64,000 nt of DNA, taken from the NCBI GenBank assembly GCA_902761365.1, contig CACWJZ010000006.1, forward strand, positions 24,371-88,370, in the 5' to 3' direction. Made by a program: the position numbers and the translations under genes. The stretch comes from an uncultured Eubacteriales bacterium (GTDB taxonomy: Bacteria; Bacillota; Clostridia; Christensenellales; CAG-138). The notes under the pieces were generated by a model that saw only the letters and a list, made by a program, of their open reading frames with translations, did not search any database and had not been told where the DNA came from. Below, piece after piece: positions 1 through 64,000 of the stretch (its first letter is position 1; the number at the start of each line of letters is the position of its first letter).

Positions 1-118
1 GATCATCAGCAACCTCATTGCTACGGCCATCAACGTCATTTTGAACAAAAAGCTTCCGGCTATCGTGGAACGGGACAAGCAGAAGCGGGAAGCTAAGCTG
101 ATAAAGGAGAGAAACTGA
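1..118 (+). CDS. yidC: YidC/SpoIIIJ-type membrane protein insertase, C-terminal fragment (5' end outside window)
   Basis: Frame 2 is open from the window edge to TGA at 116-118 (..IISNLIATAINVILNKKLPAIVERDKQKREAKLIKERN). The basic C-tail and the position directly upstream of jag and mnmE fit the conserved yidC-jag-mnmE arrangement. Confidence 0.6.
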   Translation, partial: IISNLIATAINVILNKKLPAIVERDKQKREAKLIKERN

Positions 119-121
119 CCC

Positions 122-946
122 ATGAGAAGTATGGAGTTTTCCGGCAGGACGGTGGACGAGGCCATCTTCCACGGCCTGAATGAGATGGGTGTGACCATCG
201 ACCAGGTGGACATCATCACCGTGCAGAGCGAGAGTAAGGGCATCTTCGGCTTCGGTGCCCGCAACGCCATCGTGCGCCTGGTGGAGCGGGAGACCCCCGT
301 GGTCCCCGACTTTACCGCCATCAACGAAGAGCGTCGGGAACAGCGGGAGGAGCGCAAGGAGCGTCGGGATCGGAAGGACGATCGGCGCGAGAGCCGCAGC
401 GGCAAGCGCTCGGACCGTCGTCGGGAGCAGCCCAGGGAGGAGAAGGAGCCCGATGCCGCCCCCGTGGAGGAGCTGCCCTATTCCAAGGAGCTGGCCCAGG
501 AGCTGGATTCCGCCAGGTTCCTGCAGGAGCTGTTGGGCAAGATGGGTGTCAACGGCACCGTGTCCGCCTTTGAGAATGAGGAAGGGATCAAGCTGAAGAT
601 CGATTCCGATACCGATGGATTGCTGATCGGCCGTCGGGGCGAGACCCTGGATGCGTTGCAGTACATCGTTTCCCTCTATGAGAACAAGGATCGCAAAGAG
701 AACGGTTACCGCCGCATCTCCATCGACACCGAGGGCTACCGGGCCCGTCGGGAAGACACGCTCAGGCGCCTTGCCCGTCGGAACGCCCTGAAGGTGGCCA
801 AGTCCGGCCGCTCCTTCGCCATGGAGCCTATGAACCCCTACGAGCGCCGGGTCATCCACTCCGCGCTTCAGAGCTTCCGGGGCGTCACCACCCACTCTGA
901 GGGCGACGAGCCCAATCGCCGGGTCATCATCACGCCGGAGGAGTAA
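122..946 (+). CDS. jag: Jag/KhpB RNA-binding protein (Jag-N, KH, R3H domains)
   Basis: 274-aa ORF with N-terminus MEFSGRTVDEAIFHGLNEMGV. It has a charged Arg/Glu linker and a C-terminal R3H-type motif (YERRVIHSALQSF..THSEGDEPNRRVIITP). An AAGGAG RBS lies upstream. Confidence 0.9.
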   Translation: MRSMEFSGRTVDEAIFHGLNEMGVTIDQVDIITVQSESKGIFGFGARNAIVRLVERETPVVPDFTAINEERREQREERKERRDRKDDRRESRSGKRSDRRREQPREEKEPDAAPVEELPYSKELAQELDSARFLQELLGKMGVNGTVSAFENEEGIKLKIDSDTDGLLIGRRGETLDALQYIVSLYENKDRKENGYRRISIDTEGYRARREDTLRRLARRNALKVAKSGRSFAMEPMNPYERRVIHSALQSFRGVTTHSEGDEPNRRVIITPEE

Positions 947-965
947 GGAAAGATTCCTTGCCTTT

Positions 966-1101
966 GCCGCTTTTTCTCTTTAGACAAAGAAGAAAAAACG
1001 GCGCAAAAAGAGAAACTTAAGAAAGAAAAAGGGATAGTCCCATAGTGCTTCTTTCCTTCTTACAGTTCTTTTGGACACCTTTTCTTCCAAGAAAAGGTGT
1101 C
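966..1101. repeat. Composite three-hairpin purine/pyrimidine-tract element, copy 1 (X-M-Y order)
   Basis: Hairpin X is 966-1002 (GCCGCTTTTTCTC..AGAAAAAACGGC). The 72-nt imperfect palindrome M is 1003-1074. Hairpin Y is 1074-1101 (GACACCTTTTCTTccAAGAAAAGGTGTC). The reverse complement of M matches 2483-2555 at 17/18 and 18/20 positions at its two ends. Confidence 0.8.
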
Positions 1102-1136
1102 CGCTTTGTTAAATACCTCTACAAGAAGGGTTCACC

Positions 1137-2438
1137 ATGACAGCAGACACCATCTATGCCCCCTCCACCGCCATCGGCGGGGCCATTGCCCTGATCCGGG
1201 TGTCGGGGCCCCTGTGCCCGAGTATCGCCCGGGAGATGCTGGATCGGGACGTGACCAGGACGCCCCGGGTGCTGCGCTTCGTGCGCCTGTTGGACGGGGA
1301 GCAGGTGCTGGACGACGGCATGGCCTGCTTCCTGCCGGGGCAGGGGACCTACACCGGGGAGGACATGCTGGAGCTCTCCTGCCACGGCGGCAGCCGCACG
1401 GTGGCCCGCTTGCTGGAGCGGCTGAGCCGTACGGGCGCTCGCCCTGCGGAGCCGGGGGAGTTCACCAAGCGGGCCTTTCTCAACGGCAAGATGGATCTTT
1501 CCGAGGCGGAGGCGGTCATGGACGTGGTCTCTGCTCGGGCGGAGGAGAGCCTGAAGGCGGCCTTAGAGCAGCTTCATGGAAAGCTGTCGGAGCGGATCAA
1601 TGGCATCGAGGAGCTGTTGCTGGACAGCCTGTCCGCCATCGACGCGGCGGTGGACTATCCCGACGAGGTGGAGGAGGATGTGTCTCTGGCGCTGCCCGAA
1701 AGCCTGACAAAGGCTCAGCGGGAAATCGACGCCCTGATTGCAGAAGGGCGGCAGGGGCGGGTCCTGCGGGAGGGGGTCTACGTGGCCCTGGTGGGGCGGC
1801 CCAACGTGGGCAAGAGCTCCCTGCTGAACGCCCTCATCGGCACAGATCGGGCTATCGTCACGGACCTCCCTGGCACCACCCGGGACACCCTGGATGAGGA
1901 GACCGCCTTCTTCGGCGTGCCCGTGCGCCTGGTGGACACGGCGGGCATCCGGGATAGCGGGGACGTGGTGGAGCGGATCGGCATCGACCGGGCCAAGGCT
2001 GCCCTTGAACGGGCGGACGTGGTGGTCCTCCTTCTGGACGGCACCCAAGCCCTGACCGAGGAGGACGCCAACCTCATGTCTCTGACCGAGGGCAAGAACC
2101 GATTGATCCTCCGCAGCAAGGGCGACCTTTTACAGGCGCGGGACAGCTTCGGGGAACTGATCGTCAGCGCCAGGACCGGTGACGGTTTGGACGAATTGAA
2201 GCGCCGCATCGTAGCCCTGTCCGGCGCCAAGGAAGGCGCGGCCATCACCAACGAGCGACACATCAAGGCCCTCGAGAACGCCCGGGACGCCCTCATACAC
2301 GCCCGCACCGCCCATGAACTGACCCTTATCGCCACGGACATCCGCGACGCCCTCCATCACCTGGGCGCTATCACCGGCCGGGACGTGGACGCCACCGTCA
2401 TCGATCGTATCTTCGCTCGGTTTTGCGTGGGGAAATAG
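1137..2438 (+). CDS. mnmE: tRNA modification GTPase MnmE (TrmE)
   Basis: 433 aa with a G-domain (GRPNVGKSSLLNAL, DLPGTTRD, DTAGIR) and the family-typical C-terminal FCVGK. Confidence 0.95.
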   Translation: MTADTIYAPSTAIGGAIALIRVSGPLCPSIAREMLDRDVTRTPRVLRFVRLLDGEQVLDDGMACFLPGQGTYTGEDMLELSCHGGSRTVARLLERLSRTGARPAEPGEFTKRAFLNGKMDLSEAEAVMDVVSARAEESLKAALEQLHGKLSERINGIEELLLDSLSAIDAAVDYPDEVEEDVSLALPESLTKAQREIDALIAEGRQGRVLREGVYVALVGRPNVGKSSLLNALIGTDRAIVTDLPGTTRDTLDEETAFFGVPVRLVDTAGIRDSGDVVERIGIDRAKAALERADVVVLLLDGTQALTEEDANLMSLTEGKNRLILRSKGDLLQARDSFGELIVSARTGDGLDELKRRIVALSGAKEGAAITNERHIKALENARDALIHARTAHELTLIATDIRDALHHLGAITGRDVDATVIDRIFARFCVGK

Positions 2439-2456
2439 AGGAATCATTGGAAGCTT

Positions 2457-2586
2457 GCGTCTTTTCTTGAAAGAAAAGACGCCCAAAAGAACTTTAAGAA
2501 AACTAAAAAGCTTAAGAGGACATCCCATATTGTCTTCTTAAGCTTCTCTTTTTGGTCCTTTTTCTCTTCACCGAAGAGAAAAAGGG
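2457..2586. repeat. Composite three-hairpin element, copy 2, inverted relative to copy 1 (Y-M-X order)
   Basis: Hairpin Y is 2457-2482 (GCGTCTTTTCTTgaAAGAAAAGACGC). Palindrome M is 2483-2555, with arms AGCTTAAGAGGACA / TGTCTTCTTAAGCT. Hairpin X is 2556-2586 (CCTTTTTCTCTTCaccGAAGAGAAAAAGG). Confidence 0.8.
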
Positions 2587-2603
2587 CATATAAACAAAAC
2601 AAT

Positions 2604-2849
2604 CTAATCCTCGTACTCCTCCGGCTTCATGGGCCCATGGAAGGGGTCCGCGTAGCCGTCCTCCTCTTTGTCCAGAAACTGGCGGTTCAGCAGGACCATC
2701 CGCAGCTGCTCCGGGCTCAGGGGGCTCCCGCCCTCAGGGGAAATACAGGCGGAGCAGGTATAGAAGCATTGGGGGCAGACGCAGCCGCTTTCCACGCCCT
2801 GCTCCCGCTGGACCATATAGGTGCCGCATACCTTGCAGCTGCAGCGCAT
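2604..2849 (-). CDS. Small Cys-rich (zinc-ribbon-like) hypothetical protein
   Basis: The internal ATG at 2849 is preceded by AAAGGAGACGG. The product MRCSCKVCGTYMVQREQGVESGCVCPQCFYTCSAC.. carries several CxxC-type pairs and an acidic C-tail. I cannot recognise a family. Confidence 0.5.
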   Translation of the reverse strand: MRCSCKVCGTYMVQREQGVESGCVCPQCFYTCSACISPEGGSPLSPEQLRMVLLNRQFLDKEEDGYADPFHGPMKPEEYED

Positions 2850-2933
2850 TTGACCGTCTCCTTTTCGTATCTTTTGTAAATTCAGTATAGCACACCCTTC
2901 CCCCAAACACAAGGAACATGGTATACTCCCAGT

Positions 2934-3650
2934 ATGAAACGTATGCTCATGCTCCTGCTGGTCCTGGCGTGCCTATGCGCAGGCGTCACGGCCCTGGCGG
3001 AGGAAAAGGAAAGAGAGACCGTGTCCCTGGGCAGCAAGGGTCAGCTGGTGGTGCGTGTCCAGCAGCGGCTCAGCGACCTGGGGTATTACGCCTACAAACC
3101 TACGGGCAGCTACCAGGCGGTGACCCGGCGGGCGGTCCTCGCCTATGAACGGGCCGCCGGCGTCCGGCAGGATGGCCGCCTGACCCCGGAGGAGCAGGAC
3201 GGGCTCTTTTCCGCCTGGGCGTCCCGGGCGCCCTTTGCGGCGTCGGTGCCCCTGAGCTTCACCGCCCAAAGCAGCTTTTTTCAGGTGACCGGAGAGCTGT
3301 GGGACTGGTCTGAAGTAAAAAAGCAGCTCACGGAAGGGGAGGCCTATGCCGTCACCAACTGCGCCACGGGGGAAAGCTGCCAGATGGTATTTGCGGGCGG
3401 GGAGAATCATGCCCACATGACCCCGGCCAAGCAGGCCGTCAATGGGCAGATGTTGACCAAATGGCTGGGGGAGAGCAACAGCTACTATAAAATTGCCGTG
3501 ACGGTGACCGTGGGCGAGAAGCGGGTGGCCGCCTCCCTGCAGTACGACAATGACGTGGCCCACGTCTACTTCCAGGGCAGCACTTCCCAGGTGCTGAACT
3601 TTTCCGATGTGGAGCACGACAGCCTTATCCGCCGGGCGGCGGGCCGGTAG
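2934..3650 (+). CDS. Secreted protein with an N-terminal peptidoglycan-binding (PG_binding_1-like) domain
   Basis: Signal peptide MKRMLMLLLVLACLCAGVTALA. It is followed by LGSKGQLVVRVQQRLSDLGYY..TGSYQAVTRRAVLAYERAAGVRQDGRLTPEE, typical of the PG-binding repeat. Confidence 0.65.
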   Translation: MKRMLMLLLVLACLCAGVTALAEEKERETVSLGSKGQLVVRVQQRLSDLGYYAYKPTGSYQAVTRRAVLAYERAAGVRQDGRLTPEEQDGLFSAWASRAPFAASVPLSFTAQSSFFQVTGELWDWSEVKKQLTEGEAYAVTNCATGESCQMVFAGGENHAHMTPAKQAVNGQMLTKWLGESNSYYKIAVTVTVGEKRVAASLQYDNDVAHVYFQGSTSQVLNFSDVEHDSLIRRAAGR

Positions 3651-4481
3651 CTATCGTGGACGGCCTGCCAGAATGTGCAGATGGATGGTGACCTTTGTGA
3701 GAGCAGCCAGATCCAGCTGCTCTTTTTCTATGCCCTGGGTGAGCGGCGTCATGGCGATAAGGTCCGCCGCCTGGGACGGCGTCAGGGGGTAGGTGCTGCA
3801 GATTTCCTCGGTTTCCAGGAGCTCAAACTTTTCTTTGAAGAGTTGCAGCACCCGCTCGTTGCTGTACGTTTCGCGGCGCAGCCTGTCCCTTGCCAGGGCG
3901 CGGACCTCCTGGAGATACCGTTCGCCCGGCACCACCTTCAGCACTGCCCCGCCGGGCAGAAGCACCCGGCGAAACTCCGGATAGTTGGCGGGGGAGAGGA
4001 TGTTCAAGATGGCGGCCATGCTGCCCTCCGCAAGGGGCAGGCGGCTGAGATCACCCACCGCCCACAGCCAGCCGCCACCGCCCCGGGCCGCCCGCTGGAC
4101 GCCGGGCCGGGAGAGATCGAGGCCGAGACAGGCTCGCGCCGACGGGTCGGGCAGGATGGCCTTCAAAAAGCTCCCCTCCCCACAGCCTGCGTCCAAAACG
4201 GGCCCGGCAGGGGCATACCTGTCCAGCAAGGTACGCAGCCGCTCGATCAGCTCCTCATAGAATCCGCCGGCGATGAACCGGCTCCGGCTGTCGAACAGGT
4301 CGTCGTCGTAGGCGCCGGCTCTGGCAGCGGGACAAAAGTCCACATACCCCTTCTTGGAGAGGGCAAAGTCGTGTCCCGCGTCGCAGCGCAGGGAGGTCTC
4401 CCCGGCCGTCATTCGGCCGCGGCACAGGGAGCAGCGGAACAGGGCTGCGCTATTCAGGATCGGTTGCATTCGCTGGTGCAT
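3651..4481 (-). CDS. rlmA: 23S rRNA (guanine-N1)-methyltransferase, RlmA family
   Basis: N-terminal Zn-binding pattern (FRCSLC..LRCDAGHDFALSKKGYVDF) followed by a SAM motif (VLDAGCGEGSF). This layout parallels E. coli RlmA. Confidence 0.8.
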   Translation of the reverse strand: MHQRMQPILNSAALFRCSLCRGRMTAGETSLRCDAGHDFALSKKGYVDFCPAARAGAYDDDLFDSRSRFIAGGFYEELIERLRTLLDRYAPAGPVLDAGCGEGSFLKAILPDPSARACLGLDLSRPGVQRAARGGGGWLWAVGDLSRLPLAEGSMAAILNILSPANYPEFRRVLLPGGAVLKVVPGERYLQEVRALARDRLRRETYSNERVLQLFKEKFELLETEEICSTYPLTPSQAADLIAMTPLTQGIEKEQLDLAALTKVTIHLHILAGRPR

Positions 4482-4560
4482 GGCTACAGTATACTATGGA
4501 AGGGTCCCAAAATCTACCCGCTCCTTGACAAAAACCCGCCGCTCCGCCCATAATAGGGGC

Positions 4561-5883
4561 ATGATACCTGAGTATGTCAACTTCATCCTTTCCCTGCTCC
4601 GGCAGGCGAACTACAAGGCCTATGCCGTGGGTGGCTGCGTGCGGGACGTTCTGCGGGGCGTGACCCCTCACGACTGGGACGTGTGCACCTCCGCCCGGCC
4701 GGAGGAGATCGAGCGGGTCTTCGCGGACCTGCCCCAGATCCATACGGGCAAGAAGCACGGCACCGTGGCGGTCGTCGTGGCGCACAAAACGGTGGAGATC
4801 ACCACCTTTCGGGCGGATGGGGCCTACCTCGACCATCGTCACCCTGCAGGCGTGACTTTCCTCTCCGATCTGGAAGGGGACCTTTCCCGCCGGGATTTCA
4901 CCATCAACGCCATGGCCTTGGATGAAACAGAGCGGCCTATCGACCGCTTTGGGGGCCAGAAGGACCTGCAGGACAGGATCATCCGCACCGTAGGCGACCC
5001 CGTAGAGCGCTTCCGGGAGGACGGCCTGCGCATTCTGCGGGGGCTGCGGTTTGCGTCCCGATTGGATTTTGAAATCGAGCCAGCCACCGCCCGGGCCATG
5101 CTCGCAGAACGGGACCTGCTGCTGGGCATCAGCGCCGAGCGCATCTTTTCCGAGCTGAAGGGCATTCTCATCGGCCCCGGGGCGGGCCGCATCCTGCGGG
5201 CCTTTGCGCCCATATGTTTCGCCATATTGCCGGAATTGGCCCCCATGGCGGGCTTCGAGCAGCACAGCCCCTACCACGACAGCAACGTGTGGGAACACAC
5301 GATCCGGGCGCTTGAAGCGAGCCCCGCCAATCCTATCTTCCGCCTGGGGCTGCTCTTCCACGACTGCGGCAAGCCCGCCTGCTTCACCCGGGACGAGACC
5401 GGCCGGGGCCACTTCTATGGCCACCCCCAGAAGAGCCGGGAGCTGGCAGAGGGGGCCCTTCGCCGATTGAAGTGCGACACCGCCACCCTGGACAGGGTGC
5501 TGTATCTCATCGAGAGGCATGACACCTGGCTGCCCGAGACGGAGAAAAACATGCGCCGGTTCCTGCTCCACGAGGACGTGGACCGGGTGCGGGACCTGCT
5601 GGCGGTCCAGCGCTGCGACGCCTTGGCCCACGCCCCTGTTGGCCGAGACCCGGCGTTGCGGAACATTGAGAAGTGGGAGCAGCTTTTGAACGCGGTCCTG
5701 GCCCAAAAGCCCTGCCTTTCCCTGAAGACCCTGGCCGTTTCCGGCGACGACCTCCTGTCCCTGGGCATGGCCCCCGGGCCAGCCGTAGGCCGACTTTTGA
5801 ACGATATGCTCCGCGAGGTGGCGGACGGTACGCTGAAGAACGACCGGGAAGCCCTCCTTGTCTACGCTGAAGCACATATTTAA
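4561..5883 (+). CDS. cca: CCA-adding tRNA nucleotidyltransferase with HD domain
   Basis: Start chosen at MIPEYVNFILSLL. PolyA-polymerase head motifs are present (YAVGGCVRD, DWDVCT, RRDFTINA). The C-terminal region is HD-like (LLFHDCGKP, HFYGH). Confidence 0.9.
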   Translation: MIPEYVNFILSLLRQANYKAYAVGGCVRDVLRGVTPHDWDVCTSARPEEIERVFADLPQIHTGKKHGTVAVVVAHKTVEITTFRADGAYLDHRHPAGVTFLSDLEGDLSRRDFTINAMALDETERPIDRFGGQKDLQDRIIRTVGDPVERFREDGLRILRGLRFASRLDFEIEPATARAMLAERDLLLGISAERIFSELKGILIGPGAGRILRAFAPICFAILPELAPMAGFEQHSPYHDSNVWEHTIRALEASPANPIFRLGLLFHDCGKPACFTRDETGRGHFYGHPQKSRELAEGALRRLKCDTATLDRVLYLIERHDTWLPETEKNMRRFLLHEDVDRVRDLLAVQRCDALAHAPVGRDPALRNIEKWEQLLNAVLAQKPCLSLKTLAVSGDDLLSLGMAPGPAVGRLLNDMLREVADGTLKNDREALLVYAEAHI

Positions 5884-5956
5884 TACCTGTTCGCAACAAT
5901 TTTGCGCCTCCCGTCGTCTAATCAGTAGATGATCATCCAAGCAGAAAGGAGCGCGT

Positions 5957-6396
5957 ATGAGCAGCCACGAAAACGACGCCTGGTTCTCCCGTGAGATCGA
6001 GAAGCTGGGGCCGACCCTGTTTCGCGTCGCCTTTGCCATTTTGCGCAACCGGACCTCGGTACGCTGAAGCAGCGCCGGTATTTTAAGACCTGGCTCATCC
6101 AGATCCTGAAAAACGAGTGCTTCGACATGCTCAAGCGCCGCCGTCCCACCCTGGACGTGGAGGGGCAGGGGGAGCTGAGCTATGAGATGGCTGTACCCGA
6201 TCTGGACCTCAACCGGGCCTTCGACCAGCTGAGCCCCGAGGAGCGCCTCACCATCACCCTCTACTATTACGAAGGCTACGACACCCGGGAGATCGCCACC
6301 CTCACCGAGGTCAGCGAAGGGACGGTCCGCAGCCGCCTCTCCCGGGGCCGGTCCAGCCTTCGCGCCATGCTGCAGGAAAAGGAGGCAGCCAGATGA
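5957..6396 (+). pseudogene. ECF-type sigma-70 family factor, disrupted (frameshift plus loss of region 2.1/2.2)
   Basis: ATG 5957, with RBS AAAGGAG, encodes MSSHENDAWFSREIEKLGPTLFRVAFAILRNRTSVR and stops at TGA 6065-6067. A different frame, open from 5995, continues ..LGTLKQRRYFKTWLIQILKNECFDMLKRRRP.. through a region-4 HTH (YYYEGYDTREIATLTEVSEGTVRSRLSRGRSSL) to 6396. The residues normally found between ILRN and YFKTWL are absent. Confidence 0.7.
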
Positions 6397-8471
6397 AGAA
6401 AAAGGATTTTGACAACAGACTGCAAAACGATCTGTTCCCCGACATGCCCGCATCCTTTGAACGGGGATTGAAGAAGGCGTTGGAACAGGAAGGCGTGCGC
6501 GCCAGGAAACGGCCCACGGCTACGGGCATCTTTACCGCAGCCGTTAGCGTGGTGGCAGCCGCCGCCTGCTTGGTGATCGTGCTCATTGGTGTCCTGGGCG
6601 GAGGAAAGGGCAAAACCAACGCCGCTGCGCAGGTGGAAGCCACGAGTACGCCCCAGATGGCCCAGCCCACGCCCATGGATCAGCCCACCCCCATACCCAT
6701 GGATCAGCCCACGCCCATGCCCCTTGCTGCCCAATGGGACACCAAGGTCATCCCCCTGAACGAATCCTTCGACTTTGAGAACAAGGAAAAAAACGAGGCG
6801 CTGTATCAGGGCATCCTGAGCTATTTGAAGAATAAAGGCGAAGCGGAGCCTGAGGAGCTGTGGCTCTGCGCCATGAAGCTTCGCCGGGTGGGAGAAACGG
6901 CGACAGACGGGTATTACGTCCTGGCCCAGCACAGCTTCGACGGCAAGGACGGACCGGAGCTCTATTGCCTGTCGGACGATTTTGAAGTCCTCTGGGCCAC
7001 GGAGGGCAGCGGCCAGGGCCCCAACCACGCTGTCCGTCCGGAGGAGGACAGCTATACCGTACGGGCCCAGCGCCATTTTCTCTACGGCACGGAACCCATG
7101 ATCGCCGAGCCGGGCATCCCCCATGTGAAACGTGGCGCCGTGGTGGGCGCTAACCCGGGGACCGACATCGAATTCAGCATGGCGGCCTCAATCACTGAGG
7201 TGCAAAACCGCCTGGCTGATGCCGACAGCGCCAATCCCGGTGCGGCCCGGGAATACTTCCTGGTGACCGTGCCCGCCGGAAGCTGGGACGCCGTCATGGA
7301 AGCTCACACCCTTCGTTTCGAGACGGAGGAGGGGCCGGTGGACGTGGATATGGAAAAAGAGCTGCCCACGGTTGGGACCGTGCAAAATACTGTAATGCCC
7401 CAGCCGACGCCCATTGCGGAGGTCCAGGGCGTGGAGTATTGGCTGTCCCAAAACCAGCCCCTGATTCGGGACTTCACTGACGACTGGTACGGGGAGGCGG
7501 CCGTAGAGCAGTACGCCGAGGCCGTCCGCCGGGCCCTGTTGGTCAGCGGAGAGCATATCCAGGACGAGCTGTGGATCTGCGGCGTGGCCAGTGATGCAGA
7601 GCATACGGACGGAACGCCGCCCACGTCCGTCTATGTGCTGGCCCTGAACGTGGGCGATGGGGAGCCGTCCCCGGAGCTGTTCTACTACGAGAACGGCCTC
7701 ATCCTTTGGATGACCCAGGGGGCGGACATAGAGACGGTCAACGTGGTCTACCACCACGGAAACACTATCGTCTTCGGCAAGTCCCCGGCCTTCGACAACC
7801 GGCCTCTCGCCATGACCTACGGCAAGCTGACGTTGGAGAACGGGGACGACGAGCTGGTGCCGGTCCTGCCCCTCGATCAGATCCGGCAGCGCATCACGGG
7901 CGGTCCCTACTATTACTCGGCGCGGGAGTGCTACCTGTGGAAGGATGGGGAGAAGCACGAGATCAAAAAGCTGACCATTGCAGCGGAGGTCAACGGCAAG
8001 AGCAAGGCGTTCGCACTTCATACGATCAACGTCCTCACGCCTCAGAGTATCCCCAACATGGCTGTAAAATCTGGCGGCATGGTCTATCCCGGCCGGGTGA
8101 CTCTGATGGCTCACAGCCTGAACGAGGACGGCGTGGCGGCGGATGGGATGCCGCCCCTGGAGGAGGTCATGGAAAACGGGATCCTGTTCCAGAATACCTA
8201 TATATGGCAGCGGCCGTTGACCATCCTCACCGCTTCGGACGCCGTGAGCGTGGACGGGGTGGACGTCTACCTGGTGAACGACGGGAACAGCGCCATGCAG
8301 GCGACGGGACAGCTGGACGGAGCCGATCTCAGCCTGGCAGACCTTGATGAGCTGCCCCCGGGCGAATACTACCTATGCTTCCACACCACCGCTTTGGGCC
8401 CCTATTCGGAGAAGATCGGGCGTTACACCTTCCAAACGGATTTCACCATCTACAAGGTGACCCTGAAATGA
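6393..8471 (+). CDS. Single-pass membrane protein with a large extracytoplasmic region; putative anti-sigma partner of the upstream ECF gene
   Basis: ATG overlaps the sigma stop (ATGA), with a strong AAGGAGG RBS. A short cytoplasmic N-terminus is followed by a TM segment (IFTAAVSVVAAAACLVIVLIGVL), a Pro-rich linker and an internally duplicated roughly 200-aa module. The anti-sigma role is inferred from position only. Confidence 0.5.
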   Translation: MKKKDFDNRLQNDLFPDMPASFERGLKKALEQEGVRARKRPTATGIFTAAVSVVAAAACLVIVLIGVLGGGKGKTNAAAQVEATSTPQMAQPTPMDQPTPIPMDQPTPMPLAAQWDTKVIPLNESFDFENKEKNEALYQGILSYLKNKGEAEPEELWLCAMKLRRVGETATDGYYVLAQHSFDGKDGPELYCLSDDFEVLWATEGSGQGPNHAVRPEEDSYTVRAQRHFLYGTEPMIAEPGIPHVKRGAVVGANPGTDIEFSMAASITEVQNRLADADSANPGAAREYFLVTVPAGSWDAVMEAHTLRFETEEGPVDVDMEKELPTVGTVQNTVMPQPTPIAEVQGVEYWLSQNQPLIRDFTDDWYGEAAVEQYAEAVRRALLVSGEHIQDELWICGVASDAEHTDGTPPTSVYVLALNVGDGEPSPELFYYENGLILWMTQGADIETVNVVYHHGNTIVFGKSPAFDNRPLAMTYGKLTLENGDDELVPVLPLDQIRQRITGGPYYYSARECYLWKDGEKHEIKKLTIAAEVNGKSKAFALHTINVLTPQSIPNMAVKSGGMVYPGRVTLMAHSLNEDGVAADGMPPLEEVMENGILFQNTYIWQRPLTILTASDAVSVDGVDVYLVNDGNSAMQATGQLDGADLSLADLDELPPGEYYLCFHTTALGPYSEKIGRYTFQTDFTIYKVTLK
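6663..6722 (+). repeat. In-frame short tandem repeat encoding QPTPMDQPTPIPMDQPTPMP
   Basis: CAGCCCAC(G/C)CCCAT occurs three times, starting at 6663, 6681 and 6705. Confidence 0.8.
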
Positions 8472-8602
8472 TGACGACACAAGGCTCTGCCAAAACCTGG
8501 CAGAGCCTTTTCACTGTTCACGATTTGTTGATTTCTTGTCCGCTTTTTTGTTGCACATATCCTGTACAATAGGCTCAAGAACAAGCCGAAAGGTGGGATT
8601 CT

Positions 8603-9727
8603 TTGTTGAAAATCAGATCGTTGCTCCTTATTTTGATGAGCGTGTTGCTGCTCGTCGCCTGCGGTAAGGGCGACGCTGTGACTGTACAGTCGAAGATGGA
8701 GAGCTCCATAACGGAGATGACCATCGAACAGGTTCCCGTACCGGCGACGACGCCTCTCGAACAGCAACAGGTGGTTATTGCAGTCGTCACCAACAGCGCC
8801 ACCCAGGTCCCGGTCATGACCATGCCACCGAAGCCGGCAGCGACCACGGAGCCCGTACCGGTGTCCACCGACACCCCCGCACCCACCGACACGCCGGAGC
8901 CCACAGAGACCCCTGTGCCCATGCTGGGGGTGCTGGACGGCAGGTTCGCGGACAAGTTCGTCACCGGCAAGCCGGTGATCACGGAAAACAGCTACCAGTC
9001 CGAGCGGGTGGCCATCTTCATCACCCGGGTGGTGGATGATTCCAAGACCATCACCAACCATACCTTCAACTATTTCCTGGCGGATGTGTATCTGCAGAAC
9101 ATGGAGGACTTTCGCAGCGGTGCTGCCGAATCGTGGAAGCAGAAATGGAAGAATGAGATGCTGGTGGACGTGGCCCCCAAGTATAACGCCATCTTTGCCG
9201 TGTCGGGGGACTTTACGCTGACCCGTGAAAAGGGCCTGGTCACCCGCAACGGGGAGGTCCTTCGCAAGGTCCACGATCCCAAATTCGACGTGGGTGTGAT
9301 CTATACGGACGGCCATATGGAGACCTATACCGCTCAGAAAACCCCTGTGGAGCAGTTGACCACCGATCCCAATGTGTGGCAGATCCTGGGCTTTGGACCG
9401 GAGCTGCTGGACGAGAACGGCCAGCCCAAAACCCAGTTCAACGACCCCAAGAAGGTGAGCCGGGCCAACATCCGCAACGCCGTGGGCTACTATGAACCGG
9501 GGCACTATTGCTTCGTGTACGTACAGCCCTACAAGAAGCGCAAGGACGATACCTGCCTCGATATGGAGAGCTTGTCCAAGCTCATGTATTCCCTGGGCTG
9601 CGTCCGCGCCTACAACTTGGACGGCGGCGGCACGGCGGGCATGTATTTCCACGGCAAACTGGTCAGCGACAAGGGCCTGGGGCAGACCCGGAAGATACAC
9701 GACATTTACTATATTCCCGCTGTATGA
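8603..9727 (+). CDS. Phosphodiester glycosidase family lipoprotein (DUF2233 / NAGPA-like), paralog 1
   Basis: TTG start after AGGTGG. Lipobox LLLVAC, then a Pro/Thr linker. The C-terminal motif YYEPGHYCFVYV..AYNLDGGGTAGMYF is shared with the ORFs at 26719 and 30349. Confidence 0.75.
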   Translation: MLKIRSLLLILMSVLLLVACGKGDAVTVQSKMESSITEMTIEQVPVPATTPLEQQQVVIAVVTNSATQVPVMTMPPKPAATTEPVPVSTDTPAPTDTPEPTETPVPMLGVLDGRFADKFVTGKPVITENSYQSERVAIFITRVVDDSKTITNHTFNYFLADVYLQNMEDFRSGAAESWKQKWKNEMLVDVAPKYNAIFAVSGDFTLTREKGLVTRNGEVLRKVHDPKFDVGVIYTDGHMETYTAQKTPVEQLTTDPNVWQILGFGPELLDENGQPKTQFNDPKKVSRANIRNAVGYYEPGHYCFVYVQPYKKRKDDTCLDMESLSKLMYSLGCVRAYNLDGGGTAGMYFHGKLVSDKGLGQTRKIHDIYYIPAV

Positions 9728-9870
9728 CGAAAGGGATCATCCTGTTGCCGGAGCACATTGTGGCTCCGGCTTTTCCTTTTCGTGGCAATTTGGCAAAAAA
9801 ACGAAAAACAAAAAGGAAAATGGGCAAAACCGGCGTATATGAATTAGCAGTGAACAATTTGGGAGGCGTT

Positions 9871-10878
9871 ATGGCTGATAATTCCGTTCGGTCCCGCTGG
9901 GAAGATTGGGAGGAGCAGATGCTCTCTCCCTATGCCACCCTGTCGAAAAACACCCGGGGGCGGGAACGGGAGATCGAGCCCTGTGAGATCCGCACCTGCT
10001 TTATGCGGGATCGGGACAGGATACTGCACTGCAAGGCCTTTCGCCGTCTGAAGCACAAGACCCAGGTCTTTTTGGCGCCCCTGGGCGACCACTACAGGAC
10101 CCGGCTCACCCACACCCTGGAGGTGTCCCAGATCGCCCGGACCATAGCCCGGGCCATGCGGCTCAACGAGGATCTGACGGAAGCCATCGCCTTGGGCCAC
10201 GACCTCGGTCATACCCCCTTCGGGCACACCGGCGAAGGCGTGCTCGACAGGCTGGTCCCCGGCGGGTTCAGCCACAACGAGGAGGGCCTCCGGGTGGTGG
10301 ACAAGCTGGAGAACGATGGTCAGGGCTTGAATCTGACCTTTGAGGTCCGGGATGGGATCGTGAACCATCCCAAGAAATGCCACCCCGCCACCATGGAGGG
10401 GAAGGTGGTGTCCCTCTCCGACCGTATCGCCTACGTGAACCACGACATCGACGACGCCGTCCGCGCCGGGGTCCTGAAGGCCGAGGACATTCCGGAGAGC
10501 TGCCGCAAGCGCTTCGGCAACACCCACAGCGAGCGCATCAACAGCATGATCCTGGACGTACTGAAGGCCAGCCAAAACCAGCCCAAGGTGGTGTTTACGG
10601 ACGAGGCAGCCCGGGAATTTGACGCCCTGCGCAACTTCATGTATGAAAACGTGTACTTCAACCCCATCGCAAAACGGGAGGACGAGAAGGCGCGGGGCGT
10701 GGTGGAGGCCCTGTACAGCTACTATTTGGACCATATCGAGCTGCTGCCTAAGGAGTTTTTACTCCACCTGGACGAGGACGGGGCCCAGCGCATCGCGGCG
10801 GACTACATCGCCTGCATGACGGACACCTACGCCATCCACGAGTATCAGCGGCTGTTCGTACCGGCGGCCTGGAATTAG
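9871..10878 (+). CDS. dgt: dGTP triphosphohydrolase-like HD-domain protein
   Basis: Start at MADNSVRSRWEDWE, after GGGAGG. Contains FMRDRDRILHCKAFRRLKHKTQVF and the HD motif ALGHDLGHTPFGH. It sits upstream of dnaG-sigA. Confidence 0.85.
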   Translation: MADNSVRSRWEDWEEQMLSPYATLSKNTRGREREIEPCEIRTCFMRDRDRILHCKAFRRLKHKTQVFLAPLGDHYRTRLTHTLEVSQIARTIARAMRLNEDLTEAIALGHDLGHTPFGHTGEGVLDRLVPGGFSHNEEGLRVVDKLENDGQGLNLTFEVRDGIVNHPKKCHPATMEGKVVSLSDRIAYVNHDIDDAVRAGVLKAEDIPESCRKRFGNTHSERINSMILDVLKASQNQPKVVFTDEAAREFDALRNFMYENVYFNPIAKREDEKARGVVEALYSYYLDHIELLPKEFLLHLDEDGAQRIAADYIACMTDTYAIHEYQRLFVPAAWN

Positions 10879-10900
10879 ACTGGCATTCCCCCAGGAATGG

Positions 10901-12622
10901 ATGGACGAGCTTCTGTCCAAGAATGAGATAACGGAGGTCGTCTCCTCCTATGTGGCGCTCAAGCCCAAGGGCCGCAAGCTCTGGGCCTGCTGTCCGCTGC
11001 ATGGGGAGAAGACGCCGTCCTTCTCCGTGTCCCCCGACAAACAGCTGTTCTACTGCTTCGGCTGCCATGCCGGCGGCACCGTCATCCAGTTCATCATGGA
11101 CATGGAGCATCTCACCTTTCTGGAGGCGGTGAAGCTCCTGGCGGAGCGGGCCCACATGGAGCTGCCGGAGGATCGGAACGACAGGGACCTTCAGCGCCTG
11201 AGGGCCTATCGGGAGCGGCTTTATGCGGCCAACAAGGCGGCGGCCCGGTTCTACTGCGAGCAGCTGTTGGGCCCGGAGGGCCAGCCCGGAAGGGACTACG
11301 CCCAGCGGCGGGGCCTGGTGAAGGACATCATCCTGCGCTTCGGCATCGGCTACGCCCCGGAGGGATGGGATAACCTGATGAAGCACCTGCAGGCGCAGGG
11401 CTTCTCCGAGAAGGAGTTGCTGGACGCGGGCCTGCTGGTGAAGAACCCCACCTCCGGCCGGGTGTACGACGCCTACCGGAACCGTCTCATCTACCCCATC
11501 CAGGGCATCGGCGGCCAGGTATTGGGCTTCGGCGGCCGGGTGCTGGACGACAGCAAGCCCAAGTATATCAACACCGGCGACACCCCCATCTATAACAAGC
11601 GGAACAACCTGTACGGGCTGTTTCTGCAGAAGGGGTCTAAGCTCACCGACCTCATCATGGTCGAGGGGTATATGGACGTGATCGGGCTCTACAAGGCTGG
11701 CGTCACCAACGCCGTGGCCAGCCTGGGTACGGCCTTGACGGAGCAGCAGGCGCGGCTGCTCAAGCGATATGTGGACACCGTCTACATTGCCTACGACGGG
11801 GACGCCGCTGGGCAGAATGCCACCATCCGTGGATTGGAGATACTGTCCCATGAGGGGCTGGTCGTGCGGGTCATCGTGTTCCCGGACGATCTCGATCCGG
11901 ACGAGTACGTTCAGATCTACGGCAAGGCCGGGTTCGATGCGCTGAAGGCCAACGCCTATTCCCTCCATGCCTTCAAATTGGAGGCCATGGCGCGGGGGTA
12001 TGACCTCAACGACGAGAATGGACGGGAGCAGTTCGCCGTGAAGGCCTGCGCCTTCGTGGGGACGCTCCAGCCCGTGGAGCAGGAGCGGTACTACAAGCTC
12101 ATTGCCCAGAAGACGGGCTACGAGCTCGAATCCCTGCGGGAGCAGGGGAAACGGGGCGAAGGGTACACCGAAAAGCCCCTGCGCTTCTCCAGAGGCACCT
12201 ACCGCCGCCGCAGCGCCCAGGACGAGGATCAGAAGGAGCTGTTGCTGCGGACCATGCTCACCTGCGCCGTGAAGGATAAACGGGCCTATGCCGCTCTGAA
12301 GGCAGCGGGGGCGGGGGAGACGCTGACGGAGCCGTATGCGGCCCTGTTCGCCGCCCTCGACCAGCCGGGCTTCTCCTTCGCCGCCTATGTGGGCGTCCAG
12401 GAAAAGCAGGTGGCGGAGAAGCTGACCGCCCTTATACGGGACGAACAGAATATGGTGGAGCCGGAAAAGACGGCTTTGGATTGTTTAAAGCGGCTGCGAC
12501 AGCTGGACCGGGAGGACAGGCTTTCGGAGCTGCAGCGGGAATTGAAACGGACGGACCTGAGCGATGGGGAGCGCGCCGCGCTTCTCAAGCGGATCACAGA
12601 CATGATACGGGCAAAAAAATAA
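10901..12622 (+). CDS. dnaG: DNA primase DnaG
   Basis: Zinc-binding motif [29 protein letters not shown], followed by a TOPRIM region ([15 protein letters not shown]). Confidence 0.95.
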
Positions 12623-12632
12623 GGAGACGAAC

Positions 12633-13733
<1,101 letters not shown>

Positions 13734-13754
13734 GCTAAAAAACAGGCGAAAAAA

Positions 13755-13786
13755 ACAGGCCTTCGGTCTTCCGAAGGCCTGTCGCT
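13755..13786 (+). terminator. Intrinsic terminator after sigA
   Basis: ACAGGCCTTCGGtcttCCGAAGGCCTGT. Only a weak T-rich tail follows. Confidence 0.6.
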
Positions 13787-13907
13787 ATATTTTGGTGGCG
13801 TGCTATTTGTTCATCTTCTTCGCGTGGAGGAGGAAGAAATGGTTTTTTTCGAATGGGACGAACGGTGTCAAGTGGCCCTCCTTTTTCGATTTATTGCAGG
13901 AAACGGC

Positions 13908-13936
13908 TTGACTTTTTATCTTTGATTTGCTATGAT
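13908..13936 (+). promoter_or_regulatory. Sigma-A-type promoter for the tRNA-Thr/tRNA-Pro pair
   Basis: TTGACT (13908-13913), a 17-nt spacer, then TATGAT (13931-13936). It lies 22 nt upstream of the tRNA-Thr 5' end. Confidence 0.6.
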
Positions 13937-13958
13937 AAGCAAGCTTCTTGTGAAGCGT

Positions 13959-14034
13959 GCCAAATTAGCTCAGTCGGTAGAGCAGCGCATTCGTAATGCG
14001 CAGGTCGTCAGTTCGAGTCTGACATTTGGCTCCA
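13959..14034 (+). tRNA. tRNA-Thr (anticodon CGT)
   Basis: The cloverleaf reads by eye as acceptor GCCAAAT/ATTTGGC, anticodon arm GCGCA-TTCGTAA-TGCGC and T arm GTCAG-TTCGAGT-CTGAC. CCA is encoded. Confidence 0.9.
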
Positions 14035-14072
14035 TGAAAGAGGGTCTAAGGTCGGCCTTAGCCCCTTTTTTT

Positions 14073-14149
14073 CGGGGCGTAGCGCAGTTTGGTAGCGCGT
14101 TTGGTTCGGGACCAAAAGGTCGTGGGTTCAAATCCCGTCGCCCCGACCA
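14073..14149 (+). tRNA. tRNA-Pro (anticodon CGG)
   Basis: Acceptor CGGGGCG/CGCCCCG, anticodon arm TTTGG-TTCGGGA-CCAAA and T loop TTCAAAT. CCA is encoded. Confidence 0.9.
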
Positions 14150-14152
14150 AAA

Positions 14153-14186
14153 ATACAGACCATCCGAATGGATGGTCTGTATTTTT
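14153..14186 (+). terminator. Intrinsic terminator of the tRNA-Thr/Pro transcript
   Basis: ATACAGACCATCCgaatGGATGGTCTGTAT followed by TTTT. Confidence 0.8.
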
Positions 14187-14187
14187 A

Positions 14188-14285
14188 TGGGCGATGGGAT
14201 TTGAAGCTCAGCTAAAAAAGGCCACAGTGTGGCCCTTTTGCTGGGCACGGGCCGCAAATCCCGTCGCCCTGACACCTCGTTGTGA
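14188..14285 (+). repeat. tRNA-3'-end-bracketed module, Pro locus unit 1 (type 1 core)
   Basis: The antisense arm TGGGCGATGGGATTTGAAGC is the complement of TTCAAATCCCaTCGCCC. The core is AAAAAAGGCCACagtGTGGCCCTTTT. The sense arm is GGGCCGCAAATCCCGTCGCCCTGACACC, followed by TCGTTGTGA. Confidence 0.8.
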
Positions 14286-14290
14286 TAAAT

Positions 14291-14373
14291 GATTTTGAGA
14301 AGCTTCCAGAGCCGCGCCCCGACCAAGCCCGCAGGCGCGAATCAAATCCCGTCGCCCCGGCACCTCGTTGTGA
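14291..14373 (+). repeat. tRNA-3'-end-bracketed module, Pro locus unit 2 (truncated type 2 core)
   Basis: The antisense arm GATTTTGAGAAGCT is degenerate. The core CCAGAGCCGCGCCCCGACCAAGCCCGCAGGCGCGAAT is related to 29823-29918. The sense arm TCAAATCCCGTCGCCCC is 17/17 identical to tRNA-Pro, and the same TCGTTGTGA follows. Confidence 0.75.
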
Positions 14374-14379
14374 CCGTAG

Positions 14380-14407
14380 AAAAAGCCATCCCCTCGGATG
14401 GCTTTTT
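14380..14407. terminator. Bidirectional terminator (serves rarA on the minus strand)
   Basis: A-run, GCCATCCcctcGGATGGC, then T-run. Confidence 0.75.
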
Positions 14408-14419
14408 CAAACGCTGTCC

Positions 14420-15736
14420 TCAGTGCTCCTTCTTCCATTCCTTGATCTCTTCAAGCCGCTTCTTGTACTTGGCCTCGAGCCCCTGCTCCGTGGGACGGAA
14501 GTACTCCCGCCCCAGAAGGGAATCGGGAAGACACTGCATGCTGGTGAGCTTGGCCTCGTAGTCATGGGCGTATTGATACCCCTTCCCATAGCCCAGGTCC
14601 TTCATGAGCCCCGTGGGCGCGTTGCGGATGTTCAGGGGGACGGGCTCGTCAAGCTGCTTTAGCGCGTCCTGCTTCGCCTCCATATACGCCACGTCCATGG
14701 CGTTGGACTTGGGGGCCATGGACATGTACACCACAGCCTCCGTGAGGTGCACGCTGCACTCCGGCATGCCGATGAAATGGCAGGCCTGATAGGCGGCTAC
14801 GGCGATCTCGATGGCGTGAGGATCGGCCAGGCCCACATCCTCGCTGGCAAAGCGGGTCACCCGCCGGGCGATGTACAGGGGGTCCTCGCCGGCCTCCAGC
14901 ATCCGCGCCAGCCAATAGACCGCTGCGTCCGGGTCAGAGTTGCGCATGGACTTATGCAGGGCGGAGATCAGGTTGTAGTGCTCCTCGCCGTTCTTGTCGT
15001 ACAGTAGGGACTTCTTGGAGATACATTGCTCCAAAGTTTCCATGGTGACGGTGATGCTGCCGGTCTCGTCCATGTCCCCGTTCAGGACCACCATCTCCAA
15101 TGTGGAGAGGGCGTTGCGGGCGTCGCCGTTGGAGAAGACGGCGATCATGTTCAGCATCTCGTCGGTGATGGTCACCTGATCCTTGCCGAACCCCCGAGGG
15201 TCATTGACGGCTCGGCGCAGGAGGCCCACCAGTTCCTCCGTCTTCAGCGCCTGCAGGACGAACACCTTGCAGCGGGAGAGAAGGGCGTCGTTGATCTCGA
15301 AGGAGGGGTTTTCCGTGGTGGCGCCGATCAGGATGATGCTGCCCTTCTCCACAAAGGGCAGAAAGGCATCCTGCTGGGCCTTGTTGAAGCGGTGGATCTC
15401 GTCCACGAACAGGATGGTCCGTTCCCCGAAGCGGCGGTTTTCCTCCGCCTGCTGCATGACGGTGCGGATCTCCCGGATGCCGCTGGTCACGGCGGAGAAA
15501 TCGATGAAGGCGGACTGGGTCCGATTGGCGATGATCCGGGCCAGGGTGGTCTTGCCCACGCCCGGCGGCCCCCAGAAGATCATGGAGGAGACCTGGTCGC
15601 TTTCGATGAGCCGACGCAGGACCTTGCCAGGTCCCAAGAGATGGGTCTGGCCCACGAATTCATCCAGGGTCTGGGGGCGAAGACGGGCCGCCAGAGGCTG
15701 CGGGACCTCCTTCGCGAAGAGGGAAAACTGTTCCAT
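14420..15736 (-). CDS. rarA: Replication-associated recombination protein A (RarA/MgsA), AAA+ ATPase
   Basis: LRPQTLDEFVGQTHLLGPGKVLRRLIE, Walker A (GPPGVGKTTLARIIA), Walker B (ILFVDEIHRFNK) and the C-terminal MgsA domain (YDKNGEEHYNLISALHKSMRNSD). Confidence 0.95.
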   Translation of the reverse strand: MEQFSLFAKEVPQPLAARLRPQTLDEFVGQTHLLGPGKVLRRLIESDQVSSMIFWGPPGVGKTTLARIIANRTQSAFIDFSAVTSGIREIRTVMQQAEENRRFGERTILFVDEIHRFNKAQQDAFLPFVEKGSIILIGATTENPSFEINDALLSRCKVFVLQALKTEELVGLLRRAVNDPRGFGKDQVTITDEMLNMIAVFSNGDARNALSTLEMVVLNGDMDETGSITVTMETLEQCISKKSLLYDKNGEEHYNLISALHKSMRNSDPDAAVYWLARMLEAGEDPLYIARRVTRFASEDVGLADPHAIEIAVAAYQACHFIGMPECSVHLTEAVVYMSMAPKSNAMDVAYMEAKQDALKQLDEPVPLNIRNAPTGLMKDLGYGKGYQYAHDYEAKLTSMQCLPDSLLGREYFRPTEQGLEAKYKKRLEEIKEWKKEH

Positions 15737-15815
15737 AGACTACCTCCCACGGGAAGTATACCACAAAAAAGAGGGCCGGGGAAGCCCCGACCCACAAACT
15801 TGAGCCAAAGAAAGG

Positions 15816-16085
15816 TTATTTCACGGCATCCTTCAGCGCCTTACTGGCCTTGAAGAAGGGCACGTTGGCGGCGGAAATGGTCACCATCTCACCGGTGCGG
15901 GGGTTCTTACCTTCTCGGGCCAGACGATGCTTGCAACCAAAGGTGCCAAAGCCGGACAAGGAGACCGTGTCCTCCTTGATCGTGTCGGTGATCGTTTCTA
16001 AAGCAGCGGCGACGGCTGCGGCGGCTTCCTTCTTGGACAGTCCGGTCTTCTCAGCGATCACCTTGATGAATTCAGTTTTATTCAT
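15816..16085 (-). CDS. hup: Nucleoid-associated DNA-binding protein HU
   Basis: 89 aa: MNKTEFIKVIAEKTGLSKKEAAAAV..GFGTF..R.AREGKNPRTGE. Confidence 0.95.
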   Translation of the reverse strand: MNKTEFIKVIAEKTGLSKKEAAAAVAAALETITDTIKEDTVSLSGFGTFGCKHRLAREGKNPRTGEMVTISAANVPFFKASKALKDAVK

Positions 16086-16111
16086 GGAAAAACTCCTTTC
16101 AAGTTTGGCTC

Positions 16112-16140
16112 ATTATATCATCTTAGTTTGCGCTTGTCTA
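16112..16140 (-). promoter_or_regulatory. Sigma-A-type promoter of hup
   Basis: On the minus strand: TAGACA, a 17-nt spacer, then TATAAT. It is followed by a leader carrying the AAAGGAG RBS. Confidence 0.6.
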
Positions 16141-16224
16141 TACATAAAAATGCCTATTTTTCTATAAAATTCTGACTTTTTTGTGTCATTTTGGCGAGAA
16201 TGAGCCATATAATTTTTTATATCG

Positions 16225-16242
16225 CCAAAAGAAGTTTAAGAA
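16225..16242. repeat. Isolated partial copy of the terminal 18-mer of the mnmE-flanking element
   Basis: CCAAAAGAAGTTTAAGAA matches CCAAAAGAACTTTAAGAA (2483-2500) at 17/18 positions. It is preceded by the inverted repeat TTTTGGCGA..TCGCCAAAA. Confidence 0.5.
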
Positions 16243-16319
16243 TAGCGATGTCTAACCGCTTCCGACCGTAGACAAGTGGCAGGTGGGACTGGCAACAAGA
16301 AGAGGGTGGTCGATAGGCT

Positions 16320-17285
16320 TTATATGATTTTGGCGTCCAAACGAAGGATGGTCTGCAGCTCCTCCTGGGTCGGGCCGCTTCTGCCGCCGAAGTGGGACAC
16401 GCACCAGGCGCCGGCGGCGCAGGCGCGGCGGTTGGCTTCCTCAGGGGAATACCCCGACAGCAAAGATGACAGGAACGCCCCGTCATACACGTCTCCGGCG
16501 CCGACCCGGTCCCGGATGGGCACGGAGAAGGCGGGGAAGGCGTAGACCTCCTGACGGGTATACACCGTCGCCCCCTTTTCGCCCCGGCGGGCGACCACCA
16601 TGGGCACCATCTCCAGGAGCTTTCGCGCGGCCCGGTCCGGGTCCGTCTCGTCCGCCAGGGGGCACAGCTCGTCCTCCGCGGAGCCGAAAAGCAGGTCACA
16701 GCAGCAAAGAGCCGCCTGCATATTCTCCGCAAAGGTCCTGTCTTGCAGGGATTCCAGCCGCGCGTTCACGTCCAGGGCCACGGGGATCCCGGCCTCATGG
16801 CAGCGGCGCATCAAAGAGAGCTGGTTGGCGGCAGCGGGGTCCTCCCGCAGGGTCATGCCGGAGGAATGCATCCAGGAGATGCGGGAAAGGATGTCGTCGG
16901 GGATCTGATCCGCGCTTACGTCGTGCTGGCTCGCCCTGACCCGGGGATAGGCGAAGGGGACCCGCTCCCCCTGTTCGTCCAGCACCAGCAGGACCATGGT
17001 GGTCATGGCAGACGCCTTCAGGGTGAGTAGGGAAGCGTCCACGCCCTCCTGGGTCAATCCTGCCTTCAGGGCCCGGCCAAAGGCGTCCTGCCCGGTGGTG
17101 CCCAGAAACAGGGCGGGGGTGCCCAGCCGGGCCAGGGTCACGGCGGTGTTGGCCACGCTCCCGCCGTGGGAAAAGCGGACGGTTAGGGCGTCGGGGTCCA
17201 CATCCTTCTGCCGGGACGCCAGGGCTTGTCCGTAGGGGATGAGCAGATCCGCGCAGATGTCTCCATAGCAAAGAACAGGCAGCAT
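16320..17285 (-). CDS. PfkB-family carbohydrate kinase (ribokinase-like), substrate unknown
   Basis: N-terminal GDICADLL, then GGSVANTAVTLARLG, and a C-terminal GAGD anion-hole motif (RVGAGDVYDGAF). Confidence 0.8.
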   Translation of the reverse strand: MLPVLCYGDICADLLIPYGQALASRQKDVDPDALTVRFSHGGSVANTAVTLARLGTPALFLGTTGQDAFGRALKAGLTQEGVDASLLTLKASAMTTMVLLVLDEQGERVPFAYPRVRASQHDVSADQIPDDILSRISWMHSSGMTLREDPAAANQLSLMRRCHEAGIPVALDVNARLESLQDRTFAENMQAALCCCDLLFGSAEDELCPLADETDPDRAARKLLEMVPMVVARRGEKGATVYTRQEVYAFPAFSVPIRDRVGAGDVYDGAFLSSLLSGYSPEEANRRACAAGAWCVSHFGGRSGPTQEELQTILRLDAKII

Positions 17286-17297
17286 ACAGGGTTCCTT

Positions 17298-18455
17298 TCA
17301 GCGTCTGTCGATGGTGATGACCGGGTTGAAGGTTTCGTCGATGGCGGTGATCTCGGCCACAGCCCGGGCTTTCAACTTCCCATCGGACAGCTGTATGTCG
17401 TAAGGGGCGGAGATGTCGAACACCAGGTTGGTGTGGGTCTGCCCCCGGACCAGCCGAAAATCGTGGATCGTGATCCGCTCGTCGATCCTCAGCAACGCCG
17501 TCTTCACCTGTTCCTTCGCCGCGTCGGTCTCCGGGTTATTCACGGCGATGGGGTCCATGTGGATGGTGGAGAGGCAGTTGTATTTCTCGTTCAACTCCCA
17601 CTCGATGTTGTCGATCATATCGTGGGTGGACAGCATGTCGGCGTCCTCGTCCACCTCCGCATGGAGGGTGATCATCTTCCGGCCGGGACCGTAGTCATGG
17701 ACGATCAAATCGTGGACGCCCATGACCCCCTCATGGTCCATGACCGTGTCCGCGATGGACTTGAGCAGCTCCGGATCAGGTTTCTGACCCAACAGCAGGT
17801 CCACCGTGTCCTTCGCTGTGCCATACCCACCCCAGAGGATCAGCAGTGAGACGGCCAGGGAACACCAGGGATCGGCGTTGAGGCCCCAGAAGTGGTTGAG
17901 CGCCATGGACAGCAGCACGGCGCCGGAGGTGATGCAGTCGAAGAGACTGTCCTTGGCGGTGGCCAGCATGGCGGAGGAGGCGTACTTTTTGCCGTACCGC
18001 GTGTTGTAGAGAGCCATATACAGCTTTACGGCGATGGAGCAGAGGAGCACCGCGAAGGCGGCGACGGTGAACACGGGCGCAGGCGCATGGGAGATCAGGC
18101 TCTCCACGGAGCTTTTGATCAGCTCCACACCCATGAGCAGGATCAGGAAAGCGATGATAAGGGCGGACAGGTATTCGGCCCGGCCGTGGCCGAAGGGGTG
18201 CTCCTTGTCCGGCTTTTTATGGGAGAGGACGAAGCCGCCCAGGGAGACCAGGGAAGAGCCCACGTCCCCCAGGTTGTTGAAGCCGTCGGCCTGGATGGCC
18301 AAAGAGCCGATCAAAGCGCCCAAAATGATTTTGAAACAGCTCAGTATCAGATTGAGGAAGATGCCCACGGCCCCGCAGATCATGCCGTAACCGTGGCGAA
18401 CGGCTTCCTCGTCCTGTGTATCACGCAAAAAAAGCCTGGACAGCAAAGCGATCAT
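17298..18455 (-). CDS. Cation diffusion facilitator (CDF) family metal efflux transporter
   Basis: Start at MIALLSRLF, after AAGGAGAAAG. Six TM segments carry D/H-containing helices, followed by a C-terminal cytoplasmic domain (MGVHDLIVHDYGPGRKMITLHAEV). Confidence 0.85.
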   Translation of the reverse strand: MIALLSRLFLRDTQDEEAVRHGYGMICGAVGIFLNLILSCFKIILGALIGSLAIQADGFNNLGDVGSSLVSLGGFVLSHKKPDKEHPFGHGRAEYLSALIIAFLILLMGVELIKSSVESLISHAPAPVFTVAAFAVLLCSIAVKLYMALYNTRYGKKYASSAMLATAKDSLFDCITSGAVLLSMALNHFWGLNADPWCSLAVSLLILWGGYGTAKDTVDLLLGQKPDPELLKSIADTVMDHEGVMGVHDLIVHDYGPGRKMITLHAEVDEDADMLSTHDMIDNIEWELNEKYNCLSTIHMDPIAVNNPETDAAKEQVKTALLRIDERITIHDFRLVRGQTHTNLVFDISAPYDIQLSDGKLKARAVAEITAIDETFNPVITIDRR

Positions 18456-18592
18456 GCGGCTTTCTCCTTCTCGTTGGATTATTTCTAAAGTATACCACGG
18501 CGGTGAAGAATATGCAATCAAGGAAAGCACTTGCAATTTAGTCGGGAATAGGGCATAATAAAGATGAGAAAGAAGAAAGAAGGAGGTCAGTT

Positions 18593-19081
18593 ATGCTTAC
18601 AGCCCTCGGAAATTTGGCGGTGCCGTGTATCCTCTGTTTCCTGTTCGGCATCCTGATGTTCGTCGTGGAAATGTTTACGCCTGGTTTCGGTGTGGCCGGA
18701 GGTCTCGGCATCGCTGCCTTCGCGGCCATCATCGTGATGCAGTTTTTGGCCAACTCCGTGACGGCGGCCCTGATCGTCACGGCGGTGCTGGTGCTGCTGC
18801 TGGCGATCATCATCGTCCTGTTTATCCGCTCCTTCCAGAAGGGGACTTTGTCCCGGTCCAAGATCGTGAATACCACCGCGGTGGAGGGGGAATCCTCCCC
18901 GGTGGCCAAGGAGAAGGACCTGGTGGGCAAGACCGGCACGGCAATCACGGCCCTGCGCCCCGCAGGCATCGCAGAGATCGACGGCGTGCGCATGAACGTC
19001 TCCACTTACGGCAACTTCATCGAGCCCGGCAAGCCCGTGGTCGTGGCGGCGGTGGAAGGCCTGAACGTATTCGTGAAATGA
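18593..19081 (+). CDS. nfeD: NfeD-family membrane protein (short form, no protease domain)
   Basis: Three TM segments, then a C-terminal OB-fold NfeD motif (VGKTGTAITALRPAGIAEIDGVRMNVSTYGNFIEPGKPVVV). Confidence 0.85.
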   Translation: MLTALGNLAVPCILCFLFGILMFVVEMFTPGFGVAGGLGIAAFAAIIVMQFLANSVTAALIVTAVLVLLLAIIIVLFIRSFQKGTLSRSKIVNTTAVEGESSPVAKEKDLVGKTGTAITALRPAGIAEIDGVRMNVSTYGNFIEPGKPVVVAAVEGLNVFVK

Positions 19082-19281
19082 AGTACTGCAAGAAATGCGG
19101 CATCCTATACGCCACCGACGTATGCCCCAAATGCGGCATAGAGGAGCCGAAGGACCAGCCGGAACCGGAACCCGCCGACAAAAAGACGCTGACGCGTCAA
19201 TGGATCGGTTTGCTCGTGGGCATACCGCTGTTCATCATGGCCATCTATGTGGTCATCTATATGCTCTACGCCCGCGGTTGA
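19078..19281 (+). CDS. Tail-anchored zinc-ribbon protein (67 aa)
   Basis: ATG overlaps the nfeD stop (ATGA). The product is MKYCKKCGILYATDVCPKCG, then a Pro/Glu linker, then a C-terminal TM segment (WIGLLVGIPLFIMAIYVVIYMLY). Confidence 0.6.
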   Translation: MKYCKKCGILYATDVCPKCGIEEPKDQPEPEPADKKTLTRQWIGLLVGIPLFIMAIYVVIYMLYARG

Positions 19282-19314
19282 TACAAGTATACTAAACAGG
19301 AGGAAAACAACTAC

Positions 19315-20289
19315 ATGCTTCCCGCAATTGTCATCGTCGTACTCGTCATCATCTTTCTTTCTCTGTTGTTCAGCTTCGTACCCATCGGCCTGCTCATCTC
19401 GGCCAGCGCCTCCGGCGTCAAGCTGAGCGTCAGCACCCTGGTGGGCATGCGGCTCAGGAAGGTCATCCCTGCCCGCATCGTCAACCCCCTGATCAAGGCC
19501 ACCAAGGCCGGCATCCAGCTGCCCCTGGACAAGCTGGAAGCCCACTACATGGCGGGCGGCAACGTGGATCGGGTGGTCAACGCCCTGATCGCCGCCATGC
19601 GCGCCGGCATCCCTCTGGACTTCGGCCAGGCCTGCGTCATCGACCTTGCCGGTCGTAACGTGCTGGAAGCGGTCCAGATGAGCGTCAATCCCCGGGTCAT
19701 CGAGACCCCCGTCATCGCCGCCGTGGCCATGGACGGCATCGAGCTGAAGGCCAAGGCCAAGGTCACCGTCCGCGCCAACATCGAGCGGCTGGTGGGCGGC
19801 GCCGGTGAGGAGACCATCATTGCCCGTGTCGGCGAAGGCATCGTCACCACCGTCGGTTCCTCCAAGAGCCATAAGGAGGTTCTGGAGAATCCTGACTCCA
19901 TCTCCCGCACCGTTCTCGACAAGGGCCTCGACGCAGGCACCGCCTTTGAGATCCTGTCCATCGACATCGCGGATGTGGACGTGGGCCGGAACGTGGGCGC
20001 CCAGCTCCAGATCGACCAGGCGGAGGCCGACAAGCGCATCGCCCAGGCCAAGGCTGAGGAGCGCCGCGCTATGGCTGTAGCCCAGGAGCAGGAGAACGTG
20101 GCTGCCGTGGCCGGCATGCGCGCCAAGGTCATCGAGGCAGAGGCGGAGGTCCCCATCGCCATTGCTCATGCCTTCAAGGAGGGCAAGCTGGGCGTGCTGG
20201 ATTATTACAACATGAAGAACATCATGTCCGACACGGATATGCGCAACGCTATCTCCCATGCCGCTGACCCCAACCCGGCCAAGAAATAA
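19315..20289 (+). CDS. floA: Flotillin-like protein FloA (YqfA/UPF0365)
   Basis: N-terminal hairpin [30 protein letters not shown], followed by [18 protein letters not shown] and an EA-rich coiled-coil region ([26 protein letters not shown]). Confidence 0.9.
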
Positions 20290-20310
20290 ATCGGAGAGTG
20301 AGGACTTACC

Positions 20311-20856
20311 GTGAATCCTGTATTTGTATTTTTGGTCGCAGTGATCTGGATATTGTCCTCCATCGCGAGCAAAAAGAAAAAAGAGGAAATGAAGAAGAAG
20401 GCCAATCAACAGCCACCTCCCGGTTCCTCTCAAAATAATCCCGGTTCGCCCAAAACGGCAACGGTAAGCCGGCCCACTAAGCCGTCTCCCACGACTGCGC
20501 CGCAAAAGAGCGGCAGCGCGGGCCGTGGCATGGACTCCAAATGGCCCTGGCCCACGGCGGCGGAAAAAGCTCAGAACAAGGCCAAACCCGCATCGAGCGG
20601 CACCTATGGCGGGACCCCGCGCTATACCCACGTGGTCACTAGCACGCTGGAGGGCGGACACACCCACACGGAATCCAGCATGACGGGAGAGGAAGCCTGC
20701 CCGCCGCCCAAGGCCGCCGCCGTCAAGCCGCCGGAGACGGGGAAGAGCCCCGCCCCCGAAACGGGCGCGCTGTTGAACTTTCAACCGAGCAACGTGCTGC
20801 AGGGCGTTTTGTACGCGGAGATCCTGGGCAAGCCGAAGTCTCTTCAAAGGCACTAA
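20311..20856 (+). CDS. Hypothetical membrane-anchored protein, low-complexity and Pro/Ser/Lys-rich
   Basis: GTG start after GGAGAGTGAGGA. One N-terminal TM segment (VFVFLVAVIWILSSIA), then a disordered-looking region. The gene abuts the next ORF (TAA then ATG). Confidence 0.5.
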   Translation: MNPVFVFLVAVIWILSSIASKKKKEEMKKKANQQPPPGSSQNNPGSPKTATVSRPTKPSPTTAPQKSGSAGRGMDSKWPWPTAAEKAQNKAKPASSGTYGGTPRYTHVVTSTLEGGHTHTESSMTGEEACPPPKAAAVKPPETGKSPAPETGALLNFQPSNVLQGVLYAEILGKPKSLQRH

Positions 20857-22257
20857 ATGCAACGTAACGATGTAGTCAAGGGTGTATTCATTGCCGTTCC
20901 AATGGCCGTGCTGTGCATACTCTACGGCCTTTGGCTTGTGATGGATACACCCGCTTACGTGGAATCCATGATCGTGGGTGGGGTGATCCTGCTGCTGTAC
21001 GCACTGGCATACATCCGGTCCATTCCTCGGGTGTTCGACTTTGCCTTGGGCGTGGACCAGGATCAGCAGCTCTCCACCGTGAAGCGGACCAGCATCATTG
21101 GCGCGCGGGAGCTCCTGCGGCTGGTGTTCCTGCTGGCCCTGGGACGAGGCATCTTCATGCTGGGTGGGTTCCTTTGGAGCCTGTACCTAAACGGCTATAC
21201 AGAGACCGTCTTTGAGATCCAGCATATCTGGGCGGACCACCTATTCGCCGGACGTATCATCTCCATCGCCAACAAAGGGTATGCGGTGGAGACGGTTGAA
21301 GCGGCTGGCCGGTATTTTAATCTCCTGTACCCACCGCTCTATTCCCTGATCGTCCGACTGATTAGCCCTGTGTATCTAAGCAGCCTTCGCGCGGGATTCT
21401 TCGTTTCCAACCTCAACGCTATCCTGAGCGGCGTCGTACTGTATCTCCTCGTCCTGCACGATTCGGACCGTCGCTCCGCCGTCCGTGCCCTGTGGTACTA
21501 TTCCATCCTGCCGCCCAGCTTTTTGCTCACCTGCACCATCCCTGCCAGCACCTTTTTGCTGTTGTCGTTGATGAGCATATACTTCGCGCGGCGCAAGCGC
21601 TTCGTGCTCAGCTCCCTGCTGGGCGCTATGGCCGCCCTGACGGAGCGGGTGGGCATCGTTCTGGTGATCCCGCTGCTGCTGGAATTCTTCAATTCCATGA
21701 CCAAGGAGTATCGCTTCCTCAAGGAGGTCACATGGCGGTTCTACCTGAAAAAAGGGATGATCGGCGCCACGCTCCTGCTGGTCCCCCTGGGTTTCGTCAC
21801 GTATCTCGCTATCAACCGTGCGGTGGGCGGCAGCTTCTTCGCCTATGTGGAATGCTTGGAGGAGCTATATTCGAGCCAGTTTGCCCTGTTCTATCGGGTG
21901 TGCGGCGTCCAGACAGAACGGCTAATCGACGCATACCGCACCTTTGATCGTGCTCATGCTTTGGGACTGTATTTGCCAAGTCTTCTGGTGGCGGTAGGAA
22001 GCCTCGCTCTGATCCTTGTCAAGGGAAAGGAGCTCAGAGCCAGTTATCTGGCGTTTTTCATGGTGTACTATGCGGTGATCCTCAGCCAGACGGGCGTCAT
22101 GGATGGGCCGCGGCAGCTCTTCTGCTGCTTCCCGATCATCATCGCCCTGATGCGCTTCACAAAGAATCGACTGCTTAACCTGTTGATGTCCCTGCTGTGT
22201 ATCGCAGGATCCGTGTTCTATTTAGGTATGTATGTGGCCGGATGGCCGGTGGTGTAA
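20857..22257 (+). CDS. Polytopic integral membrane protein (more than 10 predicted TM segments); possibly a GT-C-fold glycosyltransferase
   Basis: 466 aa and very hydrophobic throughout. The start codon directly follows the stop of the preceding gene. The glycosyltransferase suggestion rests on overall topology only. Confidence 0.4.
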   Translation: MQRNDVVKGVFIAVPMAVLCILYGLWLVMDTPAYVESMIVGGVILLLYALAYIRSIPRVFDFALGVDQDQQLSTVKRTSIIGARELLRLVFLLALGRGIFMLGGFLWSLYLNGYTETVFEIQHIWADHLFAGRIISIANKGYAVETVEAAGRYFNLLYPPLYSLIVRLISPVYLSSLRAGFFVSNLNAILSGVVLYLLVLHDSDRRSAVRALWYYSILPPSFLLTCTIPASTFLLLSLMSIYFARRKRFVLSSLLGAMAALTERVGIVLVIPLLLEFFNSMTKEYRFLKEVTWRFYLKKGMIGATLLLVPLGFVTYLAINRAVGGSFFAYVECLEELYSSQFALFYRVCGVQTERLIDAYRTFDRAHALGLYLPSLLVAVGSLALILVKGKELRASYLAFFMVYYAVILSQTGVMDGPRQLFCCFPIIIALMRFTKNRLLNLLMSLLCIAGSVFYLGMYVAGWPVV

Positions 22258-22260
22258 CGT

Positions 22261-22788
22261 ATGCTGGAACTGTATGTGACTTTCATGAAAATCGGCGCCG
22301 TCATGTTCGGGGGCGGCTATTCCATGCTCCCCCTGCTCATACGGGAGCTGGTGGACAACAAAAAATGGTGCACGGAGGAGGAGGTTTTGGACTACTTCTC
22401 CCTGGCTCAGTGCACCCCCGGCGTGATCGCCATCAACTCCGCTACCTTCGTAGGGTATAAGCGGGGCAAGGTCTTGGGCGGGATCGTGGCCTCCTTAGGG
22501 GTGGTGACGGTGCCGCTGCTGGTGATCATCATCATTGCGGCCGTGCTCCAGAACCTCATGGGCTATCCCCTGGTACAGCACATCTTTGCCGGGGTCCGGG
22601 TGGCGGTGGCGGCGCTCATGACCGTGACCATCGTCCGCCTCATTAAAAAGGCAGCCAAGGACTGGATCAGCTGGGCCATCGTGATCGTAGCTTTCCTGTT
22701 GCTGACGGTGGTGGGACTGGATTCCGTTTGGCTGGTGCTGATCGCCGCCGCGTTCGGCATCCTGGCGGGGAGGTGGAAGAGGGCATGA
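22261..22788 (+). CDS. chrA: Chromate transporter family protein (N-half type)
   Basis: FMKIGAVMFGGGYSMLPLL..EEEVLDYFSLAQCTPGVIAINSATFVGY. Confidence 0.85.
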   Translation: MLELYVTFMKIGAVMFGGGYSMLPLLIRELVDNKKWCTEEEVLDYFSLAQCTPGVIAINSATFVGYKRGKVLGGIVASLGVVTVPLLVIIIIAAVLQNLMGYPLVQHIFAGVRVAVAALMTVTIVRLIKKAAKDWISWAIVIVAFLLLTVVGLDSVWLVLIAAAFGILAGRWKRA

Positions 22789-23363
22789 TCAAGACCATCC
22801 TGTTGCTCATCTTTGAGTTTATGAAGACCGGCCTCATGGCCGTGGGCGGCGGTATGGCCTGCATCCGCTTCCTCCAGGACATGATCGCCCGATACGGCTG
22901 GCTGACGGGGGAGGAGTTGGCGAACATCATCGCTGTGGCGGAATCCACCCCTGGTCCCATCGGTGTAAACGCAGCCACCTACGTGGGCTATAGCGTGCTG
23001 TCCCAATACGGCACGATCTGGGCCCTGCTGGGCGGCGTGATTGCCACCCTGTCCCTGATCTCCCCGCAGATCGCGGTGATCGTGCTGGTGGCCAGGGGCC
23101 TCGAAAAGTATCGCAGCTCCAAGCTGGTCAACGACGCCTTCGGCGCGCTTCGCCCCGCAGCGGCGGGCCTGGTGGCGGCGGCCGGCTGGTCCGTGATCCG
23201 TTCCTCCCTCAGTCTCAGCTTTGCGCCTCTCCACGTGGACCCGGTGTCGCTGGTTCTGTACGGCGTCCTGGTCGCGCTGATGCTGCTGCCGAAGCTGAAG
23301 AAGGTGCATCCGGTCCTGTTCCTGGCCGCGGGCGGCCTCATCGGCGCCCTGCTGAGCCTTTGA
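22785..23363 (+). CDS. chrA: Chromate transporter family protein (C-half type)
   Basis: ATGA overlap with the preceding gene. FMKTGLMAVGGGMACIRFL..ELANIIAVAESTPGPIGVNAATYVGY. Confidence 0.85.
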   Translation: MIKTILLLIFEFMKTGLMAVGGGMACIRFLQDMIARYGWLTGEELANIIAVAESTPGPIGVNAATYVGYSVLSQYGTIWALLGGVIATLSLISPQIAVIVLVARGLEKYRSSKLVNDAFGALRPAAAGLVAAAGWSVIRSSLSLSFAPLHVDPVSLVLYGVLVALMLLPKLKKVHPVLFLAAGGLIGALLSL

Positions 23364-23366
23364 TCA

Positions 23367-23396
23367 TTGACAAACCGGGGAGATAGATTGTACAAT
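23367..23396 (+). promoter_or_regulatory. Sigma-A-type promoter of tRNA-Leu
   Basis: TTGACA (23367-23372), an 18-nt spacer, then TACAAT (23391-23396). It lies 12 nt upstream of the tRNA 5' end. Confidence 0.6.
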
Positions 23397-23408
23397 ACTC
23401 CCCGTAGC

Positions 23409-23491
23409 GCGGCTGTGGTGGAACGGCATACACAACAGACTTAAAATCTGTCGGCGAAAGCTTATGGGTTCAAATCCCATCAGCCGCACCA
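23409..23491 (+). tRNA. tRNA-Leu (anticodon TAA), class II
   Basis: Acceptor GCGGCTG/CAGCCGC, anticodon arm ACAGA-CTTAAAA-TCTGT, long variable arm, T arm ATGGG-TTCAAAT-CCCAT. CCA is encoded. Confidence 0.9.
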
Positions 23492-23753
23492 AAGCACAAG
23501 GCCACCCATAGCGGTGGCCTTTTACTTTGGAATAGGAATGGAAGGGATTTGAAACCGCGTTAAGAAAAAGCCCCAGTGGGGCTTTTTTAGCGGCAAGGGC
23601 CGCAAATCCCATCAGCCGCACCAAAGCACAAGACCACCCATAGCGGTGGCCTTTTACTGTGGAATAGGAATGGAAGGGATTTGAAGCCGCGTTAAGAAAA
23701 AGCCCCAGTGGGGCTTTTTTAGCGGCAAGGGCCGCAAATCCCATCAGCCGCAC
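23471..23753 (+). repeat. 132-bp tandem repeat (2.1 copies) containing two tRNA-3'-end-bracketed modules (type 1 core), Leu locus
   Basis: CAAATCCCATCAGCCGCAC starts at 23471 (inside the tRNA), 23603 and 23735. Copies 1 and 2 differ at 3 of 132 positions. Each copy holds a terminator hairpin, the antisense arm GGAAGGGATTTGAA, the core AAAAAGCCCCagtGGGGCTTTTTT and the sense arm GGGCCGCAAATCCCATCAGCCGCACCA. Confidence 0.9.
23501..23524 (+). terminator. Intrinsic terminator of tRNA-Leu (repeated again at 23633-23656)
   Basis: GGCCACCcatagcGGTGGCC followed by TTTT. Confidence 0.8.
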
Positions 23754-23839
23754 TTTCTTTCCATAGTTGAGCATAAAACCCCCATCAATCGCACAAAAAA
23801 GGCCACCCGCCCCGGATGGCCTTATATCGATGTAGTCGC

Positions 23840-25498
23840 TCAGTTAAAATTCACCCTGATCTCGTTATACTTCTTGCTGTCCCAGAAATCCAGCGCCCAG
23901 GGGGAGCTGTGGTAGGTGTCGTTGGGGTAAGCGTTCACGGAGATATTCTTGACCCTCGTGTAATTGAAGGACTTGGCCACGGCAATGGCCAGATCCTGCA
24001 CCTTGATCATCTGGTCCAGCAGGGAATTGGTCACGCTGTTCAGGGAATTGCCCTTATGATTGGCCGCTTTCTTCGCCTCACTGCTTGCACTGCTGTACTT
24101 CTTCTTCAGTGTGCTGAGGGCAGATTTGAACTCTGCAAACTGGGCTCGCTGCGCATCGGAATATCTATGAGCACCTGATTCACCGGTGGTTTCATCGATC
24201 TGTGCCGCTTGTTGGTCATCCGCATCAATTAACTTTTGCACATGGTTTTTAAGGGGGTCACAAATATCCATGTACTTGTTCTCCAACATTTTGCACCAGG
24301 TATACCGTCCATAAGCCAGGGAGTACTTGGGATGGGTCTTGACCTCCACACCGTATATCTTTTGAATCAGATCTACCCGGTCTGATTGATCGGTAAACAC
24401 AAAGTTCCAGTGGAACAATGTGGCGCCGCTGCCGCCCATGGAATAGGCGCCGATGTCCTCCGGGTCCAGCTTATACCCGAAGAGCGCCAGGGCGGCGGTC
24501 TGTTCCAGCGTGCAGTTGGTGTACAGCATGCCGTCAAAGTCTGACAGGATCTCCGGCACCTTCAACACCAGGTTCATTTCCTTCATCTTTTTGAAGATGG
24601 TGACCATCATGTTCTTCTGCCGCTTGACCCGGTTGCTGTCACCGGTGGCCAGCTTCCCGTGCCCTGGCTTGCGCACTCGCATATAGTCCAGGCAGGCTTG
24701 TCCGTCCATGTGTTGGAATCCGGCCTTGTAATAGCGACCGCCGTTGTCAAAGTCTCCCTCCAGGTTATACCAAACGCCGTCAACGATATCCACGAGCTGT
24801 TTGACGGATTCCATGGTCACGGCATAATAGTAATTCACGGGGATGCCGCCCAGCATCCACTCGGCTGCTTCGCACACCTTCAAAAAACCTTCGCCGTTTT
24901 CACAAAATAGGCCATAATTAGTGCCATCCGTCCCGCAGTTAAGGGCGGCGTTCAGCTTGTACACGCCTTTGACACCGGGAATGCTGGCATAGGTATCCCG
25001 GGGTAGGGAGATCAGATCCACTCGGTTTTCGTTAAAGTTGACGGCACAGACGATCATCACGTCAGAGTGGAAGGAGTTCCCGTCCTTACCGGCCCATTTT
25101 TTGTCGATACGGGCGGCTTCATAGTCCACACCGATGAACAAAATATTGACGATGCCGTCCATTATACTGGTGTCGGCCACCATGGCCAGCTCCTCATAGG
25201 GATCAGGCGTGGCCGTAACACCGGGAGTGGGGGTGGCCGGCTCGGGCGTCATGGGCTCAACTGTCGGTTCGACGGTGGCGTCAGACGTGGGTACGGCGAT
25301 GGGCAAGGCAGTGACTTGGACGGACGCAGGGGTGGCCTGCACCGTTTGAATATCGTTAATAAACAGATCCTGTCCTGAGAACAGCACACCGGATATCTTT
25401 CCACCCAGGAGCACGCCAAGGGCGATGGCCAGGATGGCTATGGCAGCGAGCAGGGCATAGGTTCGGATGCGTTTATTCTTTTTGGAATCTCTGCGCAT
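23840..25498 (-). CDS. LCP family (LytR-CpsA-Psr) cell-wall glycopolymer transferase with a long C-terminal extension
   Basis: N-terminal TM anchor and Pro/Thr linker. The LCP core is present (NILFIGVD..HSDVMIVCAVN..RVDLISLPRDTYASIPG). An extra C-terminal region of roughly 200 aa has unknown function. Confidence 0.85.
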   Translation of the reverse strand: MRRDSKKNKRIRTYALLAAIAILAIALGVLLGGKISGVLFSGQDLFINDIQTVQATPASVQVTALPIAVPTSDATVEPTVEPMTPEPATPTPGVTATPDPYEELAMVADTSIMDGIVNILFIGVDYEAARIDKKWAGKDGNSFHSDVMIVCAVNFNENRVDLISLPRDTYASIPGVKGVYKLNAALNCGTDGTNYGLFCENGEGFLKVCEAAEWMLGGIPVNYYYAVTMESVKQLVDIVDGVWYNLEGDFDNGGRYYKAGFQHMDGQACLDYMRVRKPGHGKLATGDSNRVKRQKNMMVTIFKKMKEMNLVLKVPEILSDFDGMLYTNCTLEQTAALALFGYKLDPEDIGAYSMGGSGATLFHWNFVFTDQSDRVDLIQKIYGVEVKTHPKYSLAYGRYTWCKMLENKYMDICDPLKNHVQKLIDADDQQAAQIDETTGESGAHRYSDAQRAQFAEFKSALSTLKKKYSSASSEAKKAANHKGNSLNSVTNSLLDQMIKVQDLAIAVAKSFNYTRVKNISVNAYPNDTYHSSPWALDFWDSKKYNEIRVNFN

Positions 25499-25635
25499 AG
25501 CAAGTTCTCCTTTAATAATATCATTATCATATACTGCTGAAGGCGTTCTTTCTACCTAAACCCTTTGGATATTACAAACAGTTTACAAATCTGTGACATG
25601 TTCCCTGTTTTTCCTCTTCCTTTTTTTGAGTGCTG

Positions 25636-25644
25636 TGGTATAAT
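25636..25644 (+). promoter_or_regulatory. Extended -10 promoter element upstream of the GT2/GtrA gene
   Basis: TGgTATAAT at 25636-25644, about 30 nt upstream of the AGGAG RBS. No clear -35 element. Confidence 0.45.
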
Positions 25645-25676
25645 GGAAAAAGTTTTTTAGGAGAAAAACCCGCTAT

Positions 25677-26714
25677 ATGATGATCGTTATCCCTGCCTAC
25701 CAGCCGGACGAGAAGCTGACTGATGTGGTAGATACCCTGATTGCAAAGACAAAATTTCCCATCGTCGTCGTGGACGACGGCAGCCGCGAGGACTGTCAGC
25801 CGTTGTTTTCCGCACTCGCGGAACGGGAGCAGGTCACAGTCCTTCACCATGAAGTGAACCGCGGCAAAGGCGCTGCCATGAAGACGGCTTTTCAGTATAT
25901 CTATGACCACTGCCCCGAGGCGGAGGGTGTGATCACCGTGGACGCGGACGGACAGCACCTGCCCGACGACGTGCTGCGGGTGGCGGAGACCTTCCATGCC
26001 CATCGGGACGCCCTGGTCACCGGTTCCCGCCGCTTCACGGGGAAAGTGCCCTTCAAGAGCCGGGCCGGCAACGCCATCACACGGTTCGTGTTCGCCATCT
26101 CCACCGGCGTGAAGGTGTACGATACCCAGACCGGCCTTCGAGCTTTTTCCCGGGAAAACATTCCCCGCATGCTGTCTTTGAAGGGTGATCGGTACGAGTA
26201 TGAGATCAGCCAGCTCCTCTATTGCTGCCGGGAGATGATCCCCGTGGTAGAGGTACCCATTGAGACCGTGTACATCGAGGACAACGCTTCCTCTCATTTT
26301 CGGGCGCTGAGAGACGGTTGGCGTATCTATAAGATGATCCTCATGTTCGTCAGCTCCTCTTTGCTGAGCTTCCTGCTGGAGTACATCCTGTTCCTGCTGC
26401 TGACCTGGCTCACCAGGAATTGGGCGCTGACCTCATCCATGTTCTTCTCGACCGCCATCTCCCGGGTGCTGAGCTCCATCTTCAACTACCTGTACAACAA
26501 GCAGCTGGTGTTTGAGACGGCCAACAAGACCAGCTTCCTGCGGTATACGGTGCTGGCCCTGTTCATCTTCGGCTGCCATTATGGGCTGCTGTACCTGTTC
26601 ACGGTGCTCTGCGGCATCCCGGAGTGGATCGCCTATGTGATCGTGCAGTTGATCGTATACCCCATGAGCTTCGTGCTCCAGCGCAAATTCGTGTTTGTGA
26701 AGGATAAGGAATAA
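25677..26714 (+). CDS. Family 2 glycosyltransferase fused to a C-terminal GtrA-like membrane domain
   Basis: IVIPAYQPDE..VVVDDGS..VDADGQH (the GT-A DxD). The C-terminal four TM segments are GtrA-like (NYLYNKQLVFE..QRKFVF). Confidence 0.85.
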   Translation: MMIVIPAYQPDEKLTDVVDTLIAKTKFPIVVVDDGSREDCQPLFSALAEREQVTVLHHEVNRGKGAAMKTAFQYIYDHCPEAEGVITVDADGQHLPDDVLRVAETFHAHRDALVTGSRRFTGKVPFKSRAGNAITRFVFAISTGVKVYDTQTGLRAFSRENIPRMLSLKGDRYEYEISQLLYCCREMIPVVEVPIETVYIEDNASSHFRALRDGWRIYKMILMFVSSSLLSFLLEYILFLLLTWLTRNWALTSSMFFSTAISRVLSSIFNYLYNKQLVFETANKTSFLRYTVLALFIFGCHYGLLYLFTVLCGIPEWIAYVIVQLIVYPMSFVLQRKFVFVKDKE

Positions 26715-26718
26715 TAGC

Positions 26719-27933
26719 ATGAGAAAGACCAGTAAAAAACGGATCCTGCGCTGGGTGATCCTGGACATCCTCGGATTCTGCGTGATGGCCTATCTCATCT
26801 GCGCCCAGGTCTTTCGCTTTTTCCCCTGGAAACCGGTGGATATTTCGGAAACCATGACCGTATTGGCCACGCCGACGCCACTTGTGGCGACGCCCTCGCC
26901 GGTGCCCACCGCTACGCCTGCGCCTACCGATACACCTGCGCCGACGCCTGAAGCGACGAACACCTTAACCAGCACGGGACCCGCAACTCAAACGAATGTC
27001 CCGGAAGATACGCCCAAGCCGACCCAGACGCCCGAGCCCACCCCGGAGCCTACTCCGGAGCCCACAGCGGAGCCTAAAGGTTTGCTGAAGGGCAAATATG
27101 CGGAGAAGTTCACTACCGGGCAGATCATATCCACTGAAACGGAATATCGCAGCGAAAACGTTGCCATAGAGCTCAGCAAAAGAGCCGGTTACATTTGTAA
27201 GAAGTGTTATCATACGTCGGAGAACTATGGCCCCTGTCTTTTCTGTGGGAATGAGCTGTATAACAAGGCGGGCAAGAACGGCGACAAAGTGACCTATACG
27301 GTTGCGGATATCTACATCCAGGACGCCTCCAGCTTCCGGACGGCCTATGGCCCCCAGAAGAAGGTCAAGGACACTTGCTTAGAGAATAACGGATTGTTGG
27401 CCATAAACGGGGACATGTACATCACATCATTTGAGAACAAGCATGGATGGTTCGTCCGTAACGGAGTGCAGCTCAACAGATTCTCCAAATTGTCCAGCGA
27501 TCTGTGCATCCTCTACATCGACGGCACCATGGAAACCATAGATATAAAGACCCAGACCGTGGATCCGGACAGCATCTATGCAAAATTCCCGCAGCAGATC
27601 TGGTACTTTGGACCGGCCCTTCTGGGCCCGGACGGCTCAGCCAAGGAAACCTTCACGATCGGCAGGAATGTGGCCAACAACAATCCGCGATCAGTGATAG
27701 GCTATTATGAACCCGGCCATTATTGCTTTATCACGGTGGATGGCCGAGATAAAGACAGAGGCATATCCATGGCGGAGCTGTCTATGCTCTGCGCTGATAT
27801 GGGCCTGGCCGCTGCGTATAACCTGGATGGAGGCGGCTCCTCCTGCATGTATTTTGCCGGAATGAATTACGGTCAGAACACGCGCGGGACGACCGACATC
27901 GCCTATATAGCTGAACCTGCAAAGGAGAATTGA
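26719..27933 (+). CDS. Phosphodiester glycosidase family protein (DUF2233 / NAGPA-like), paralog 2, with a CxxC-x9-CxxC insertion
   Basis: Signal anchor and PT-rich linker (PEPTPEPTPEPT). The C-terminal motif is YYEPGHYCFITVDG..AYNLDGGGSSCMYF. The insertion YICKKCYHTSENYGPCLFCG (nt 27196-27246) is absent from paralog 1. Confidence 0.75.
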   Translation: MRKTSKKRILRWVILDILGFCVMAYLICAQVFRFFPWKPVDISETMTVLATPTPLVATPSPVPTATPAPTDTPAPTPEATNTLTSTGPATQTNVPEDTPKPTQTPEPTPEPTPEPTAEPKGLLKGKYAEKFTTGQIISTETEYRSENVAIELSKRAGYICKKCYHTSENYGPCLFCGNELYNKAGKNGDKVTYTVADIYIQDASSFRTAYGPQKKVKDTCLENNGLLAINGDMYITSFENKHGWFVRNGVQLNRFSKLSSDLCILYIDGTMETIDIKTQTVDPDSIYAKFPQQIWYFGPALLGPDGSAKETFTIGRNVANNNPRSVIGYYEPGHYCFITVDGRDKDRGISMAELSMLCADMGLAAAYNLDGGGSSCMYFAGMNYGQNTRGTTDIAYIAEPAKEN

Positions 27934-27935
27934 GT

Positions 27936-28229
27936 ATGAAAAAAAAGAAATCCGTCCCTCGCTGGCTGCAGATCGTGTCTACGGTGATCGCCAATGCCGC
28001 TATCGTCTTGGCGGTGGTGTATATCGTGTTCTATATCCTGGACGGCTTCAATCCCATGCTCCATTTCCTCGGGGAGCAGGTCATCGTCTCCAAGTATCTG
28101 GACGTGATCATCGCGGGCCTTGCTTTGGTGCTGGGGGTTTTGTTTCTCATCTGCACCTGGAAGATATTCTACGGAAAGAAGGGCAAGAAGGTGAAGAAAC
28201 GGCCCCGGCCTCGGTACGAGGACGACTGA
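27936..28229 (+). CDS. Small two-TM membrane protein with a Lys/Arg-rich tail
   Basis: ATG lies 8 nt after AAGGAG. The product is MKKKKSVPRWLQIVSTVIANAAIVLAVVYIVFYIL..IIAGLALVLGVLFLICTW..KKGKKVKKRPRPRYEDD. Confidence 0.6.
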   Translation: MKKKKSVPRWLQIVSTVIANAAIVLAVVYIVFYILDGFNPMLHFLGEQVIVSKYLDVIIAGLALVLGVLFLICTWKIFYGKKGKKVKKRPRPRYEDD

Positions 28230-28245
28230 CACTTCTTCGGATGCG

Positions 28246-28274
28246 AAAACGGACGGCCAACGCCGTCCGTTTTT
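28246..28274. terminator. Bidirectional intrinsic terminator
   Basis: AAAACGGACGGCcaacGCCGTCCGTTTTT, lying between convergent genes. Confidence 0.85.
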
Positions 28275-28290
28275 CTATGATGCTTTATTC

Positions 28291-29559
28291 TCAATCCTGC
28301 GTCTTGGGCGGCCGCTTCCGGTTCAGATAGACATCCAGCTTGTCCTTGATCTTGTCCGGGATCTCCCGCTTCACCGGGCAGCGGACGGCGTTGGCCATGC
28401 GGCCGGTGAAGCCGGCGATGAACTCTGTGTCCACCAGCACCTGCGCCGGGGACACGATGGCGGGCGTATCGTACCGCTCGTGGATGGATCCGGCGGTGGG
28501 CGGCGCCAGGCGGGCAAAGGACAGGCTGGGCACGCCCTTATCCGCAAAGGGGGTGGAATCGCTGGAATAGACACCGCTGCGGGCGGCGATGGGGAAGCCC
28601 AGCTCGTCCGCCGTGTATTCCAGGAAGGACACCAGCCGTTCCTCGGCGGAGCAGCAGGCGATGAACTTGCCCATGATGCTGCCGATCATGTCCAGGTTGA
28701 TGTTCAGCACCACCTTGTTGAGCTCGCCTTCATGGTCGGCACAGTAGGCCTTGGAGCCCAGCAGTCCCAGCTCCTCGCCGCCGCACCAGATGAAGCGAAG
28801 GCCCCGCCGATGGGGCGCCTTCACAAAGCGCTCCGCCACGCCCAGGATGCCGATGGAGCCGGTCATGTTGTCGTAGCTGCCGCAGGACAGGGGCGTGGAA
28901 TCGTAGTGCGCCGTCAGCATGACCCATTCGTCGATCTCGCCCGGCAGCTCTCCGATCAGGTTGTGAGCATCGGCCTCATAGGTTTCCTGATCGATCTCGA
29001 TGCAGGCCCGCTGGCTCTCCTTGGCCACGATCTGCATGGCGTCCTTCACGTTGATGTTCACGCCCAGGACCTTCTTGCCCAAGCTGGTGGCGGGGCGGAG
29101 GGTCTTCTGGTCAATGTCCCGATCGGGGCAGCTGTATCGACCGGTGAAGGTGATGAAGCCCAGGGCGCCGTTCGTCAACATATCCTGATAGGTCCACATC
29201 TTCAAAGGCTGGTCCGTGAGCACGATGTGATCCCGGCACAGGGACAGGGACAGATCGTCGGTGTCCCGCAGGTAGTAGAGGGGCCCCTCCACCTTGCCGC
29301 TGCCGCAGCCGATGTACGCCTTGCAGGGATAGCTCTTTTCATCCACGGTGAGGGACGCTGCACGGATGGTCGCCCGCTCCAGGGGGAAGCTCTCCACACG
29401 GGTGGGCAAGCCGATCTGCTCACACCTCTCCTGCAAATAGGTGAGGCACTTCATCTCCTCGGGGCTGGCCGCCGTGTGGGGATAGGCCGTAGCCTTCAAA
29501 ATCTGTTTCACGTCGTTGATTTTCAACAAAATCACCTGCCTTTCTTTCAGGAAAAGCAT
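28291..29559 (-). CDS. M28-family zinc aminopeptidase
   Basis: LTAHYDSTP..YDNMTGSIGILGVAE..WCGGEELGLLGSKAY..NINLDMIGS. The exact start codon is uncertain. Confidence 0.8.
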   Translation of the reverse strand: MLFLKERQVILLKINDVKQILKATAYPHTAASPEEMKCLTYLQERCEQIGLPTRVESFPLERATIRAASLTVDEKSYPCKAYIGCGSGKVEGPLYYLRDTDDLSLSLCRDHIVLTDQPLKMWTYQDMLTNGALGFITFTGRYSCPDRDIDQKTLRPATSLGKKVLGVNINVKDAMQIVAKESQRACIEIDQETYEADAHNLIGELPGEIDEWVMLTAHYDSTPLSCGSYDNMTGSIGILGVAERFVKAPHRRGLRFIWCGGEELGLLGSKAYCADHEGELNKVVLNINLDMIGSIMGKFIACCSAEERLVSFLEYTADELGFPIAARSGVYSSDSTPFADKGVPSLSFARLAPPTAGSIHERYDTPAIVSPAQVLVDTEFIAGFTGRMANAVRCPVKREIPDKIKDKLDVYLNRKRPPKTQD

Positions 29560-29609
29560 ACCACAGGCACGCTCCTAAAACAAGTGCGGATCATTTTCAA
29601 AAAAAGGAC

Positions 29610-29638
29610 TTGCAAATTCCAAAGCGATGCTGTATAAT
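29610..29638 (+). promoter_or_regulatory. Sigma-A-type promoter of tRNA-Val
   Basis: TTGCAA (29610-29615), a 17-nt spacer, then TATAAT (29633-29638). It lies 13 nt upstream of the tRNA 5' end. Confidence 0.65.
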
Positions 29639-29651
29639 CTTGTTTGCGCGT

Positions 29652-29728
29652 GGGGATGTAGCTCAGCTGGTTAGAGCGCTGTGTTCACATCGCAGAGGTC
29701 TAGGGTTCGAGTCCCTACATCCCCACCA
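29652..29728 (+). tRNA. tRNA-Val (anticodon CAC)
   Basis: Acceptor GGGGATG/CATCCCC, anticodon arm CTGTG-TTCACAT-CGCAG, T arm TAGGG-TTCGAGT-CCCTA. CCA is encoded. Confidence 0.9.
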
Positions 29729-29735
29729 AAGAAAA

Positions 29736-29760
29736 AGCCACCCAGTCGGGTGGCTATTTC
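29736..29760 (+). terminator. Intrinsic terminator of tRNA-Val
   Basis: AGCCACCCagtcGGGTGGCT followed by ATTTC. Confidence 0.7.
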
Positions 29761-29772
29761 TATGGTATTTTA

Positions 29773-29934
29773 TGGAAGGGACTCGAACGGATGTGGTGGT
29801 GAATGAAGCCCCAGCGGGGCTTCAGAGCCTGCCCATGGGCTTCGCTCGGCCTCACTGAAAAAGCTCCACCGGAGCTTTTTCCTGGCGCTCGGCCCCTAAC
29901 CAAGCCGGCAGGCACGAATTCGAGTCTTTACACC
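29773..29934 (+). repeat. tRNA-3'-end-bracketed module, Val locus (type 2 core, full length)
   Basis: The antisense arm TGGAAGGGACTCGAAC is the complement of GTTCGAGTCCCT, 12/12 against tRNA-Val. The core carries the hairpins GAAGCCCCagcGGGGCTTC and AAAAAGCTCCaccGGAGCTTTTT. The sense arm is TTCGAGTCTTTACACC. Confidence 0.75.
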
Positions 29935-30368
29935 GTTAATTCATTTGCTGCCACAATAGTATCTGTCTCTTCACACCTTATCGGTATGAACACTATCGTC
30001 AACAGACTCAGCAGCAGGCAAACCCCGCCCGCCAGCCAATACACCGCGGTGAGGCGGCTGGTGGTGCCGTAAATCTCCAGGGCGCCGGAGAAGAGGCTGC
30101 CCACCGTCAGAGCCGAGATGCCGAAGTGCCACAGCTGTACGGCCGTGTCGGATGGGAGCGCGCGGCCGTGTCGCGTCAGGAGCAGGGTCGGCAGGACCCC
30201 ACCCAGCAGGGGGATGGCGAAGGCGTACACCATGCCGAAGGCGTAGACCCCGTGGCTGAAGGCCTCATAGACGGCGCCGAAAACGACGCAGAGGATGGTG
30301 ATGAGCAGATACCGGAACGCCAGGCGCACGCGGGCGTCCTTCGGGAATTCAACAGGCGATGCAGACAA
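29928..30368 (-). CDS. Small four-TM membrane protein, last gene of the VTC/DUF4956 operon
   Basis: 146 aa and hydrophobic (LLITILCVVFGAVYEAF, AFAIPLLGGVLPTLLL..). Its start overlaps the end of the upstream gene by 20 nt. Confidence 0.6.
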   Translation of the reverse strand: MSASPVEFPKDARVRLAFRYLLITILCVVFGAVYEAFSHGVYAFGMVYAFAIPLLGGVLPTLLLTRHGRALPSDTAVQLWHFGISALTVGSLFSGALEIYGTTSRLTAVYWLAGGVCLLLSLLTIVFIPIRCEETDTIVAANELTV

Positions 30369-31341
30369 TGTCGCTCACGCTCCTTTCCGTAATGCGTTTT
30401 CCGTTGGTGGTGGGGTTGTTCACCACCCGCCCCTGAAACACCATGGTGGAGGACCCGCCGCCGTCCAGGTTATAGGCCGTCTTGGCGCCAAGGTCCTGCA
30501 GCACCTGCGCCAGCTCCTTCAGGGATAGACCCTCGCTGGAGTTGGTTCGTCCGTCGGACACCACAAAGAGGTAGTGCAGATCGTCCACGATGCCAATGGC
30601 CGTGCGGGGATTGCTGGCCTTGGCTCGGCCCACCTCATCCTTGGCATCCACCGCGATCTCCCCATCGATCAACAGGGCCGGCCCGAAGGAGAGCACGTTC
30701 CAGGCGCCGCTGTCCAGCAGGGCCTGGGCGGTGATCTGGGACTCGTTGACGATCCCAAAGGTGCCATCCTGATAGATCACCAGATCCTCCGCGCTCTTAT
30801 TGGCCTTGTCCCGGTACAGCACCCCGTTTCGGATGACGTAGCCGGACTGGCGCGCCCCATAATAGTCTCCGTTGACGGCGAGGATGGCGTTGGCGTTACG
30901 GGCGATACTGCTGGTTTTCGCGGTCACGTTCCGCCCGTATACACTGTTGGCAAAGGCGGTCTGCAGATACTCGGGGGAGGAGAGGACCACGTCCGCCACG
31001 TAGACGGTGGAGTCGTAGACCCGGATCTCCTGGATGGTGATGGACACGTTCCCGTCGGCATAGCTGTTCTCCGTGGAGACGGGGACCGTCGTCGCGGCGG
31101 GGGAGGCTGTCGCCTCAGGCGCGGCGTCGGTCGCTGAAACCGGCTCCGCGATGGCGGTGGGCGCGGCCTCTACGGCGGGTTCCTGGCTGGGGTAGGGTTC
31201 GCTCACCTGTGCGCTGGGGGCGGCTTCTTCCACCACCGTGTAGGTGTGCTCTATCACGAAGGTGTCCAGAGCGGCATAGGCCGTGAATCCGAACAGGAGC
31301 AGGGCCCATAGTAGACCCATGATCTTATTAACGTTCCTCAT
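30349..31341 (-). CDS. Phosphodiester glycosidase family protein (DUF2233 / NAGPA-like), paralog 3
   Basis: Signal anchor MRNVNKIMGLLWALLLFGFTAYAAL. The core reads AILAVNGDYYG..NPRTAIGIVDDLHYLFVVSDG..AYNLDGGGSSTMVF. Confidence 0.75.
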   Translation of the reverse strand: MRNVNKIMGLLWALLLFGFTAYAALDTFVIEHTYTVVEEAAPSAQVSEPYPSQEPAVEAAPTAIAEPVSATDAAPEATASPAATTVPVSTENSYADGNVSITIQEIRVYDSTVYVADVVLSSPEYLQTAFANSVYGRNVTAKTSSIARNANAILAVNGDYYGARQSGYVIRNGVLYRDKANKSAEDLVIYQDGTFGIVNESQITAQALLDSGAWNVLSFGPALLIDGEIAVDAKDEVGRAKASNPRTAIGIVDDLHYLFVVSDGRTNSSEGLSLKELAQVLQDLGAKTAYNLDGGGSSTMVFQGRVVNNPTTNGKRITERSVSDIVCIAC

Positions 31342-32006
31342 AGGGCATCGGCTCCTTCCATCTTTTCGGAGAGCAGGATCTCCAGATTCCCGTTCCGGCA
31401 GCGCAGCTCGTCGATGAACGATTTCGATGCGCTGGGGTCCTTCAGCGCCACGTCATAGCTGAGCTTATAGAGGCTCCCCATGTTCGTGGTGCGGGTCTTG
31501 GTCAGCTTATAGCTGTTTGTGTAGCGGGCGAACAGATCGTCGAAGGCCCCGGCGAACTCCAGCGTTTCGGGGACGGTGATGTGCAGCTCGTACAGCGCCT
31601 TCTCCCCGAAGGAGAGGCGGGAGAGGAGCAGCATCACCAAACTCACCAGCATGGTGAAGAGAAGGGCGATGAGGACGTACCCGGCGGCGCAGGCGAGCCC
31701 CGCGGTCATCACCAGGAAGATGGCGGAGATGTCCTTGGCCTTCCCGGCTACGGACCGAAAACGGACCAGGGAGAAGGCCCCGGCCACGGCGATGCCCGTG
31801 CCCACGCTGCCGTTGACCATGAGGATCACGGTACACACCACCATGGGCAACACCACCAGGGAGATCAGGAACCCCTTGCTGGCTTCGCCAGACCGGCTCA
31901 TGATGAGGGAGGCGATGAGGCCGCACAGCCCCGCCGCGGCCAGGCAGGCCAGGAACATGCCCACGGAGAACCCTCCGGACAGGATGGAATCAAAGATTGC
32001 TGACAT
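31338..32006 (-). CDS. DUF4956-type membrane protein
   Basis: Start at MSAIFDSILSGG, after AAAGGAG. TM segments are followed by ..AGAFSLVRFRSVAGKAKDISAIFLVM.. and a soluble C-terminal domain. An ATGA overlap couples it to the downstream gene. Confidence 0.7.
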   Translation of the reverse strand: MSAIFDSILSGGFSVGMFLACLAAAGLCGLIASLIMSRSGEASKGFLISLVVLPMVVCTVILMVNGSVGTGIAVAGAFSLVRFRSVAGKAKDISAIFLVMTAGLACAAGYVLIALLFTMLVSLVMLLLSRLSFGEKALYELHITVPETLEFAGAFDDLFARYTNSYKLTKTRTTNMGSLYKLSYDVALKDPSASKSFIDELRCRNGNLEILLSEKMEGADAL

Positions 32007-32736
32007 ATTGCATCGCTCCTTTCGCGGCGGCCACCCTTTGGTGGCCCGGTTCATTGAGTGTGTTCAGATACGCGGTCCCATATTTGGAGAAGGAGACGGG
32101 CCGCACGTTCAGCTCGTTCAGCGTTCGAGCAAAGGCGAGGGGCATGGCGCCGGCGCTTTTCACCTCCATGATCTCCAGGCCCATGGGCAGCAGCAGCCTG
32201 CCGGCTGAGCCGCGCTCCAGCTGCAGGGCGCTGTTCCTGGCCCTGGGGGCGCTGTCGAAGGTGACGCGAAAGCTTCCATCCTCCGTCCATGCGTAGGCTT
32301 CCCGCTCGTAGGAGATGACCATGGCCGGTTCGGGCCAGCTGTAGAAGTTCATGGCGTAGTCGATCTCTCGCCAGATCTGGCTGTCTTGGGGCGGCTTTGC
32401 CCCGGTCAGGTAGGCCTTGGCCTCGGAGAGGGGGAGGCTGACCCGGCGCTTGTAGACCACGCCCTCATACTTCTTCTTGAGCTCCAGATACACCGTGGAG
32501 TCCGCCCGGGGCGTGCCGTAGCTCCTGAGCCGCAGCTTCTCCTTGTAGGCGCCGGCGTCAATAGAGCTGCGGATGATCCGATGATCCGGCGTGTCTAAAT
32601 ACAGGCTGCAGATGGTGCTCTTTCCATATTCATCCAGCAGCAGCCGATCCTTCATCCGCTGAAGCAGACGCCTCTTGGTGACCTCGTCCACGAGGTATTT
32701 TCGTTCGATCCGTTTGAAAATGTAGGTGGTTTCCAT
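31990..32736 (-). CDS. VTC-domain (polyphosphate-polymerase-like, triphosphate tunnel/CYTH-like) protein
   Basis: METTYIFKRIERKYLVDE..STICSLYLDTPD..IIRSSID....KEKLRLRSYG...VYLELKKKYEGVVYKRR matches the bacterial VTC-domain pattern as I remember it. Confidence 0.7.
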   Translation of the reverse strand: METTYIFKRIERKYLVDEVTKRRLLQRMKDRLLLDEYGKSTICSLYLDTPDHRIIRSSIDAGAYKEKLRLRSYGTPRADSTVYLELKKKYEGVVYKRRVSLPLSEAKAYLTGAKPPQDSQIWREIDYAMNFYSWPEPAMVISYEREAYAWTEDGSFRVTFDSAPRARNSALQLERGSAGRLLLPMGLEIMEVKSAGAMPLAFARTLNELNVRPVSFSKYGTAYLNTLNEPGHQRVAAAKGAMQYVSNL

Positions 32737-32929
32737 ATCAGGTCCACTCCTTGGTTTGATAGGCCAACTATATAGGGCAAAGTTTAAGTTAACCTAAAAC
32801 GCGATCACCGATTCCTGTGAACATTGCAAACAGAATGTGGCAAACGCTGCCATTTGCATCGTTCCGATCCAGGCGCATAGAACATTTTATACAAGAATAA
32901 CGGATGGCAGATGATGCGTATATGCCTGG

Positions 32930-32958
32930 TTTACAAAGCGGGCATGCTGTGCTATACT
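32930..32958 (+). promoter_or_regulatory. Sigma-A-type promoter of selD
   Basis: TTTACA (32930-32935), a 17-nt spacer ending in TGC (extended -10), then TATACT (32953-32958). Confidence 0.6.
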
Positions 32959-32989
32959 ATCGAAAGAAACGATAAAAGAGGGGGAAGCC

Positions 32990-34030
32990 ATGGAAAAAGA
33001 GACCGTCAAGCTGACCAAGCTCAGCAAATGCGCGGGCTGCGGGGCCAAGGTGGGCGCTGGGGTGCTGGCCCAGCTGCTGAAGGACATCAAGGTCCATCAC
33101 GATCCCAATCTGCTGGTGGGGTTCGACCACAGCGACGACGCTTCCGTGTACAAAGTTTCGGACGACCTCGCTCTTGTCCAGACTGTGGATTTCTTCCCGC
33201 CCATCGCAGACGATCCCTACCTGTTCGGCCAGATCGCGGCCACCAACGCCCTGTCCGACGTGTACGCCATGGGCGGGGAGCCCAAGCTGTGTCTGAACAT
33301 CATGGCGGTGCCGGAGAAGATGCCCATGGACGCGGTCCACGACATCCTTCGGGGCGGGTACGACAAGGTGTATGAGGCCGGCGCCCTGATCACCGGCGGC
33401 CACAGCATCCACGACGACGAGCCCAAATACGGCCTGGCCGTCACCGGCTTCGTCCACCCGGACCGGGTGCTGACCAACTCTAGTGCTCGCCCCGGGGACG
33501 TGCTGTTTCTCACCAAGCCCCTGGGCATCGGCATCTTGAGCACGGCGGCCAAGGCGGACATGGTCAGCGAAGCGGGGCAAATGCGCATGTTCGAGCTTAT
33601 GACCACCCTGAACCGTTCCGCCCGGGACGTGATGGTGAAGTATGAGGTCCACGCCTGTACGGATGTGACGGGCTTCGGCCTCATGGGTCACGCCTTTGAG
33701 ATGATGGAGGGCAGCGATGTGGAGGCCGTCATCGATACGAAGGCCCTGGACCTGATCCCCGAGGCGAAGGAGCTGGCCCGATTCGGCCTCATCCCCGCTG
33801 GGGCGTACCGCAACAGGACATTCGCAGAGAAGGCCGTGGAGCTCACCGGGATCGAGCTGTGCGTTCAGGACATGCTCTTCGATCCTCAGACCTCCGGCGG
33901 TCTGCTGATCGCCTGCGCGCCCCAGGACGCGGATAGAATGTTCGAGGAACTTAAACAAACCGTTCCCAGCGCCCAGCGCATCGGAACGGTGAAAGCGTAT
34001 GAAGGGGGAAAGCGGATCTTCCTCCGCTGA
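32990..34030 (+). CDS. selD: Selenide, water dikinase SelD (Cys-type active site)
   Basis: N-terminal LTKLSKCAGCGAKVG, with a TGC codon rather than TGA. AIR-synthase-like core (DDPYLFGQIAATNALSDVYAMGG, ITGGHSIHDDEPKYGLAVTG). Confidence 0.95.
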   Translation: MEKETVKLTKLSKCAGCGAKVGAGVLAQLLKDIKVHHDPNLLVGFDHSDDASVYKVSDDLALVQTVDFFPPIADDPYLFGQIAATNALSDVYAMGGEPKLCLNIMAVPEKMPMDAVHDILRGGYDKVYEAGALITGGHSIHDDEPKYGLAVTGFVHPDRVLTNSSARPGDVLFLTKPLGIGILSTAAKADMVSEAGQMRMFELMTTLNRSARDVMVKYEVHACTDVTGFGLMGHAFEMMEGSDVEAVIDTKALDLIPEAKELARFGLIPAGAYRNRTFAEKAVELTGIELCVQDMLFDPQTSGGLLIACAPQDADRMFEELKQTVPSAQRIGTVKAYEGGKRIFLR

Positions 34031-35173
34031 TCAGGCCAGGGCGGTTATGGCGGCCAGGGCTGCGTCCACGTCCTGCTCGGTGTTGGCGAATCCCAGGGAG
34101 AAGCGGACCGTCCCCTTGGGGAAGGTGCCCAGGCTCCTATGGGCGGAGGGGGCGCAGTGGAGGCCGCAGCGGGTCAGGATGCCGAAGCGCTGCTCCAGCG
34201 CGTAGGCAACGGCGGCGTTGTCCTGGCGCAGGAAGTCCAGGGAGAGGACGCCGACCCGGTTTTCAAGGCGCTCCGGCCCGCACAGGCGCACATTGGGGAT
34301 GTCGCGAAGACCGTCCATGAACCGCTTTGTCAATGCCCCTTCGTGGGCCCGCAGCGCATCCACGCCCCGTTGGGAAACATAGACCATGGCCGCCTCCCAG
34401 CCATAGATGCCGGGCAGGTTCATGGTGCCGGATTCAAAGCGGTCGGGGAGATACTCGGGCAGATACTCGCTGTCGGAGACGCTGCCCGTGCCGCCGGCGA
34501 TGAGGGGGGAGAGTTTCTTGGCCAGTTCGTCCGTCACCAGCAGAGCGCCGATGCCGGAAGGCCCCAGGAGCCCCTTGTGGCCGGGGACGGACAGGGCGCT
34601 GAGCCCAAGCTGTTCAAAGTCCAAAGGGTAATGCCCGGCGGTCTGGGCCCCGTCCAGGGCGAAGGGAATGCCGTATCGGGATGCGATCTCGCCCGCCGTC
34701 TGAGCGTCCTGGACCGTGCCGGACACGTTGGAGCCGTGAGCCATCAGGATCAGCTTCGTGTTGGGACGGATGAGGGCGGGAATATCGTCGGGGTCGATGC
34801 ACCCCTGCCGATCCGCCGGAATCCGGTCGAAGGCGACATCAGAGAGCTGGAGCAGGGGCCGCATGACGGCGTTATGCTCCATGCTGCTGACGATCACGTG
34901 GTCGCCAGGGCGAAGATACCCCTTGATAAGGAAGTTCAGCCCGTAGGTGTTTCCCGGGGTCAGGATCACATGGGTGGCCTTCTCCGGGAAGTGGAAGAAG
35001 CTCTTGAGCTGTTCTCGCAGGGAGAGGGTCGTGAGCTCCGCCTCCCGGGCGCTCTCATAGACGGAGCGATTCAGGGGGGCGCCCACTTCATCGATATACC
35101 GGGCCATGGCCCGGGCCACCGTCTCCGGCTTCGGGAAGGAGGTGGCGGCGTTGTCCAGATAGATCGTGTCCAT
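34031..35173 (-). CDS. Class V PLP-dependent aminotransferase (cysteine desulfurase / selenocysteine lyase-like)
   Basis: Start at MDTIYLDNAATSFPKPE. Also present: HGSNVSGTV, SVPGHKGLLGPSGIGAL (PLP lysine region) and a C-terminal RCGLHCAP. Confidence 0.8.
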   Translation of the reverse strand: MDTIYLDNAATSFPKPETVARAMARYIDEVGAPLNRSVYESAREAELTTLSLREQLKSFFHFPEKATHVILTPGNTYGLNFLIKGYLRPGDHVIVSSMEHNAVMRPLLQLSDVAFDRIPADRQGCIDPDDIPALIRPNTKLILMAHGSNVSGTVQDAQTAGEIASRYGIPFALDGAQTAGHYPLDFEQLGLSALSVPGHKGLLGPSGIGALLVTDELAKKLSPLIAGGTGSVSDSEYLPEYLPDRFESGTMNLPGIYGWEAAMVYVSQRGVDALRAHEGALTKRFMDGLRDIPNVRLCGPERLENRVGVLSLDFLRQDNAAVAYALEQRFGILTRCGLHCAPSAHRSLGTFPKGTVRFSLGFANTEQDVDAALAAITALA

Positions 35174-35242
35174 GGGTACAGGATAGCACAGCCCGGAGAA
35201 AAAGTCACATAGAATTTTCCCATGGCTCAGGAAGGAGAGAAC

Positions 35243-36157
35243 ATGCTCGACATCAGCATCCGTCAACTGGAGGTCTTCGTGGCCACGGCGGAGTACTGCA
35301 GCTTCACCAAGGCGGCGGAGGACCTGCATCTCACCCAATCCACCGTCAGCATGCACATCCGCACCCTGGAGGAGGTGTTGAACACCTGCCTCATCGAGCG
35401 GGGCGCCCGTAAGAAGGTCATTTTGACGGAGGAGGGGAAGCGGGTGTACACCATGGCCAAGGACATCCTGTCCCGCATGGAGGCACTGCAGGAGCGTCGG
35501 TCAGAGGGGGCGGAGGAACCGCTGCGGATCGGCACCTCCACCGTGCCCGCCCAATACCTGCTGCCCAAGCTCCTGTCTGGCTTTCTGAAGAAGCATCCTC
35601 ATGCCAGGTACATCCTGCGGCGGGGGGACAGCGAGCATATTTTGGACTGTTTGCAGAAGGGGGAGATCCGCATCGGGCTGGTGGGCTACAAAAACAGCGA
35701 CCGGTCGCTGATCTTTCAGGAGATCGCCCGGGACCATCTGGTGCTGATCACGGAGAACAGCGAAGCATACCGCGCCCTGCAGGCGGCGGGGAAGACGGGG
35801 CAGGACCTGCTGGATCGGCCCATGATCGCCCGGGAGGAGAGCTCCGGCACCCAGCACGCCGCCGACGCCTTCCTGCAGCGGTTGGGAGTGCAGGCGCCCA
35901 ACATCGTCGCCCGGATGGACAACCCTGAGAGCATCAAGATGAGCGTGGCGGAGGGCATCGGCGTGTCCATCGTCTCCGACCTGGCCGTTTCCGCCGAGCT
36001 TAGTGCCGGGAAGCTCCTGGCCTTTCCCTTCGAGCCCCAGGCCGAGGCGCGCAAGCTCTACATCGTCTGGCCCAGGGATGCTTTGCTCACCGCTACGGAG
36101 CTGAAATTCATCCAGCACGTCAAGGCCCAGACAAGCGCTATTCTTTTATCGGAATAA
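35243..36157 (+). CDS. LysR-family transcriptional regulator (selenium-metabolism-associated context)
   Basis: N-terminal HTH (IRQLEVFVATAEYCSFTKAAEDLHLTQSTVSMHIRTLE) and a LysR substrate-binding domain. It is divergent from the class V gene and sits upstream of yedE/yedF. Confidence 0.85.
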   Translation: MLDISIRQLEVFVATAEYCSFTKAAEDLHLTQSTVSMHIRTLEEVLNTCLIERGARKKVILTEEGKRVYTMAKDILSRMEALQERRSEGAEEPLRIGTSTVPAQYLLPKLLSGFLKKHPHARYILRRGDSEHILDCLQKGEIRIGLVGYKNSDRSLIFQEIARDHLVLITENSEAYRALQAAGKTGQDLLDRPMIAREESSGTQHAADAFLQRLGVQAPNIVARMDNPESIKMSVAEGIGVSIVSDLAVSAELSAGKLLAFPFEPQAEARKLYIVWPRDALLTATELKFIQHVKAQTSAILLSE

Positions 36158-36263
36158 CCGATTTTTTGAAGCATTCCATCTATATTTCCCATTCGATTTT
36201 TGTCGAGGGTGACCCTATAATGGAGGGGAGAAAACCGATATTTCGGTCTTTTGGGAGGTATGT

Positions 36264-37367
36264 ATGAAGAAAGTGAATTGGACGGTCGTCCTGGCCGGCG
36301 TGGCGGTAGGCATCGCCGCGTTGGCTCTGAGCGCGCTGGGGAATCCCGCGAACATGGGCTTTTGCATCGCCTGCTTCGAGCGGGACATCGCCGGCACGTT
36401 GGGCCTGCATTCCGCGGCGGTGGTCCAGTATATGCGGCCGGAGATCATCGGCCTCGTACTGGGCGCCATGGTCATGGCCCTGGTGAAGGGGGAGTTTCGT
36501 GCCAAGGGCGGCTCCTCGCCTGCGACCCGCTTTTTGCTGGGCGCCCTGGTCATGATCGGGGCCCTGGTGTTCCTGGGCTGCCCCCTTCGGATGATGCTCC
36601 GCTTGGGCGGCGGCGATCTCAACGCCCTGGTGGCCTTGCTGGGATTTGCCCTGGGCATCTTCGTGGGAACCCTGTTCCTGAAGAGGGGCTTTTCCCTGAA
36701 GCGCAGCTATACCCTGGGCACGGCGGAGGGAGCGGTGCTACCCGTGCTGCTGATCCTCGGCGGCGTGGCGTTCCTGCTGTTCCCGGCGCTGTTCAAGATC
36801 AGCGAAAAGGGGCCCGGCTCTCAGCACGCGCCCTTCCTTATCGCTTTGGTGATCGCCATGGTGGTGGGCGCCTTTGCGCAGCGTTCGCGCCTCTGCATGG
36901 TGGGCGGCCTGCGTGACGCCATGATGTTCAAGGATTTCAAGCTCCTGTACGGATTCGTGGCCATCCTGATCGTCACCATCGTCGGCAAGTTGGCCCTGGG
37001 CGGCTTAGGCTGGAAGAATCTTACTGCGTTCAAGCTGGGCTTTGCGGAGCAGCCCGTGGCCCACAGCGCCCATGTGTGGAACTTCCTGGGCATGGCCTTG
37101 GCCGGCTGGGGTTCCGTGCTCCTGGGCGGCTGCCCCCTCCGTCAGCTGATCCTGGCCGGTGAGGGCAACGGCGACTCCGCGGTGGCGGTGTTCGGCATGA
37201 TCGCCGGGGCTGCCATCTCCCATAACTTCGGGTTGGCCGGCGCCGCCGGAAAGCCTGCCACGGAGGCGGTCTCCCTGAACGCTAAGGTGGTCATCCTGTG
37301 CGGTTTCGTGATCCTGCTGGCTATCTCCCTGATCAACCTGCCCAAAGTGGCAAAGAAGCAAGCCTGA
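36264..37367 (+). CDS. yedE: YedE-family putative selenium/sulfur-compound transporter
   Basis: A polytopic protein with paired Cys-containing re-entrant motifs (NMGFCIACFERD and RSRLCMVGGLRD). It lies adjacent to yedF. Confidence 0.8.
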   Translation: MKKVNWTVVLAGVAVGIAALALSALGNPANMGFCIACFERDIAGTLGLHSAAVVQYMRPEIIGLVLGAMVMALVKGEFRAKGGSSPATRFLLGALVMIGALVFLGCPLRMMLRLGGGDLNALVALLGFALGIFVGTLFLKRGFSLKRSYTLGTAEGAVLPVLLILGGVAFLLFPALFKISEKGPGSQHAPFLIALVIAMVVGAFAQRSRLCMVGGLRDAMMFKDFKLLYGFVAILIVTIVGKLALGGLGWKNLTAFKLGFAEQPVAHSAHVWNFLGMALAGWGSVLLGGCPLRQLILAGEGNGDSAVAVFGMIAGAAISHNFGLAGAAGKPATEAVSLNAKVVILCGFVILLAISLINLPKVAKKQA

Positions 37368-37391
37368 ACGGCGTAGAAGGAGGATATTGCT

Positions 37392-37595
37392 ATGGTAGAC
37401 GCGCGTGGATATTCCTGCCCCATCCCGGTGGTCATGGTGCAGCGGGCCGTGAAGGCGGAGAACCCTGAGAGCTTGACGGTGTTGGTGGACGAGCAGGTGT
37501 GCGTGGAGAACGTGACCCGGTTCGCCAACGCCTCCGGGTACAAGGTCACGGTCACCCGGGACGGCGACGACTATCGGATGGAACTCAAGAAATGA
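37392..37595 (+). CDS. yedF: YedF / TusA-like sulfurtransferase-fold protein
   Basis: 67 aa: MVDARGYSCPIPVVMVQRAVK, carrying the TusA-type CP motif. Confidence 0.8.
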   Translation: MVDARGYSCPIPVVMVQRAVKAENPESLTVLVDEQVCVENVTRFANASGYKVTVTRDGDDYRMELKK

Positions 37596-37834
37596 GAGAC
37601 TACGTTGCCACCTTCCATACCCATCTGTCCGCGCTGATGACTGATCGGAACCTGAAAGGCGCCGGCGTGCAGGCGCGCATGATGCCCGTGTTTCGGAAGC
37701 TCAGCTCCTCCTGCGGCACCTGCGTGGTCTATGCGGCGCCCGGACCCTGCCTGGAGCGGATGGACGAGGACGTGGAGGCGGTATACGAGATCACCGGCGA
37801 CGAAGAGTATCGCCTTCTGTACCAAAACGAATAA
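37592..37834 (+). CDS. DUF3343-like small protein (putative Se/S carrier)
   Basis: ATGA overlap with yedF. The 80-aa product begins MRDYVATFHTHLSALMTDRNLKGAGVQARMMPVFRKLSSSCGTCVVY, matching the DUF3343 pattern and context as I remember them. Confidence 0.6.
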   Translation: MRDYVATFHTHLSALMTDRNLKGAGVQARMMPVFRKLSSSCGTCVVYAAPGPCLERMDEDVEAVYEITGDEEYRLLYQNE

Positions 37835-37847
37835 ATCAACAAAACAT

Positions 37848-37881
37848 AAAACGACGGGGCAGAGGATGCCCCGTCGTTTTT
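37848..37881. terminator. Bidirectional intrinsic terminator
   Basis: AAAACGACGGGGCagaggatGCCCCGTCGTTTTT, lying between convergent genes. Confidence 0.85.
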
Positions 37882-37894
37882 ATCCTCAAAAAGA

Positions 37895-39499
37895 TTATAG
37901 CTCGTGTTCGTCGATGATGGCGGCGATCTCCCGGGCGGTGGCCTTGAGCTCATGGTTGCTGCGGCCGCCCATGCTGTCGATCAGCTCCATGAGCTTCTTT
38001 GCCACGGCCTTCAGGGATTCGTAGAGCGGGTTCAGCCTGGCCTGCTTCGGCTTGGTGATCCGCTTGCCCTCCGCGGCATACAGGAGCTCCCCGGCGCCAA
38101 GATCGTATGCGGTGCCGGAATAGGGGGCGATCACCTCCGTGGAGGAGAAGGTGGTCCGAAGGAGCTCGGCAAAGGTTTCGCAGGCGTCCTCGTCTCCGTG
38201 GTTCACAAAGATGGTCTTGGGACGGGTTGTGAATCCTTTGACCCAATTCAGCAGCCCGTTTTGATCGGCGTGACCGCTGGTGCCGTGGAGGGAGCAGATC
38301 TGGGCATTGACGGCGATGGCCTCTCCAAAGAGCTTCACCTGTTTGGCCCCGTGGAGCAGGGCGTGGCCCAGTGTCCCCGCCGTCTGATAGCCCACGAACA
38401 GGATCATATTCTTGCTGTCCCACAGGTTGTGCTTCAGATGGTGGCGTATGCGGCCCGCGTCGCACATGCCGCTGGCGGAGATGATGACCTTGGGCCGCGG
38501 GTCGTTGTTGATGGCGATGGAGTCCTCCGTGGTCACGGACAGCTCCAGCCCGTCGAACCAAACCGGGTTTTCGCCACGATGCAGGATTTCCAGGGCCTCC
38601 TCATCGAGATAGGATTCGTCCACATCCCGGAAGATGGCCGTGGCCTCCTGAGCCAGGGGACTGTCCAAAAATACCGGCGCGTCGTCGTGGCCGTGGACCA
38701 GGCCCCGGGCCTTGATCTCCCGGATGCCGTACAGCAGCTCCTGGGTCCGACCCACAGCAAAGGCGGGAATGACCAAATTGCCGCCCCGGTCCAGCGCCTT
38801 CTGCATATAGGCGGCGAAATCGGCGATGGGGTCCACGCCCTCCGAGGGCTCATGGAGCCGGTTCCCGTAGGTGGATTCGATGACGAGATAGTCGGCTTCC
38901 GCCACGTTTTGCGGGTCCCGGATGATGGGCTGGTCGGTGTTCCCCACGTCGCCGCTGAAGACGATCTTTTTGGAGGTTTCTCCCTCCTGAAGCCACACCT
39001 CGATGCATGCGGAGCCCAGCAGATGGCCGATGTCGGTGAACCGGATCTGGACGCCCTCGTCCACGGAGATGACCTCGCCATACCTGCAGGGACGGAACAG
39101 GGGCATGAGGCCGTGCACGTCCTCCGTGGTGTACAGGGGCTCCACTATCTCGTCCCCGGCCCGGGTGGCCTTGCGGTTTTGCCATTCGGCTTCGGACTCC
39201 TGGATGTGGGCGGAGTCCAGCAGCATGATGTTGCAGAGGCTGCAGGTGGCCGACGTGGCATAGACCGGGCCCCGATACCCGTCCTTGTAGAGCTTGGGCA
39301 GCATGCCCGTGTGGTCGATGTGGGCGTGGGTGATGAACACGGCGCTGATCTCCTCCGGCGCCACCGGCAATGGCACGTTCTCGAACAGGTCAACGCCCTG
39401 CTCCATGCCCTTGTCCACCAGGTAGTACCGGCCGCCGTTCTCCAGCAGGGTACAGCTGCCGGTCACCTCATGGGTCGCTCCGATAAACGTGATCTTCAT
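37895..39499 (-). CDS. MBL-fold beta-CASP family hydrolase (RNA-metabolising nuclease type)
   Basis: MKITFIGATHEVTGSC.., HAHIDHTGMLPKL and beta-CASP motifs (ESTYGNR, SGHAD). Confidence 0.8.
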   Translation of the reverse strand: MKITFIGATHEVTGSCTLLENGGRYYLVDKGMEQGVDLFENVPLPVAPEEISAVFITHAHIDHTGMLPKLYKDGYRGPVYATSATCSLCNIMLLDSAHIQESEAEWQNRKATRAGDEIVEPLYTTEDVHGLMPLFRPCRYGEVISVDEGVQIRFTDIGHLLGSACIEVWLQEGETSKKIVFSGDVGNTDQPIIRDPQNVAEADYLVIESTYGNRLHEPSEGVDPIADFAAYMQKALDRGGNLVIPAFAVGRTQELLYGIREIKARGLVHGHDDAPVFLDSPLAQEATAIFRDVDESYLDEEALEILHRGENPVWFDGLELSVTTEDSIAINNDPRPKVIISASGMCDAGRIRHHLKHNLWDSKNMILFVGYQTAGTLGHALLHGAKQVKLFGEAIAVNAQICSLHGTSGHADQNGLLNWVKGFTTRPKTIFVNHGDEDACETFAELLRTTFSSTEVIAPYSGTAYDLGAGELLYAAEGKRITKPKQARLNPLYESLKAVAKKLMELIDSMGGRSNHELKATAREIAAIIDEHEL

Positions 39500-39521
39500 T
39501 GGTCTACCTCCGGGTGTTGGT

Positions 39522-41135
39522 TCACTTCTCGTTCTTGATCCGCAAAAAGCGGATTACGGCGTGGGTCAGGGCGTCCAGGATCAGAATGATGCCTACGCTG
39601 ATGGCATACCAGCGCATGGCCCACTGAGGGGCGATCAGGATGAACAGGCCGCACAGGGCGAAGAGCACGGCCTCCGCCAGATGCAGGCAGAAGAAGGTGC
39701 CCCAACGCTTCTCCTGTTTCAGCTTCGCGGCGGTGTAATAGGCATAGTACAGCAGCACGCCGCCGAAGAGGGCGGAGCTGAGCACGAACAGCGCCTGCTC
39801 CTTCACCAGGATCAACAGGATGATGACCAAAAATACGATGCACAGGGTGATCCGCGTGCGCTCCTCGCGGGTGTTCCAGTGGTTATGCCTGAGCCGCCGG
39901 ACGGTGTATGCGGCCTCCGCGGCGAACCCCAGGAACAGGGCCCCCGCCATGACCATGTCGAAGAAGCTGATGGGCAGGAGCAGGAGCAGCAAACCCACCA
40001 GGGCGATGGCCGCATCCAGCAGATAGGGCTGATGGGCCACCTCCTGCCTGACCAGAACCGTCACCTTGTCGGCGGCCTTCCGTTCCTCGTGCATGGCGGC
40101 CTCCGGCAGCTTCTTGATGGCATCCTTGGTGGCCGGGTCCGCATCCAATATGGACACGATCACGTTCTCGAAGGAGGCGGGCCACTTGTCCAGCACATCG
40201 AACAGGGTCTTGGAGCCGTCCTTCTCAAGGGCGTCGAAGATGCTGTTGGTGAACATCCGGCGCTCCTCAGGGGGCATGTTTTCCAGCCATTTGTCCAATA
40301 GGGTTTGTATGGTCAGGCACTGCGGGTCATAGTCCTCCGCCAGGGCCAGGCTGCCGCAATCGATGCCCCAGGAGAAGATGGAGTGCTGCATGCCGCCCTT
40401 CTGGGTGCTCTTCACGATGCGGCAATCGGTGATGTTCGGTTCGAAGATCTTGCCGATCACGCAGTATTCCGGCCGGATAGCTGTGGAGATGGGGTCGATG
40501 GACTCGATGAGCTTCGGGTCCAGCACCTCCTTGCAGAAGCCGGGACCGTCGTTGATGTACAGGTGCTGCAGCTGAGCTTTCTTTCGTCCCGACAGCAAGG
40601 CAGCGGCATAGAGGACCTCGTTGGCACCCTTGCTGTGACCGCCCACATAGTAGACCTTGCCTGGCCGAATGTGCTGCTCCAGGTATTCGAGGCTCATCCG
40701 CTGGGCCTTCGTCTCTGTGAAGCTGATCATGAAGTCCTCCTTCCAGCCGGCAATGGAGCTGTCCGTGCCTCGGAAGGCGATATAGCGGGTGCTCCGATTC
40801 AGATGGAAGGTGATGGCGGAGAACTGGGTGGGCACTTCGGGGATGAGCACATCCACGTAGTCGCTGACGAACAGATCCCCGAATCGCCTTGAACAGGCGG
40901 CGCAGCGAACAAATTCAGCCATGGACGCATCCGTGTCGGTGGTCATCATCTGTACGTCCGCGCCCTGCAGCTGGTCGAAGCAAGCCCGCAGGGTATGCTT
41001 TTTGTGGCCCCAGCCCATCTCGGGGAACTTCCAATAGGACAGTCCGCACAGGACCAGATTGTCCACCTCGTTGAAGGGGAGGACCTCAAAGGGGATGTCC
41101 GAATACCAGCGGACGTAATCGATGATGCGATCCAT
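39522..41135 (-). CDS. DUF2974 (Mbeg1-like alpha/beta hydrolase) fused to a C-terminal multi-TM domain
   Basis: The N-terminal lipase-like domain has a GGHSKGAN nucleophile elbow. The C-terminal roughly 170 aa form 5-6 TM segments. Confidence 0.65.
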   Translation of the reverse strand: MDRIIDYVRWYSDIPFEVLPFNEVDNLVLCGLSYWKFPEMGWGHKKHTLRACFDQLQGADVQMMTTDTDASMAEFVRCAACSRRFGDLFVSDYVDVLIPEVPTQFSAITFHLNRSTRYIAFRGTDSSIAGWKEDFMISFTETKAQRMSLEYLEQHIRPGKVYYVGGHSKGANEVLYAAALLSGRKKAQLQHLYINDGPGFCKEVLDPKLIESIDPISTAIRPEYCVIGKIFEPNITDCRIVKSTQKGGMQHSIFSWGIDCGSLALAEDYDPQCLTIQTLLDKWLENMPPEERRMFTNSIFDALEKDGSKTLFDVLDKWPASFENVIVSILDADPATKDAIKKLPEAAMHEERKAADKVTVLVRQEVAHQPYLLDAAIALVGLLLLLLPISFFDMVMAGALFLGFAAEAAYTVRRLRHNHWNTREERTRITLCIVFLVIILLILVKEQALFVLSSALFGGVLLYYAYYTAAKLKQEKRWGTFFCLHLAEAVLFALCGLFILIAPQWAMRWYAISVGIILILDALTHAVIRFLRIKNEK

Positions 41136-41182
41136 ACAGGCTCCTTGGTATGAAAAGGCAGCCCATCGGCTGCCAACGGGGA

Positions 41183-41557
41183 CTATCCGGCGGTGTGCTT
41201 TGCGGCGAAGGCTTTGATGCGGTCGAAGGTGATGTCACTGATGTAGTGCTCCACCTTGCAGGCATCCTCCAACGCGGTCTTTTCATCTACGCCGATGCTC
41301 ATAAAAAACTGGGACAGGGTGTTGTGGCGCTCATAGATCTTCTCGGCGATGGCCCGGCCGGAGTCGGTCAACGTGAGATACCCGGTGGGATCCATGAGCA
41401 GATAGCCGCCGCTCTTGAGGAGGCCCACCGCGCGGGAGACGCTGGGCTTGCTGAACCCCATGTGCTCCGCCACGTCCAGGGACCGCACATGCTCCAACCG
41501 TTGAGACAGGATGAGGATGGTTTCCAAATACATCTCTCCGGATTCCTGCAAGCGCAT
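41183..41557 (-). CDS. mntR: DtxR/MntR-family metal-dependent transcriptional repressor
   Basis: Start after GGAAGGAGG. MRLQESGEMYLETILILSQ....VRSLDVAEHMGFSKPSVSRAVGLLKSGGYL. Confidence 0.85.
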   Translation of the reverse strand: MRLQESGEMYLETILILSQRLEHVRSLDVAEHMGFSKPSVSRAVGLLKSGGYLLMDPTGYLTLTDSGRAIAEKIYERHNTLSQFFMSIGVDEKTALEDACKVEHYISDITFDRIKAFAAKHTAG

Positions 41558-41793
41558 ATTCTCGCCTCCTTCCACCTATGAGTATAGTATCATATATCCA
41601 TTTTTTTGCAAGGCTTCCGCGGAAAACTTTCCGGAGGATAATACTGTGGGTCTTTCGTTTACATGCTGTCGATAGGTGCGATCCCGTCGATTTTGCGACA
41701 TCCTGCAGCAGGAGACGAGAAAAGTTCACCGTTTAAGAACACGGAACGGGTTGCTATAGTGGGGGTGCTAATCCAAGGAACGGGAGGTGTTTC

Positions 41794-42072
41794 ATGAGGA
41801 GCCGAGATTGCCGCCACTACTCAAGACGGGAATTGATCGAGATCATCTACGAGCTGGAGCGCAGGGAGGAGAAGCTAGAGAAGCGGCTGGAAAGGGCCAG
41901 GGCCAGGCTGAAGGACCGTACGATGCGGATGGAGCGCGCCGGGTCCCTGGCGGAGGTCGCCGCGGTGATCGCTGGCCTCTTTGAAGCCGCGGACGAGACA
42001 GCGGCCATGTATCTTGCAGGGGTGAAAGCCCAGGAAAAGGATGTGAGGGAAGCGGAGGAGCGGGCCTCATGA
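41794..42072 (+). CDS. Small coiled-coil hypothetical protein
   Basis: 92 aa, rich in Arg/Glu heptads (ELERREEKLEKRLERARARLKDR). An ATGA overlap couples it to the signal peptidase gene. Confidence 0.5.
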   Translation: MRSRDCRHYSRRELIEIIYELERREEKLEKRLERARARLKDRTMRMERAGSLAEVAAVIAGLFEAADETAAMYLAGVKAQEKDVREAEERAS

Positions 42073-42659
42073 TCTATCAGACCCGGCGGGGACAGGCCAT
42101 CCCCACCCTGGTGCAGGTCGAAGCGGAGCGAAGGAAGCTAGACCGTCGCAGCCACCGCAGACGCGCCTGGGGCACCTTTCTGTTGTCCTTTCTCGTGACG
42201 TTCATGGGCGGGCTTTTGATCCTGCTCATGTTCCTTCCTGTGCTGGAGGTGTCGGGGAGCAGCATGGAGCCCACGCTGCGGGATGGAGACATCCTCGTCC
42301 TGCTCCGATCCGGCACCATCGGATATGGGGAGATGTGCGGCATGTACGCTCAGGGGAGGCTGATTCTGAAGCGGGTCATCGGCCTGCCGGGGGACGTGGT
42401 GGACATGGACGCAGCGGGCAACGTGTACGTGAACGGACTGCCACTGCGGGAGCCCTACGTGGCCCATAAGGCGGTGGGCACCTGCGATCTGAACTTTCCC
42501 TATACCGTCCCCGAAAACAGCCTCTTCGTCCTGGGAGACCATCGAGAGACCAGCATCGACAGCCGCAGCAACCTGATCGGTTGCATCGAGACCAGCCAGG
42601 TCATGGGGCAGGTAGTGGCGCGCATATGGCCCCCCAAGAGCATCGGGTGGGTGAATTAG
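42069..42659 (+). CDS. lepB: Signal peptidase I
   Basis: TM anchor, catalytic SGSSMEPTL, LKRVIGLPGD and GDHRETSIDSR. Confidence 0.9.
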   Translation: MIYQTRRGQAIPTLVQVEAERRKLDRRSHRRRAWGTFLLSFLVTFMGGLLILLMFLPVLEVSGSSMEPTLRDGDILVLLRSGTIGYGEMCGMYAQGRLILKRVIGLPGDVVDMDAAGNVYVNGLPLREPYVAHKAVGTCDLNFPYTVPENSLFVLGDHRETSIDSRSNLIGCIETSQVMGQVVARIWPPKSIGWVN

Positions 42660-42764
42660 GAAGGCGTATCGAAGGGCAGAAGCGTGTCTGCAATTTTCGA
42701 CCGCGGTGGATTGACACCTGCTTTAGGAACCGGTAAACTAAATGCATTTCTGGAACAGGGAGGC

Positions 42765-43616
42765 ATGAATATGATCCGCATGGAGACGGTCGATCTGTAT
42801 GAGCTCTATCCGCAGCCTGAGCGGGGGCCGGGCGGGCAGCTGACGGTGTATGCGCTGTCGCCCATACCCAAGGTCGATCCGAATCGGCGGTTTCCCGCGG
42901 TGCTCATCCTGCCGGGCGGCGCCTATTCCTGGGTCTCGTCCCGGGAGGCGGAGCCGGTGGCCATGCGCTTTGTCGCCCGGGGATTCTCCTGCTTCGTGCT
43001 GAACTATTCCTGTGCCCCGTGCCGGTTCCCGGTGGCGCTGCGGGAGGCGGCGCTGGCCATGCGGTATATCCGTGATTGCGCCGACGAGCTCCACATCGAC
43101 AGCCGCCATGTGGCGGCCCTGGGCTTTTCTGCCGGCGGCCATCTGTGCGGAACGCTGGGGACCCTGTTTGATGCCCAGGAGGTGTCGGACATCGCCACAC
43201 CGTCCGTGATACGACCGGACGCTTTGATCCTGTGTTATCCTGTGTCCGTGTCCCAGGGGAGGACCCATCGGGACAGCTTCGTCAATCTCTGCGGGGACGA
43301 TGCGGAACTGATGGACCGGCTCTCTTTGGACAGGCTGATCCGCCATGATATGATGCCGGTGTTCCTATGGCATACCCGGACGGACGGCTCGGTACCCGTG
43401 GACGGGACGATCCGGCTGGCCGCTGCCCTGGCGGAGAAGGATGTGCCCTTTGCGTTCCACGTGTTCGCCGACGGGCGCCACGGCCTCGCCACGGGGGACG
43501 ATCTCGTCTATCGCCGGGACGATCTGCCGCCCGTCAGCGACGGTGTCCGGGATTGGCCGGAGCTGGCCATCCGGTTCCTCTGGGAGCAGGGCTTCCACAT
43601 CCAGGACGGAGAATAG
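42765..43616 (+). CDS. Alpha/beta hydrolase (acetyl esterase/lipase-like)
   Basis: LILPGGAY.. and the GFSAGGHL nucleophile elbow, with a C-terminal His region (FADGRHGL). Confidence 0.75.
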   Translation: MNMIRMETVDLYELYPQPERGPGGQLTVYALSPIPKVDPNRRFPAVLILPGGAYSWVSSREAEPVAMRFVARGFSCFVLNYSCAPCRFPVALREAALAMRYIRDCADELHIDSRHVAALGFSAGGHLCGTLGTLFDAQEVSDIATPSVIRPDALILCYPVSVSQGRTHRDSFVNLCGDDAELMDRLSLDRLIRHDMMPVFLWHTRTDGSVPVDGTIRLAAALAEKDVPFAFHVFADGRHGLATGDDLVYRRDDLPPVSDGVRDWPELAIRFLWEQGFHIQDGE

Positions 43617-43636
43617 GGGAGATGTTTATGCAAAAA

Positions 43637-43663
43637 GCAGCAGGTTCAAAACCTGCTGCTTTA
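43637..43663. terminator. Bidirectional intrinsic terminator
   Basis: An A-run, then GCAGCAGGTtcaaaACCTGCTGC, then TTTAT. Confidence 0.8.
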
Positions 43664-43678
43664 TCGTTTGCCTGCGCT

Positions 43679-44674
43679 TTACCGCTCCTCGCGGAAGTAG
43701 GGGAGACCCAGGGACATGGGCGGCTGATCCTCCCGCTTCTTCCGTAGGGATACGATGATCAGCACTAAAAGGGTGATGACGTAGGGGAACATCTTGTAGA
43801 TTTCCTTGATGGCCATCTCCGTACCCGTGGGAATGTAGAGGTACAGAATGTACAGACCACCGAACAAGATGGAGGCCAGGATGCTGACGCTGGGACGCCA
43901 GATGGTGAAAATGACCAAAGCGATAGCGAGCCAGCCTCTGTCGCCGAAGGCGTTGTGGGACCAAATGCCGTTGGAGTAATCCAGCACGTAGTATAGACCG
44001 CCGAGGCCCGCTATCATGCTGCCCGTGCAAGTAGCCACATACTTGTATTTGACCACGTTGATACCGGCTGCATCCGCCGTAGCAGGGCTTTCACCCACGG
44101 CGCGCAGATGAAGACCGGTCCGAGTACGTTTGAGCACGTAGGATGCCACTAAAGCGATGATGATAGCGAGATAGGCCAGGAATCCATAAGATAGGAACAG
44201 TTGACCGAACCAGCCCATCTTATTTGCAAAGGGCAGGGTGGTTTTGATATATCCACTGGTGCCACCCAGCACGATGGCGGGGACCTCCGCGTTGGACAGT
44301 TTGATCAGCGATCCGCCAAAGAAGTTTGCAAAGCCCACACCGAAGGTGGTGATGGCAAGACCCGTCACGTTCTGGTTGGCACGCAGGGAAACGGTCAGAA
44401 AACAGTACAGAAGGCCGATTAGCAGTGAGCCGATCAGGCAGCAGACCAAGGGGATCAAAACCGCCAGGAGGGGGTTCATGCTGTCCTTGGGGGTAAACGT
44501 CTCATAGTAGAAAGCACCGATGACGCTGGAAATGGCGCCCATGTACATGATGCCCGGGATTCCGAGGTTTAGGTTGCCGGATTTTTCCGTCAGGATCTCG
44601 CCAGTGCTGCCATACAGCAGGGGAATGCCTTGCATGATCGCCCGCGGAATAAAGGTCACAAGAAAGTTCAACAT
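43679..44674 (-). CDS. ABC transporter permease (BMP/nucleoside-type uptake system)
   Basis: A polytopic permease in an operon with the BMP-family binding protein and a duplicated ATPase. Confidence 0.8.
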   Translation of the reverse strand: MLNFLVTFIPRAIMQGIPLLYGSTGEILTEKSGNLNLGIPGIMYMGAISSVIGAFYYETFTPKDSMNPLLAVLIPLVCCLIGSLLIGLLYCFLTVSLRANQNVTGLAITTFGVGFANFFGGSLIKLSNAEVPAIVLGGTSGYIKTTLPFANKMGWFGQLFLSYGFLAYLAIIIALVASYVLKRTRTGLHLRAVGESPATADAAGINVVKYKYVATCTGSMIAGLGGLYYVLDYSNGIWSHNAFGDRGWLAIALVIFTIWRPSVSILASILFGGLYILYLYIPTGTEMAIKEIYKMFPYVITLLVLIIVSLRKKREDQPPMSLGLPYFREER

Positions 44675-44676
44675 CG

Positions 44677-45771
44677 TTATGCCTCCTTACCGCTCTTTGC
44701 AAATTGGATCTTGTAGGTGATGAAGAATTCGCAGCCGATGATGAAGAACAGGATGATACCCGTCAGGATCTCCGAGAAGGATTCGTTCAGGTAGAAATTG
44801 GTGGCCACTTCCTTGGCGCCTAGCTGCATGAACACCAGTAGGAAACTGGTGAGGATCATCACGATGGGGTTGAACTTGGCGAGCCAGGACACCATGACGG
44901 CGGTAAATCCGCGGCCGCCGACCAGCTCAGTGGACAGGGAGTGATCCGTACCGCCCACCAGAAGCATGCCCATGAAACCGCACAGGGCACCGGAAAGCAC
45001 CATGGTCCGAATGATGACCCGCTCCACCTTGATGCCTGCATATTTAGCGGTTCGTTCGCTTTCGCCCACCACGGAGATCTCATACCCCTGTTTGCTGTAC
45101 TTGAGGTAGATGAAGATCAGGATCGTCAGTATCGCCACCAAAAGAACGATGATGGCGTACTGCTTCCCACCCAGGTAGGGCAGCCACCCTAAGCGGGTTT
45201 TCTGATTTATGATGCCGATCTTGCCGGATCCCTTGGGCACCTCCCAAATGATGATGAAATAGGCGGCCAACTGAATGGCGATATAGTTCATCATCAGAGT
45301 GAACAACGTTTCGTTGGTGTTCCAATGGGCTTTGAAAAAGGCGGGCAAGAAGCCCCAGAGGGCGCCGGCGGCTACGCTGACCACCAGCATGAGCAGCAGC
45401 ATGACCGTATTCGACTTGATGGTTTCGCTTAGCGTGATCATCACAGCCGCGCAGGCAAGACCACCCACGATGACTTGGCCCTCGGCTCCGATGTTCCAGA
45501 AACGCATCTTGAAGGCGGGGGTCACCGCAAGGGAGATCCCCAGCAATATCGCAAGCTTTTGGAACAGGACCCATGTCTTTCGATTGGTGCCGAAGGTACC
45601 GTAGAACATGGTTTTGTATAGGGCAAGGGGATTTAGACCCGTGACGATGATGGTGACGAGGGAGCACATGAGCAGAGCTAGGAGGATGGCACAGCCGCGG
45701 ATCAACCAAGCCTGATACCAGGGGAGTGCTTCCCGCTTTACGATGTGGAACAGGGCTTTTTTATTTTTCAT
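44677..45771 (-). CDS. ABC transporter permease (BMP/nucleoside-type uptake system)
   Basis: Start at MKNKKALFHIV, after GGGAGG. It is polytopic and overlaps the end of the ATPase gene. Confidence 0.8.
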   Translation of the reverse strand: MKNKKALFHIVKREALPWYQAWLIRGCAILLALLMCSLVTIIVTGLNPLALYKTMFYGTFGTNRKTWVLFQKLAILLGISLAVTPAFKMRFWNIGAEGQVIVGGLACAAVMITLSETIKSNTVMLLLMLVVSVAAGALWGFLPAFFKAHWNTNETLFTLMMNYIAIQLAAYFIIIWEVPKGSGKIGIINQKTRLGWLPYLGGKQYAIIVLLVAILTILIFIYLKYSKQGYEISVVGESERTAKYAGIKVERVIIRTMVLSGALCGFMGMLLVGGTDHSLSTELVGGRGFTAVMVSWLAKFNPIVMILTSFLLVFMQLGAKEVATNFYLNESFSEILTGIILFFIIGCEFFITYKIQFAKSGKEA

Positions 45772-47302
45772 TGTTCTTTCCTCCCACACGGGTCATCAGT
45801 ACACCGACCTGTCGTTTATCGGTGGTACGAGCGTCCACCACACCGGACACCTGCCCACCGCAGAGGACCAGGAGCCTGTCGCAGAGCTCCAGCAGCACAT
45901 CCAGATCTTCGCCGACGTAGATCACGGCCACACCTTTCATCTTCTCTGCGGTCAGGAGGTTATAGATGGTGTATGAGGTGTTGATGTCGAGACCGCGCAC
46001 GGCATAGGCAGTCATCAGCACCGCTGGGTCCTGAGCGATCTCACGGCCCACCAGGACCTTCTGCACGTTTCCGCCAGACATACGCCGCACGGGGAAGTCA
46101 ACACTAGGAGTCACGACCTCCAACTCTTTCCACACCGCATTGGCGACCCTTTCCGGTTCCTTCTTGTCCAGAAAGATTCCTTTTTTCTTGCGCCAGGAGC
46201 GTAGCATCATATTGCCCGTCATGCCCATGGAACCGACGAGGCCCATACCCAGTCGATCCTCTGGCACAAAGGCCATGGAAATGCCTGATTTTTGGATCTC
46301 CAGCGGGTCTTTTCCGGCCATATCGCCAGTCTGGTTTGTTTTGGGATTATGATAGATGATAGAGCCTTCGGCGATGGGGTAGAGGCCCGAGATAGCTTCC
46401 AGCAGTTCCCGCTGACCGGAACCGGCAACGCCCGCGATGCCCAAGATCTCGCCGCTGTAAGCGGTAAAGGTGATGTCGTTGAGCCGCTTCACACCCAATT
46501 CGTCATAGACCGTCAGGCCCTTCACCTCCAGGCGCGGCTGGGGATCCACGGGCATGGGACGATCGATGTTCAGGCTCACCGCACGGCCAACCATCATGTC
46601 CGTCAGGCTCTGCTGATCGGCATTCTTCGTCAGCACATCGCCGATATATTCGCCCTTGCGCAGGATGGCCACCCGATCGGAGACCTCCAGCACTTCGTGA
46701 AGCTTATGGGTGATGATGATAAGGGACTTGCCGTCCTTTTGCATGTTGCGCATGACGGCAAAGAGCTTGTCCGTCTCCTGAGGCGTTAAGACCGCCGTGG
46801 GCTCATCCAGGATCAGAATGTCTGCGCCCCGGTACAGCACCTTGACGATCTCCACGGTCTGCTTCTGAGAAACGGACATATTGTAGACCTTTTGTTCGGG
46901 ATCGATGTCGAAGCCGTACTTCTGGCTGATTTCCTTGATCCGCTTGCCGGCTTCTTTGAGATTCATCTTTCCTTCCTCGTTGAGGCCCAGGATGATGTTC
47001 TCCGTGGCGGTGAAAACGTCCACCAACTTGAAGTGCTGATGGATCATGCCGATGCCGTTGTCGAAGGCGTCCTTAGGGGAGGCGATGGTCACCGGCTTGT
47101 CATGGATATAGATCTGGCCTTCGTCCGGATAGTATATGCCGGAAAGCATATTCATCAGGGTGGTCTTTCCGCTGCCGTTCTCGCCCAACAGAGATAGAAT
47201 CTCCCCTTCATGCAGCTCCAGGTTGATAGCGTTGTTGGCGACCACGTTGCCGAAGCGTTTTGTGATCCCCTCCATTCTGACGGCGTTCTTTACTGCTTCC
47301 AA
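45761..47302 (-). CDS. ABC transporter ATP-binding protein with two fused ABC domains
   Basis: Two nucleotide-binding domains: Walker A GENGSGKTTL and GVAGSGQREL, signatures VSQKQTVEI and MSGGNVQKV. Confidence 0.9.
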   Translation of the reverse strand: MEAVKNAVRMEGITKRFGNVVANNAINLELHEGEILSLLGENGSGKTTLMNMLSGIYYPDEGQIYIHDKPVTIASPKDAFDNGIGMIHQHFKLVDVFTATENIILGLNEEGKMNLKEAGKRIKEISQKYGFDIDPEQKVYNMSVSQKQTVEIVKVLYRGADILILDEPTAVLTPQETDKLFAVMRNMQKDGKSLIIITHKLHEVLEVSDRVAILRKGEYIGDVLTKNADQQSLTDMMVGRAVSLNIDRPMPVDPQPRLEVKGLTVYDELGVKRLNDITFTAYSGEILGIAGVAGSGQRELLEAISGLYPIAEGSIIYHNPKTNQTGDMAGKDPLEIQKSGISMAFVPEDRLGMGLVGSMGMTGNMMLRSWRKKKGIFLDKKEPERVANAVWKELEVVTPSVDFPVRRMSGGNVQKVLVGREIAQDPAVLMTAYAVRGLDINTSYTIYNLLTAEKMKGVAVIYVGEDLDVLLELCDRLLVLCGGQVSGVVDARTTDKRQVGVLMTRVGGKNNEK

Positions 47303-47480
47303 GGCATGACATCCTTTCCATCAAGCAAGTTGAATGTAATATTATGCTCAATTTTACAATATTTTACCATACCGAATCCCTGTTGTAAATTAAAAATCTT
47401 GGGCCGTCTCAAACTTTTTTTGACACGATAGAAACAAAAAAACAGGCTGCATGACTGCAGCCTGTCCAGGGCAAAGGGAA

Positions 47481-48668
47481 TTAACCGAAGTTCACATCCA
47501 GCAGCGTAATGCCGTCGATCTGCAGATCGAAGTAAGGCGCACTGCGGAATTCAGACTCATGGAAATAGCCATCCTTGATGACCTCAGTGTCGGGAGTATA
47601 GGCGGGATCGGTATCCACATCAGCCAGGTAGCTGGTCAGGACCGCGCCGTCCTTGGTGAAGGTGGCGGTATCGAACACGTGGAGCGTGCCAGCTTCGAGA
47701 GCAGCCTGCACTTCGGCCAGCTTCTCAGCGGTGCCCGGAGCAACGACGCCTTCGTTGAGCTCAGTGAGCTTGACGGAGCCAGTGGCGATGGTGCCGGTCC
47801 AGTCAGTGTCAATGGGCGTGCCTTCCATGGTAGCCTTGATGGCGTACTCATAGTAGGGCTCCCAATCGATACGAGAGGAGACCAGGTAGGTGTTGGGACC
47901 GGCTTCCTTGGTGCTGCCGTTGTAGGAAACATCGGGGACGCCAGCTTCCTCACAGGCGGAGGGAGCACCCAGGGAATCGGCGTGCTGGCTGATCAGCTTG
48001 CAGCCGTCCTGGATCAGCTTCTGAGCGCCTTCCTTCTCAGCAGTGGGATCATACCAAGAACCGGTGAAGGTGACTTCCATGGTGGCGGTGGGGCACACGG
48101 AGCGGACACCCAGGAAGAAGGAGGTGTAGCCGGAGATAACCTCAGCGTAGGTGAAGGCGCCGACGTAACCGACCTTGGCTTCTTCCGCGGTGAACTTGCC
48201 AGCTTCGATCATCTCATTGAGCTTCAAGCCAGCGACCACGCCAGCCAGGTAGCGGCCCTCATAGATGGCGGCAAATGCATTGTGGTAGTTGGGCAGGTTC
48301 TCAGTATGGGCCTTGGTGCCGGTGGCGTGGCAGAACTGCACATTGGGATACTCCTGCGCGGCCTGGATCATGTAGTCCTCATGGCCGAAGCTGTCGGCGA
48401 AGACAGCGATGCAGCCAGAATCAGCCATGTCAGCGGCGGTTTCGTAGCAGCCGATACCTTCTTCGATGCCAGTCTTCAGGACCATCTCGACGCCCAGCTT
48501 CTCACAGGCGGCCTTGGCGGCATTGATGAAGTTGAGGTCGTAGGTGGACTGCTCATCATGCAGGCAGATGAAGCCCACCTTAACGGTGTCGGCCTTGGCG
48601 ACCTTGTTGTGACCAACGATGGCAAACACCATGAGCAGGCACATCACAACAGCCAGAAAGCGTTTCAT
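47481..48668 (-). CDS. BMP-family (basic membrane protein / PnrA-like) ABC substrate-binding protein
   Basis: Signal peptide MKRFLAVVMCLLMVFAIVG. The periplasmic-binding fold carries the typical VGFICLHDEQSTYD.. pattern. Confidence 0.8.
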   Translation of the reverse strand: MKRFLAVVMCLLMVFAIVGHNKVAKADTVKVGFICLHDEQSTYDLNFINAAKAACEKLGVEMVLKTGIEEGIGCYETAADMADSGCIAVFADSFGHEDYMIQAAQEYPNVQFCHATGTKAHTENLPNYHNAFAAIYEGRYLAGVVAGLKLNEMIEAGKFTAEEAKVGYVGAFTYAEVISGYTSFFLGVRSVCPTATMEVTFTGSWYDPTAEKEGAQKLIQDGCKLISQHADSLGAPSACEEAGVPDVSYNGSTKEAGPNTYLVSSRIDWEPYYEYAIKATMEGTPIDTDWTGTIATGSVKLTELNEGVVAPGTAEKLAEVQAALEAGTLHVFDTATFTKDGAVLTSYLADVDTDPAYTPDTEVIKDGYFHESEFRSAPYFDLQIDGITLLDVNFG

Positions 48669-48973
48669 TTAGTTTCTTCCTCCTATATTTTCTTTATTGT
48701 GAGACCGCATGCGGCCAAACAATCCATCGTACAGGGCGTGTCCCTTGGCGGCGTCGCCAAAAATAAACCCCAACATAAAAGTACGATAGTATTCTACCAG
48801 AAAAAACAGGATTTGTACAGCCATGATTTTCGTGTTTCTGAAAAAAAGCCAGGCTCGGGACAGGGAACAACGAGACGGTTTCAGACTTTTTGGGGGCTCG
48901 CATGCAAAAAAATACTTTGAAAAAAGGAGACGCATACAGTATACTGGTGTCATCAAGAACAGGGAGGATGACT

Positions 48974-50158
48974 ATGAACGGAGATTTTACACTGTACACC
49001 CCCACTAAGGTCGTCTTTGGACACAGGACGGAAGAGCAAGCCGGGGCGCTGGTCCGCGCCTTTGGCGGCAGCCGGGTGCTGATCCATTATGGCGGCAGCA
49101 GCGCCGTGCGCTCGGGCCTTCTGGATCGGGTGAAGGCGTCGCTGGATGAAGCTGGCGTGTTCCATGTGGAGCTGGGCGGCGTGGTGCCCAACCCGCAGCT
49201 TTCCAAGGTGTACGAGGGGATCGAGCTGGCCAAAGCGAACGACGTGGACTTCCTTCTGGCCGTGGGCGGCGGGTCCGTCATCGACTCGGCCAAGGCCATT
49301 GCCTACGCCTTGGCGGAACCGGAGTATGACGTGAAGGAACTGTACGAGCATACCCGCAAAGCCAAGGGCTGCTTCCCCATCGGGACCGTGTTGACCATCG
49401 CCGCCTCGGGAAGCGAGATGAGCGACAGCAGCGTCATCTCCTACGAGGACAAGAAACGGGGTTACAACAGCGACCTGTGCCGGCCCAAGTTCGCCATCAT
49501 GGACCCGGAGCTCACCATGACCCTGCCGGATTATCAGACCTGCGCTGGTTGCTCCGATATTTTGATGCACACCCTGGAGCGGTACTTCACCAGCGGCAGC
49601 AAGTTGGAGATCACGGACGCCCTGGCGGAGGGGCTCCTGCGCACGGTCATGAAGTACGCAGCCATCCTCCACAAGGACCCGTTGAACTATCAGGCCCGGG
49701 CTGAGATCATGTGGGCGGGCAGCCTTTCTCATAACGGCCTCACCGGCTGCGGAAACGACGCCAACGACTTCGCCTCCCACAGGCTGGAGCACGAATTGGG
49801 CGCCCTGTATGGCGTGACCCATGGGGCGGGGCTCACTGCGGTCTGGCCCAGTTGGGCGCGGTATGTGTACAAGAACTGCCTGCCCCGCTTCGTCAAATTC
49901 GCCGTGAACGTCATGGGCGTAGCCCCCTGTGCTTCCGACGAGGAGACGGCGCTCCAGGGTATCGCGGCCATGGAGGGCTATTTCCGGTCCATCGGCATGC
50001 CGGTGACCATTCAGGAGCTGCTGGGTAAAGTGATCACGGAGGAGGAGATCGCCATCCTCGCTAAAAACTGCGCCTTGGCCACCGGCGGCAAGGTGGGCAG
50101 CGCCATGACCCTCTACGAAGAGGACATGGCTAACATCTTCCGTATGGCGAAGGAATAA
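48974..50158 (+). CDS. Iron-containing alcohol dehydrogenase (butanol dehydrogenase/YqhD-like)
   Basis: Start 7 nt after AGGGAGG. GGGSVIDSAKAIA and a His-rich metal site (HRLEHELGALYGVTHGAG). Confidence 0.9.
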   Translation: MNGDFTLYTPTKVVFGHRTEEQAGALVRAFGGSRVLIHYGGSSAVRSGLLDRVKASLDEAGVFHVELGGVVPNPQLSKVYEGIELAKANDVDFLLAVGGGSVIDSAKAIAYALAEPEYDVKELYEHTRKAKGCFPIGTVLTIAASGSEMSDSSVISYEDKKRGYNSDLCRPKFAIMDPELTMTLPDYQTCAGCSDILMHTLERYFTSGSKLEITDALAEGLLRTVMKYAAILHKDPLNYQARAEIMWAGSLSHNGLTGCGNDANDFASHRLEHELGALYGVTHGAGLTAVWPSWARYVYKNCLPRFVKFAVNVMGVAPCASDEETALQGIAAMEGYFRSIGMPVTIQELLGKVITEEEIAILAKNCALATGGKVGSAMTLYEEDMANIFRMAKE

Positions 50159-50173
50159 GGACATTCTGTTTCA

Positions 50174-50201
50174 AAAGGAGGCGCTTGGTGGCGCCTCCTT
50201 T
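50174..50201. terminator. Bidirectional terminator hairpin after adh
   Basis: AAAGGAGGCGCttggtgGCGCCTCCTTT. A near-identical stem recurs at 50424-50450. Confidence 0.7.
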
Positions 50202-50423
50202 GCTTGTCAAAAACCTTTTGACAAGCTGATCAGTCTGTCAGAAAAGGTTGGCAGAGCCGTTTTCTCCGACCCGAAGCTGTACTATGTACTGTGAGAGGGA
50301 GGAAAAACGGCTAATTTGCGGCATTTTTCAAAAGAAATGGTGCCTTCCAGCACCATTTCTACCTACCAGTAGTATTCCAATTATTATACGCCGCAAATGA
50401 TCTGCCGCCTTTTTCGAAAGACT

Positions 50424-50450
50424 GAGGAGGCGCTTGGCGGCGCCTCCTTC
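50424..50450. repeat. Second copy of the GGAGGCGCTTGGnGGCGCCTCCTT hairpin
   Basis: GAGGAGGCGCttggcgGCGCCTCCTTC, 4 nt from the ABC-F stop codon. It has no adjacent T-run. Confidence 0.6.
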
Positions 50451-50453
50451 ATG

Positions 50454-51986
50454 TTACCTGTATATCCGCTGCAGCCCGCTTTCCGTCAGGGAGTAGAGGA
50501 CGGGCGTGACCTCCTGAATGAACTTTCGATCATGGGACACGGCCAGGATGCAGCCGGGGAACTCGCTGAGGAGCTTGCGCACAGCGGGGCAGGAGAGGGG
50601 GCTGAAGTTGCGGGTAGGCTCGTCCAGCAGCAACACGTTGCTTTTATCCAGGATCGCCTTGAGCAGCAGGAGCTTGGCCCGCTGGCCCCCGGAGAGGTCG
50701 CTGACCGGGTGGCTCATCTCATCGGTGGTGTATTTCATGCTCCCCAAATAGATCCGAGCCTTGGTGACGCTCTCCTTGTCCCCGTCGGGGGCCAGGAACT
50801 CCTCGGGTCGCATGCGGTAGCTCACGCCCTCCCCGTAGCGCTGGGGCATGTAGGTGCAGCGGATGTCCTTGCGAGCGAGCAGCTCCCGGGCGATCCGGTC
50901 CATGAGGGTGCTCTTGCCGCAACCGTTGGGCCCCAGGATGCACACCTTCTCCGGGCCGATGATCTTGAGCCGCACGTCCCGGGACAACAGCCGCTCGCCT
51001 ATGTGCAATTCCTCCAGGACATAGTCCAAAACCACCTTGCCGCGGCTCAGTTCAATGCCCGGTTCCCACTTGGGCAGGATGGCCCATTCCGCCTCGGGGA
51101 GCTGGGTCAAATCTTCCTCCTCCTTGTCCAGGCGCCGGCCCATGGATTTCACCGCGTGCATCTTCTTTTTCAACAACCGGCCACCGGAGGGGTTGCCCCG
51201 GCTGATGCTGTCCTGGGCGTGCTCCACGGCGTTGTAGATGGAGAGATACCGATTCTTCTTCTTCCGAAAGTCGGCCTGCTCGAACCGGGCCACCTGCTCC
51301 TGGTGGGCGAACTGCCGAGCCCGCTGGTCCATATAGGCCCGATACCCCTCCCGGGACACGGTGGAGCGGCAGATGGTCTTTCTTCGCACCTGCTCCAGGT
51401 GGATGATGATGTCCGCCGTCTCCTCCAAAAGGACCTCGTCATGGGAGATATAGAGCACGGCCCCGGGGAAGGCGTTCATGAATTCGGACAGCCATTCCAG
51501 GGTCTCGATATCGAGATCGTTGGAGGGCTCATCCAGCAACAGGATGTCGCACCGGCTCAGCAGGAGTCCTGCCAGCTGGACCTTCACCCGCTCCCCGCCG
51601 GAGAGGGTCTCCAGGGGCCGCGCTTCCTCGAAGAGGTCGGGGGAGAGGCCCAGGCGCTGGGCGGTCTCATTGATCTCCCGCGGGGACAGGGCATAGAACC
51701 TGCAGGCGCCCTCCATATAGACGCAGACGGGCAGGCTCTTCTCCTCGGGGGGCAGCTCCTGCGGGAGGTAGCCCATCCTGCCGTCCACGATCCGCTGGCC
51801 GTGGACTTCGGCGTAAGTTTCCACCATTTTCGGGTCATATATCCATTTGAGCAGGGTGGACTTGCCGTTGCCCTCCTCACCGATGAGGGCGGCCCGCTCG
51901 CCCTTGTGCAGGGTGAAAGAGAGGTCGTCCGCCAGCAGACGGTCGTCCTTCCTGGAGCGTATGGTCACATTTCTGATTTGCAGCAT
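50454..51986 (-). CDS. ABC-F family ATPase (two ABC domains and a linker, no TM); possible ribosome-protection (ARE) type
   Basis: ATG lies 5 nt after GGAGG. Walker A GEEGNGKSTL and GPNGCGKSTL, signatures LSGGERVKV and LSGGQRAKL, and a roughly 130-aa basic interdomain linker. Confidence 0.8.
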   Translation of the reverse strand: MLQIRNVTIRSRKDDRLLADDLSFTLHKGERAALIGEEGNGKSTLLKWIYDPKMVETYAEVHGQRIVDGRMGYLPQELPPEEKSLPVCVYMEGACRFYALSPREINETAQRLGLSPDLFEEARPLETLSGGERVKVQLAGLLLSRCDILLLDEPSNDLDIETLEWLSEFMNAFPGAVLYISHDEVLLEETADIIIHLEQVRRKTICRSTVSREGYRAYMDQRARQFAHQEQVARFEQADFRKKKNRYLSIYNAVEHAQDSISRGNPSGGRLLKKKMHAVKSMGRRLDKEEEDLTQLPEAEWAILPKWEPGIELSRGKVVLDYVLEELHIGERLLSRDVRLKIIGPEKVCILGPNGCGKSTLMDRIARELLARKDIRCTYMPQRYGEGVSYRMRPEEFLAPDGDKESVTKARIYLGSMKYTTDEMSHPVSDLSGGQRAKLLLLKAILDKSNVLLLDEPTRNFSPLSCPAVRKLLSEFPGCILAVSHDRKFIQEVTPVLYSLTESGLQRIYR

Positions 51987-52009
51987 ATCTGCCTCCAATT
52001 TCCGCGCTC

Positions 52010-52049
52010 AGAAAAGCACGTCCGGCAGAATAGAAAAAGCCTGCGGTCG
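52010..52049 (-). promoter_or_regulatory. Terminator-like hairpin in the ABC-F leader (candidate attenuator)
   Basis: Minus strand: CGACCGCAGgctttttctattCTGCCGGACG, imperfect at about 8 of 10 pairs. It is followed by TGCTTTTCT and ends about 25 nt before the RBS. Confidence 0.4.
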
Positions 52050-52165
52050 TGATCCTTTGAGCGCACATACACTTCGACACCTTCGTGCCGATGGGGATGA
52101 TGTTGCGTTCAAAATCGATCAGTTGCGCATGCCTTCGTTGAAGTGCTCCTTATGTTGATGGAAAC

Positions 52166-52194
52166 AGTATATCGGCAGTCTGCAAAAAAGTCAA
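52166..52194 (-). promoter_or_regulatory. Sigma-A-type promoter of the ABC-F gene
   Basis: Minus strand: TTGACT, a 17-nt spacer, then TATACT. This gives a leader of roughly 170 nt. Confidence 0.6.
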
Positions 52195-52195
52195 T

Positions 52196-52232
52196 GAAAA
52201 ATGCAGGAGACAGATGACATTGCCTCCTGCAT
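52196..52232 (-). terminator. Intrinsic terminator of the AraC-family gene
   Basis: Minus strand: ATGCAGGAGgcaatgtcatctgtCTCCTGCAT followed by TTTTT. Confidence 0.8.
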
Positions 52233-52241
52233 GGGATGGGT

Positions 52242-53147
52242 TCAGTCTTTCTTGGTTATGGGGAGCCAGATTTCACAGTAGTGGGAATTGTTGACCACCT
52301 CGTTCCCATCCTCGAAGGGCCAGTGGATCACGCCGATCTCCGGCGCCTCCCGCAGCATGTAGCCTGAGGAGGGCAGCCATTGGGTGACGGCCTGCCGACG
52401 AAGATCGTCCACCAGATTGATGGGGAACTTGCAGCGCTCGGTCTCGCATACGAGATAGGTGCCGGCGGGGATGGAGAGGTGTTCGAACCGTTTGGCGAAC
52501 TCGCCCAAACACTGTTCAAAATCCTTCAGCGCCCATTGGGGCAGCTGGTAGGCGATATAGAAGTCGTAGCCCTCCGGCGTAAAGTCGGTCATGACCGTGT
52601 AAATGATCTCATGCTCCCGGCTCATCCCTTCCAGTACATACTGCTCCACCCGGGTCTCGCAGGCGAAGCAATGATCCTGATCCTGTTTGTCACAGGGGTC
52701 GCCGGTGAAGCGGCGCTTGAAGCCGGTCAGGAGCATTTCCGGCTTTTCTTCAATGCGATAGTTCATAATGTTGCCTCCTTCCAAAGTGACTTTGATGAAC
52801 AGGGGGGAGAAGGACTTGAGCTTTGCTCCGCTTTTGCGCGCCTCGGACGGGGTGATGCCGTGAAACTTCTGAAAGGCTTTGGCGAAGCTGTCGGGGCTGT
52901 CGTAGCCATACCGAAGGGCGATGTCGATCACCTTCTCCTTCCCGGCGGCCAGCTTCGCCCCGGCGATGGACAGGCGACGGTTCCGAATGTACTCGCCCAG
53001 GGTGTACCCGCACAGGATGCTGAAGATGCGCTGGAAATGGAAGGGGGAGGACAGGCTCTCCCTGGCGATGCGATCATAGTCGAGATCGTCCTCCATGTGG
53101 GTTTCGATGTAGTCCAGCGCGCGCTGTATGCCCGTGATCCAGTCCAT
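52242..53147 (-). CDS. AraC-family transcriptional regulator with a C-terminal GyrI-like effector-binding domain
   Basis: Start after AGGAGGGAAAATC. The HTH regions read SPFHFQRIFSILCGYTLGEYIRNRRL and GYDSPDSFAKAFQKFHGITPSEAR. The GyrI-like C-terminus ends ..EIWLPI. Confidence 0.85.
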   Translation of the reverse strand: MDWITGIQRALDYIETHMEDDLDYDRIARESLSSPFHFQRIFSILCGYTLGEYIRNRRLSIAGAKLAAGKEKVIDIALRYGYDSPDSFAKAFQKFHGITPSEARKSGAKLKSFSPLFIKVTLEGGNIMNYRIEEKPEMLLTGFKRRFTGDPCDKQDQDHCFACETRVEQYVLEGMSREHEIIYTVMTDFTPEGYDFYIAYQLPQWALKDFEQCLGEFAKRFEHLSIPAGTYLVCETERCKFPINLVDDLRRQAVTQWLPSSGYMLREAPEIGVIHWPFEDGNEVVNNSHYCEIWLPITKKD

Positions 53148-53293
53148 GATTTTCCCTCCTGTCAAGGACATCATAGCAGAGTCCGCGTCAGGATGCCCGA
53201 CTTTTTGTGCGGTCATCTATCAATACTGTATGGGTCAAGCGGGAAGGAGCGGGATAAAAGGGCTTACATGCGGAAGTAAGGCAATGGTGGGCA

Positions 53294-54334
53294 TCAGTTC
53301 ACCTTCTGAAGCTTACAGGAGTATTGCCGTGATCCGCCACTGGTATAGGAAAAAGTAATGGCGATTCCCATTTGTCCGTCCTTTACCCCGTAGGTCGCGG
53401 AAATACTGCTGAGCCCGACGACGTTCGCAGGGATTTCGATGGAAAGGTGCGTTCCCGACACGGCGAAACGGCAACGGAACGAGAGCTGTTGACCGTTCTG
53501 GGAAATCCTCATGACGCCTGAGTAGTTTGAGTCTATATCGATGACCATGTCATATTTCGCTCCGGTACCCTTCTCCGTCGAGGTGCCTTTCCACCGTCCG
53601 GCCAACGACAGTTCATCGGAGGCATCGCCGGAGGTCTCAACGGTGACGCTTTCATACACGGACGTTCCCAGATCCAGCCACAGGGCGGGACGCACGGCAA
53701 AGTTGCCGATGGCAAATGACATACTGCTTTCCAGCGCGCCGTAATGATTGACGAATGCGGCCTTGAACTCGGTCCATCCCGGGGAGCGAAGCCACCAGTA
53801 GGAGGACGCACGTTTCGTGCTGGCATACGGGGTAGAAGTAAGGCGGGCGGCCATGTTGTACTCGTTCAGCTTTATGACGCCGAAATACTGCTTTGCCTCT
53901 GCGGCGCTCAATAGGAACAGTTTGTCCTGGGTATCGTTTCCTCCGGGGGTGGTCCACTTTTCATAGCCCTGACTGTCGCTGTTATCCACCTGAGTCATAA
54001 GGATGGCTTCGGCCTCCTCCTGGGTGAAGGCGGCATTGAGAAAGGTATCATTGAGCCAGGTGCGCAGGGTGCAGGTCTCCCAGGTCACAGCGCTGTTATT
54101 ATCATCATTGTATGGCACGGCATCCAGCCCATATTTGCTGAGCAGCAATGCTTTGCCGTCTTGCGTGTCCAGCACGATCCATTCGATGGGCTCCGGCCCG
54201 TTGCCAAGATCGTTGTCCTGCTCGTAACGGCCGAAGACGATCACATCGTCCCTTTTGACCTCCTCCGCGGATGCATAGCTAAAGAGCAAAAGGACGAAAA
54301 GAAAGGCCAGCACGATCGAGACTGTCTTTTTCAT
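53294..54334 (-). CDS. Secreted DUF6273-like protein
   Basis: Start at MKKTVSIVLAFLFVLLLFSYASA, after GGGAGGA. VIVFGRYEQDN...PIEWIVLD...KALLLSKY..TWETCTLRTWLN..WWLRSPG. The longer ORF in the track runs into non-coding repeat sequence. Confidence 0.65.
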   Translation of the reverse strand: MKKTVSIVLAFLFVLLLFSYASAEEVKRDDVIVFGRYEQDNDLGNGPEPIEWIVLDTQDGKALLLSKYGLDAVPYNDDNNSAVTWETCTLRTWLNDTFLNAAFTQEEAEAILMTQVDNSDSQGYEKWTTPGGNDTQDKLFLLSAAEAKQYFGVIKLNEYNMAARLTSTPYASTKRASSYWWLRSPGWTEFKAAFVNHYGALESSMSFAIGNFAVRPALWLDLGTSVYESVTVETSGDASDELSLAGRWKGTSTEKGTGAKYDMVIDIDSNYSGVMRISQNGQQLSFRCRFAVSGTHLSIEIPANVVGLSSISATYGVKDGQMGIAITFSYTSGGSRQYSCKLQKVN

Positions 54335-54497
54335 TCGGGCATCCTCCCATGACACGATATGTTCCATATATACAGTATAATATCCCTCTCTTTCCATGAC
54401 AAGCCTTTTTCCACGGATACGTACTGGAACTGCGTATGGGCCGGGCGCTATCCTGCCTGTGCCGCTATACGGCCTCCAGATATTTGAGCGCAAAGCA

Positions 54498-54601
54498 GGG
54501 TGGGATTCGACCCGCCGTGCGCGGCGGGCCATGGGCTCGGCTCTGAGGCTCCGCAGGAGCCTCATTCACTACGGAGCCCGTTCGAATCTCCACCGTCTCC
54601 A
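54498..54601 (-). repeat. tRNA-3'-end-bracketed module, Ser locus unit 2 (type 2 core)
   Basis: Read on the minus strand (tRNA sense), the antisense arm is TGGAGACGGTGGAGATTCGAAC. The core is GTGAATGA-GAGGCTCCtgcGGAGCCTC-AGAGCCGAGCCCATGG. The sense arm is GGGTCGAATCCCACCC. Confidence 0.75.
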
Positions 54602-54647
54602 AAAGGCCAACCGCAGGAATGGAAAGCACGGCACCCAATTGCTTTCG

Positions 54648-54735
54648 GGTGAGCCGGGGTGGGATTCTGCCCATGCCGCTGAAAACGCCGCATTGCGACG
54701 TTTTCTTAACGCGGCTTTGAATCCCTCCGTCTCCA
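54648..54735 (-). repeat. tRNA-3'-end-bracketed module, Ser locus unit 1 (type 1 core)
   Basis: Read on the minus strand, the antisense arm is TGGAGACGGAGGGATTCAAAGCC. The core is GCGTTAAGAAAACGTCGCaatGCGGCGTTTTCAGCGGCATGGGC. The sense arm is AGAATCCCACCCCGGCTCACC. Confidence 0.75.
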
Positions 54736-54741
54736 AAAGCC

Positions 54742-54777
54742 AAAAACAAAGGCCACCGCAAGGATGGCCTTTGTTTT
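54742..54777 (-). terminator. Intrinsic terminator of tRNA-Ser
   Basis: AAAAACAAAGGCCAtccttgcggTGGCCTTTGTTTTT, directly after the CCA end. Confidence 0.8.
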
Positions 54778-54866
54778 TGGCGGAGACGGTGGGATTCGAA
54801 CCCACGGAACATCGCTGTTCAACTGATTTCGAGTCAGCCCCGTTATGACCACTTCGATACGTCTCC
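54778..54866 (-). tRNA. tRNA-Ser (anticodon CGA), class II
   Basis: Acceptor GGAGACG/CGTCTCC, anticodon arm GCTGA-CTCGAAA-TCAGT, long variable arm, T arm GTGGG-TTCGAAT-CCCAC. CCA is encoded. Confidence 0.9.
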
Positions 54867-54902
54867 AGGCAGGGGGTAGTATACCGTATCGGTCAGAAAA
54901 AA

Positions 54903-55358
54903 TCAACGCTTTCTTTGAAAGAATTCTGAAAGCAGGGCAGCGCAGTCCGTTTCCAGGACCCCGCCCCAGGTCTCCACGGAGTGGTAGAACCAGTGATCCG
55001 TCAGGTCCACCCGGGAGCCGGTGCAACCGCAACTGTGGTCGAAGGCGCCGAACACCAGGCGCGGGAGCTTCATGAGCACCATGGCTCCGGCGCACATGGC
55101 GCAGGGCTCCATGGTCACGTACAGGGTGCAGCCGGTGAGGGAGCCGAGCTTTTGCTGGGCCGCCTGGAGGGCCAAAAGTTCCGCGTGTTGGGTGGGGTCG
55201 TTCTTTTGCCGGGACAGGTTATGGGCGTGGGCGACGATGGCCCCGTCCCTGACAATGACGGCCCCTACGGGCACCTCGTCCTCCGCCATGGCGGCCCGGG
55301 CTTCCTTGAGCGCCTCCTGCATCCAGCGCTCCTCATGATCGATACCATCGATCGTCAT
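54903..55358 (-). CDS. tadA: tRNA adenosine(34) deaminase TadA
   Basis: 151 aa with zinc motifs HAELLAL and TMEPCAMCAG. ATGA overlap with truA. Confidence 0.9.
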   Translation of the reverse strand: MTIDGIDHEERWMQEALKEARAAMAEDEVPVGAVIVRDGAIVAHAHNLSRQKNDPTQHAELLALQAAQQKLGSLTGCTLYVTMEPCAMCAGAMVLMKLPRLVFGAFDHSCGCTGSRVDLTDHWFYHSVETWGGVLETDCAALLSEFFQRKR

Positions 55359-56125
55359 TGGGCGAGCACCTCCTCCGTGTCGAAGTCGGGGTACTTGACC
55401 CGCCACAGCACCAGCCCGTGGGGCGGGGCCGTGGGGCCGGCGGCCTTGCGGGAGAGGGTAGAGAGGGCTTGCTCCATGCTGTCCTTCGGGATGCGGTCGC
55501 TGCCCATGCCCAGCATGGTGCCCACCAGGATGCGGACCATGTTGTACAGGAACCCGTTCCCCTGGACGGAATAGACCAAAAACTTTCCCTGCTTTTCCCA
55601 CCGGGAGAGGCTCACGGTGCGCACGGCGCTTTCCACCTCCCGGCCCGTGGACATGAAAGCGGAGAAATCATGGGTGCCCACAACCAGGGCGGCGGCCTCG
55701 TTCATGCGATCGAGGTCGAGGGGCATATAGGCATGGAGGGCATAGCGGCGGGCGAACACATCCGCGTGGGGACCTGTCTGCACGAAGTAGCGGTACTGTT
55801 TCTCCTTGGCGGAGAAGCGGGCGTGGAAGGCGGGATCGACCTCCTCGGAAAAGAGCACCCGGATGTCCGCGGGCAGGTGGGTGTTGAGCGCGATGGCAAA
55901 CTTGTCCGCTGCCATGCGGGCTTCCGTGTCGAAGTGGGCCACCTGGGCCCGGGCGTGGACGCCGGAGTCCGTGCGGCCGCTGCCCTGGAGGCTGGCATGC
56001 TCGCCGGTCACCTCCAGGATGGCCTGCTCCACTACCTGCTGCACGGCCACGCCGTTAGGCTGGGTCTGCCAGCCCACGTAGTCCGTGCCGTCGTATGCGA
56101 TTATGGTCCGGATGCGCCGCATCAC
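55355..56125 (-). CDS. truA: tRNA pseudouridine(38-40) synthase TruA
   Basis: IAYDGTDYVGWQTQPN, catalytic GSGRTDSGVHA, and NGFLYNMVRILVGT. Confidence 0.95.
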   Translation of the reverse strand: MMRRIRTIIAYDGTDYVGWQTQPNGVAVQQVVEQAILEVTGEHASLQGSGRTDSGVHARAQVAHFDTEARMAADKFAIALNTHLPADIRVLFSEEVDPAFHARFSAKEKQYRYFVQTGPHADVFARRYALHAYMPLDLDRMNEAAALVVGTHDFSAFMSTGREVESAVRTVSLSRWEKQGKFLVYSVQGNGFLYNMVRILVGTMLGMGSDRIPKDSMEQALSTLSRKAAGPTAPPHGLVLWRVKYPDFDTEEVLAQ

Positions 56126-56934
56126 AGGAGTCCCGGGACGAATCCCTGCACCAGTAAGATGACGGCGATGAAGGCCAGTGTCACCAGCGTGGCCATCAGA
56201 TCGTTGACGCCCAGCTTCAGCTGATGGAGCTTGGTCCGCCCCTCGCCGCCGTGATAGCAGCGGGACTCCATGGCCATGGCGAGCTCGTCCGCCCGCCGGA
56301 AGGCGGAGACGAATAGGGGGATCAGGATGGGGATCATGGCCTTAGCCCGGGCGATGATGTTCCCCGACTCGAAGTCGGCGCCCCGGGCCATCTGGGCCTT
56401 ACGGATCTTGTCGGCCTCCTCCATGAGGGTGGGGATAAACCGCAGGGCGATGGTCATCATCATGGCGAGCTCGTGGGCGGGGAACTTGAACACCTTGAGG
56501 GGCGAAAGCATCCGCTCAAGCCCGTCCGTCAGGGCGATGGGGGAGGTGGTCAATGTCATGATGGAGGCGCCGGTCACCAGCAGGATGAGCCGCAGGGAGA
56601 TATAGACCGCCTGCAGCAGCCCTTCCTTGGTGATGGTGATGAACCGCCAGGTGAACAGCACCGTTTCCCCGGGGGTGATGAACAGGTTCAGCAGGAACAT
56701 GAGCACCAGCAAAAAGCGGATGGGCTTGATGGCCTTGCCAAAGTAGCTGAAGGAGATATGGCCGAGAGCCAGGCACAGGAACACATACAGGAGCGGCACC
56801 AGGAACAGCGCCAGGGTCTTCACCAGGAACACCATGACGATATAGACCAGCATCAGCATGATCTTCGTCCGGGGGTCCAGCCGATGGATGCAGGAGTCGC
56901 CGGGGATGAATTGGCCCAACGTGATGTCCGTCAT
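56122..56934 (-). CDS. ecfT: ECF transporter transmembrane (T) component
   Basis: Polytopic, with the conserved ARG motif region (AQMARGADFESG). It follows the two EcfA genes. Confidence 0.9.
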   Translation of the reverse strand: MTDITLGQFIPGDSCIHRLDPRTKIMLMLVYIVMVFLVKTLALFLVPLLYVFLCLALGHISFSYFGKAIKPIRFLLVLMFLLNLFITPGETVLFTWRFITITKEGLLQAVYISLRLILLVTGASIMTLTTSPIALTDGLERMLSPLKVFKFPAHELAMMMTIALRFIPTLMEEADKIRKAQMARGADFESGNIIARAKAMIPILIPLFVSAFRRADELAMAMESRCYHGGEGRTKLHQLKLGVNDLMATLVTLAFIAVILLVQGFVPGLL

Positions 56935-57776
56935 ACCTTCAGCCTCCTCACTAAAAACGCTTCCAGGTCCTCCCGGGTGCAGATGTCGGCCGGCGCGTCG
57001 ACGCCGCCCTTGCGCAGCAGGGCCGCCACCCGGCAGGGAGCGGGCAGGGAGAGCCCCATCTCGGAGAGCTCGTCGCTGTGGGAAAAGACGGCCTTGGGCG
57101 TGTCCAGGTACATGACCTCGCCGTGGTTCATGACCAGGATGCGGTCCGCGTGTCGGGCCACGTCCTCCATGGAGTGGGAGACCATGATGATGCTGCAGCC
57201 GGTGTCCTGTCGGAGCTGTTCCAGCATGGCGAGGATGCTCTGCCGCCCCTGGGGGTCCAGACCCGCCATGGGCTCGTCCAGCACCAGGTACTTGGGCCGC
57301 ATGGCCAAAATGCCCGCCAGGGCCGCCCGCCGCTTTTCGCCGCCGGACAGCTCGAAGGGGGACTTTTCGGCGAATTTGTCCATGGACAGGCCCACCATGG
57401 TCATGGCTTCGCTGACTCGCAGGGCGATCTCATCCTCGCCGAGCTTCATGTTCTTGGGGCCAAAGGCCACGTCCTCCCGTACCGTGTCCGCGAAGAGCTG
57501 GTACTCCGGGTACTGGAACACCATGCCCACCCGGGCGCGGACGGCGGGGCGCTGCTTCTTGTCGGCCGTGTCGAGACCGTCCACCAGCACCCGGCCGGAG
57601 CTGGGGAGCAGCAGGCCGTTCAGGTGCTGGACCAGGGTGGTCTTGCCGCAGCCGGTGTGGCCGATGATGGACAAAAACTCGCCTTCGCGTATCTCTAAGG
57701 ACACATCCTTCACCGCGGGGACGGATGTGGTGCCGTCAAAATAGGTATGGCTGAGATGCTCTAAAACAATGGGCAT
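56931..57776 (-). CDS. ecfA2: ECF transporter ATPase EcfA2
   Basis: Walker A GHTGCGKTTL, signature LSGGEKRRAALAG, Walker B YLVLDEP. Confidence 0.9.
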   Translation of the reverse strand: MPIVLEHLSHTYFDGTTSVPAVKDVSLEIREGEFLSIIGHTGCGKTTLVQHLNGLLLPSSGRVLVDGLDTADKKQRPAVRARVGMVFQYPEYQLFADTVREDVAFGPKNMKLGEDEIALRVSEAMTMVGLSMDKFAEKSPFELSGGEKRRAALAGILAMRPKYLVLDEPMAGLDPQGRQSILAMLEQLRQDTGCSIIMVSHSMEDVARHADRILVMNHGEVMYLDTPKAVFSHSDELSEMGLSLPAPCRVAALLRKGGVDAPADICTREDLEAFLVRRLKV

Positions 57777-58582
57777 AGGGCCTCCGCAAGCTGGGTATCG
57801 GTCAAAACAGTGGGGGGGAGGGAGATGCCTTTTTCCGCCAGATCCTCCCGGATGCGCACGATCTCGGGCACGTCCAGGCCCAGCTGCCGCAGCTCCTCTC
57901 CACGGGAGAAGATCTTATCGGGCACATCGTCCATGACGATCTCGCCGCCGCTCATGACGACCAGCCGATCCGCCATGATCGCCTCCTCCATGTACTGGGT
58001 GATCATGATCACGGTCATGCCGTTCTTCCGGTTCAGCTCGTACACCGTTTGCAAGAGTTCCTCCCGGCCCCTGGGGTCCAGCATGGCGGTGGCTTCGTCC
58101 AGCACCAAGATCTTCGGCTCCATGGCCAGCATCCCGGCGATGGCGATCCGCTGCTTTTGGCCGCCGGAGAGCCGATGGGCGGCGCTGCCGGCGTAGGCGG
58201 TCATGCCCACCTTCTGCAGCGCTTCGTCCACCCGGACGCGGATCTCGGGGGAGGGGATGCCCAGATTTTCGGGCCCGAAGGCCACGTCCTCCTCCACGAT
58301 GGTGGTCACCAGCTGGTTGTCCGGGTTCTGGAAGACCATGCCCACCTGCTGCCGGATGGCTAGCAGATTGCTTTCCTCCTTCGTGTCGAGACCGTTCACC
58401 AGCACCTGCCCCTCCGAGGGGAGCAGGAGCCCATTGATGTGCTTTGACAGGGTGCTTTTGCCGCTGCCGTTGTGCCCGGCCACCACCAGAAAGATGCCGT
58501 CCGGGATCGTCAAATCGACCCCCTTGAGGGCCTCCGGGGCTTCCTCGTCGTATCTGAACCTGACGCCTTTGAATTCGATCAT
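57761..58582 (-). CDS. ecfA1: ECF transporter ATPase EcfA1
   Basis: Walker A GHNGSGKSTL, signature LSGGQKQRIAIAG, Walker B ILVLDEA. Confidence 0.9.
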   Translation of the reverse strand: MIEFKGVRFRYDEEAPEALKGVDLTIPDGIFLVVAGHNGSGKSTLSKHINGLLLPSEGQVLVNGLDTKEESNLLAIRQQVGMVFQNPDNQLVTTIVEEDVAFGPENLGIPSPEIRVRVDEALQKVGMTAYAGSAAHRLSGGQKQRIAIAGMLAMEPKILVLDEATAMLDPRGREELLQTVYELNRKNGMTVIMITQYMEEAIMADRLVVMSGGEIVMDDVPDKIFSRGEELRQLGLDVPEIVRIREDLAEKGISLPPTVLTDTQLAEALCPLF

Positions 58583-58702
58583 GCCGTTTCCTCCAAAATC
58601 AGTTTATTATACCAATACCCTGCCGGTAAAACAAGTATAAAATAAAGGGTGACCGAATGCGGAACAAATGGTATACTCTATAGAGACGAAGGGGGTGGAT
58701 AT

Positions 58703-60049
58703 ATGCGTACGCTGCTGAAGAACGTGGACACCGTGATCTCCTGCGACAGGGAGGATCAAGTGTACCGGTATACGGACGTTTGGTTTCGGGACGGGGTCAT
58801 TGAGAGGATCGGCGCGGGGGAAGGGAAGCCGGATGAGGTGTTTGATTGTACCGGGATGATCCTTTATCCCGGGTTCGTCAACACCCATCATCATCTCTAT
58901 CAGTATTTCACCCGGAGCCTTGCCAAGGTCCAGGGCATGGAGCTCTTCGACTGGCTTCGGACCCTGTATGAGATATGGAAGAATCTGAACGGGGACACAG
59001 TGTATCTCTCCTCCATGGCCGCCATGGGGGAGCTCATGCGCTACGGATGCACCACCTGCTTCGACCACCACTACGTGTTCCCCCGGGGCGCCGGGGATCT
59101 GATCGCCCGGCAGATGGAGGCGGCGGACAGTTTGGGCATTCGCTTTGTGGCCTCTCGGGGCAGCATGGACCTGTCCAAGAAGGACGGGGGCCTGCCCCCG
59201 GACAGCGTGGTCCAGACCATCGACGAGATCATGACGGACAGCCAGCGGCTCATAGAAAGGTATCATCATCCCGACAAGGACCATATGCACGACATCGTCC
59301 TGGCCCCCTGCTCGCCCTTCTCCGTCAGCGGGGAGCTGATGCGGGAGAGTGCCAAACTGGCCCGGGCCTACGGCGTGCGCCTCCACACCCACGTGGGGGA
59401 GACGAAGGACGAGGAGGACTACACCCTGTCCCGCTTCGGCATGCGGCCCGTAGCCTACATGGAATCCCTGGGCTGGATGGGGCCGGACGTGTGGTACGCC
59501 CACGGCATCCATATGAACGACGGGGAGCTGGACCTGCTGGCCGCCACGGGCACGGGCGTAGCCCACTGCCCCAACTCCAACATGAAGCTGCACAGCGGCG
59601 TCTGCCGGGTGCCGGACATGCTCTCTCGCGGGGTGAAGGTGGGCCTGGCGGTGGACGGCTCTGCCAGTAACGACGGCAGCAACATGATGGACGAGGTGCG
59701 GACGGCCTTCCTGCTCCATCGCCTCACCTGGGGCGAGCAGGCGCCTGCGGGCTATGAGCTGCTGAAGCTGGCCACGGCGGGCAGCGCTTCCCTTCTTGGT
59801 CGGAGGGACATCGGCAGCATCGAGGCAGGGAAGCGAGCCGACTGTTTTCTCATCCACAAAGAACAGCCTGATCTTCTCTGCGCGGAGCTGGACCCCAAAG
59901 ACCTGTTCGGGAACGTGGGCTACCACAAGCCCTGCGATTACGTGTTCGTGAACGGCGGGCTCACCGTCCAGGCGGGGCGGCTGCTGGGGGTCGATGAGGA
60001 GCGGCTGTACCGCGAGGGCAGGAGGGAGATCGACCGTCTGCTGGGCTAA
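58703..60049 (+). CDS. Amidohydrolase-superfamily deaminase (8-oxoguanine deaminase / chlorohydrolase-like)
   Basis: Start at MRTLLKNV. Contains the metal motif GFVNTHHHLYQ and the LFDWLRTLYEIW segment I associate with 8-oxoguanine deaminases. HTHVGET and AVDGSASND are also present. Confidence 0.6.
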   Translation: MRTLLKNVDTVISCDREDQVYRYTDVWFRDGVIERIGAGEGKPDEVFDCTGMILYPGFVNTHHHLYQYFTRSLAKVQGMELFDWLRTLYEIWKNLNGDTVYLSSMAAMGELMRYGCTTCFDHHYVFPRGAGDLIARQMEAADSLGIRFVASRGSMDLSKKDGGLPPDSVVQTIDEIMTDSQRLIERYHHPDKDHMHDIVLAPCSPFSVSGELMRESAKLARAYGVRLHTHVGETKDEEDYTLSRFGMRPVAYMESLGWMGPDVWYAHGIHMNDGELDLLAATGTGVAHCPNSNMKLHSGVCRVPDMLSRGVKVGLAVDGSASNDGSNMMDEVRTAFLLHRLTWGEQAPAGYELLKLATAGSASLLGRRDIGSIEAGKRADCFLIHKEQPDLLCAELDPKDLFGNVGYHKPCDYVFVNGGLTVQAGRLLGVDEERLYREGRREIDRLLG

Positions 60050-60334
60050 GCACAAGGGATTGTCACCCGTTCATGGCATGGACACAACATGTTGAATGAG
60101 CCATGACGGAAAATTGAATGACCCATGACGCGAATATGAACGCTCCTTAAACAATGTTCATAGTTACTCACGGCCATTCAAAAACTATACACATCGGACT
60201 GAATAGATTCTCCATAGGATGAATATCCAAAATGGCGGCGGCCTGCCTTTTGGGGGCCGTCGTTTGTTTTGTCCACACCATTTATTCACCGTATACCCAA
60301 AATGGGTCCAAGATGTTGTATTCATTTCGGGCGG

Positions 60335-60363
60335 TTGACACAAAATATGGCAGTGGGTATACT
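60335..60363 (+). promoter_or_regulatory. Sigma-A-type promoter of nrdD
   Basis: TTGACA (60335-60340), a 17-nt spacer, then TATACT (60358-60363). It lies 31 nt upstream of the ATG. Confidence 0.6.
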
Positions 60364-60394
60364 TCGTGCTGTAAGGACAGTTTGGGAGGGGCCT

Positions 60395-62506
60395 ATGATT
60401 CGACAGATCAAAAAGCGGGACGGCCGCATCGAATCCTTCGATCAGGAAAAGATCAAAAACGCCATCTGGAAGGCGGCCAAGGCCGTAGGCGGCACCAATG
60501 AAGCCATCGCGGAGGACCTGGCCGATCAGGTGGTCCAGGTCGTTTCCGACCGCTTCACGGACGCCATCCCCGAGGTGGAGGACATCCAGGACGCGGTGGA
60601 GAAGGTGCTCATCGAGAACGGCCACGCCAAGACCGCCAAGGCCTACATCCTCTATCGGGAGAAGCGTCGCGCCACCCGGGAGATCAACGCCATGATCGGC
60701 GCCACCATCGACATGTTCGCCGATTATCTGGACGACAAGGACTGGGGCACCAAGGAAAACGCCAACATGCAGCGGAGCGTCAACGGCCTCAACAACTACG
60801 TCCGCGAGTCCTTCACCAAGAAATACTGGCTCTACAAGGTCTACCCCGAGGACGTGCGCAAGGCCCACGAATCCGGCGACGCCCACATCCACGATCTGGG
60901 GTTCTTCGGTCCCTACTGCGCGGGCTGGGATCTTCGCCAGCTCCTCATGGACGGCTTCGGCGGCGTGGAGGGCAAGGTGGAATCAAGCCCCGCCAAGCAC
61001 CTTCGCTCGTTCCTGGGTCAGGTGGTCAACTCCACCTTCACCACCCAGGGTGAGACCGCGGGCGCCCAGGCCTGGTCCTCCTTCGACACCTACTGCGCCC
61101 CCTTCATCTACTACGACCATATGACCTTCGAGCAGGTGAAGCAGTGCCTGCAGGAGTTCGTGTTCAACATCAACGTGCCCACCCGGGTGGGCTTCCAGTG
61201 CCCCTTCTCCAACCTGACCTTCGACATCAAGGTGCCCCGCACCCTCCGGGAGGAGCCCGTCATCATCGGCGGGGAATACATGGACAGGACCTACGGGGAC
61301 TTCCAGAAGGAGATGGACCTCTTCAACCAGGCCTTCTGCGCCGTCATGCTGGAGGGGGATTCCAAGGGCCGGGTATTCACGTTCCCCATCCCCACCATCA
61401 ACATCACCAGGGACTTCGACTGGAACAGCCCCGTGGTCAACAGCTTCATGGAGATCACCTGCAAGTACGGCATCCCCTACTTCGCCAACTACGTGAACTC
61501 CGACCTCTCGCCGGAGGATGCGGTGAGCATGTGCTGCCGGCTCAGGCTCGACAAGCGGGAGCTCCGCAAGCGGGGCGGCGGCCTCTTCGGCAGCAACCCC
61601 ATGACGGGCAGCATCGGCGTATACACCGTGAACCTGCCCCGGATCGGGTATCTGGCGACGAACAAAGAGGACTTCTTCGCCCGTCTTCGGCGGGTGGCGG
61701 AGCTGGGCAAGGTGAGCCTGGAGATCAAGCGCAAGATCATCGAGCACCAGACGGACCGGGGCTTGTACCCCTATTCTGCCCACTACCTCCGCAACGTGAA
61801 GGCGCGGACCGGGGAATACTGGTACAACCACTTCAACACCATCGGCCTCGTGGGCATGAACGAAGCATGCCTCAACTTCCTGGGCAAGGACATCGGCAGC
61901 AAGGAGGGCCTTGCATTCTCCCTGGAAGTCATGCACTTCCTCCGGGATCTCATGGTGGAGTTCCAGCAGGAGACGGGCCACAGCTACAACCTGGAGGCTA
62001 CGCCCGCCGAGGGCACCAGCTACCGCCTGGCGCGTCTCGACAAGGAGAAGTACCCCAACATCATCCAGAGCGGCCACGACGAGCCCCAGTACACCAACAG
62101 CACCCAGCTGCCCGTGACCTATACCGACGACATCTTTGAGTGCATGGATCTGCAGGACGAGCTGCAGTCCCTGTACACCGGCGGCACGGTCCAGCACCTG
62201 TATTTGGGGGAGCGGATCAACGACGTGGAGACCGTGAAGGACCTCATCAAGACCATCTTCACCAAGTACAAGATGCCCTACATCTCCATCACGCCCACCT
62301 TCTCCATCTGCGAGGAGCACGGCTACATCTCCGGCGAGCACTTCTCCTGCCCGGAGTGCGGCAAGCCCACGGAGGTCTGGAGCCGGGTGGTTGGCTACCT
62401 TCGCCCCGTGCAGAACTTCAACGCCGGGAAGAAGGAGGAGTACGTGCTCCGCAAGAAGTTCGTCCTGGACGAGAGCGAGCTGGAGCACGAGCAGAAAGCC
62501 TGCTGA
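60395..62506 (+). CDS. nrdD: Anaerobic ribonucleoside-triphosphate reductase NrdD (class III)
   Basis: Start at MIRQIKKRDGRIESF (ATP-cone). Active-site CCRLRLD, a C-terminal Zn ribbon (CPECG) and the glycyl-radical motif RVVGYLRP. Confidence 0.95.
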   Translation: MIRQIKKRDGRIESFDQEKIKNAIWKAAKAVGGTNEAIAEDLADQVVQVVSDRFTDAIPEVEDIQDAVEKVLIENGHAKTAKAYILYREKRRATREINAMIGATIDMFADYLDDKDWGTKENANMQRSVNGLNNYVRESFTKKYWLYKVYPEDVRKAHESGDAHIHDLGFFGPYCAGWDLRQLLMDGFGGVEGKVESSPAKHLRSFLGQVVNSTFTTQGETAGAQAWSSFDTYCAPFIYYDHMTFEQVKQCLQEFVFNINVPTRVGFQCPFSNLTFDIKVPRTLREEPVIIGGEYMDRTYGDFQKEMDLFNQAFCAVMLEGDSKGRVFTFPIPTINITRDFDWNSPVVNSFMEITCKYGIPYFANYVNSDLSPEDAVSMCCRLRLDKRELRKRGGGLFGSNPMTGSIGVYTVNLPRIGYLATNKEDFFARLRRVAELGKVSLEIKRKIIEHQTDRGLYPYSAHYLRNVKARTGEYWYNHFNTIGLVGMNEACLNFLGKDIGSKEGLAFSLEVMHFLRDLMVEFQQETGHSYNLEATPAEGTSYRLARLDKEKYPNIIQSGHDEPQYTNSTQLPVTYTDDIFECMDLQDELQSLYTGGTVQHLYLGERINDVETVKDLIKTIFTKYKMPYISITPTFSICEEHGYISGEHFSCPECGKPTEVWSRVVGYLRPVQNFNAGKKEEYVLRKKFVLDESELEHEQKAC

Positions 62507-62520
62507 GGATCGAAACACAC

Positions 62521-62550
62521 AAAGAGCCGGGGGAGGAACCCGGCTCTTTT
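62521..62550. terminator. Bidirectional intrinsic terminator
   Basis: AAAGAGCCGGGggaggaaCCCGGCTCTTTT, lying between convergent genes. Confidence 0.85.
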
Positions 62551-62561
62551 GCTGCATTTTA

Positions 62562-64000
62562 TTATCCCAGGGTGAAGGTGATGGCGTACTGGGGGTATTC
62601 GGTCCGTTGGAACTTCTGCCCCATATAGGCGCCGCCATCCGATCTGGGGTTCTCCGTGCGCACGTTGAGGGGCAGCTCCACAAAGGCGTTGTTTGGACCC
62701 TCAAAGCCGGTCACATACCGCAGCACAGGGATCAGCGTCACGGTTTGAATATCCTTGATGGTCTCCAGGTTCAACCCCTGTATGTCCACGATATGGAACG
62801 TCAGGGTGCCGTCGTCGTTGGGCTTGAGACCATAGCCGCCGTGATACCAGTTGCCTTCTTGGCCGTCGATCAATATCTTGAAGTCGATGGGCAGCATGGA
62901 GACCAGGTTGGTCCAGGCCGCCCGGGCGTTCCCTTCCATGCTGTCGGGCAGGGTGATCCTTACGTCCAGATCGTAGATGCCCAGAACGTCGGCGTGGGCG
63001 CCGGGCAGGGTCTCCATGGTCATGCCGTCCAGAGACGCAGCGCAGTTGGTGAACACCTGCAGCGCATTGTTCCAGTCCGTGGCCGGCTTGGTGTGGTCCT
63101 GCTCTTCCACCAGCTCCATATAGGTGAAGACGGTATCGCCCTGCCAAACCACCTTGTTCTGATCCGCTTCCACGGTTCGATTCTCGATGGATTTGTATCC
63201 GGTCACGTTGAACCGCACCGTGCCCGCCTCCACGCTCAAGAGCTCCGTGGGAGGCAGATCATAGTCCTCCTCCACGAACACGTTGAACCAGGCCTTGGCG
63301 GTCACGGTCCCGCTCTCGTCCGCGTTCTTTTCCAATATCTCCGGCGCCTCGGCCATCATCGTATAGGCGACGATCTCATTCTTCTCCAGAAACGCCTGGT
63401 TCATGCGGTCGATCTCAGATAGCTCTTCCGGCTGCAGATCGTCCCAGTGGAAGTTTTTGGCTTCCAGCGCCGCCCAATGGGCCTTGAACGCATCCGTTTC
63501 GGTCTGATCCAGGAAGCCGGACATTCTGGACCCGTCGGGGAACACCAGCAGGAGCTCCGACGTGGGTCGCCAATACAGCTCCTTCTCGCCGGACAGAAAC
63601 TCCTTGCCCGGACCGCCTTCAAAGAAATCATACATGCGCTGGGGGTCCACCTTCACCAGGGTGGCGCTGCCGCCGGTCCAGCTGTCCAGCAGGGGCAGGG
63701 CCGCCGTGCCGCCCAGGCGCAGCGACACATAGGCCATGCTCCCGTCATACAGGGTGTCGCCCAGGGTGATGCGCACGTCTCGGCTGAGCAGCTCTGCCAC
63801 CTTCAACGCCCCCTCGCTGTTCACCGCCCGGGAACCGTCGCGGTCGATCAGGGTCACGTTCACCTGCGTGTCTTCCGGCTTTGCCGTGGCGATCATGCTG
63901 TCCAGCGCGGGGATGACGGGCCGCTCCGAAGGCTCGGCCGTCAGATAGTCCTGGGGCCGGGAGATGATCCCCAGCCAGGAGAGGACCTCCGCCCGGGTGG
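62562..64000 (-). CDS. Large hypothetical protein, N-terminus outside window
   Basis: The reading frame stays open upstream of the Met at 63896 all the way to the window edge (..TRAEVLSWLGIISRPQDYLTAEPSERPVIPALDSMIATAKPED..). I recognise no motif. The composition looks like a soluble beta-rich extracytoplasmic protein. Confidence 0.6.
   Translation of the reverse strand, partial: TRAEVLSWLGIISRPQDYLTAEPSERPVIPALDSMIATAKPEDTQVNVTLIDRDGSRAVNSEGALKVAELLSRDVRITLGDTLYDGSMAYVSLRLGGTAALPLLDSWTGGSATLVKVDPQRMYDFFEGGPGKEFLSGEKELYWRPTSELLLVFPDGSRMSGFLDQTETDAFKAHWAALEAKNFHWDDLQPEELSEIDRMNQAFLEKNEIVAYTMMAEAPEILEKNADESGTVTAKAWFNVFVEEDYDLPPTELLSVEAGTVRFNVTGYKSIENRTVEADQNKVVWQGDTVFTYMELVEEQDHTKPATDWNNALQVFTNCAASLDGMTMETLPGAHADVLGIYDLDVRITLPDSMEGNARAAWTNLVSMLPIDFKILIDGQEGNWYHGGYGLKPNDDGTLTFHIVDIQGLNLETIKDIQTVTLIPVLRYVTGFEGPNNAFVELPLNVRTENPRSDGGAYMGQKFQRTEYPQYAITFTLG

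Follow-up and report, generated by a model that had tools for sequence, protein, structure and literature searches.

Short structured units behind tRNA genes and rpsI of gut and rumen Clostridia as possible integrative cassettes

A family of short structured cassettes is widespread in gut and rumen Clostridia, where they occur behind tRNA genes and rpsI in the form of optional cargo, a terminator, an antisense copy of the target 3' end, a structured core and a sense copy of the target 3' end. They may best be explained as small integrative cassettes with little cargo, directed to tRNA gene and rpsI 3' ends and mobilised in trans, to which we give somewhat less than an even chance. Among three options put forward by the first-pass annotation of this DNA, that of a non-autonomous element or recombination product which targets or copies the T arm and acceptor is the best supported, with the same cores found behind at least twelve kinds of tRNA and rpsI and arms fitting each target, with order, copy number and cargo varying among related genomes, and with one cassette present twice in one genome, at different loci. 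The family is undescribed within Rfam 15 and the full-text literature searched, as had been supposed.

Units behind four of the five tRNA genes in the window

Five tRNA genes could be distinguished with ARAGORN and Rfam in the 64,000-nt window (the whole stretch of DNA analysed), and a total of seven units lie downstream of tRNA-Pro(CGG) (14073-14149, + strand), tRNA-Leu(TAA) (23409-23491, +), tRNA-Val(CAC) (29652-29728, +) and tRNA-Ser(CGA) (54778-54866, -). The recurrent units claimed for these four loci are real and their arms lie at the positions given for them, but not all tRNA loci are involved, as tRNA-Thr (13959-14034; ARAGORN, Rfam) carries no unit. At each of the four loci the tRNA gene is followed by a terminator, an antisense copy that covers the T arm and some of the acceptor, a shared core, and a sense copy that extends from the T loop in the direction of CCA. 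The left arm, initially described as TGG plus the complement of the acceptor and T loop, is indeed an antisense copy, but consists chiefly of the T stem and T loop with an acceptor portion of variable length, and the leading TGG is usually acceptor complement rather than the complement of CCA. Even at E<=10, the units are called neither as tRNAs nor as members of other Rfam families (ARAGORN, Rfam), in agreement with the initial reading, and the intact units fold into closed structures with z-scores of -3.1 to -5.4. The sharing of cores between loci exceeds chance, with four matches for the CCGCGTTAAGAAAA core (0.16 expected) and two for the CCAAGCCNGCAGGCNCGAAT core (0.11 expected). No integrase or transposase is encoded among all annotated ORFs of the window, as claimed previously, and the frames at ~58-64 kb have no Pfam match.

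Directly 3' of tRNA-Pro, a terminator hairpin with 17-nt, 100% complementary arms (14149-14186, +) forms the centre of a long palindrome comprising the tRNA 3' end and the antisense arm of unit 1. This arm, GGGCGATGGGATTTGAA (14189-14205, +), is 94% complementary to tRNA positions 14127-14143, with 93-94% complementarity to the tRNA and both sense copies. The unit 1 core (14202-14250, +) is a divergent hp1 hairpin, the type 1 core (37 bits, E = 2e-6; z = -5.4), with an outer helix of CTCAGC/GCTGGG in place of GCCGC/GCGGC, and precedes the first sense arm copy (14255-14285, +), which comprises CAAATCCCGTCGCCC and a 13-nt extension common to copy 2. Unit 2 (14306-14342, +) is the right half, CCAGAGCC...CCAAGCCCGCAGGCGCGAAT, of a 5'-truncated type 2b core, which is intact in a relative at locus L106; it has no antisense arm and folds no better than shuffles (z = -0.55). 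It is followed by the second sense arm copy (14343-14373, +) and a distal terminator (14380-14405). The copied segment is the 3' part of the tRNA, from the T loop to CCA.

The tRNA-Leu gene, with its own terminator at 23498-23521, is associated with a tandem array (23471-23753, +) of 2.1 copies of a 132-nt repeat (98% identity), which incorporates a sense arm with CCA, a terminator, an antisense arm and hp1, and carries a 19-21-nt copy of the tRNA end. The hp1 of unit 1 (23550-23599, +; 65.7 bits) is accompanied by an antisense arm at 23541-23556 and a sense arm at 23603-23623, and that of unit 2 (23682-23731, +; 70.5 bits) by arms at 23673-23688 and 23735-23753, respectively. A fourth copy of the tRNA-Leu 3' end, decayed (23776-23826, +; 74% identical) and with its own terminator, can be read as an old displaced 3' end. 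Alleles of this locus in other assemblies contain one copy versus two next to an identical neighbouring protein, although assembly collapse of the 132-nt repeat could also cause this difference.

Behind tRNA-Val and its bidirectional terminator (29736-29755) lies a type 2 long-form unit (29773-29936, +). It includes the antisense arm AGGGACTCGAAC (29777-29788, +; 100% complementary to the tRNA), a k-turn-like arm with hairpin (29799-29838, +), a reversed partial hp1-like hairpin (29856-29881), a CCAAGCCGGCAGGCACGAAT component (29900-29919, +) and the sense arm TTCGAGTCTTTACA (29919-29932, +). Near-identical relatives occur behind tRNA-Val at L104 and L117, and type 2 long forms are also found at L119, behind tRNA-Leu(CAG), and at L106.

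The terminator palindrome of tRNA-Ser (54739-54781) has 17-nt perfect inner arms, followed by acceptor complement. Type 1 unit 1 (54655-54737, -) consists of an antisense arm (about 54716-54734, -), hp1 (54670-54719, -; 61.7 bits) and the sense arm GAATCCCACC (about 54658-54667, -; sense copy 54658-54672), and has orthologous copies in five other species. The Ser antisense arm measures 25 nt and is 84% complementary, and the sense arms lack the acceptor part. Unit 2 (54493-54603, -; z = -5.3) is a type 2 short form with the structure of a three-way junction, of which the closing stem is formed by its two arms (sense copy at 54499-54513), together with a P-a/P-b arm with the internal loop UAGUGAAU/AGAG and a P-c hairpin. 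Among syntenic tRNA-Ser(CGA) loci, the order of types 1 and 2 at L037 is the reverse of that in the window and at L011, and only type 1 is present at L056, L075 and L080. Copy number and unit order both differ among related genomes.

Linkage to tRNA genes and structure of the cores

About 80 species-level genomes from gut and rumen Clostridia contain the hp1 core, and carriers of the units include Ruminococcus flavefaciens YL228 and MA2007. Among 95 copies at 85 loci, 40 have a same-strand tRNA gene within 450 nt upstream, against 1.7 expected (p about 1e-43), usually at a distance of 60-75 nt, and 36/49 tRNAs in these loci, of at least twelve kinds, bear a unit. About seventeen more copies have an antisense T-arm-like left arm, with the tRNA beyond the sequence covered. 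The cores are accordingly enriched next to tRNA genes, but are not always downstream of one, as rpsI and intergenic sites are also occupied. Where hp1 lies within 400 nt of a tRNA, 40/42 copies are downstream on the same strand. A type 2 pattern search of metagenomes yielded eighteen matches, with real units at fourteen loci; ARAGORN calls an upstream same-strand tRNA at nine of these, all co-directional, the tRNA is cut by the contig start at two, and three have no tRNA in the sequence covered.

The arms fit the local tRNA much more closely than they fit other tRNAs. The sense arms score 14.1 against their own tRNA and 6.2 against other tRNAs, and the antisense arms 9.3 and 5.3, respectively (p about 1e-20 for each). 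Sense copies start at C56/N57 of the T loop and end at CCA or a few bases past it. The antisense arm at L022 spans TGG to the variable region.

Covariation is strong in both core types and is present in every internal helix, showing that the structure of the cores is under selection. The hp1 core is 87.9% paired, with 118 double-change cells versus 34 in shuffles, and the apical hairpin comprises an A-tract, a GC stem and a T-tract. The type 2 core, which forms a three-way junction containing a k-turn-like internal loop, is 96.5% paired, and both sides have changed at eleven pairs; the two compensatory changes between the Val and Ser hairpins had been identified correctly from the outset. The orthologous Ser units trace a helix path from GCCGC/GCGGC through GCCAC/GCGGC to GCCAC/GTGGC. 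Single-stranded loops and junctions (UAGUGAAU/AGAG, AUGG and GUUAAG) are conserved. The type 2 loop appears to fit the k-turn consensus, with a putative C-stem, 3-nt bulge AGU and tandem G.A and A.G pairs, a motif which its complementary strand could not form. Of the earlier division into two core types, the sharing beyond chance stands, but types 1 and 2 are modules found in combination and in alternation (L076, L120) rather than two fixed elements, with the order type 2, type 1, type 2 at L120 and a reversed partial hp1 within the Val unit. Distal units retain the antisense arm, core and T-stem part of the sense arm, with decay of the acceptor, CCA and left terminator half (Ser spacer, Leu fourth copy).

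The units could alternatively be structured RNA genes or 3'-trailer domains transcribed in the direction of the tRNA, which we regard as unlikely. The closing stem would copy the T-stem/acceptor helix, with type 2 adding a k-turn arm and hairpin, and the product might mimic the tRNA 3' half, acting for instance as a decoy of enzymes or toxins which recognise the acceptor/T-arm helix, or its antisense arm might pair with the tRNA 3' half, for example in controlling read-through precursors. Covarying helices, conserved loops and junctions, a k-turn fit on one strand only, the fixed orientation to the tRNA (40/42 hp1 copies and 9/9 type 2 units with a called tRNA), the retention of arms and core in distal units as other parts decay, and the persistence of orthologous units in at least six species are consistent with such RNAs, and the covariation and k-turn-like loop favour this option of the first-pass annotation. 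It is at odds with the absence of a sigma-70-like promoter in or before the units on either strand and with the strong terminator between each tRNA and its units, while hp1 itself resembles a terminator ahead of the sense arm. Furthermore, the hp1 mismatches are not biased towards G.U over A.C (4 versus 5), giving no strand bias, and the core at rpsI is antisense to the gene. Mimicry of the tRNA is incomplete, because the antisense arms often cover little or no acceptor, and an RNA function alone would leave the direct repeats, cargo and shuffling unaccounted for.

Other targets, cargo and alternative origins

An hp1 plus hp2 core occurs at the 3' end of rpsI, for which the S9 identity was confirmed, in at least six genomes. 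A repeat comprising the terminal 19 nt of rpsI and the terminator flanks these cores, which are oriented antisense to the target gene. Cargo is found between units at two loci, namely a gene for a DUF4379 protein (L076) and genes for an HTH regulator and a beta-lactamase-like protein (L058). In RUG14781 a single Leu-armed cassette is present both behind tRNA-Leu (L073) and at L018, where it follows an unrelated repeated sequence ending in ACCA, with identity between the two starting at ACCA.

Several further arrangements were observed. Other att-like repeats occur near the L018 cassette, a displaced tRNA-Leu 3' half, from the anticodon loop on, lies beside the units at L048, and L027 contains arrays in which acceptor end and terminator are repeated with no core. 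Copies of e-type hp1 plus hp2 are found in ordinary intergenic regions and on one phage contig.

No integrase, transposase or other recurrent neighbour gene was found among the clustered ORFs of the 85 loci and the annotated ORFs of the window, and no integrase-bearing element with these cores is present in the 85 and 18 loci. Since the element has only one match among viral contigs, and BLAST of the Leu unit against phage and plasmid collections returned nothing, there is no known vehicle. No circular or empty-site form of the cassette was seen.

It is improbable, in our estimation, that there is no dedicated element and that strong terminator hairpins of very highly expressed genes grow outward through fold-back copying (intrastrand template switching) of the adjoining gene end, giving alternating copies A, hairpin, A', hairpin, A. 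The cores would then be common terminator modules, spread by recombination and retained because they terminate bidirectionally. Such copying would account for the near-continuous palindrome of tRNA 3' end, terminator and antisense arm centred on the terminator loop (Ser, Pro and L022), the A-tract and T-tract of the hp1 apical helix with no strand bias, the core-less L027 arrays, and a layout equivalent to an inverted triplication, of the kind that template switching at short inverted repeats is known to produce in yeast (PMC11790251). It does not explain the recurrence of non-palindromic core features (the GTTAAG loop, the CAAGGGCNG linker and the type 2 three-way junction) behind a dozen tRNAs and rpsI in many Clostridia families, the cargo genes between units, or the Leu-armed cassette at a non-Leu locus. 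The terminator or insulator role proposed in the first-pass annotation fits the hp1 apical hairpin but leaves the arms and conserved internal loops unexplained.

Equally improbable is that the units are ordinary scars, the attL/attR remnants of conventional islands or prophages with an integrase that were deleted from tRNA genes and rpsI, rather than a self-contained element. Direct repeats of the target 3' end, accretion in tandem and displaced fragments undergoing decay are the classical hallmarks of such events (PMC4383910; PMC5704250), to which the displaced half at L048 and the att-like repeats at L018 conform. Scars would be expected to decay and to differ from site to site, whereas the size, architecture and loop sequences of the units are conserved in many genomes, with covariation, and the lack of an integrase-bearing carrier at the loci surveyed, the lone viral-contig match and the empty phage and plasmid searches also speak against them.

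Known systems and the proposed cassettes

The closest systems are the CIMEs and accretion arrays of streptococcal ICEs and IMEs and the Islander-type tDNA islands, which occupy the 3' ends of tRNA genes and of ribosomal-protein genes such as rpsI and thus share the same targets (PMC5704250; PMC4383910). As in these, inserted segments are delimited by a direct repeat of the target 3' end, the target gene is restored with the displaced fragment distal, and tandem arrays and remnants without an internal recombinase occur. The units differ in measuring 75-300 nt rather than kilobases, in holding an inverted target copy and conserved, covarying structured cores, in having no known cognate integrase, and in the persistence of orthologous copies across species.

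The distal repeats of E. coli tyrT and their RtT RNA (Rfam RF00391), reportedly described by Egan and Landy in 1978 and by Bosl and Kersten in 1991, are said to comprise 3.14 copies of a 178-bp unit, each of which begins at the 3' end of tRNA-Tyr. The Leu array similarly consists of tandem repeats right behind a tRNA gene, each with a copy of its 3' end. The tyrT repeats are not known to have an inverted arm, a core common to different tRNA loci or rpsI members, and RF00391 has no sequence or structure match to the units, even at E<=10. Mention of rttR is made in a bioRxiv paper (10.1101/2024.07.17.603846).

Integron attC sites and the CTX-phage attP hairpin, recombination sites which work in folded single-stranded form, resemble the units in being imperfect palindromes with inverted short-site ends (...GAAC and GTTC... 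in the units, ...AAC and GTT... in integrons) and a centre variable in sequence yet structured. Integrons also share the cassette-like arrays with occasional genes between sites, and the integrated form of CTX, which reads site, spacer, inverted site, element, site, is likewise similar. The unit ends are copies of the local target rather than a universal core site, do not fit RYYYAAC/GTTRRRY, and no link between the units and intI or Xer was found; most of the cassettes here contain a terminator only, and a single-strand mechanism is a putative analogy. REP/BIME, MITE and PATE-type families are also short, non-coding, hairpin-forming, multi-copy, located behind genes and non-autonomous, and the e-type copies recall them. 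Their terminal inverted repeats differ from those of the units, which are target-derived and different at each locus, and the units show close linkage to tRNA genes and rpsI with a constant orientation, with no link to RAYT, TnpA or another transposase seen.

Several features weigh against integrative cassettes. The unit size is far below that of known integrative elements, and to our knowledge standard tyrosine-integrase att sites have no 15-25-nt inverted copy of the core. The Ser sense arms lack the acceptor part expected of a freshly displaced tRNA fragment, orthologues in at least six species suggest host-level retention rather than recent mobility, and neither an adjoining recombinase gene, a circle or empty site, nor a vehicle accompanies the units.

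Both tRNA gene and rpsI 3' ends are established sites of integrative elements, and accretion beside integrase-less remnants (CIMEs) is documented (PMC5704250; PMC4383910). For the integrative cassettes we infer mobility through site-specific recombination, with the enzyme supplied in trans. Entry or rearrangement would involve recombination within or just after the copied segment, from the T loop to CCA, by a recombinase from elsewhere, as with cis-mobilisable (integrase-less) remnants of integrative elements. Arrays may grow, shrink and be reshuffled through accretion and unequal crossing-over between direct copies, and older 3'-end copies are displaced distally and decay. The target gene is left intact, with the terminator now behind it coming from the cassette, and the hp1 apical hairpin most plausibly also terminates transcription in both directions and thereby insulates the target gene.

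Units behind the tRNA genes of the window

Five tRNA genes could be distinguished in the window using ARAGORN and Rfam, four of them (Thr, Pro, Leu and Val) being encoded by the plus strand and one (Ser) by the minus strand, and a sigma-70-like promoter and a terminator are present for each. At the Pro, Leu, Val and Ser loci the tRNA is followed by a terminator hairpin, an antisense arm comprising the T arm and a variable share of the acceptor 3' strand, a core, and a sense arm which extends from the T loop in the direction of CCA. Each locus has one or two such arrangements, ending with a further terminator. The first-pass annotation had described this antisense copy, core and sense copy of the tRNA 3' end behind these four tRNAs, and is confirmed in this respect, but its reference to all four tRNA loci omits a fifth gene, that for tRNA-Thr, which has no unit behind it. 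The Leu locus contains a 132-nt tandem repeat (2.1 copies, each with CAAATCCCATCAGCCGCAC(CA)), beyond which lies a fourth copy of the tRNA end, decayed and bearing a terminator of its own. Terminators associated with the tRNAs and with the last units are located at positions 14149-14186, 14380-14405, 23498-23521, 23799-23823, 29736-29755 and 54739-54781. Those flanking different tRNAs have a common hairpin consensus, (G)GCCAYCC...GGRTGGC(C), and may belong to the same cassette system as the units.

Core strings are repeated in the window far above chance expectation. The intact units give closed folds (z = -3.1 to -5.4), while none was obtained for the truncated Pro unit 2. Over the 64 kb, the only matches to a covariance model of hp1, the hairpin which forms the type 1 core, were the four units of type 1 and, within the Val unit, a partial copy in reverse. 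Apart from the five tRNAs, nothing in the window reached the Rfam gathering score, and no Rfam family, RtT included, was found over any unit at E<=10. The units could be ruled out as tRNA genes or pseudogenes, as ARAGORN and Rfam RF00005 call only the five true tRNAs, in agreement with the earlier statement that none of them forms a cloverleaf. Weak Rfam matches to tmRNA_permuted and YrlA lie on the true tRNAs and are at chance level. The setting is ordinary chromosome beside jag and mnmE, directly 3' of rpmH-rnpA-yidC. All annotated ORFs are housekeeping genes, none encoding an integrase or transposase, as had been claimed for the window, and a few frames at ~58-64 kb have no Pfam matches. 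A CCA-adding enzyme family gene (4431-5834) is located near the tRNA loci, and genes for a TadA-like deaminase and TruA (54903-56125) occur directly upstream of tRNA-Ser; this proximity of tRNA-related enzyme genes is probably coincidental.

Core structure and distribution of the family

The hp1 hairpin incorporates an outer helix, GCCGC/GCGGC or a variant of it, an asymmetric internal loop which is conserved and in which GTTAAG faces TA or CA, and an apical helix combining four A-T pairs, all invariant, with a covarying GC stem. The apex has the form AAAA(C)-stem-loop-stem-(G)TTTT(T). Such a GC-rich hairpin between an A-tract and a T-tract has the predicted form of a bidirectional intrinsic terminator. 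Pairing in hp1 amounts to 87.9%, with 118 double-change cells versus 34 in shuffles, and the covariation signal is lost when the partners are slid by 1-3 columns. The short form of the type 2 core is a three-way junction, consisting of a closing stem to which both arms contribute, a long arm (P-a/P-b) and a hairpin (P-c), with pairing of 96.5% and 11 pairs altered on both sides. Its internal loop, [P-a]-U-AGU-GA-AU...A-GA-G-[P-a], is invariant in 11 sequences and would fit the k-turn consensus of a helix, a 3-nt bulge and tandem G.A and A.G pairs. Hammerhead and twister ribozymes were rejected on the basis of unsuited junction sequences and the absence of an Rfam match. Orthologous Ser-CGA units at syntenic loci in six species show compensatory changes in the hp1 stem that follow one another step by step. 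The covariation on which the first-pass annotation had made its proposal depend is present in the alignments of both types, and the cores are under selection for structure. The strand of action could not be read from the mismatches, since G.U and A.C show no bias in either hp1 or type 2. As G.T is not favoured over A.C among the hp1 mismatches, a bidirectional terminator or a DNA-level hairpin fits as well as an RNA.

An exact-pattern scan for hp1, using one genome per species, distinguished 85 loci with 95 copies, nearly all in gut or rumen Clostridia (Ruminococcus, Oscillospiraceae, Acutalibacteraceae, Christensenellales and Lachnospiraceae). The enrichment next to tRNA genes anticipated from the window is strong, with 40/95 copies located within 450 nt downstream of a same-strand tRNA versus 1.7 expected (p ~1e-43), usually at a distance of 60-75 nt. 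A further ~17 copies have an antisense, T-arm-like left arm, with the tRNA beyond the 8-kb piece examined at each locus. Units are borne by 36 of the 49 tRNAs in the hp1 loci, and at least twelve kinds of tRNA are represented (Pro, Ser, Leu, Val, Glu, Lys, Asn, Thr, Gly, Arg, Trp and Gln). The type 2 pattern gave 18 matches in metagenomes, with real units at 14 loci, of which 9/14 have a same-strand upstream tRNA called by ARAGORN (Ser-CGA, Ser-GCT, Val-CAC and Leu-CAG). At L110 and L118 tRNA-Ser is cut by the contig start, while L105, L106 and L120 have T-arm-like arms, Gln-like in the case of L106, with no tRNA within the sequence examined. Orientation is likewise constrained, with 40/42 hp1 copies within 400 nt of a tRNA lying downstream on the same strand, and 9/9 type 2 units with a called tRNA being co-directional. 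This fixed core orientation, and the absence of flipped alleles among ~20 same-locus contigs, led to rejection of an invertible segment between inverted arms. Copies of hp1 were also observed in bins labelled as non-Clostridia (L007, L054 and L066 in a Gemmobacter MAG; L026 and L033 in a Bacteroidota MAG), with flanks resembling those of class (f) (GGGGGTGAGC...CGAA), and these could represent horizontal spread or bin contamination.

In Ruminococcus flavefaciens, including strains YL228 and MA2007, and its relatives, hp1 is followed by a covarying second hairpin (hp2) and GAGGAC at the 3' end of rpsI, whose product was confirmed as S9 by Pfam, and the last 19 nt of rpsI recur, together with a terminator, on the far side of the core. 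The hp1 and hp2 combination was also found in plain intergenic regions, and once in a phage contig. The intergenic e-type copies (L050, L061, L063, L045, L083, L060 and L017) have locus-specific 6-7-nt tandem repeats on both sides, for example CGCAAAA and CAACCAG, which suggests that microsatellites serve as insertion sites or are produced by the element. Covariation, conserved loops, the putative k-turn-like motif, fixed orientation and the long persistence of the units are what would be expected of a structured RNA acting as a mimic of, or a pairing partner for, the 3' half of the tRNA. However, a consensus scan revealed no promoter-like site for the units, terminators intervene between the tRNA and the units, the core is antisense at rpsI, and the acceptor is mimicked incompletely.

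Arms, arrays and associated genes

Arms were scored against the last 20 nt of each tRNA, thus excluding most of the T loop common to all tRNAs. Sense arms scored 14.1 against their own tRNA versus 6.2 against other tRNAs, and antisense arms 9.3 versus 5.3 (p ~1e-20 for both), so that the match does not stem from the common T loop alone, a possibility which the first-pass annotation had raised against itself. The sense copy extends from C56/N57, just past G53-T-T-C, to CCA or a few bases further, and the antisense copy from G53/T54 outward over 8 to 30 nt, while the extra domains of longer unit classes are located between hp1 and the sense arm. As CCA is genome-encoded in the unit-bearing genomes, its presence in the copies does not discriminate between the gene and mature tRNA as their source. 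The sense arms of several units (L053, L023 and L027) run a few bases beyond CCA into gene-flanking DNA, which indicates copying at the DNA level and disfavours copying from mature tRNA. A retroviral-type primer-binding site was rejected, since in most units TGG belongs to the acceptor complement and no complement of CCA is present; a full TGG-led antisense arm occurs in L022 only. Similarly, a closed 'dumbbell', in which the arms represent two strands of one replicating stem, is not supported by the Ser units, as the acceptor part is found in their antisense arm and is absent from their sense arm.

The arrays differ in order and count between genomes, which answers the comparison of copy number that had been called for. 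At syntenic tRNA-Ser(CGA) loci, type 1 is followed by type 2 in the window and L011, type 2 by type 1 in L037, and type 1 occurs alone in L056, L075 and L080, while the L120 array consists of type 2, type 1 and type 2. Two or one Leu units are found among assemblies with an identical neighbouring protein, and the one-unit form exists in two sequences; this difference may reflect assembly collapse of the 132-nt repeat. In distal units the acceptor, CCA and left terminator half have decayed, and what is retained is the antisense arm, the core and, from the sense arm, the T-stem portion. Cargo is located between units at two loci, namely a gene for a 702-aa DUF4379 protein between the CCA of unit 1 and the next antisense arm in L076, and an HTH regulator and a beta-lactamase-family protein in L058. 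In RUG14781, one Leu-armed cassette is present at two loci, behind tRNA-Leu (L073) and in L018, where it follows an unrelated repeated sequence and identity with L073 begins at ACCA. This sequence, ending ...TCCGTTATCAACACTCGTACCA, occurs twice in L018:7150-7480 as a direct repeat ~200 nt apart, with the cassette behind the second copy. Enlargement of terminator palindromes by fold-back template switching would explain why the tRNA end, terminator and antisense arm form one nearly continuous palindrome, and the A, A', A layout corresponds to an inverted triplication (cf. PMC11790251), but common non-palindromic cores at a dozen targets, the cargo genes and the transplanted cassette of L018 are left unexplained.

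Several further repeats adjoin units. Behind tRNA-Glu(CTC), L027:2750-3450 contains at least five tandem copies of the acceptor end GGGGTACCA with a terminator, mostly without a core between them and resembling the tyrT-type repeat. A ~110-nt tandem repeat is found 3' of the tRNA-Gly(TCC) unit in L024:3300-3990 (minus strand), and every copy opens with CATCATCCG, which belongs to the 3' end of tRNA-Gly, and continues into a GC hairpin. Class (b) units are adjoined by a second family of repeats, GGGGTCCCCACGAAAA...TTTTGTGGGGTAAAA, which is often paired (L005:1600-2000, L003, L079, L039 and L044). In L048:300-560, a partial tRNA-Leu(TAA) from the anticodon loop onward adjoins two units, and has the appearance of a fragment displaced by a conventional island whose integration site was the anticodon loop.

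Clustering of 2,216 ORFs from the 85 loci yielded only syntenic housekeeping families, with no recurrent neighbour gene, and ten ORFs downstream of units are all ordinary. A gene for a large serine recombinase, with the domains Resolvase, Recombinase and Zn_ribbon_recom, is present at L058:3090-4712, ending 210 nt 5' of the tRNA-Val whose units carry cargo, and is a single case. In L023:3900-5457, the right end of the class (f) unit recurs as an inverted partial copy ~700 nt downstream, and beyond this copy lies the gene for a 459-aa HNH protein which weakly matches a recombinase core-binding domain, again a single case. A recombinase in the neighbourhood of the units was rejected, these two genes being isolated cases. 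One e-type match was found in 2.9 million viral contigs, and the Leu unit had no BLAST match in phage and plasmid collections; a phage or plasmid origin or att region was rejected, the core being essentially absent there. As cassettes start directly after CCA in L018, L036 and L076, an IS200/IS605-type PATE, with insertion 3' of NCCA and subterminal hairpins, was also considered, but no link with TnpA was seen.

Likeness to known systems and interpretation

The distal repeats of E. coli tyrT are arranged in tandem behind a tRNA gene, each starting with a copy of the tRNA 3' end, and the Leu array, with such a copy in each repeat, is alike. The 3' ends of rpsI and tRNA genes are classic docking sites of integrative elements (PMC5704250; PMC4383910), where a regenerated gene and a displaced fragment are the standard signature of integration (PMC4383910), and tandem accretion beside integrase-less remnants (CIMEs) is documented (PMC5704250). 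Like CIMEs and tDNA island scars, the units present a direct repeat of the target 3' end beside a regenerated gene, with T-loop-to-CCA copies behind intact tRNAs and the end of rpsI repeated. CIME/accretion arrays and the tyrT repeats are the closest counterparts by functional analogy. Ordinary island scars would fit these repeats, but not the conserved, covarying architecture.

The units differ from RtT RNA, membership of which is rejected by the covariance model RF00391, unmatched in the window (E<=10) and in 18 loci (gathering threshold). Integron attC sites bear an inverse core RYYYAAC and a core GTTRRRY at the ends of an imperfect palindrome, whereas the units end in ...ATTCGAAC and (GT)TCGAAT..., local T-loop copies off this consensus. 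Neither an integron integrase nor attI was found in the window or the examined loci, and attC membership is likewise rejected. MITEs are characterised by terminal inverted repeats that are conserved across the family and by a target-site duplication of short, fixed length, while the inverted arms of the units vary by locus with the local tRNA and their direct repeats range from 10 to >40 nt, on which basis MITE membership is rejected. The family is rated as att-linked repeats at the 3' ends of tRNA genes, or rather a variant of that kind, and may, with modest probability, constitute a novel system of recombination or of RNA. Full-text searches recovered neither the core sequence nor related descriptions, and within Rfam 15 and the searchable literature the claim of the first-pass annotation that the family was undescribed stands.

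The simplest account, which we favour tentatively and at somewhat less than even confidence, is that the units are integrative cassettes of minimal size, specific to the 3' ends of rpsI and of tRNA genes. A cassette would supply a terminator to the gene ahead, with its own end being a copy of the target 3' end, and hp1 would probably double at its apex as a bidirectional terminator. New cassettes would enter at the gene itself or at an earlier copy of its end, older ones would be displaced distally, and the direct copies would permit gain, loss and reshuffling. Drawn as a circle, the inserted segment has two inverted target-site copies with two hairpin regions between them, a geometry which recalls the hairpins of integron attC and CTX-phage attP and, by analogy, may point to a single-stranded substrate. 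It is conceivable, if rather improbable, that the units are recombination sites of a novel Clostridia cassette platform, with a hairpin stem derived from the target 3' end in both orientations, a conserved structured cap and recombination by an enzyme supplied in trans, as at integron attC sites or the CTX-phage attP hairpin. The corollary that tRNA genes and rpsI serve as integron-like docks, stacking and shuffling terminator-only and gene-bearing cassettes, is similarly doubtful. In a variant of this platform, a core RNA with a k-turn would guide the reaction via the antisense arm.

In metagenome-assembled genomes, the units account for breaks in assembly and for noisy copy numbers behind tRNA genes, and island-finding tools based on displaced tRNA fragments can be confused by them. 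A concrete route to the missing recombinase would be to profile both covariance models phylogenetically against protein families. Should the units instead act as RNAs, they would constitute a new class that is tRNA-linked, structured and k-turn-bearing. If they are integrative cassettes of a self-contained kind, they would rank among the smallest known site-specific elements, would be the first with target-derived inverted arms, and would show how the tRNA-gene and rpsI hot spots of abundant, poorly studied gut and rumen Clostridia are built and remodelled.
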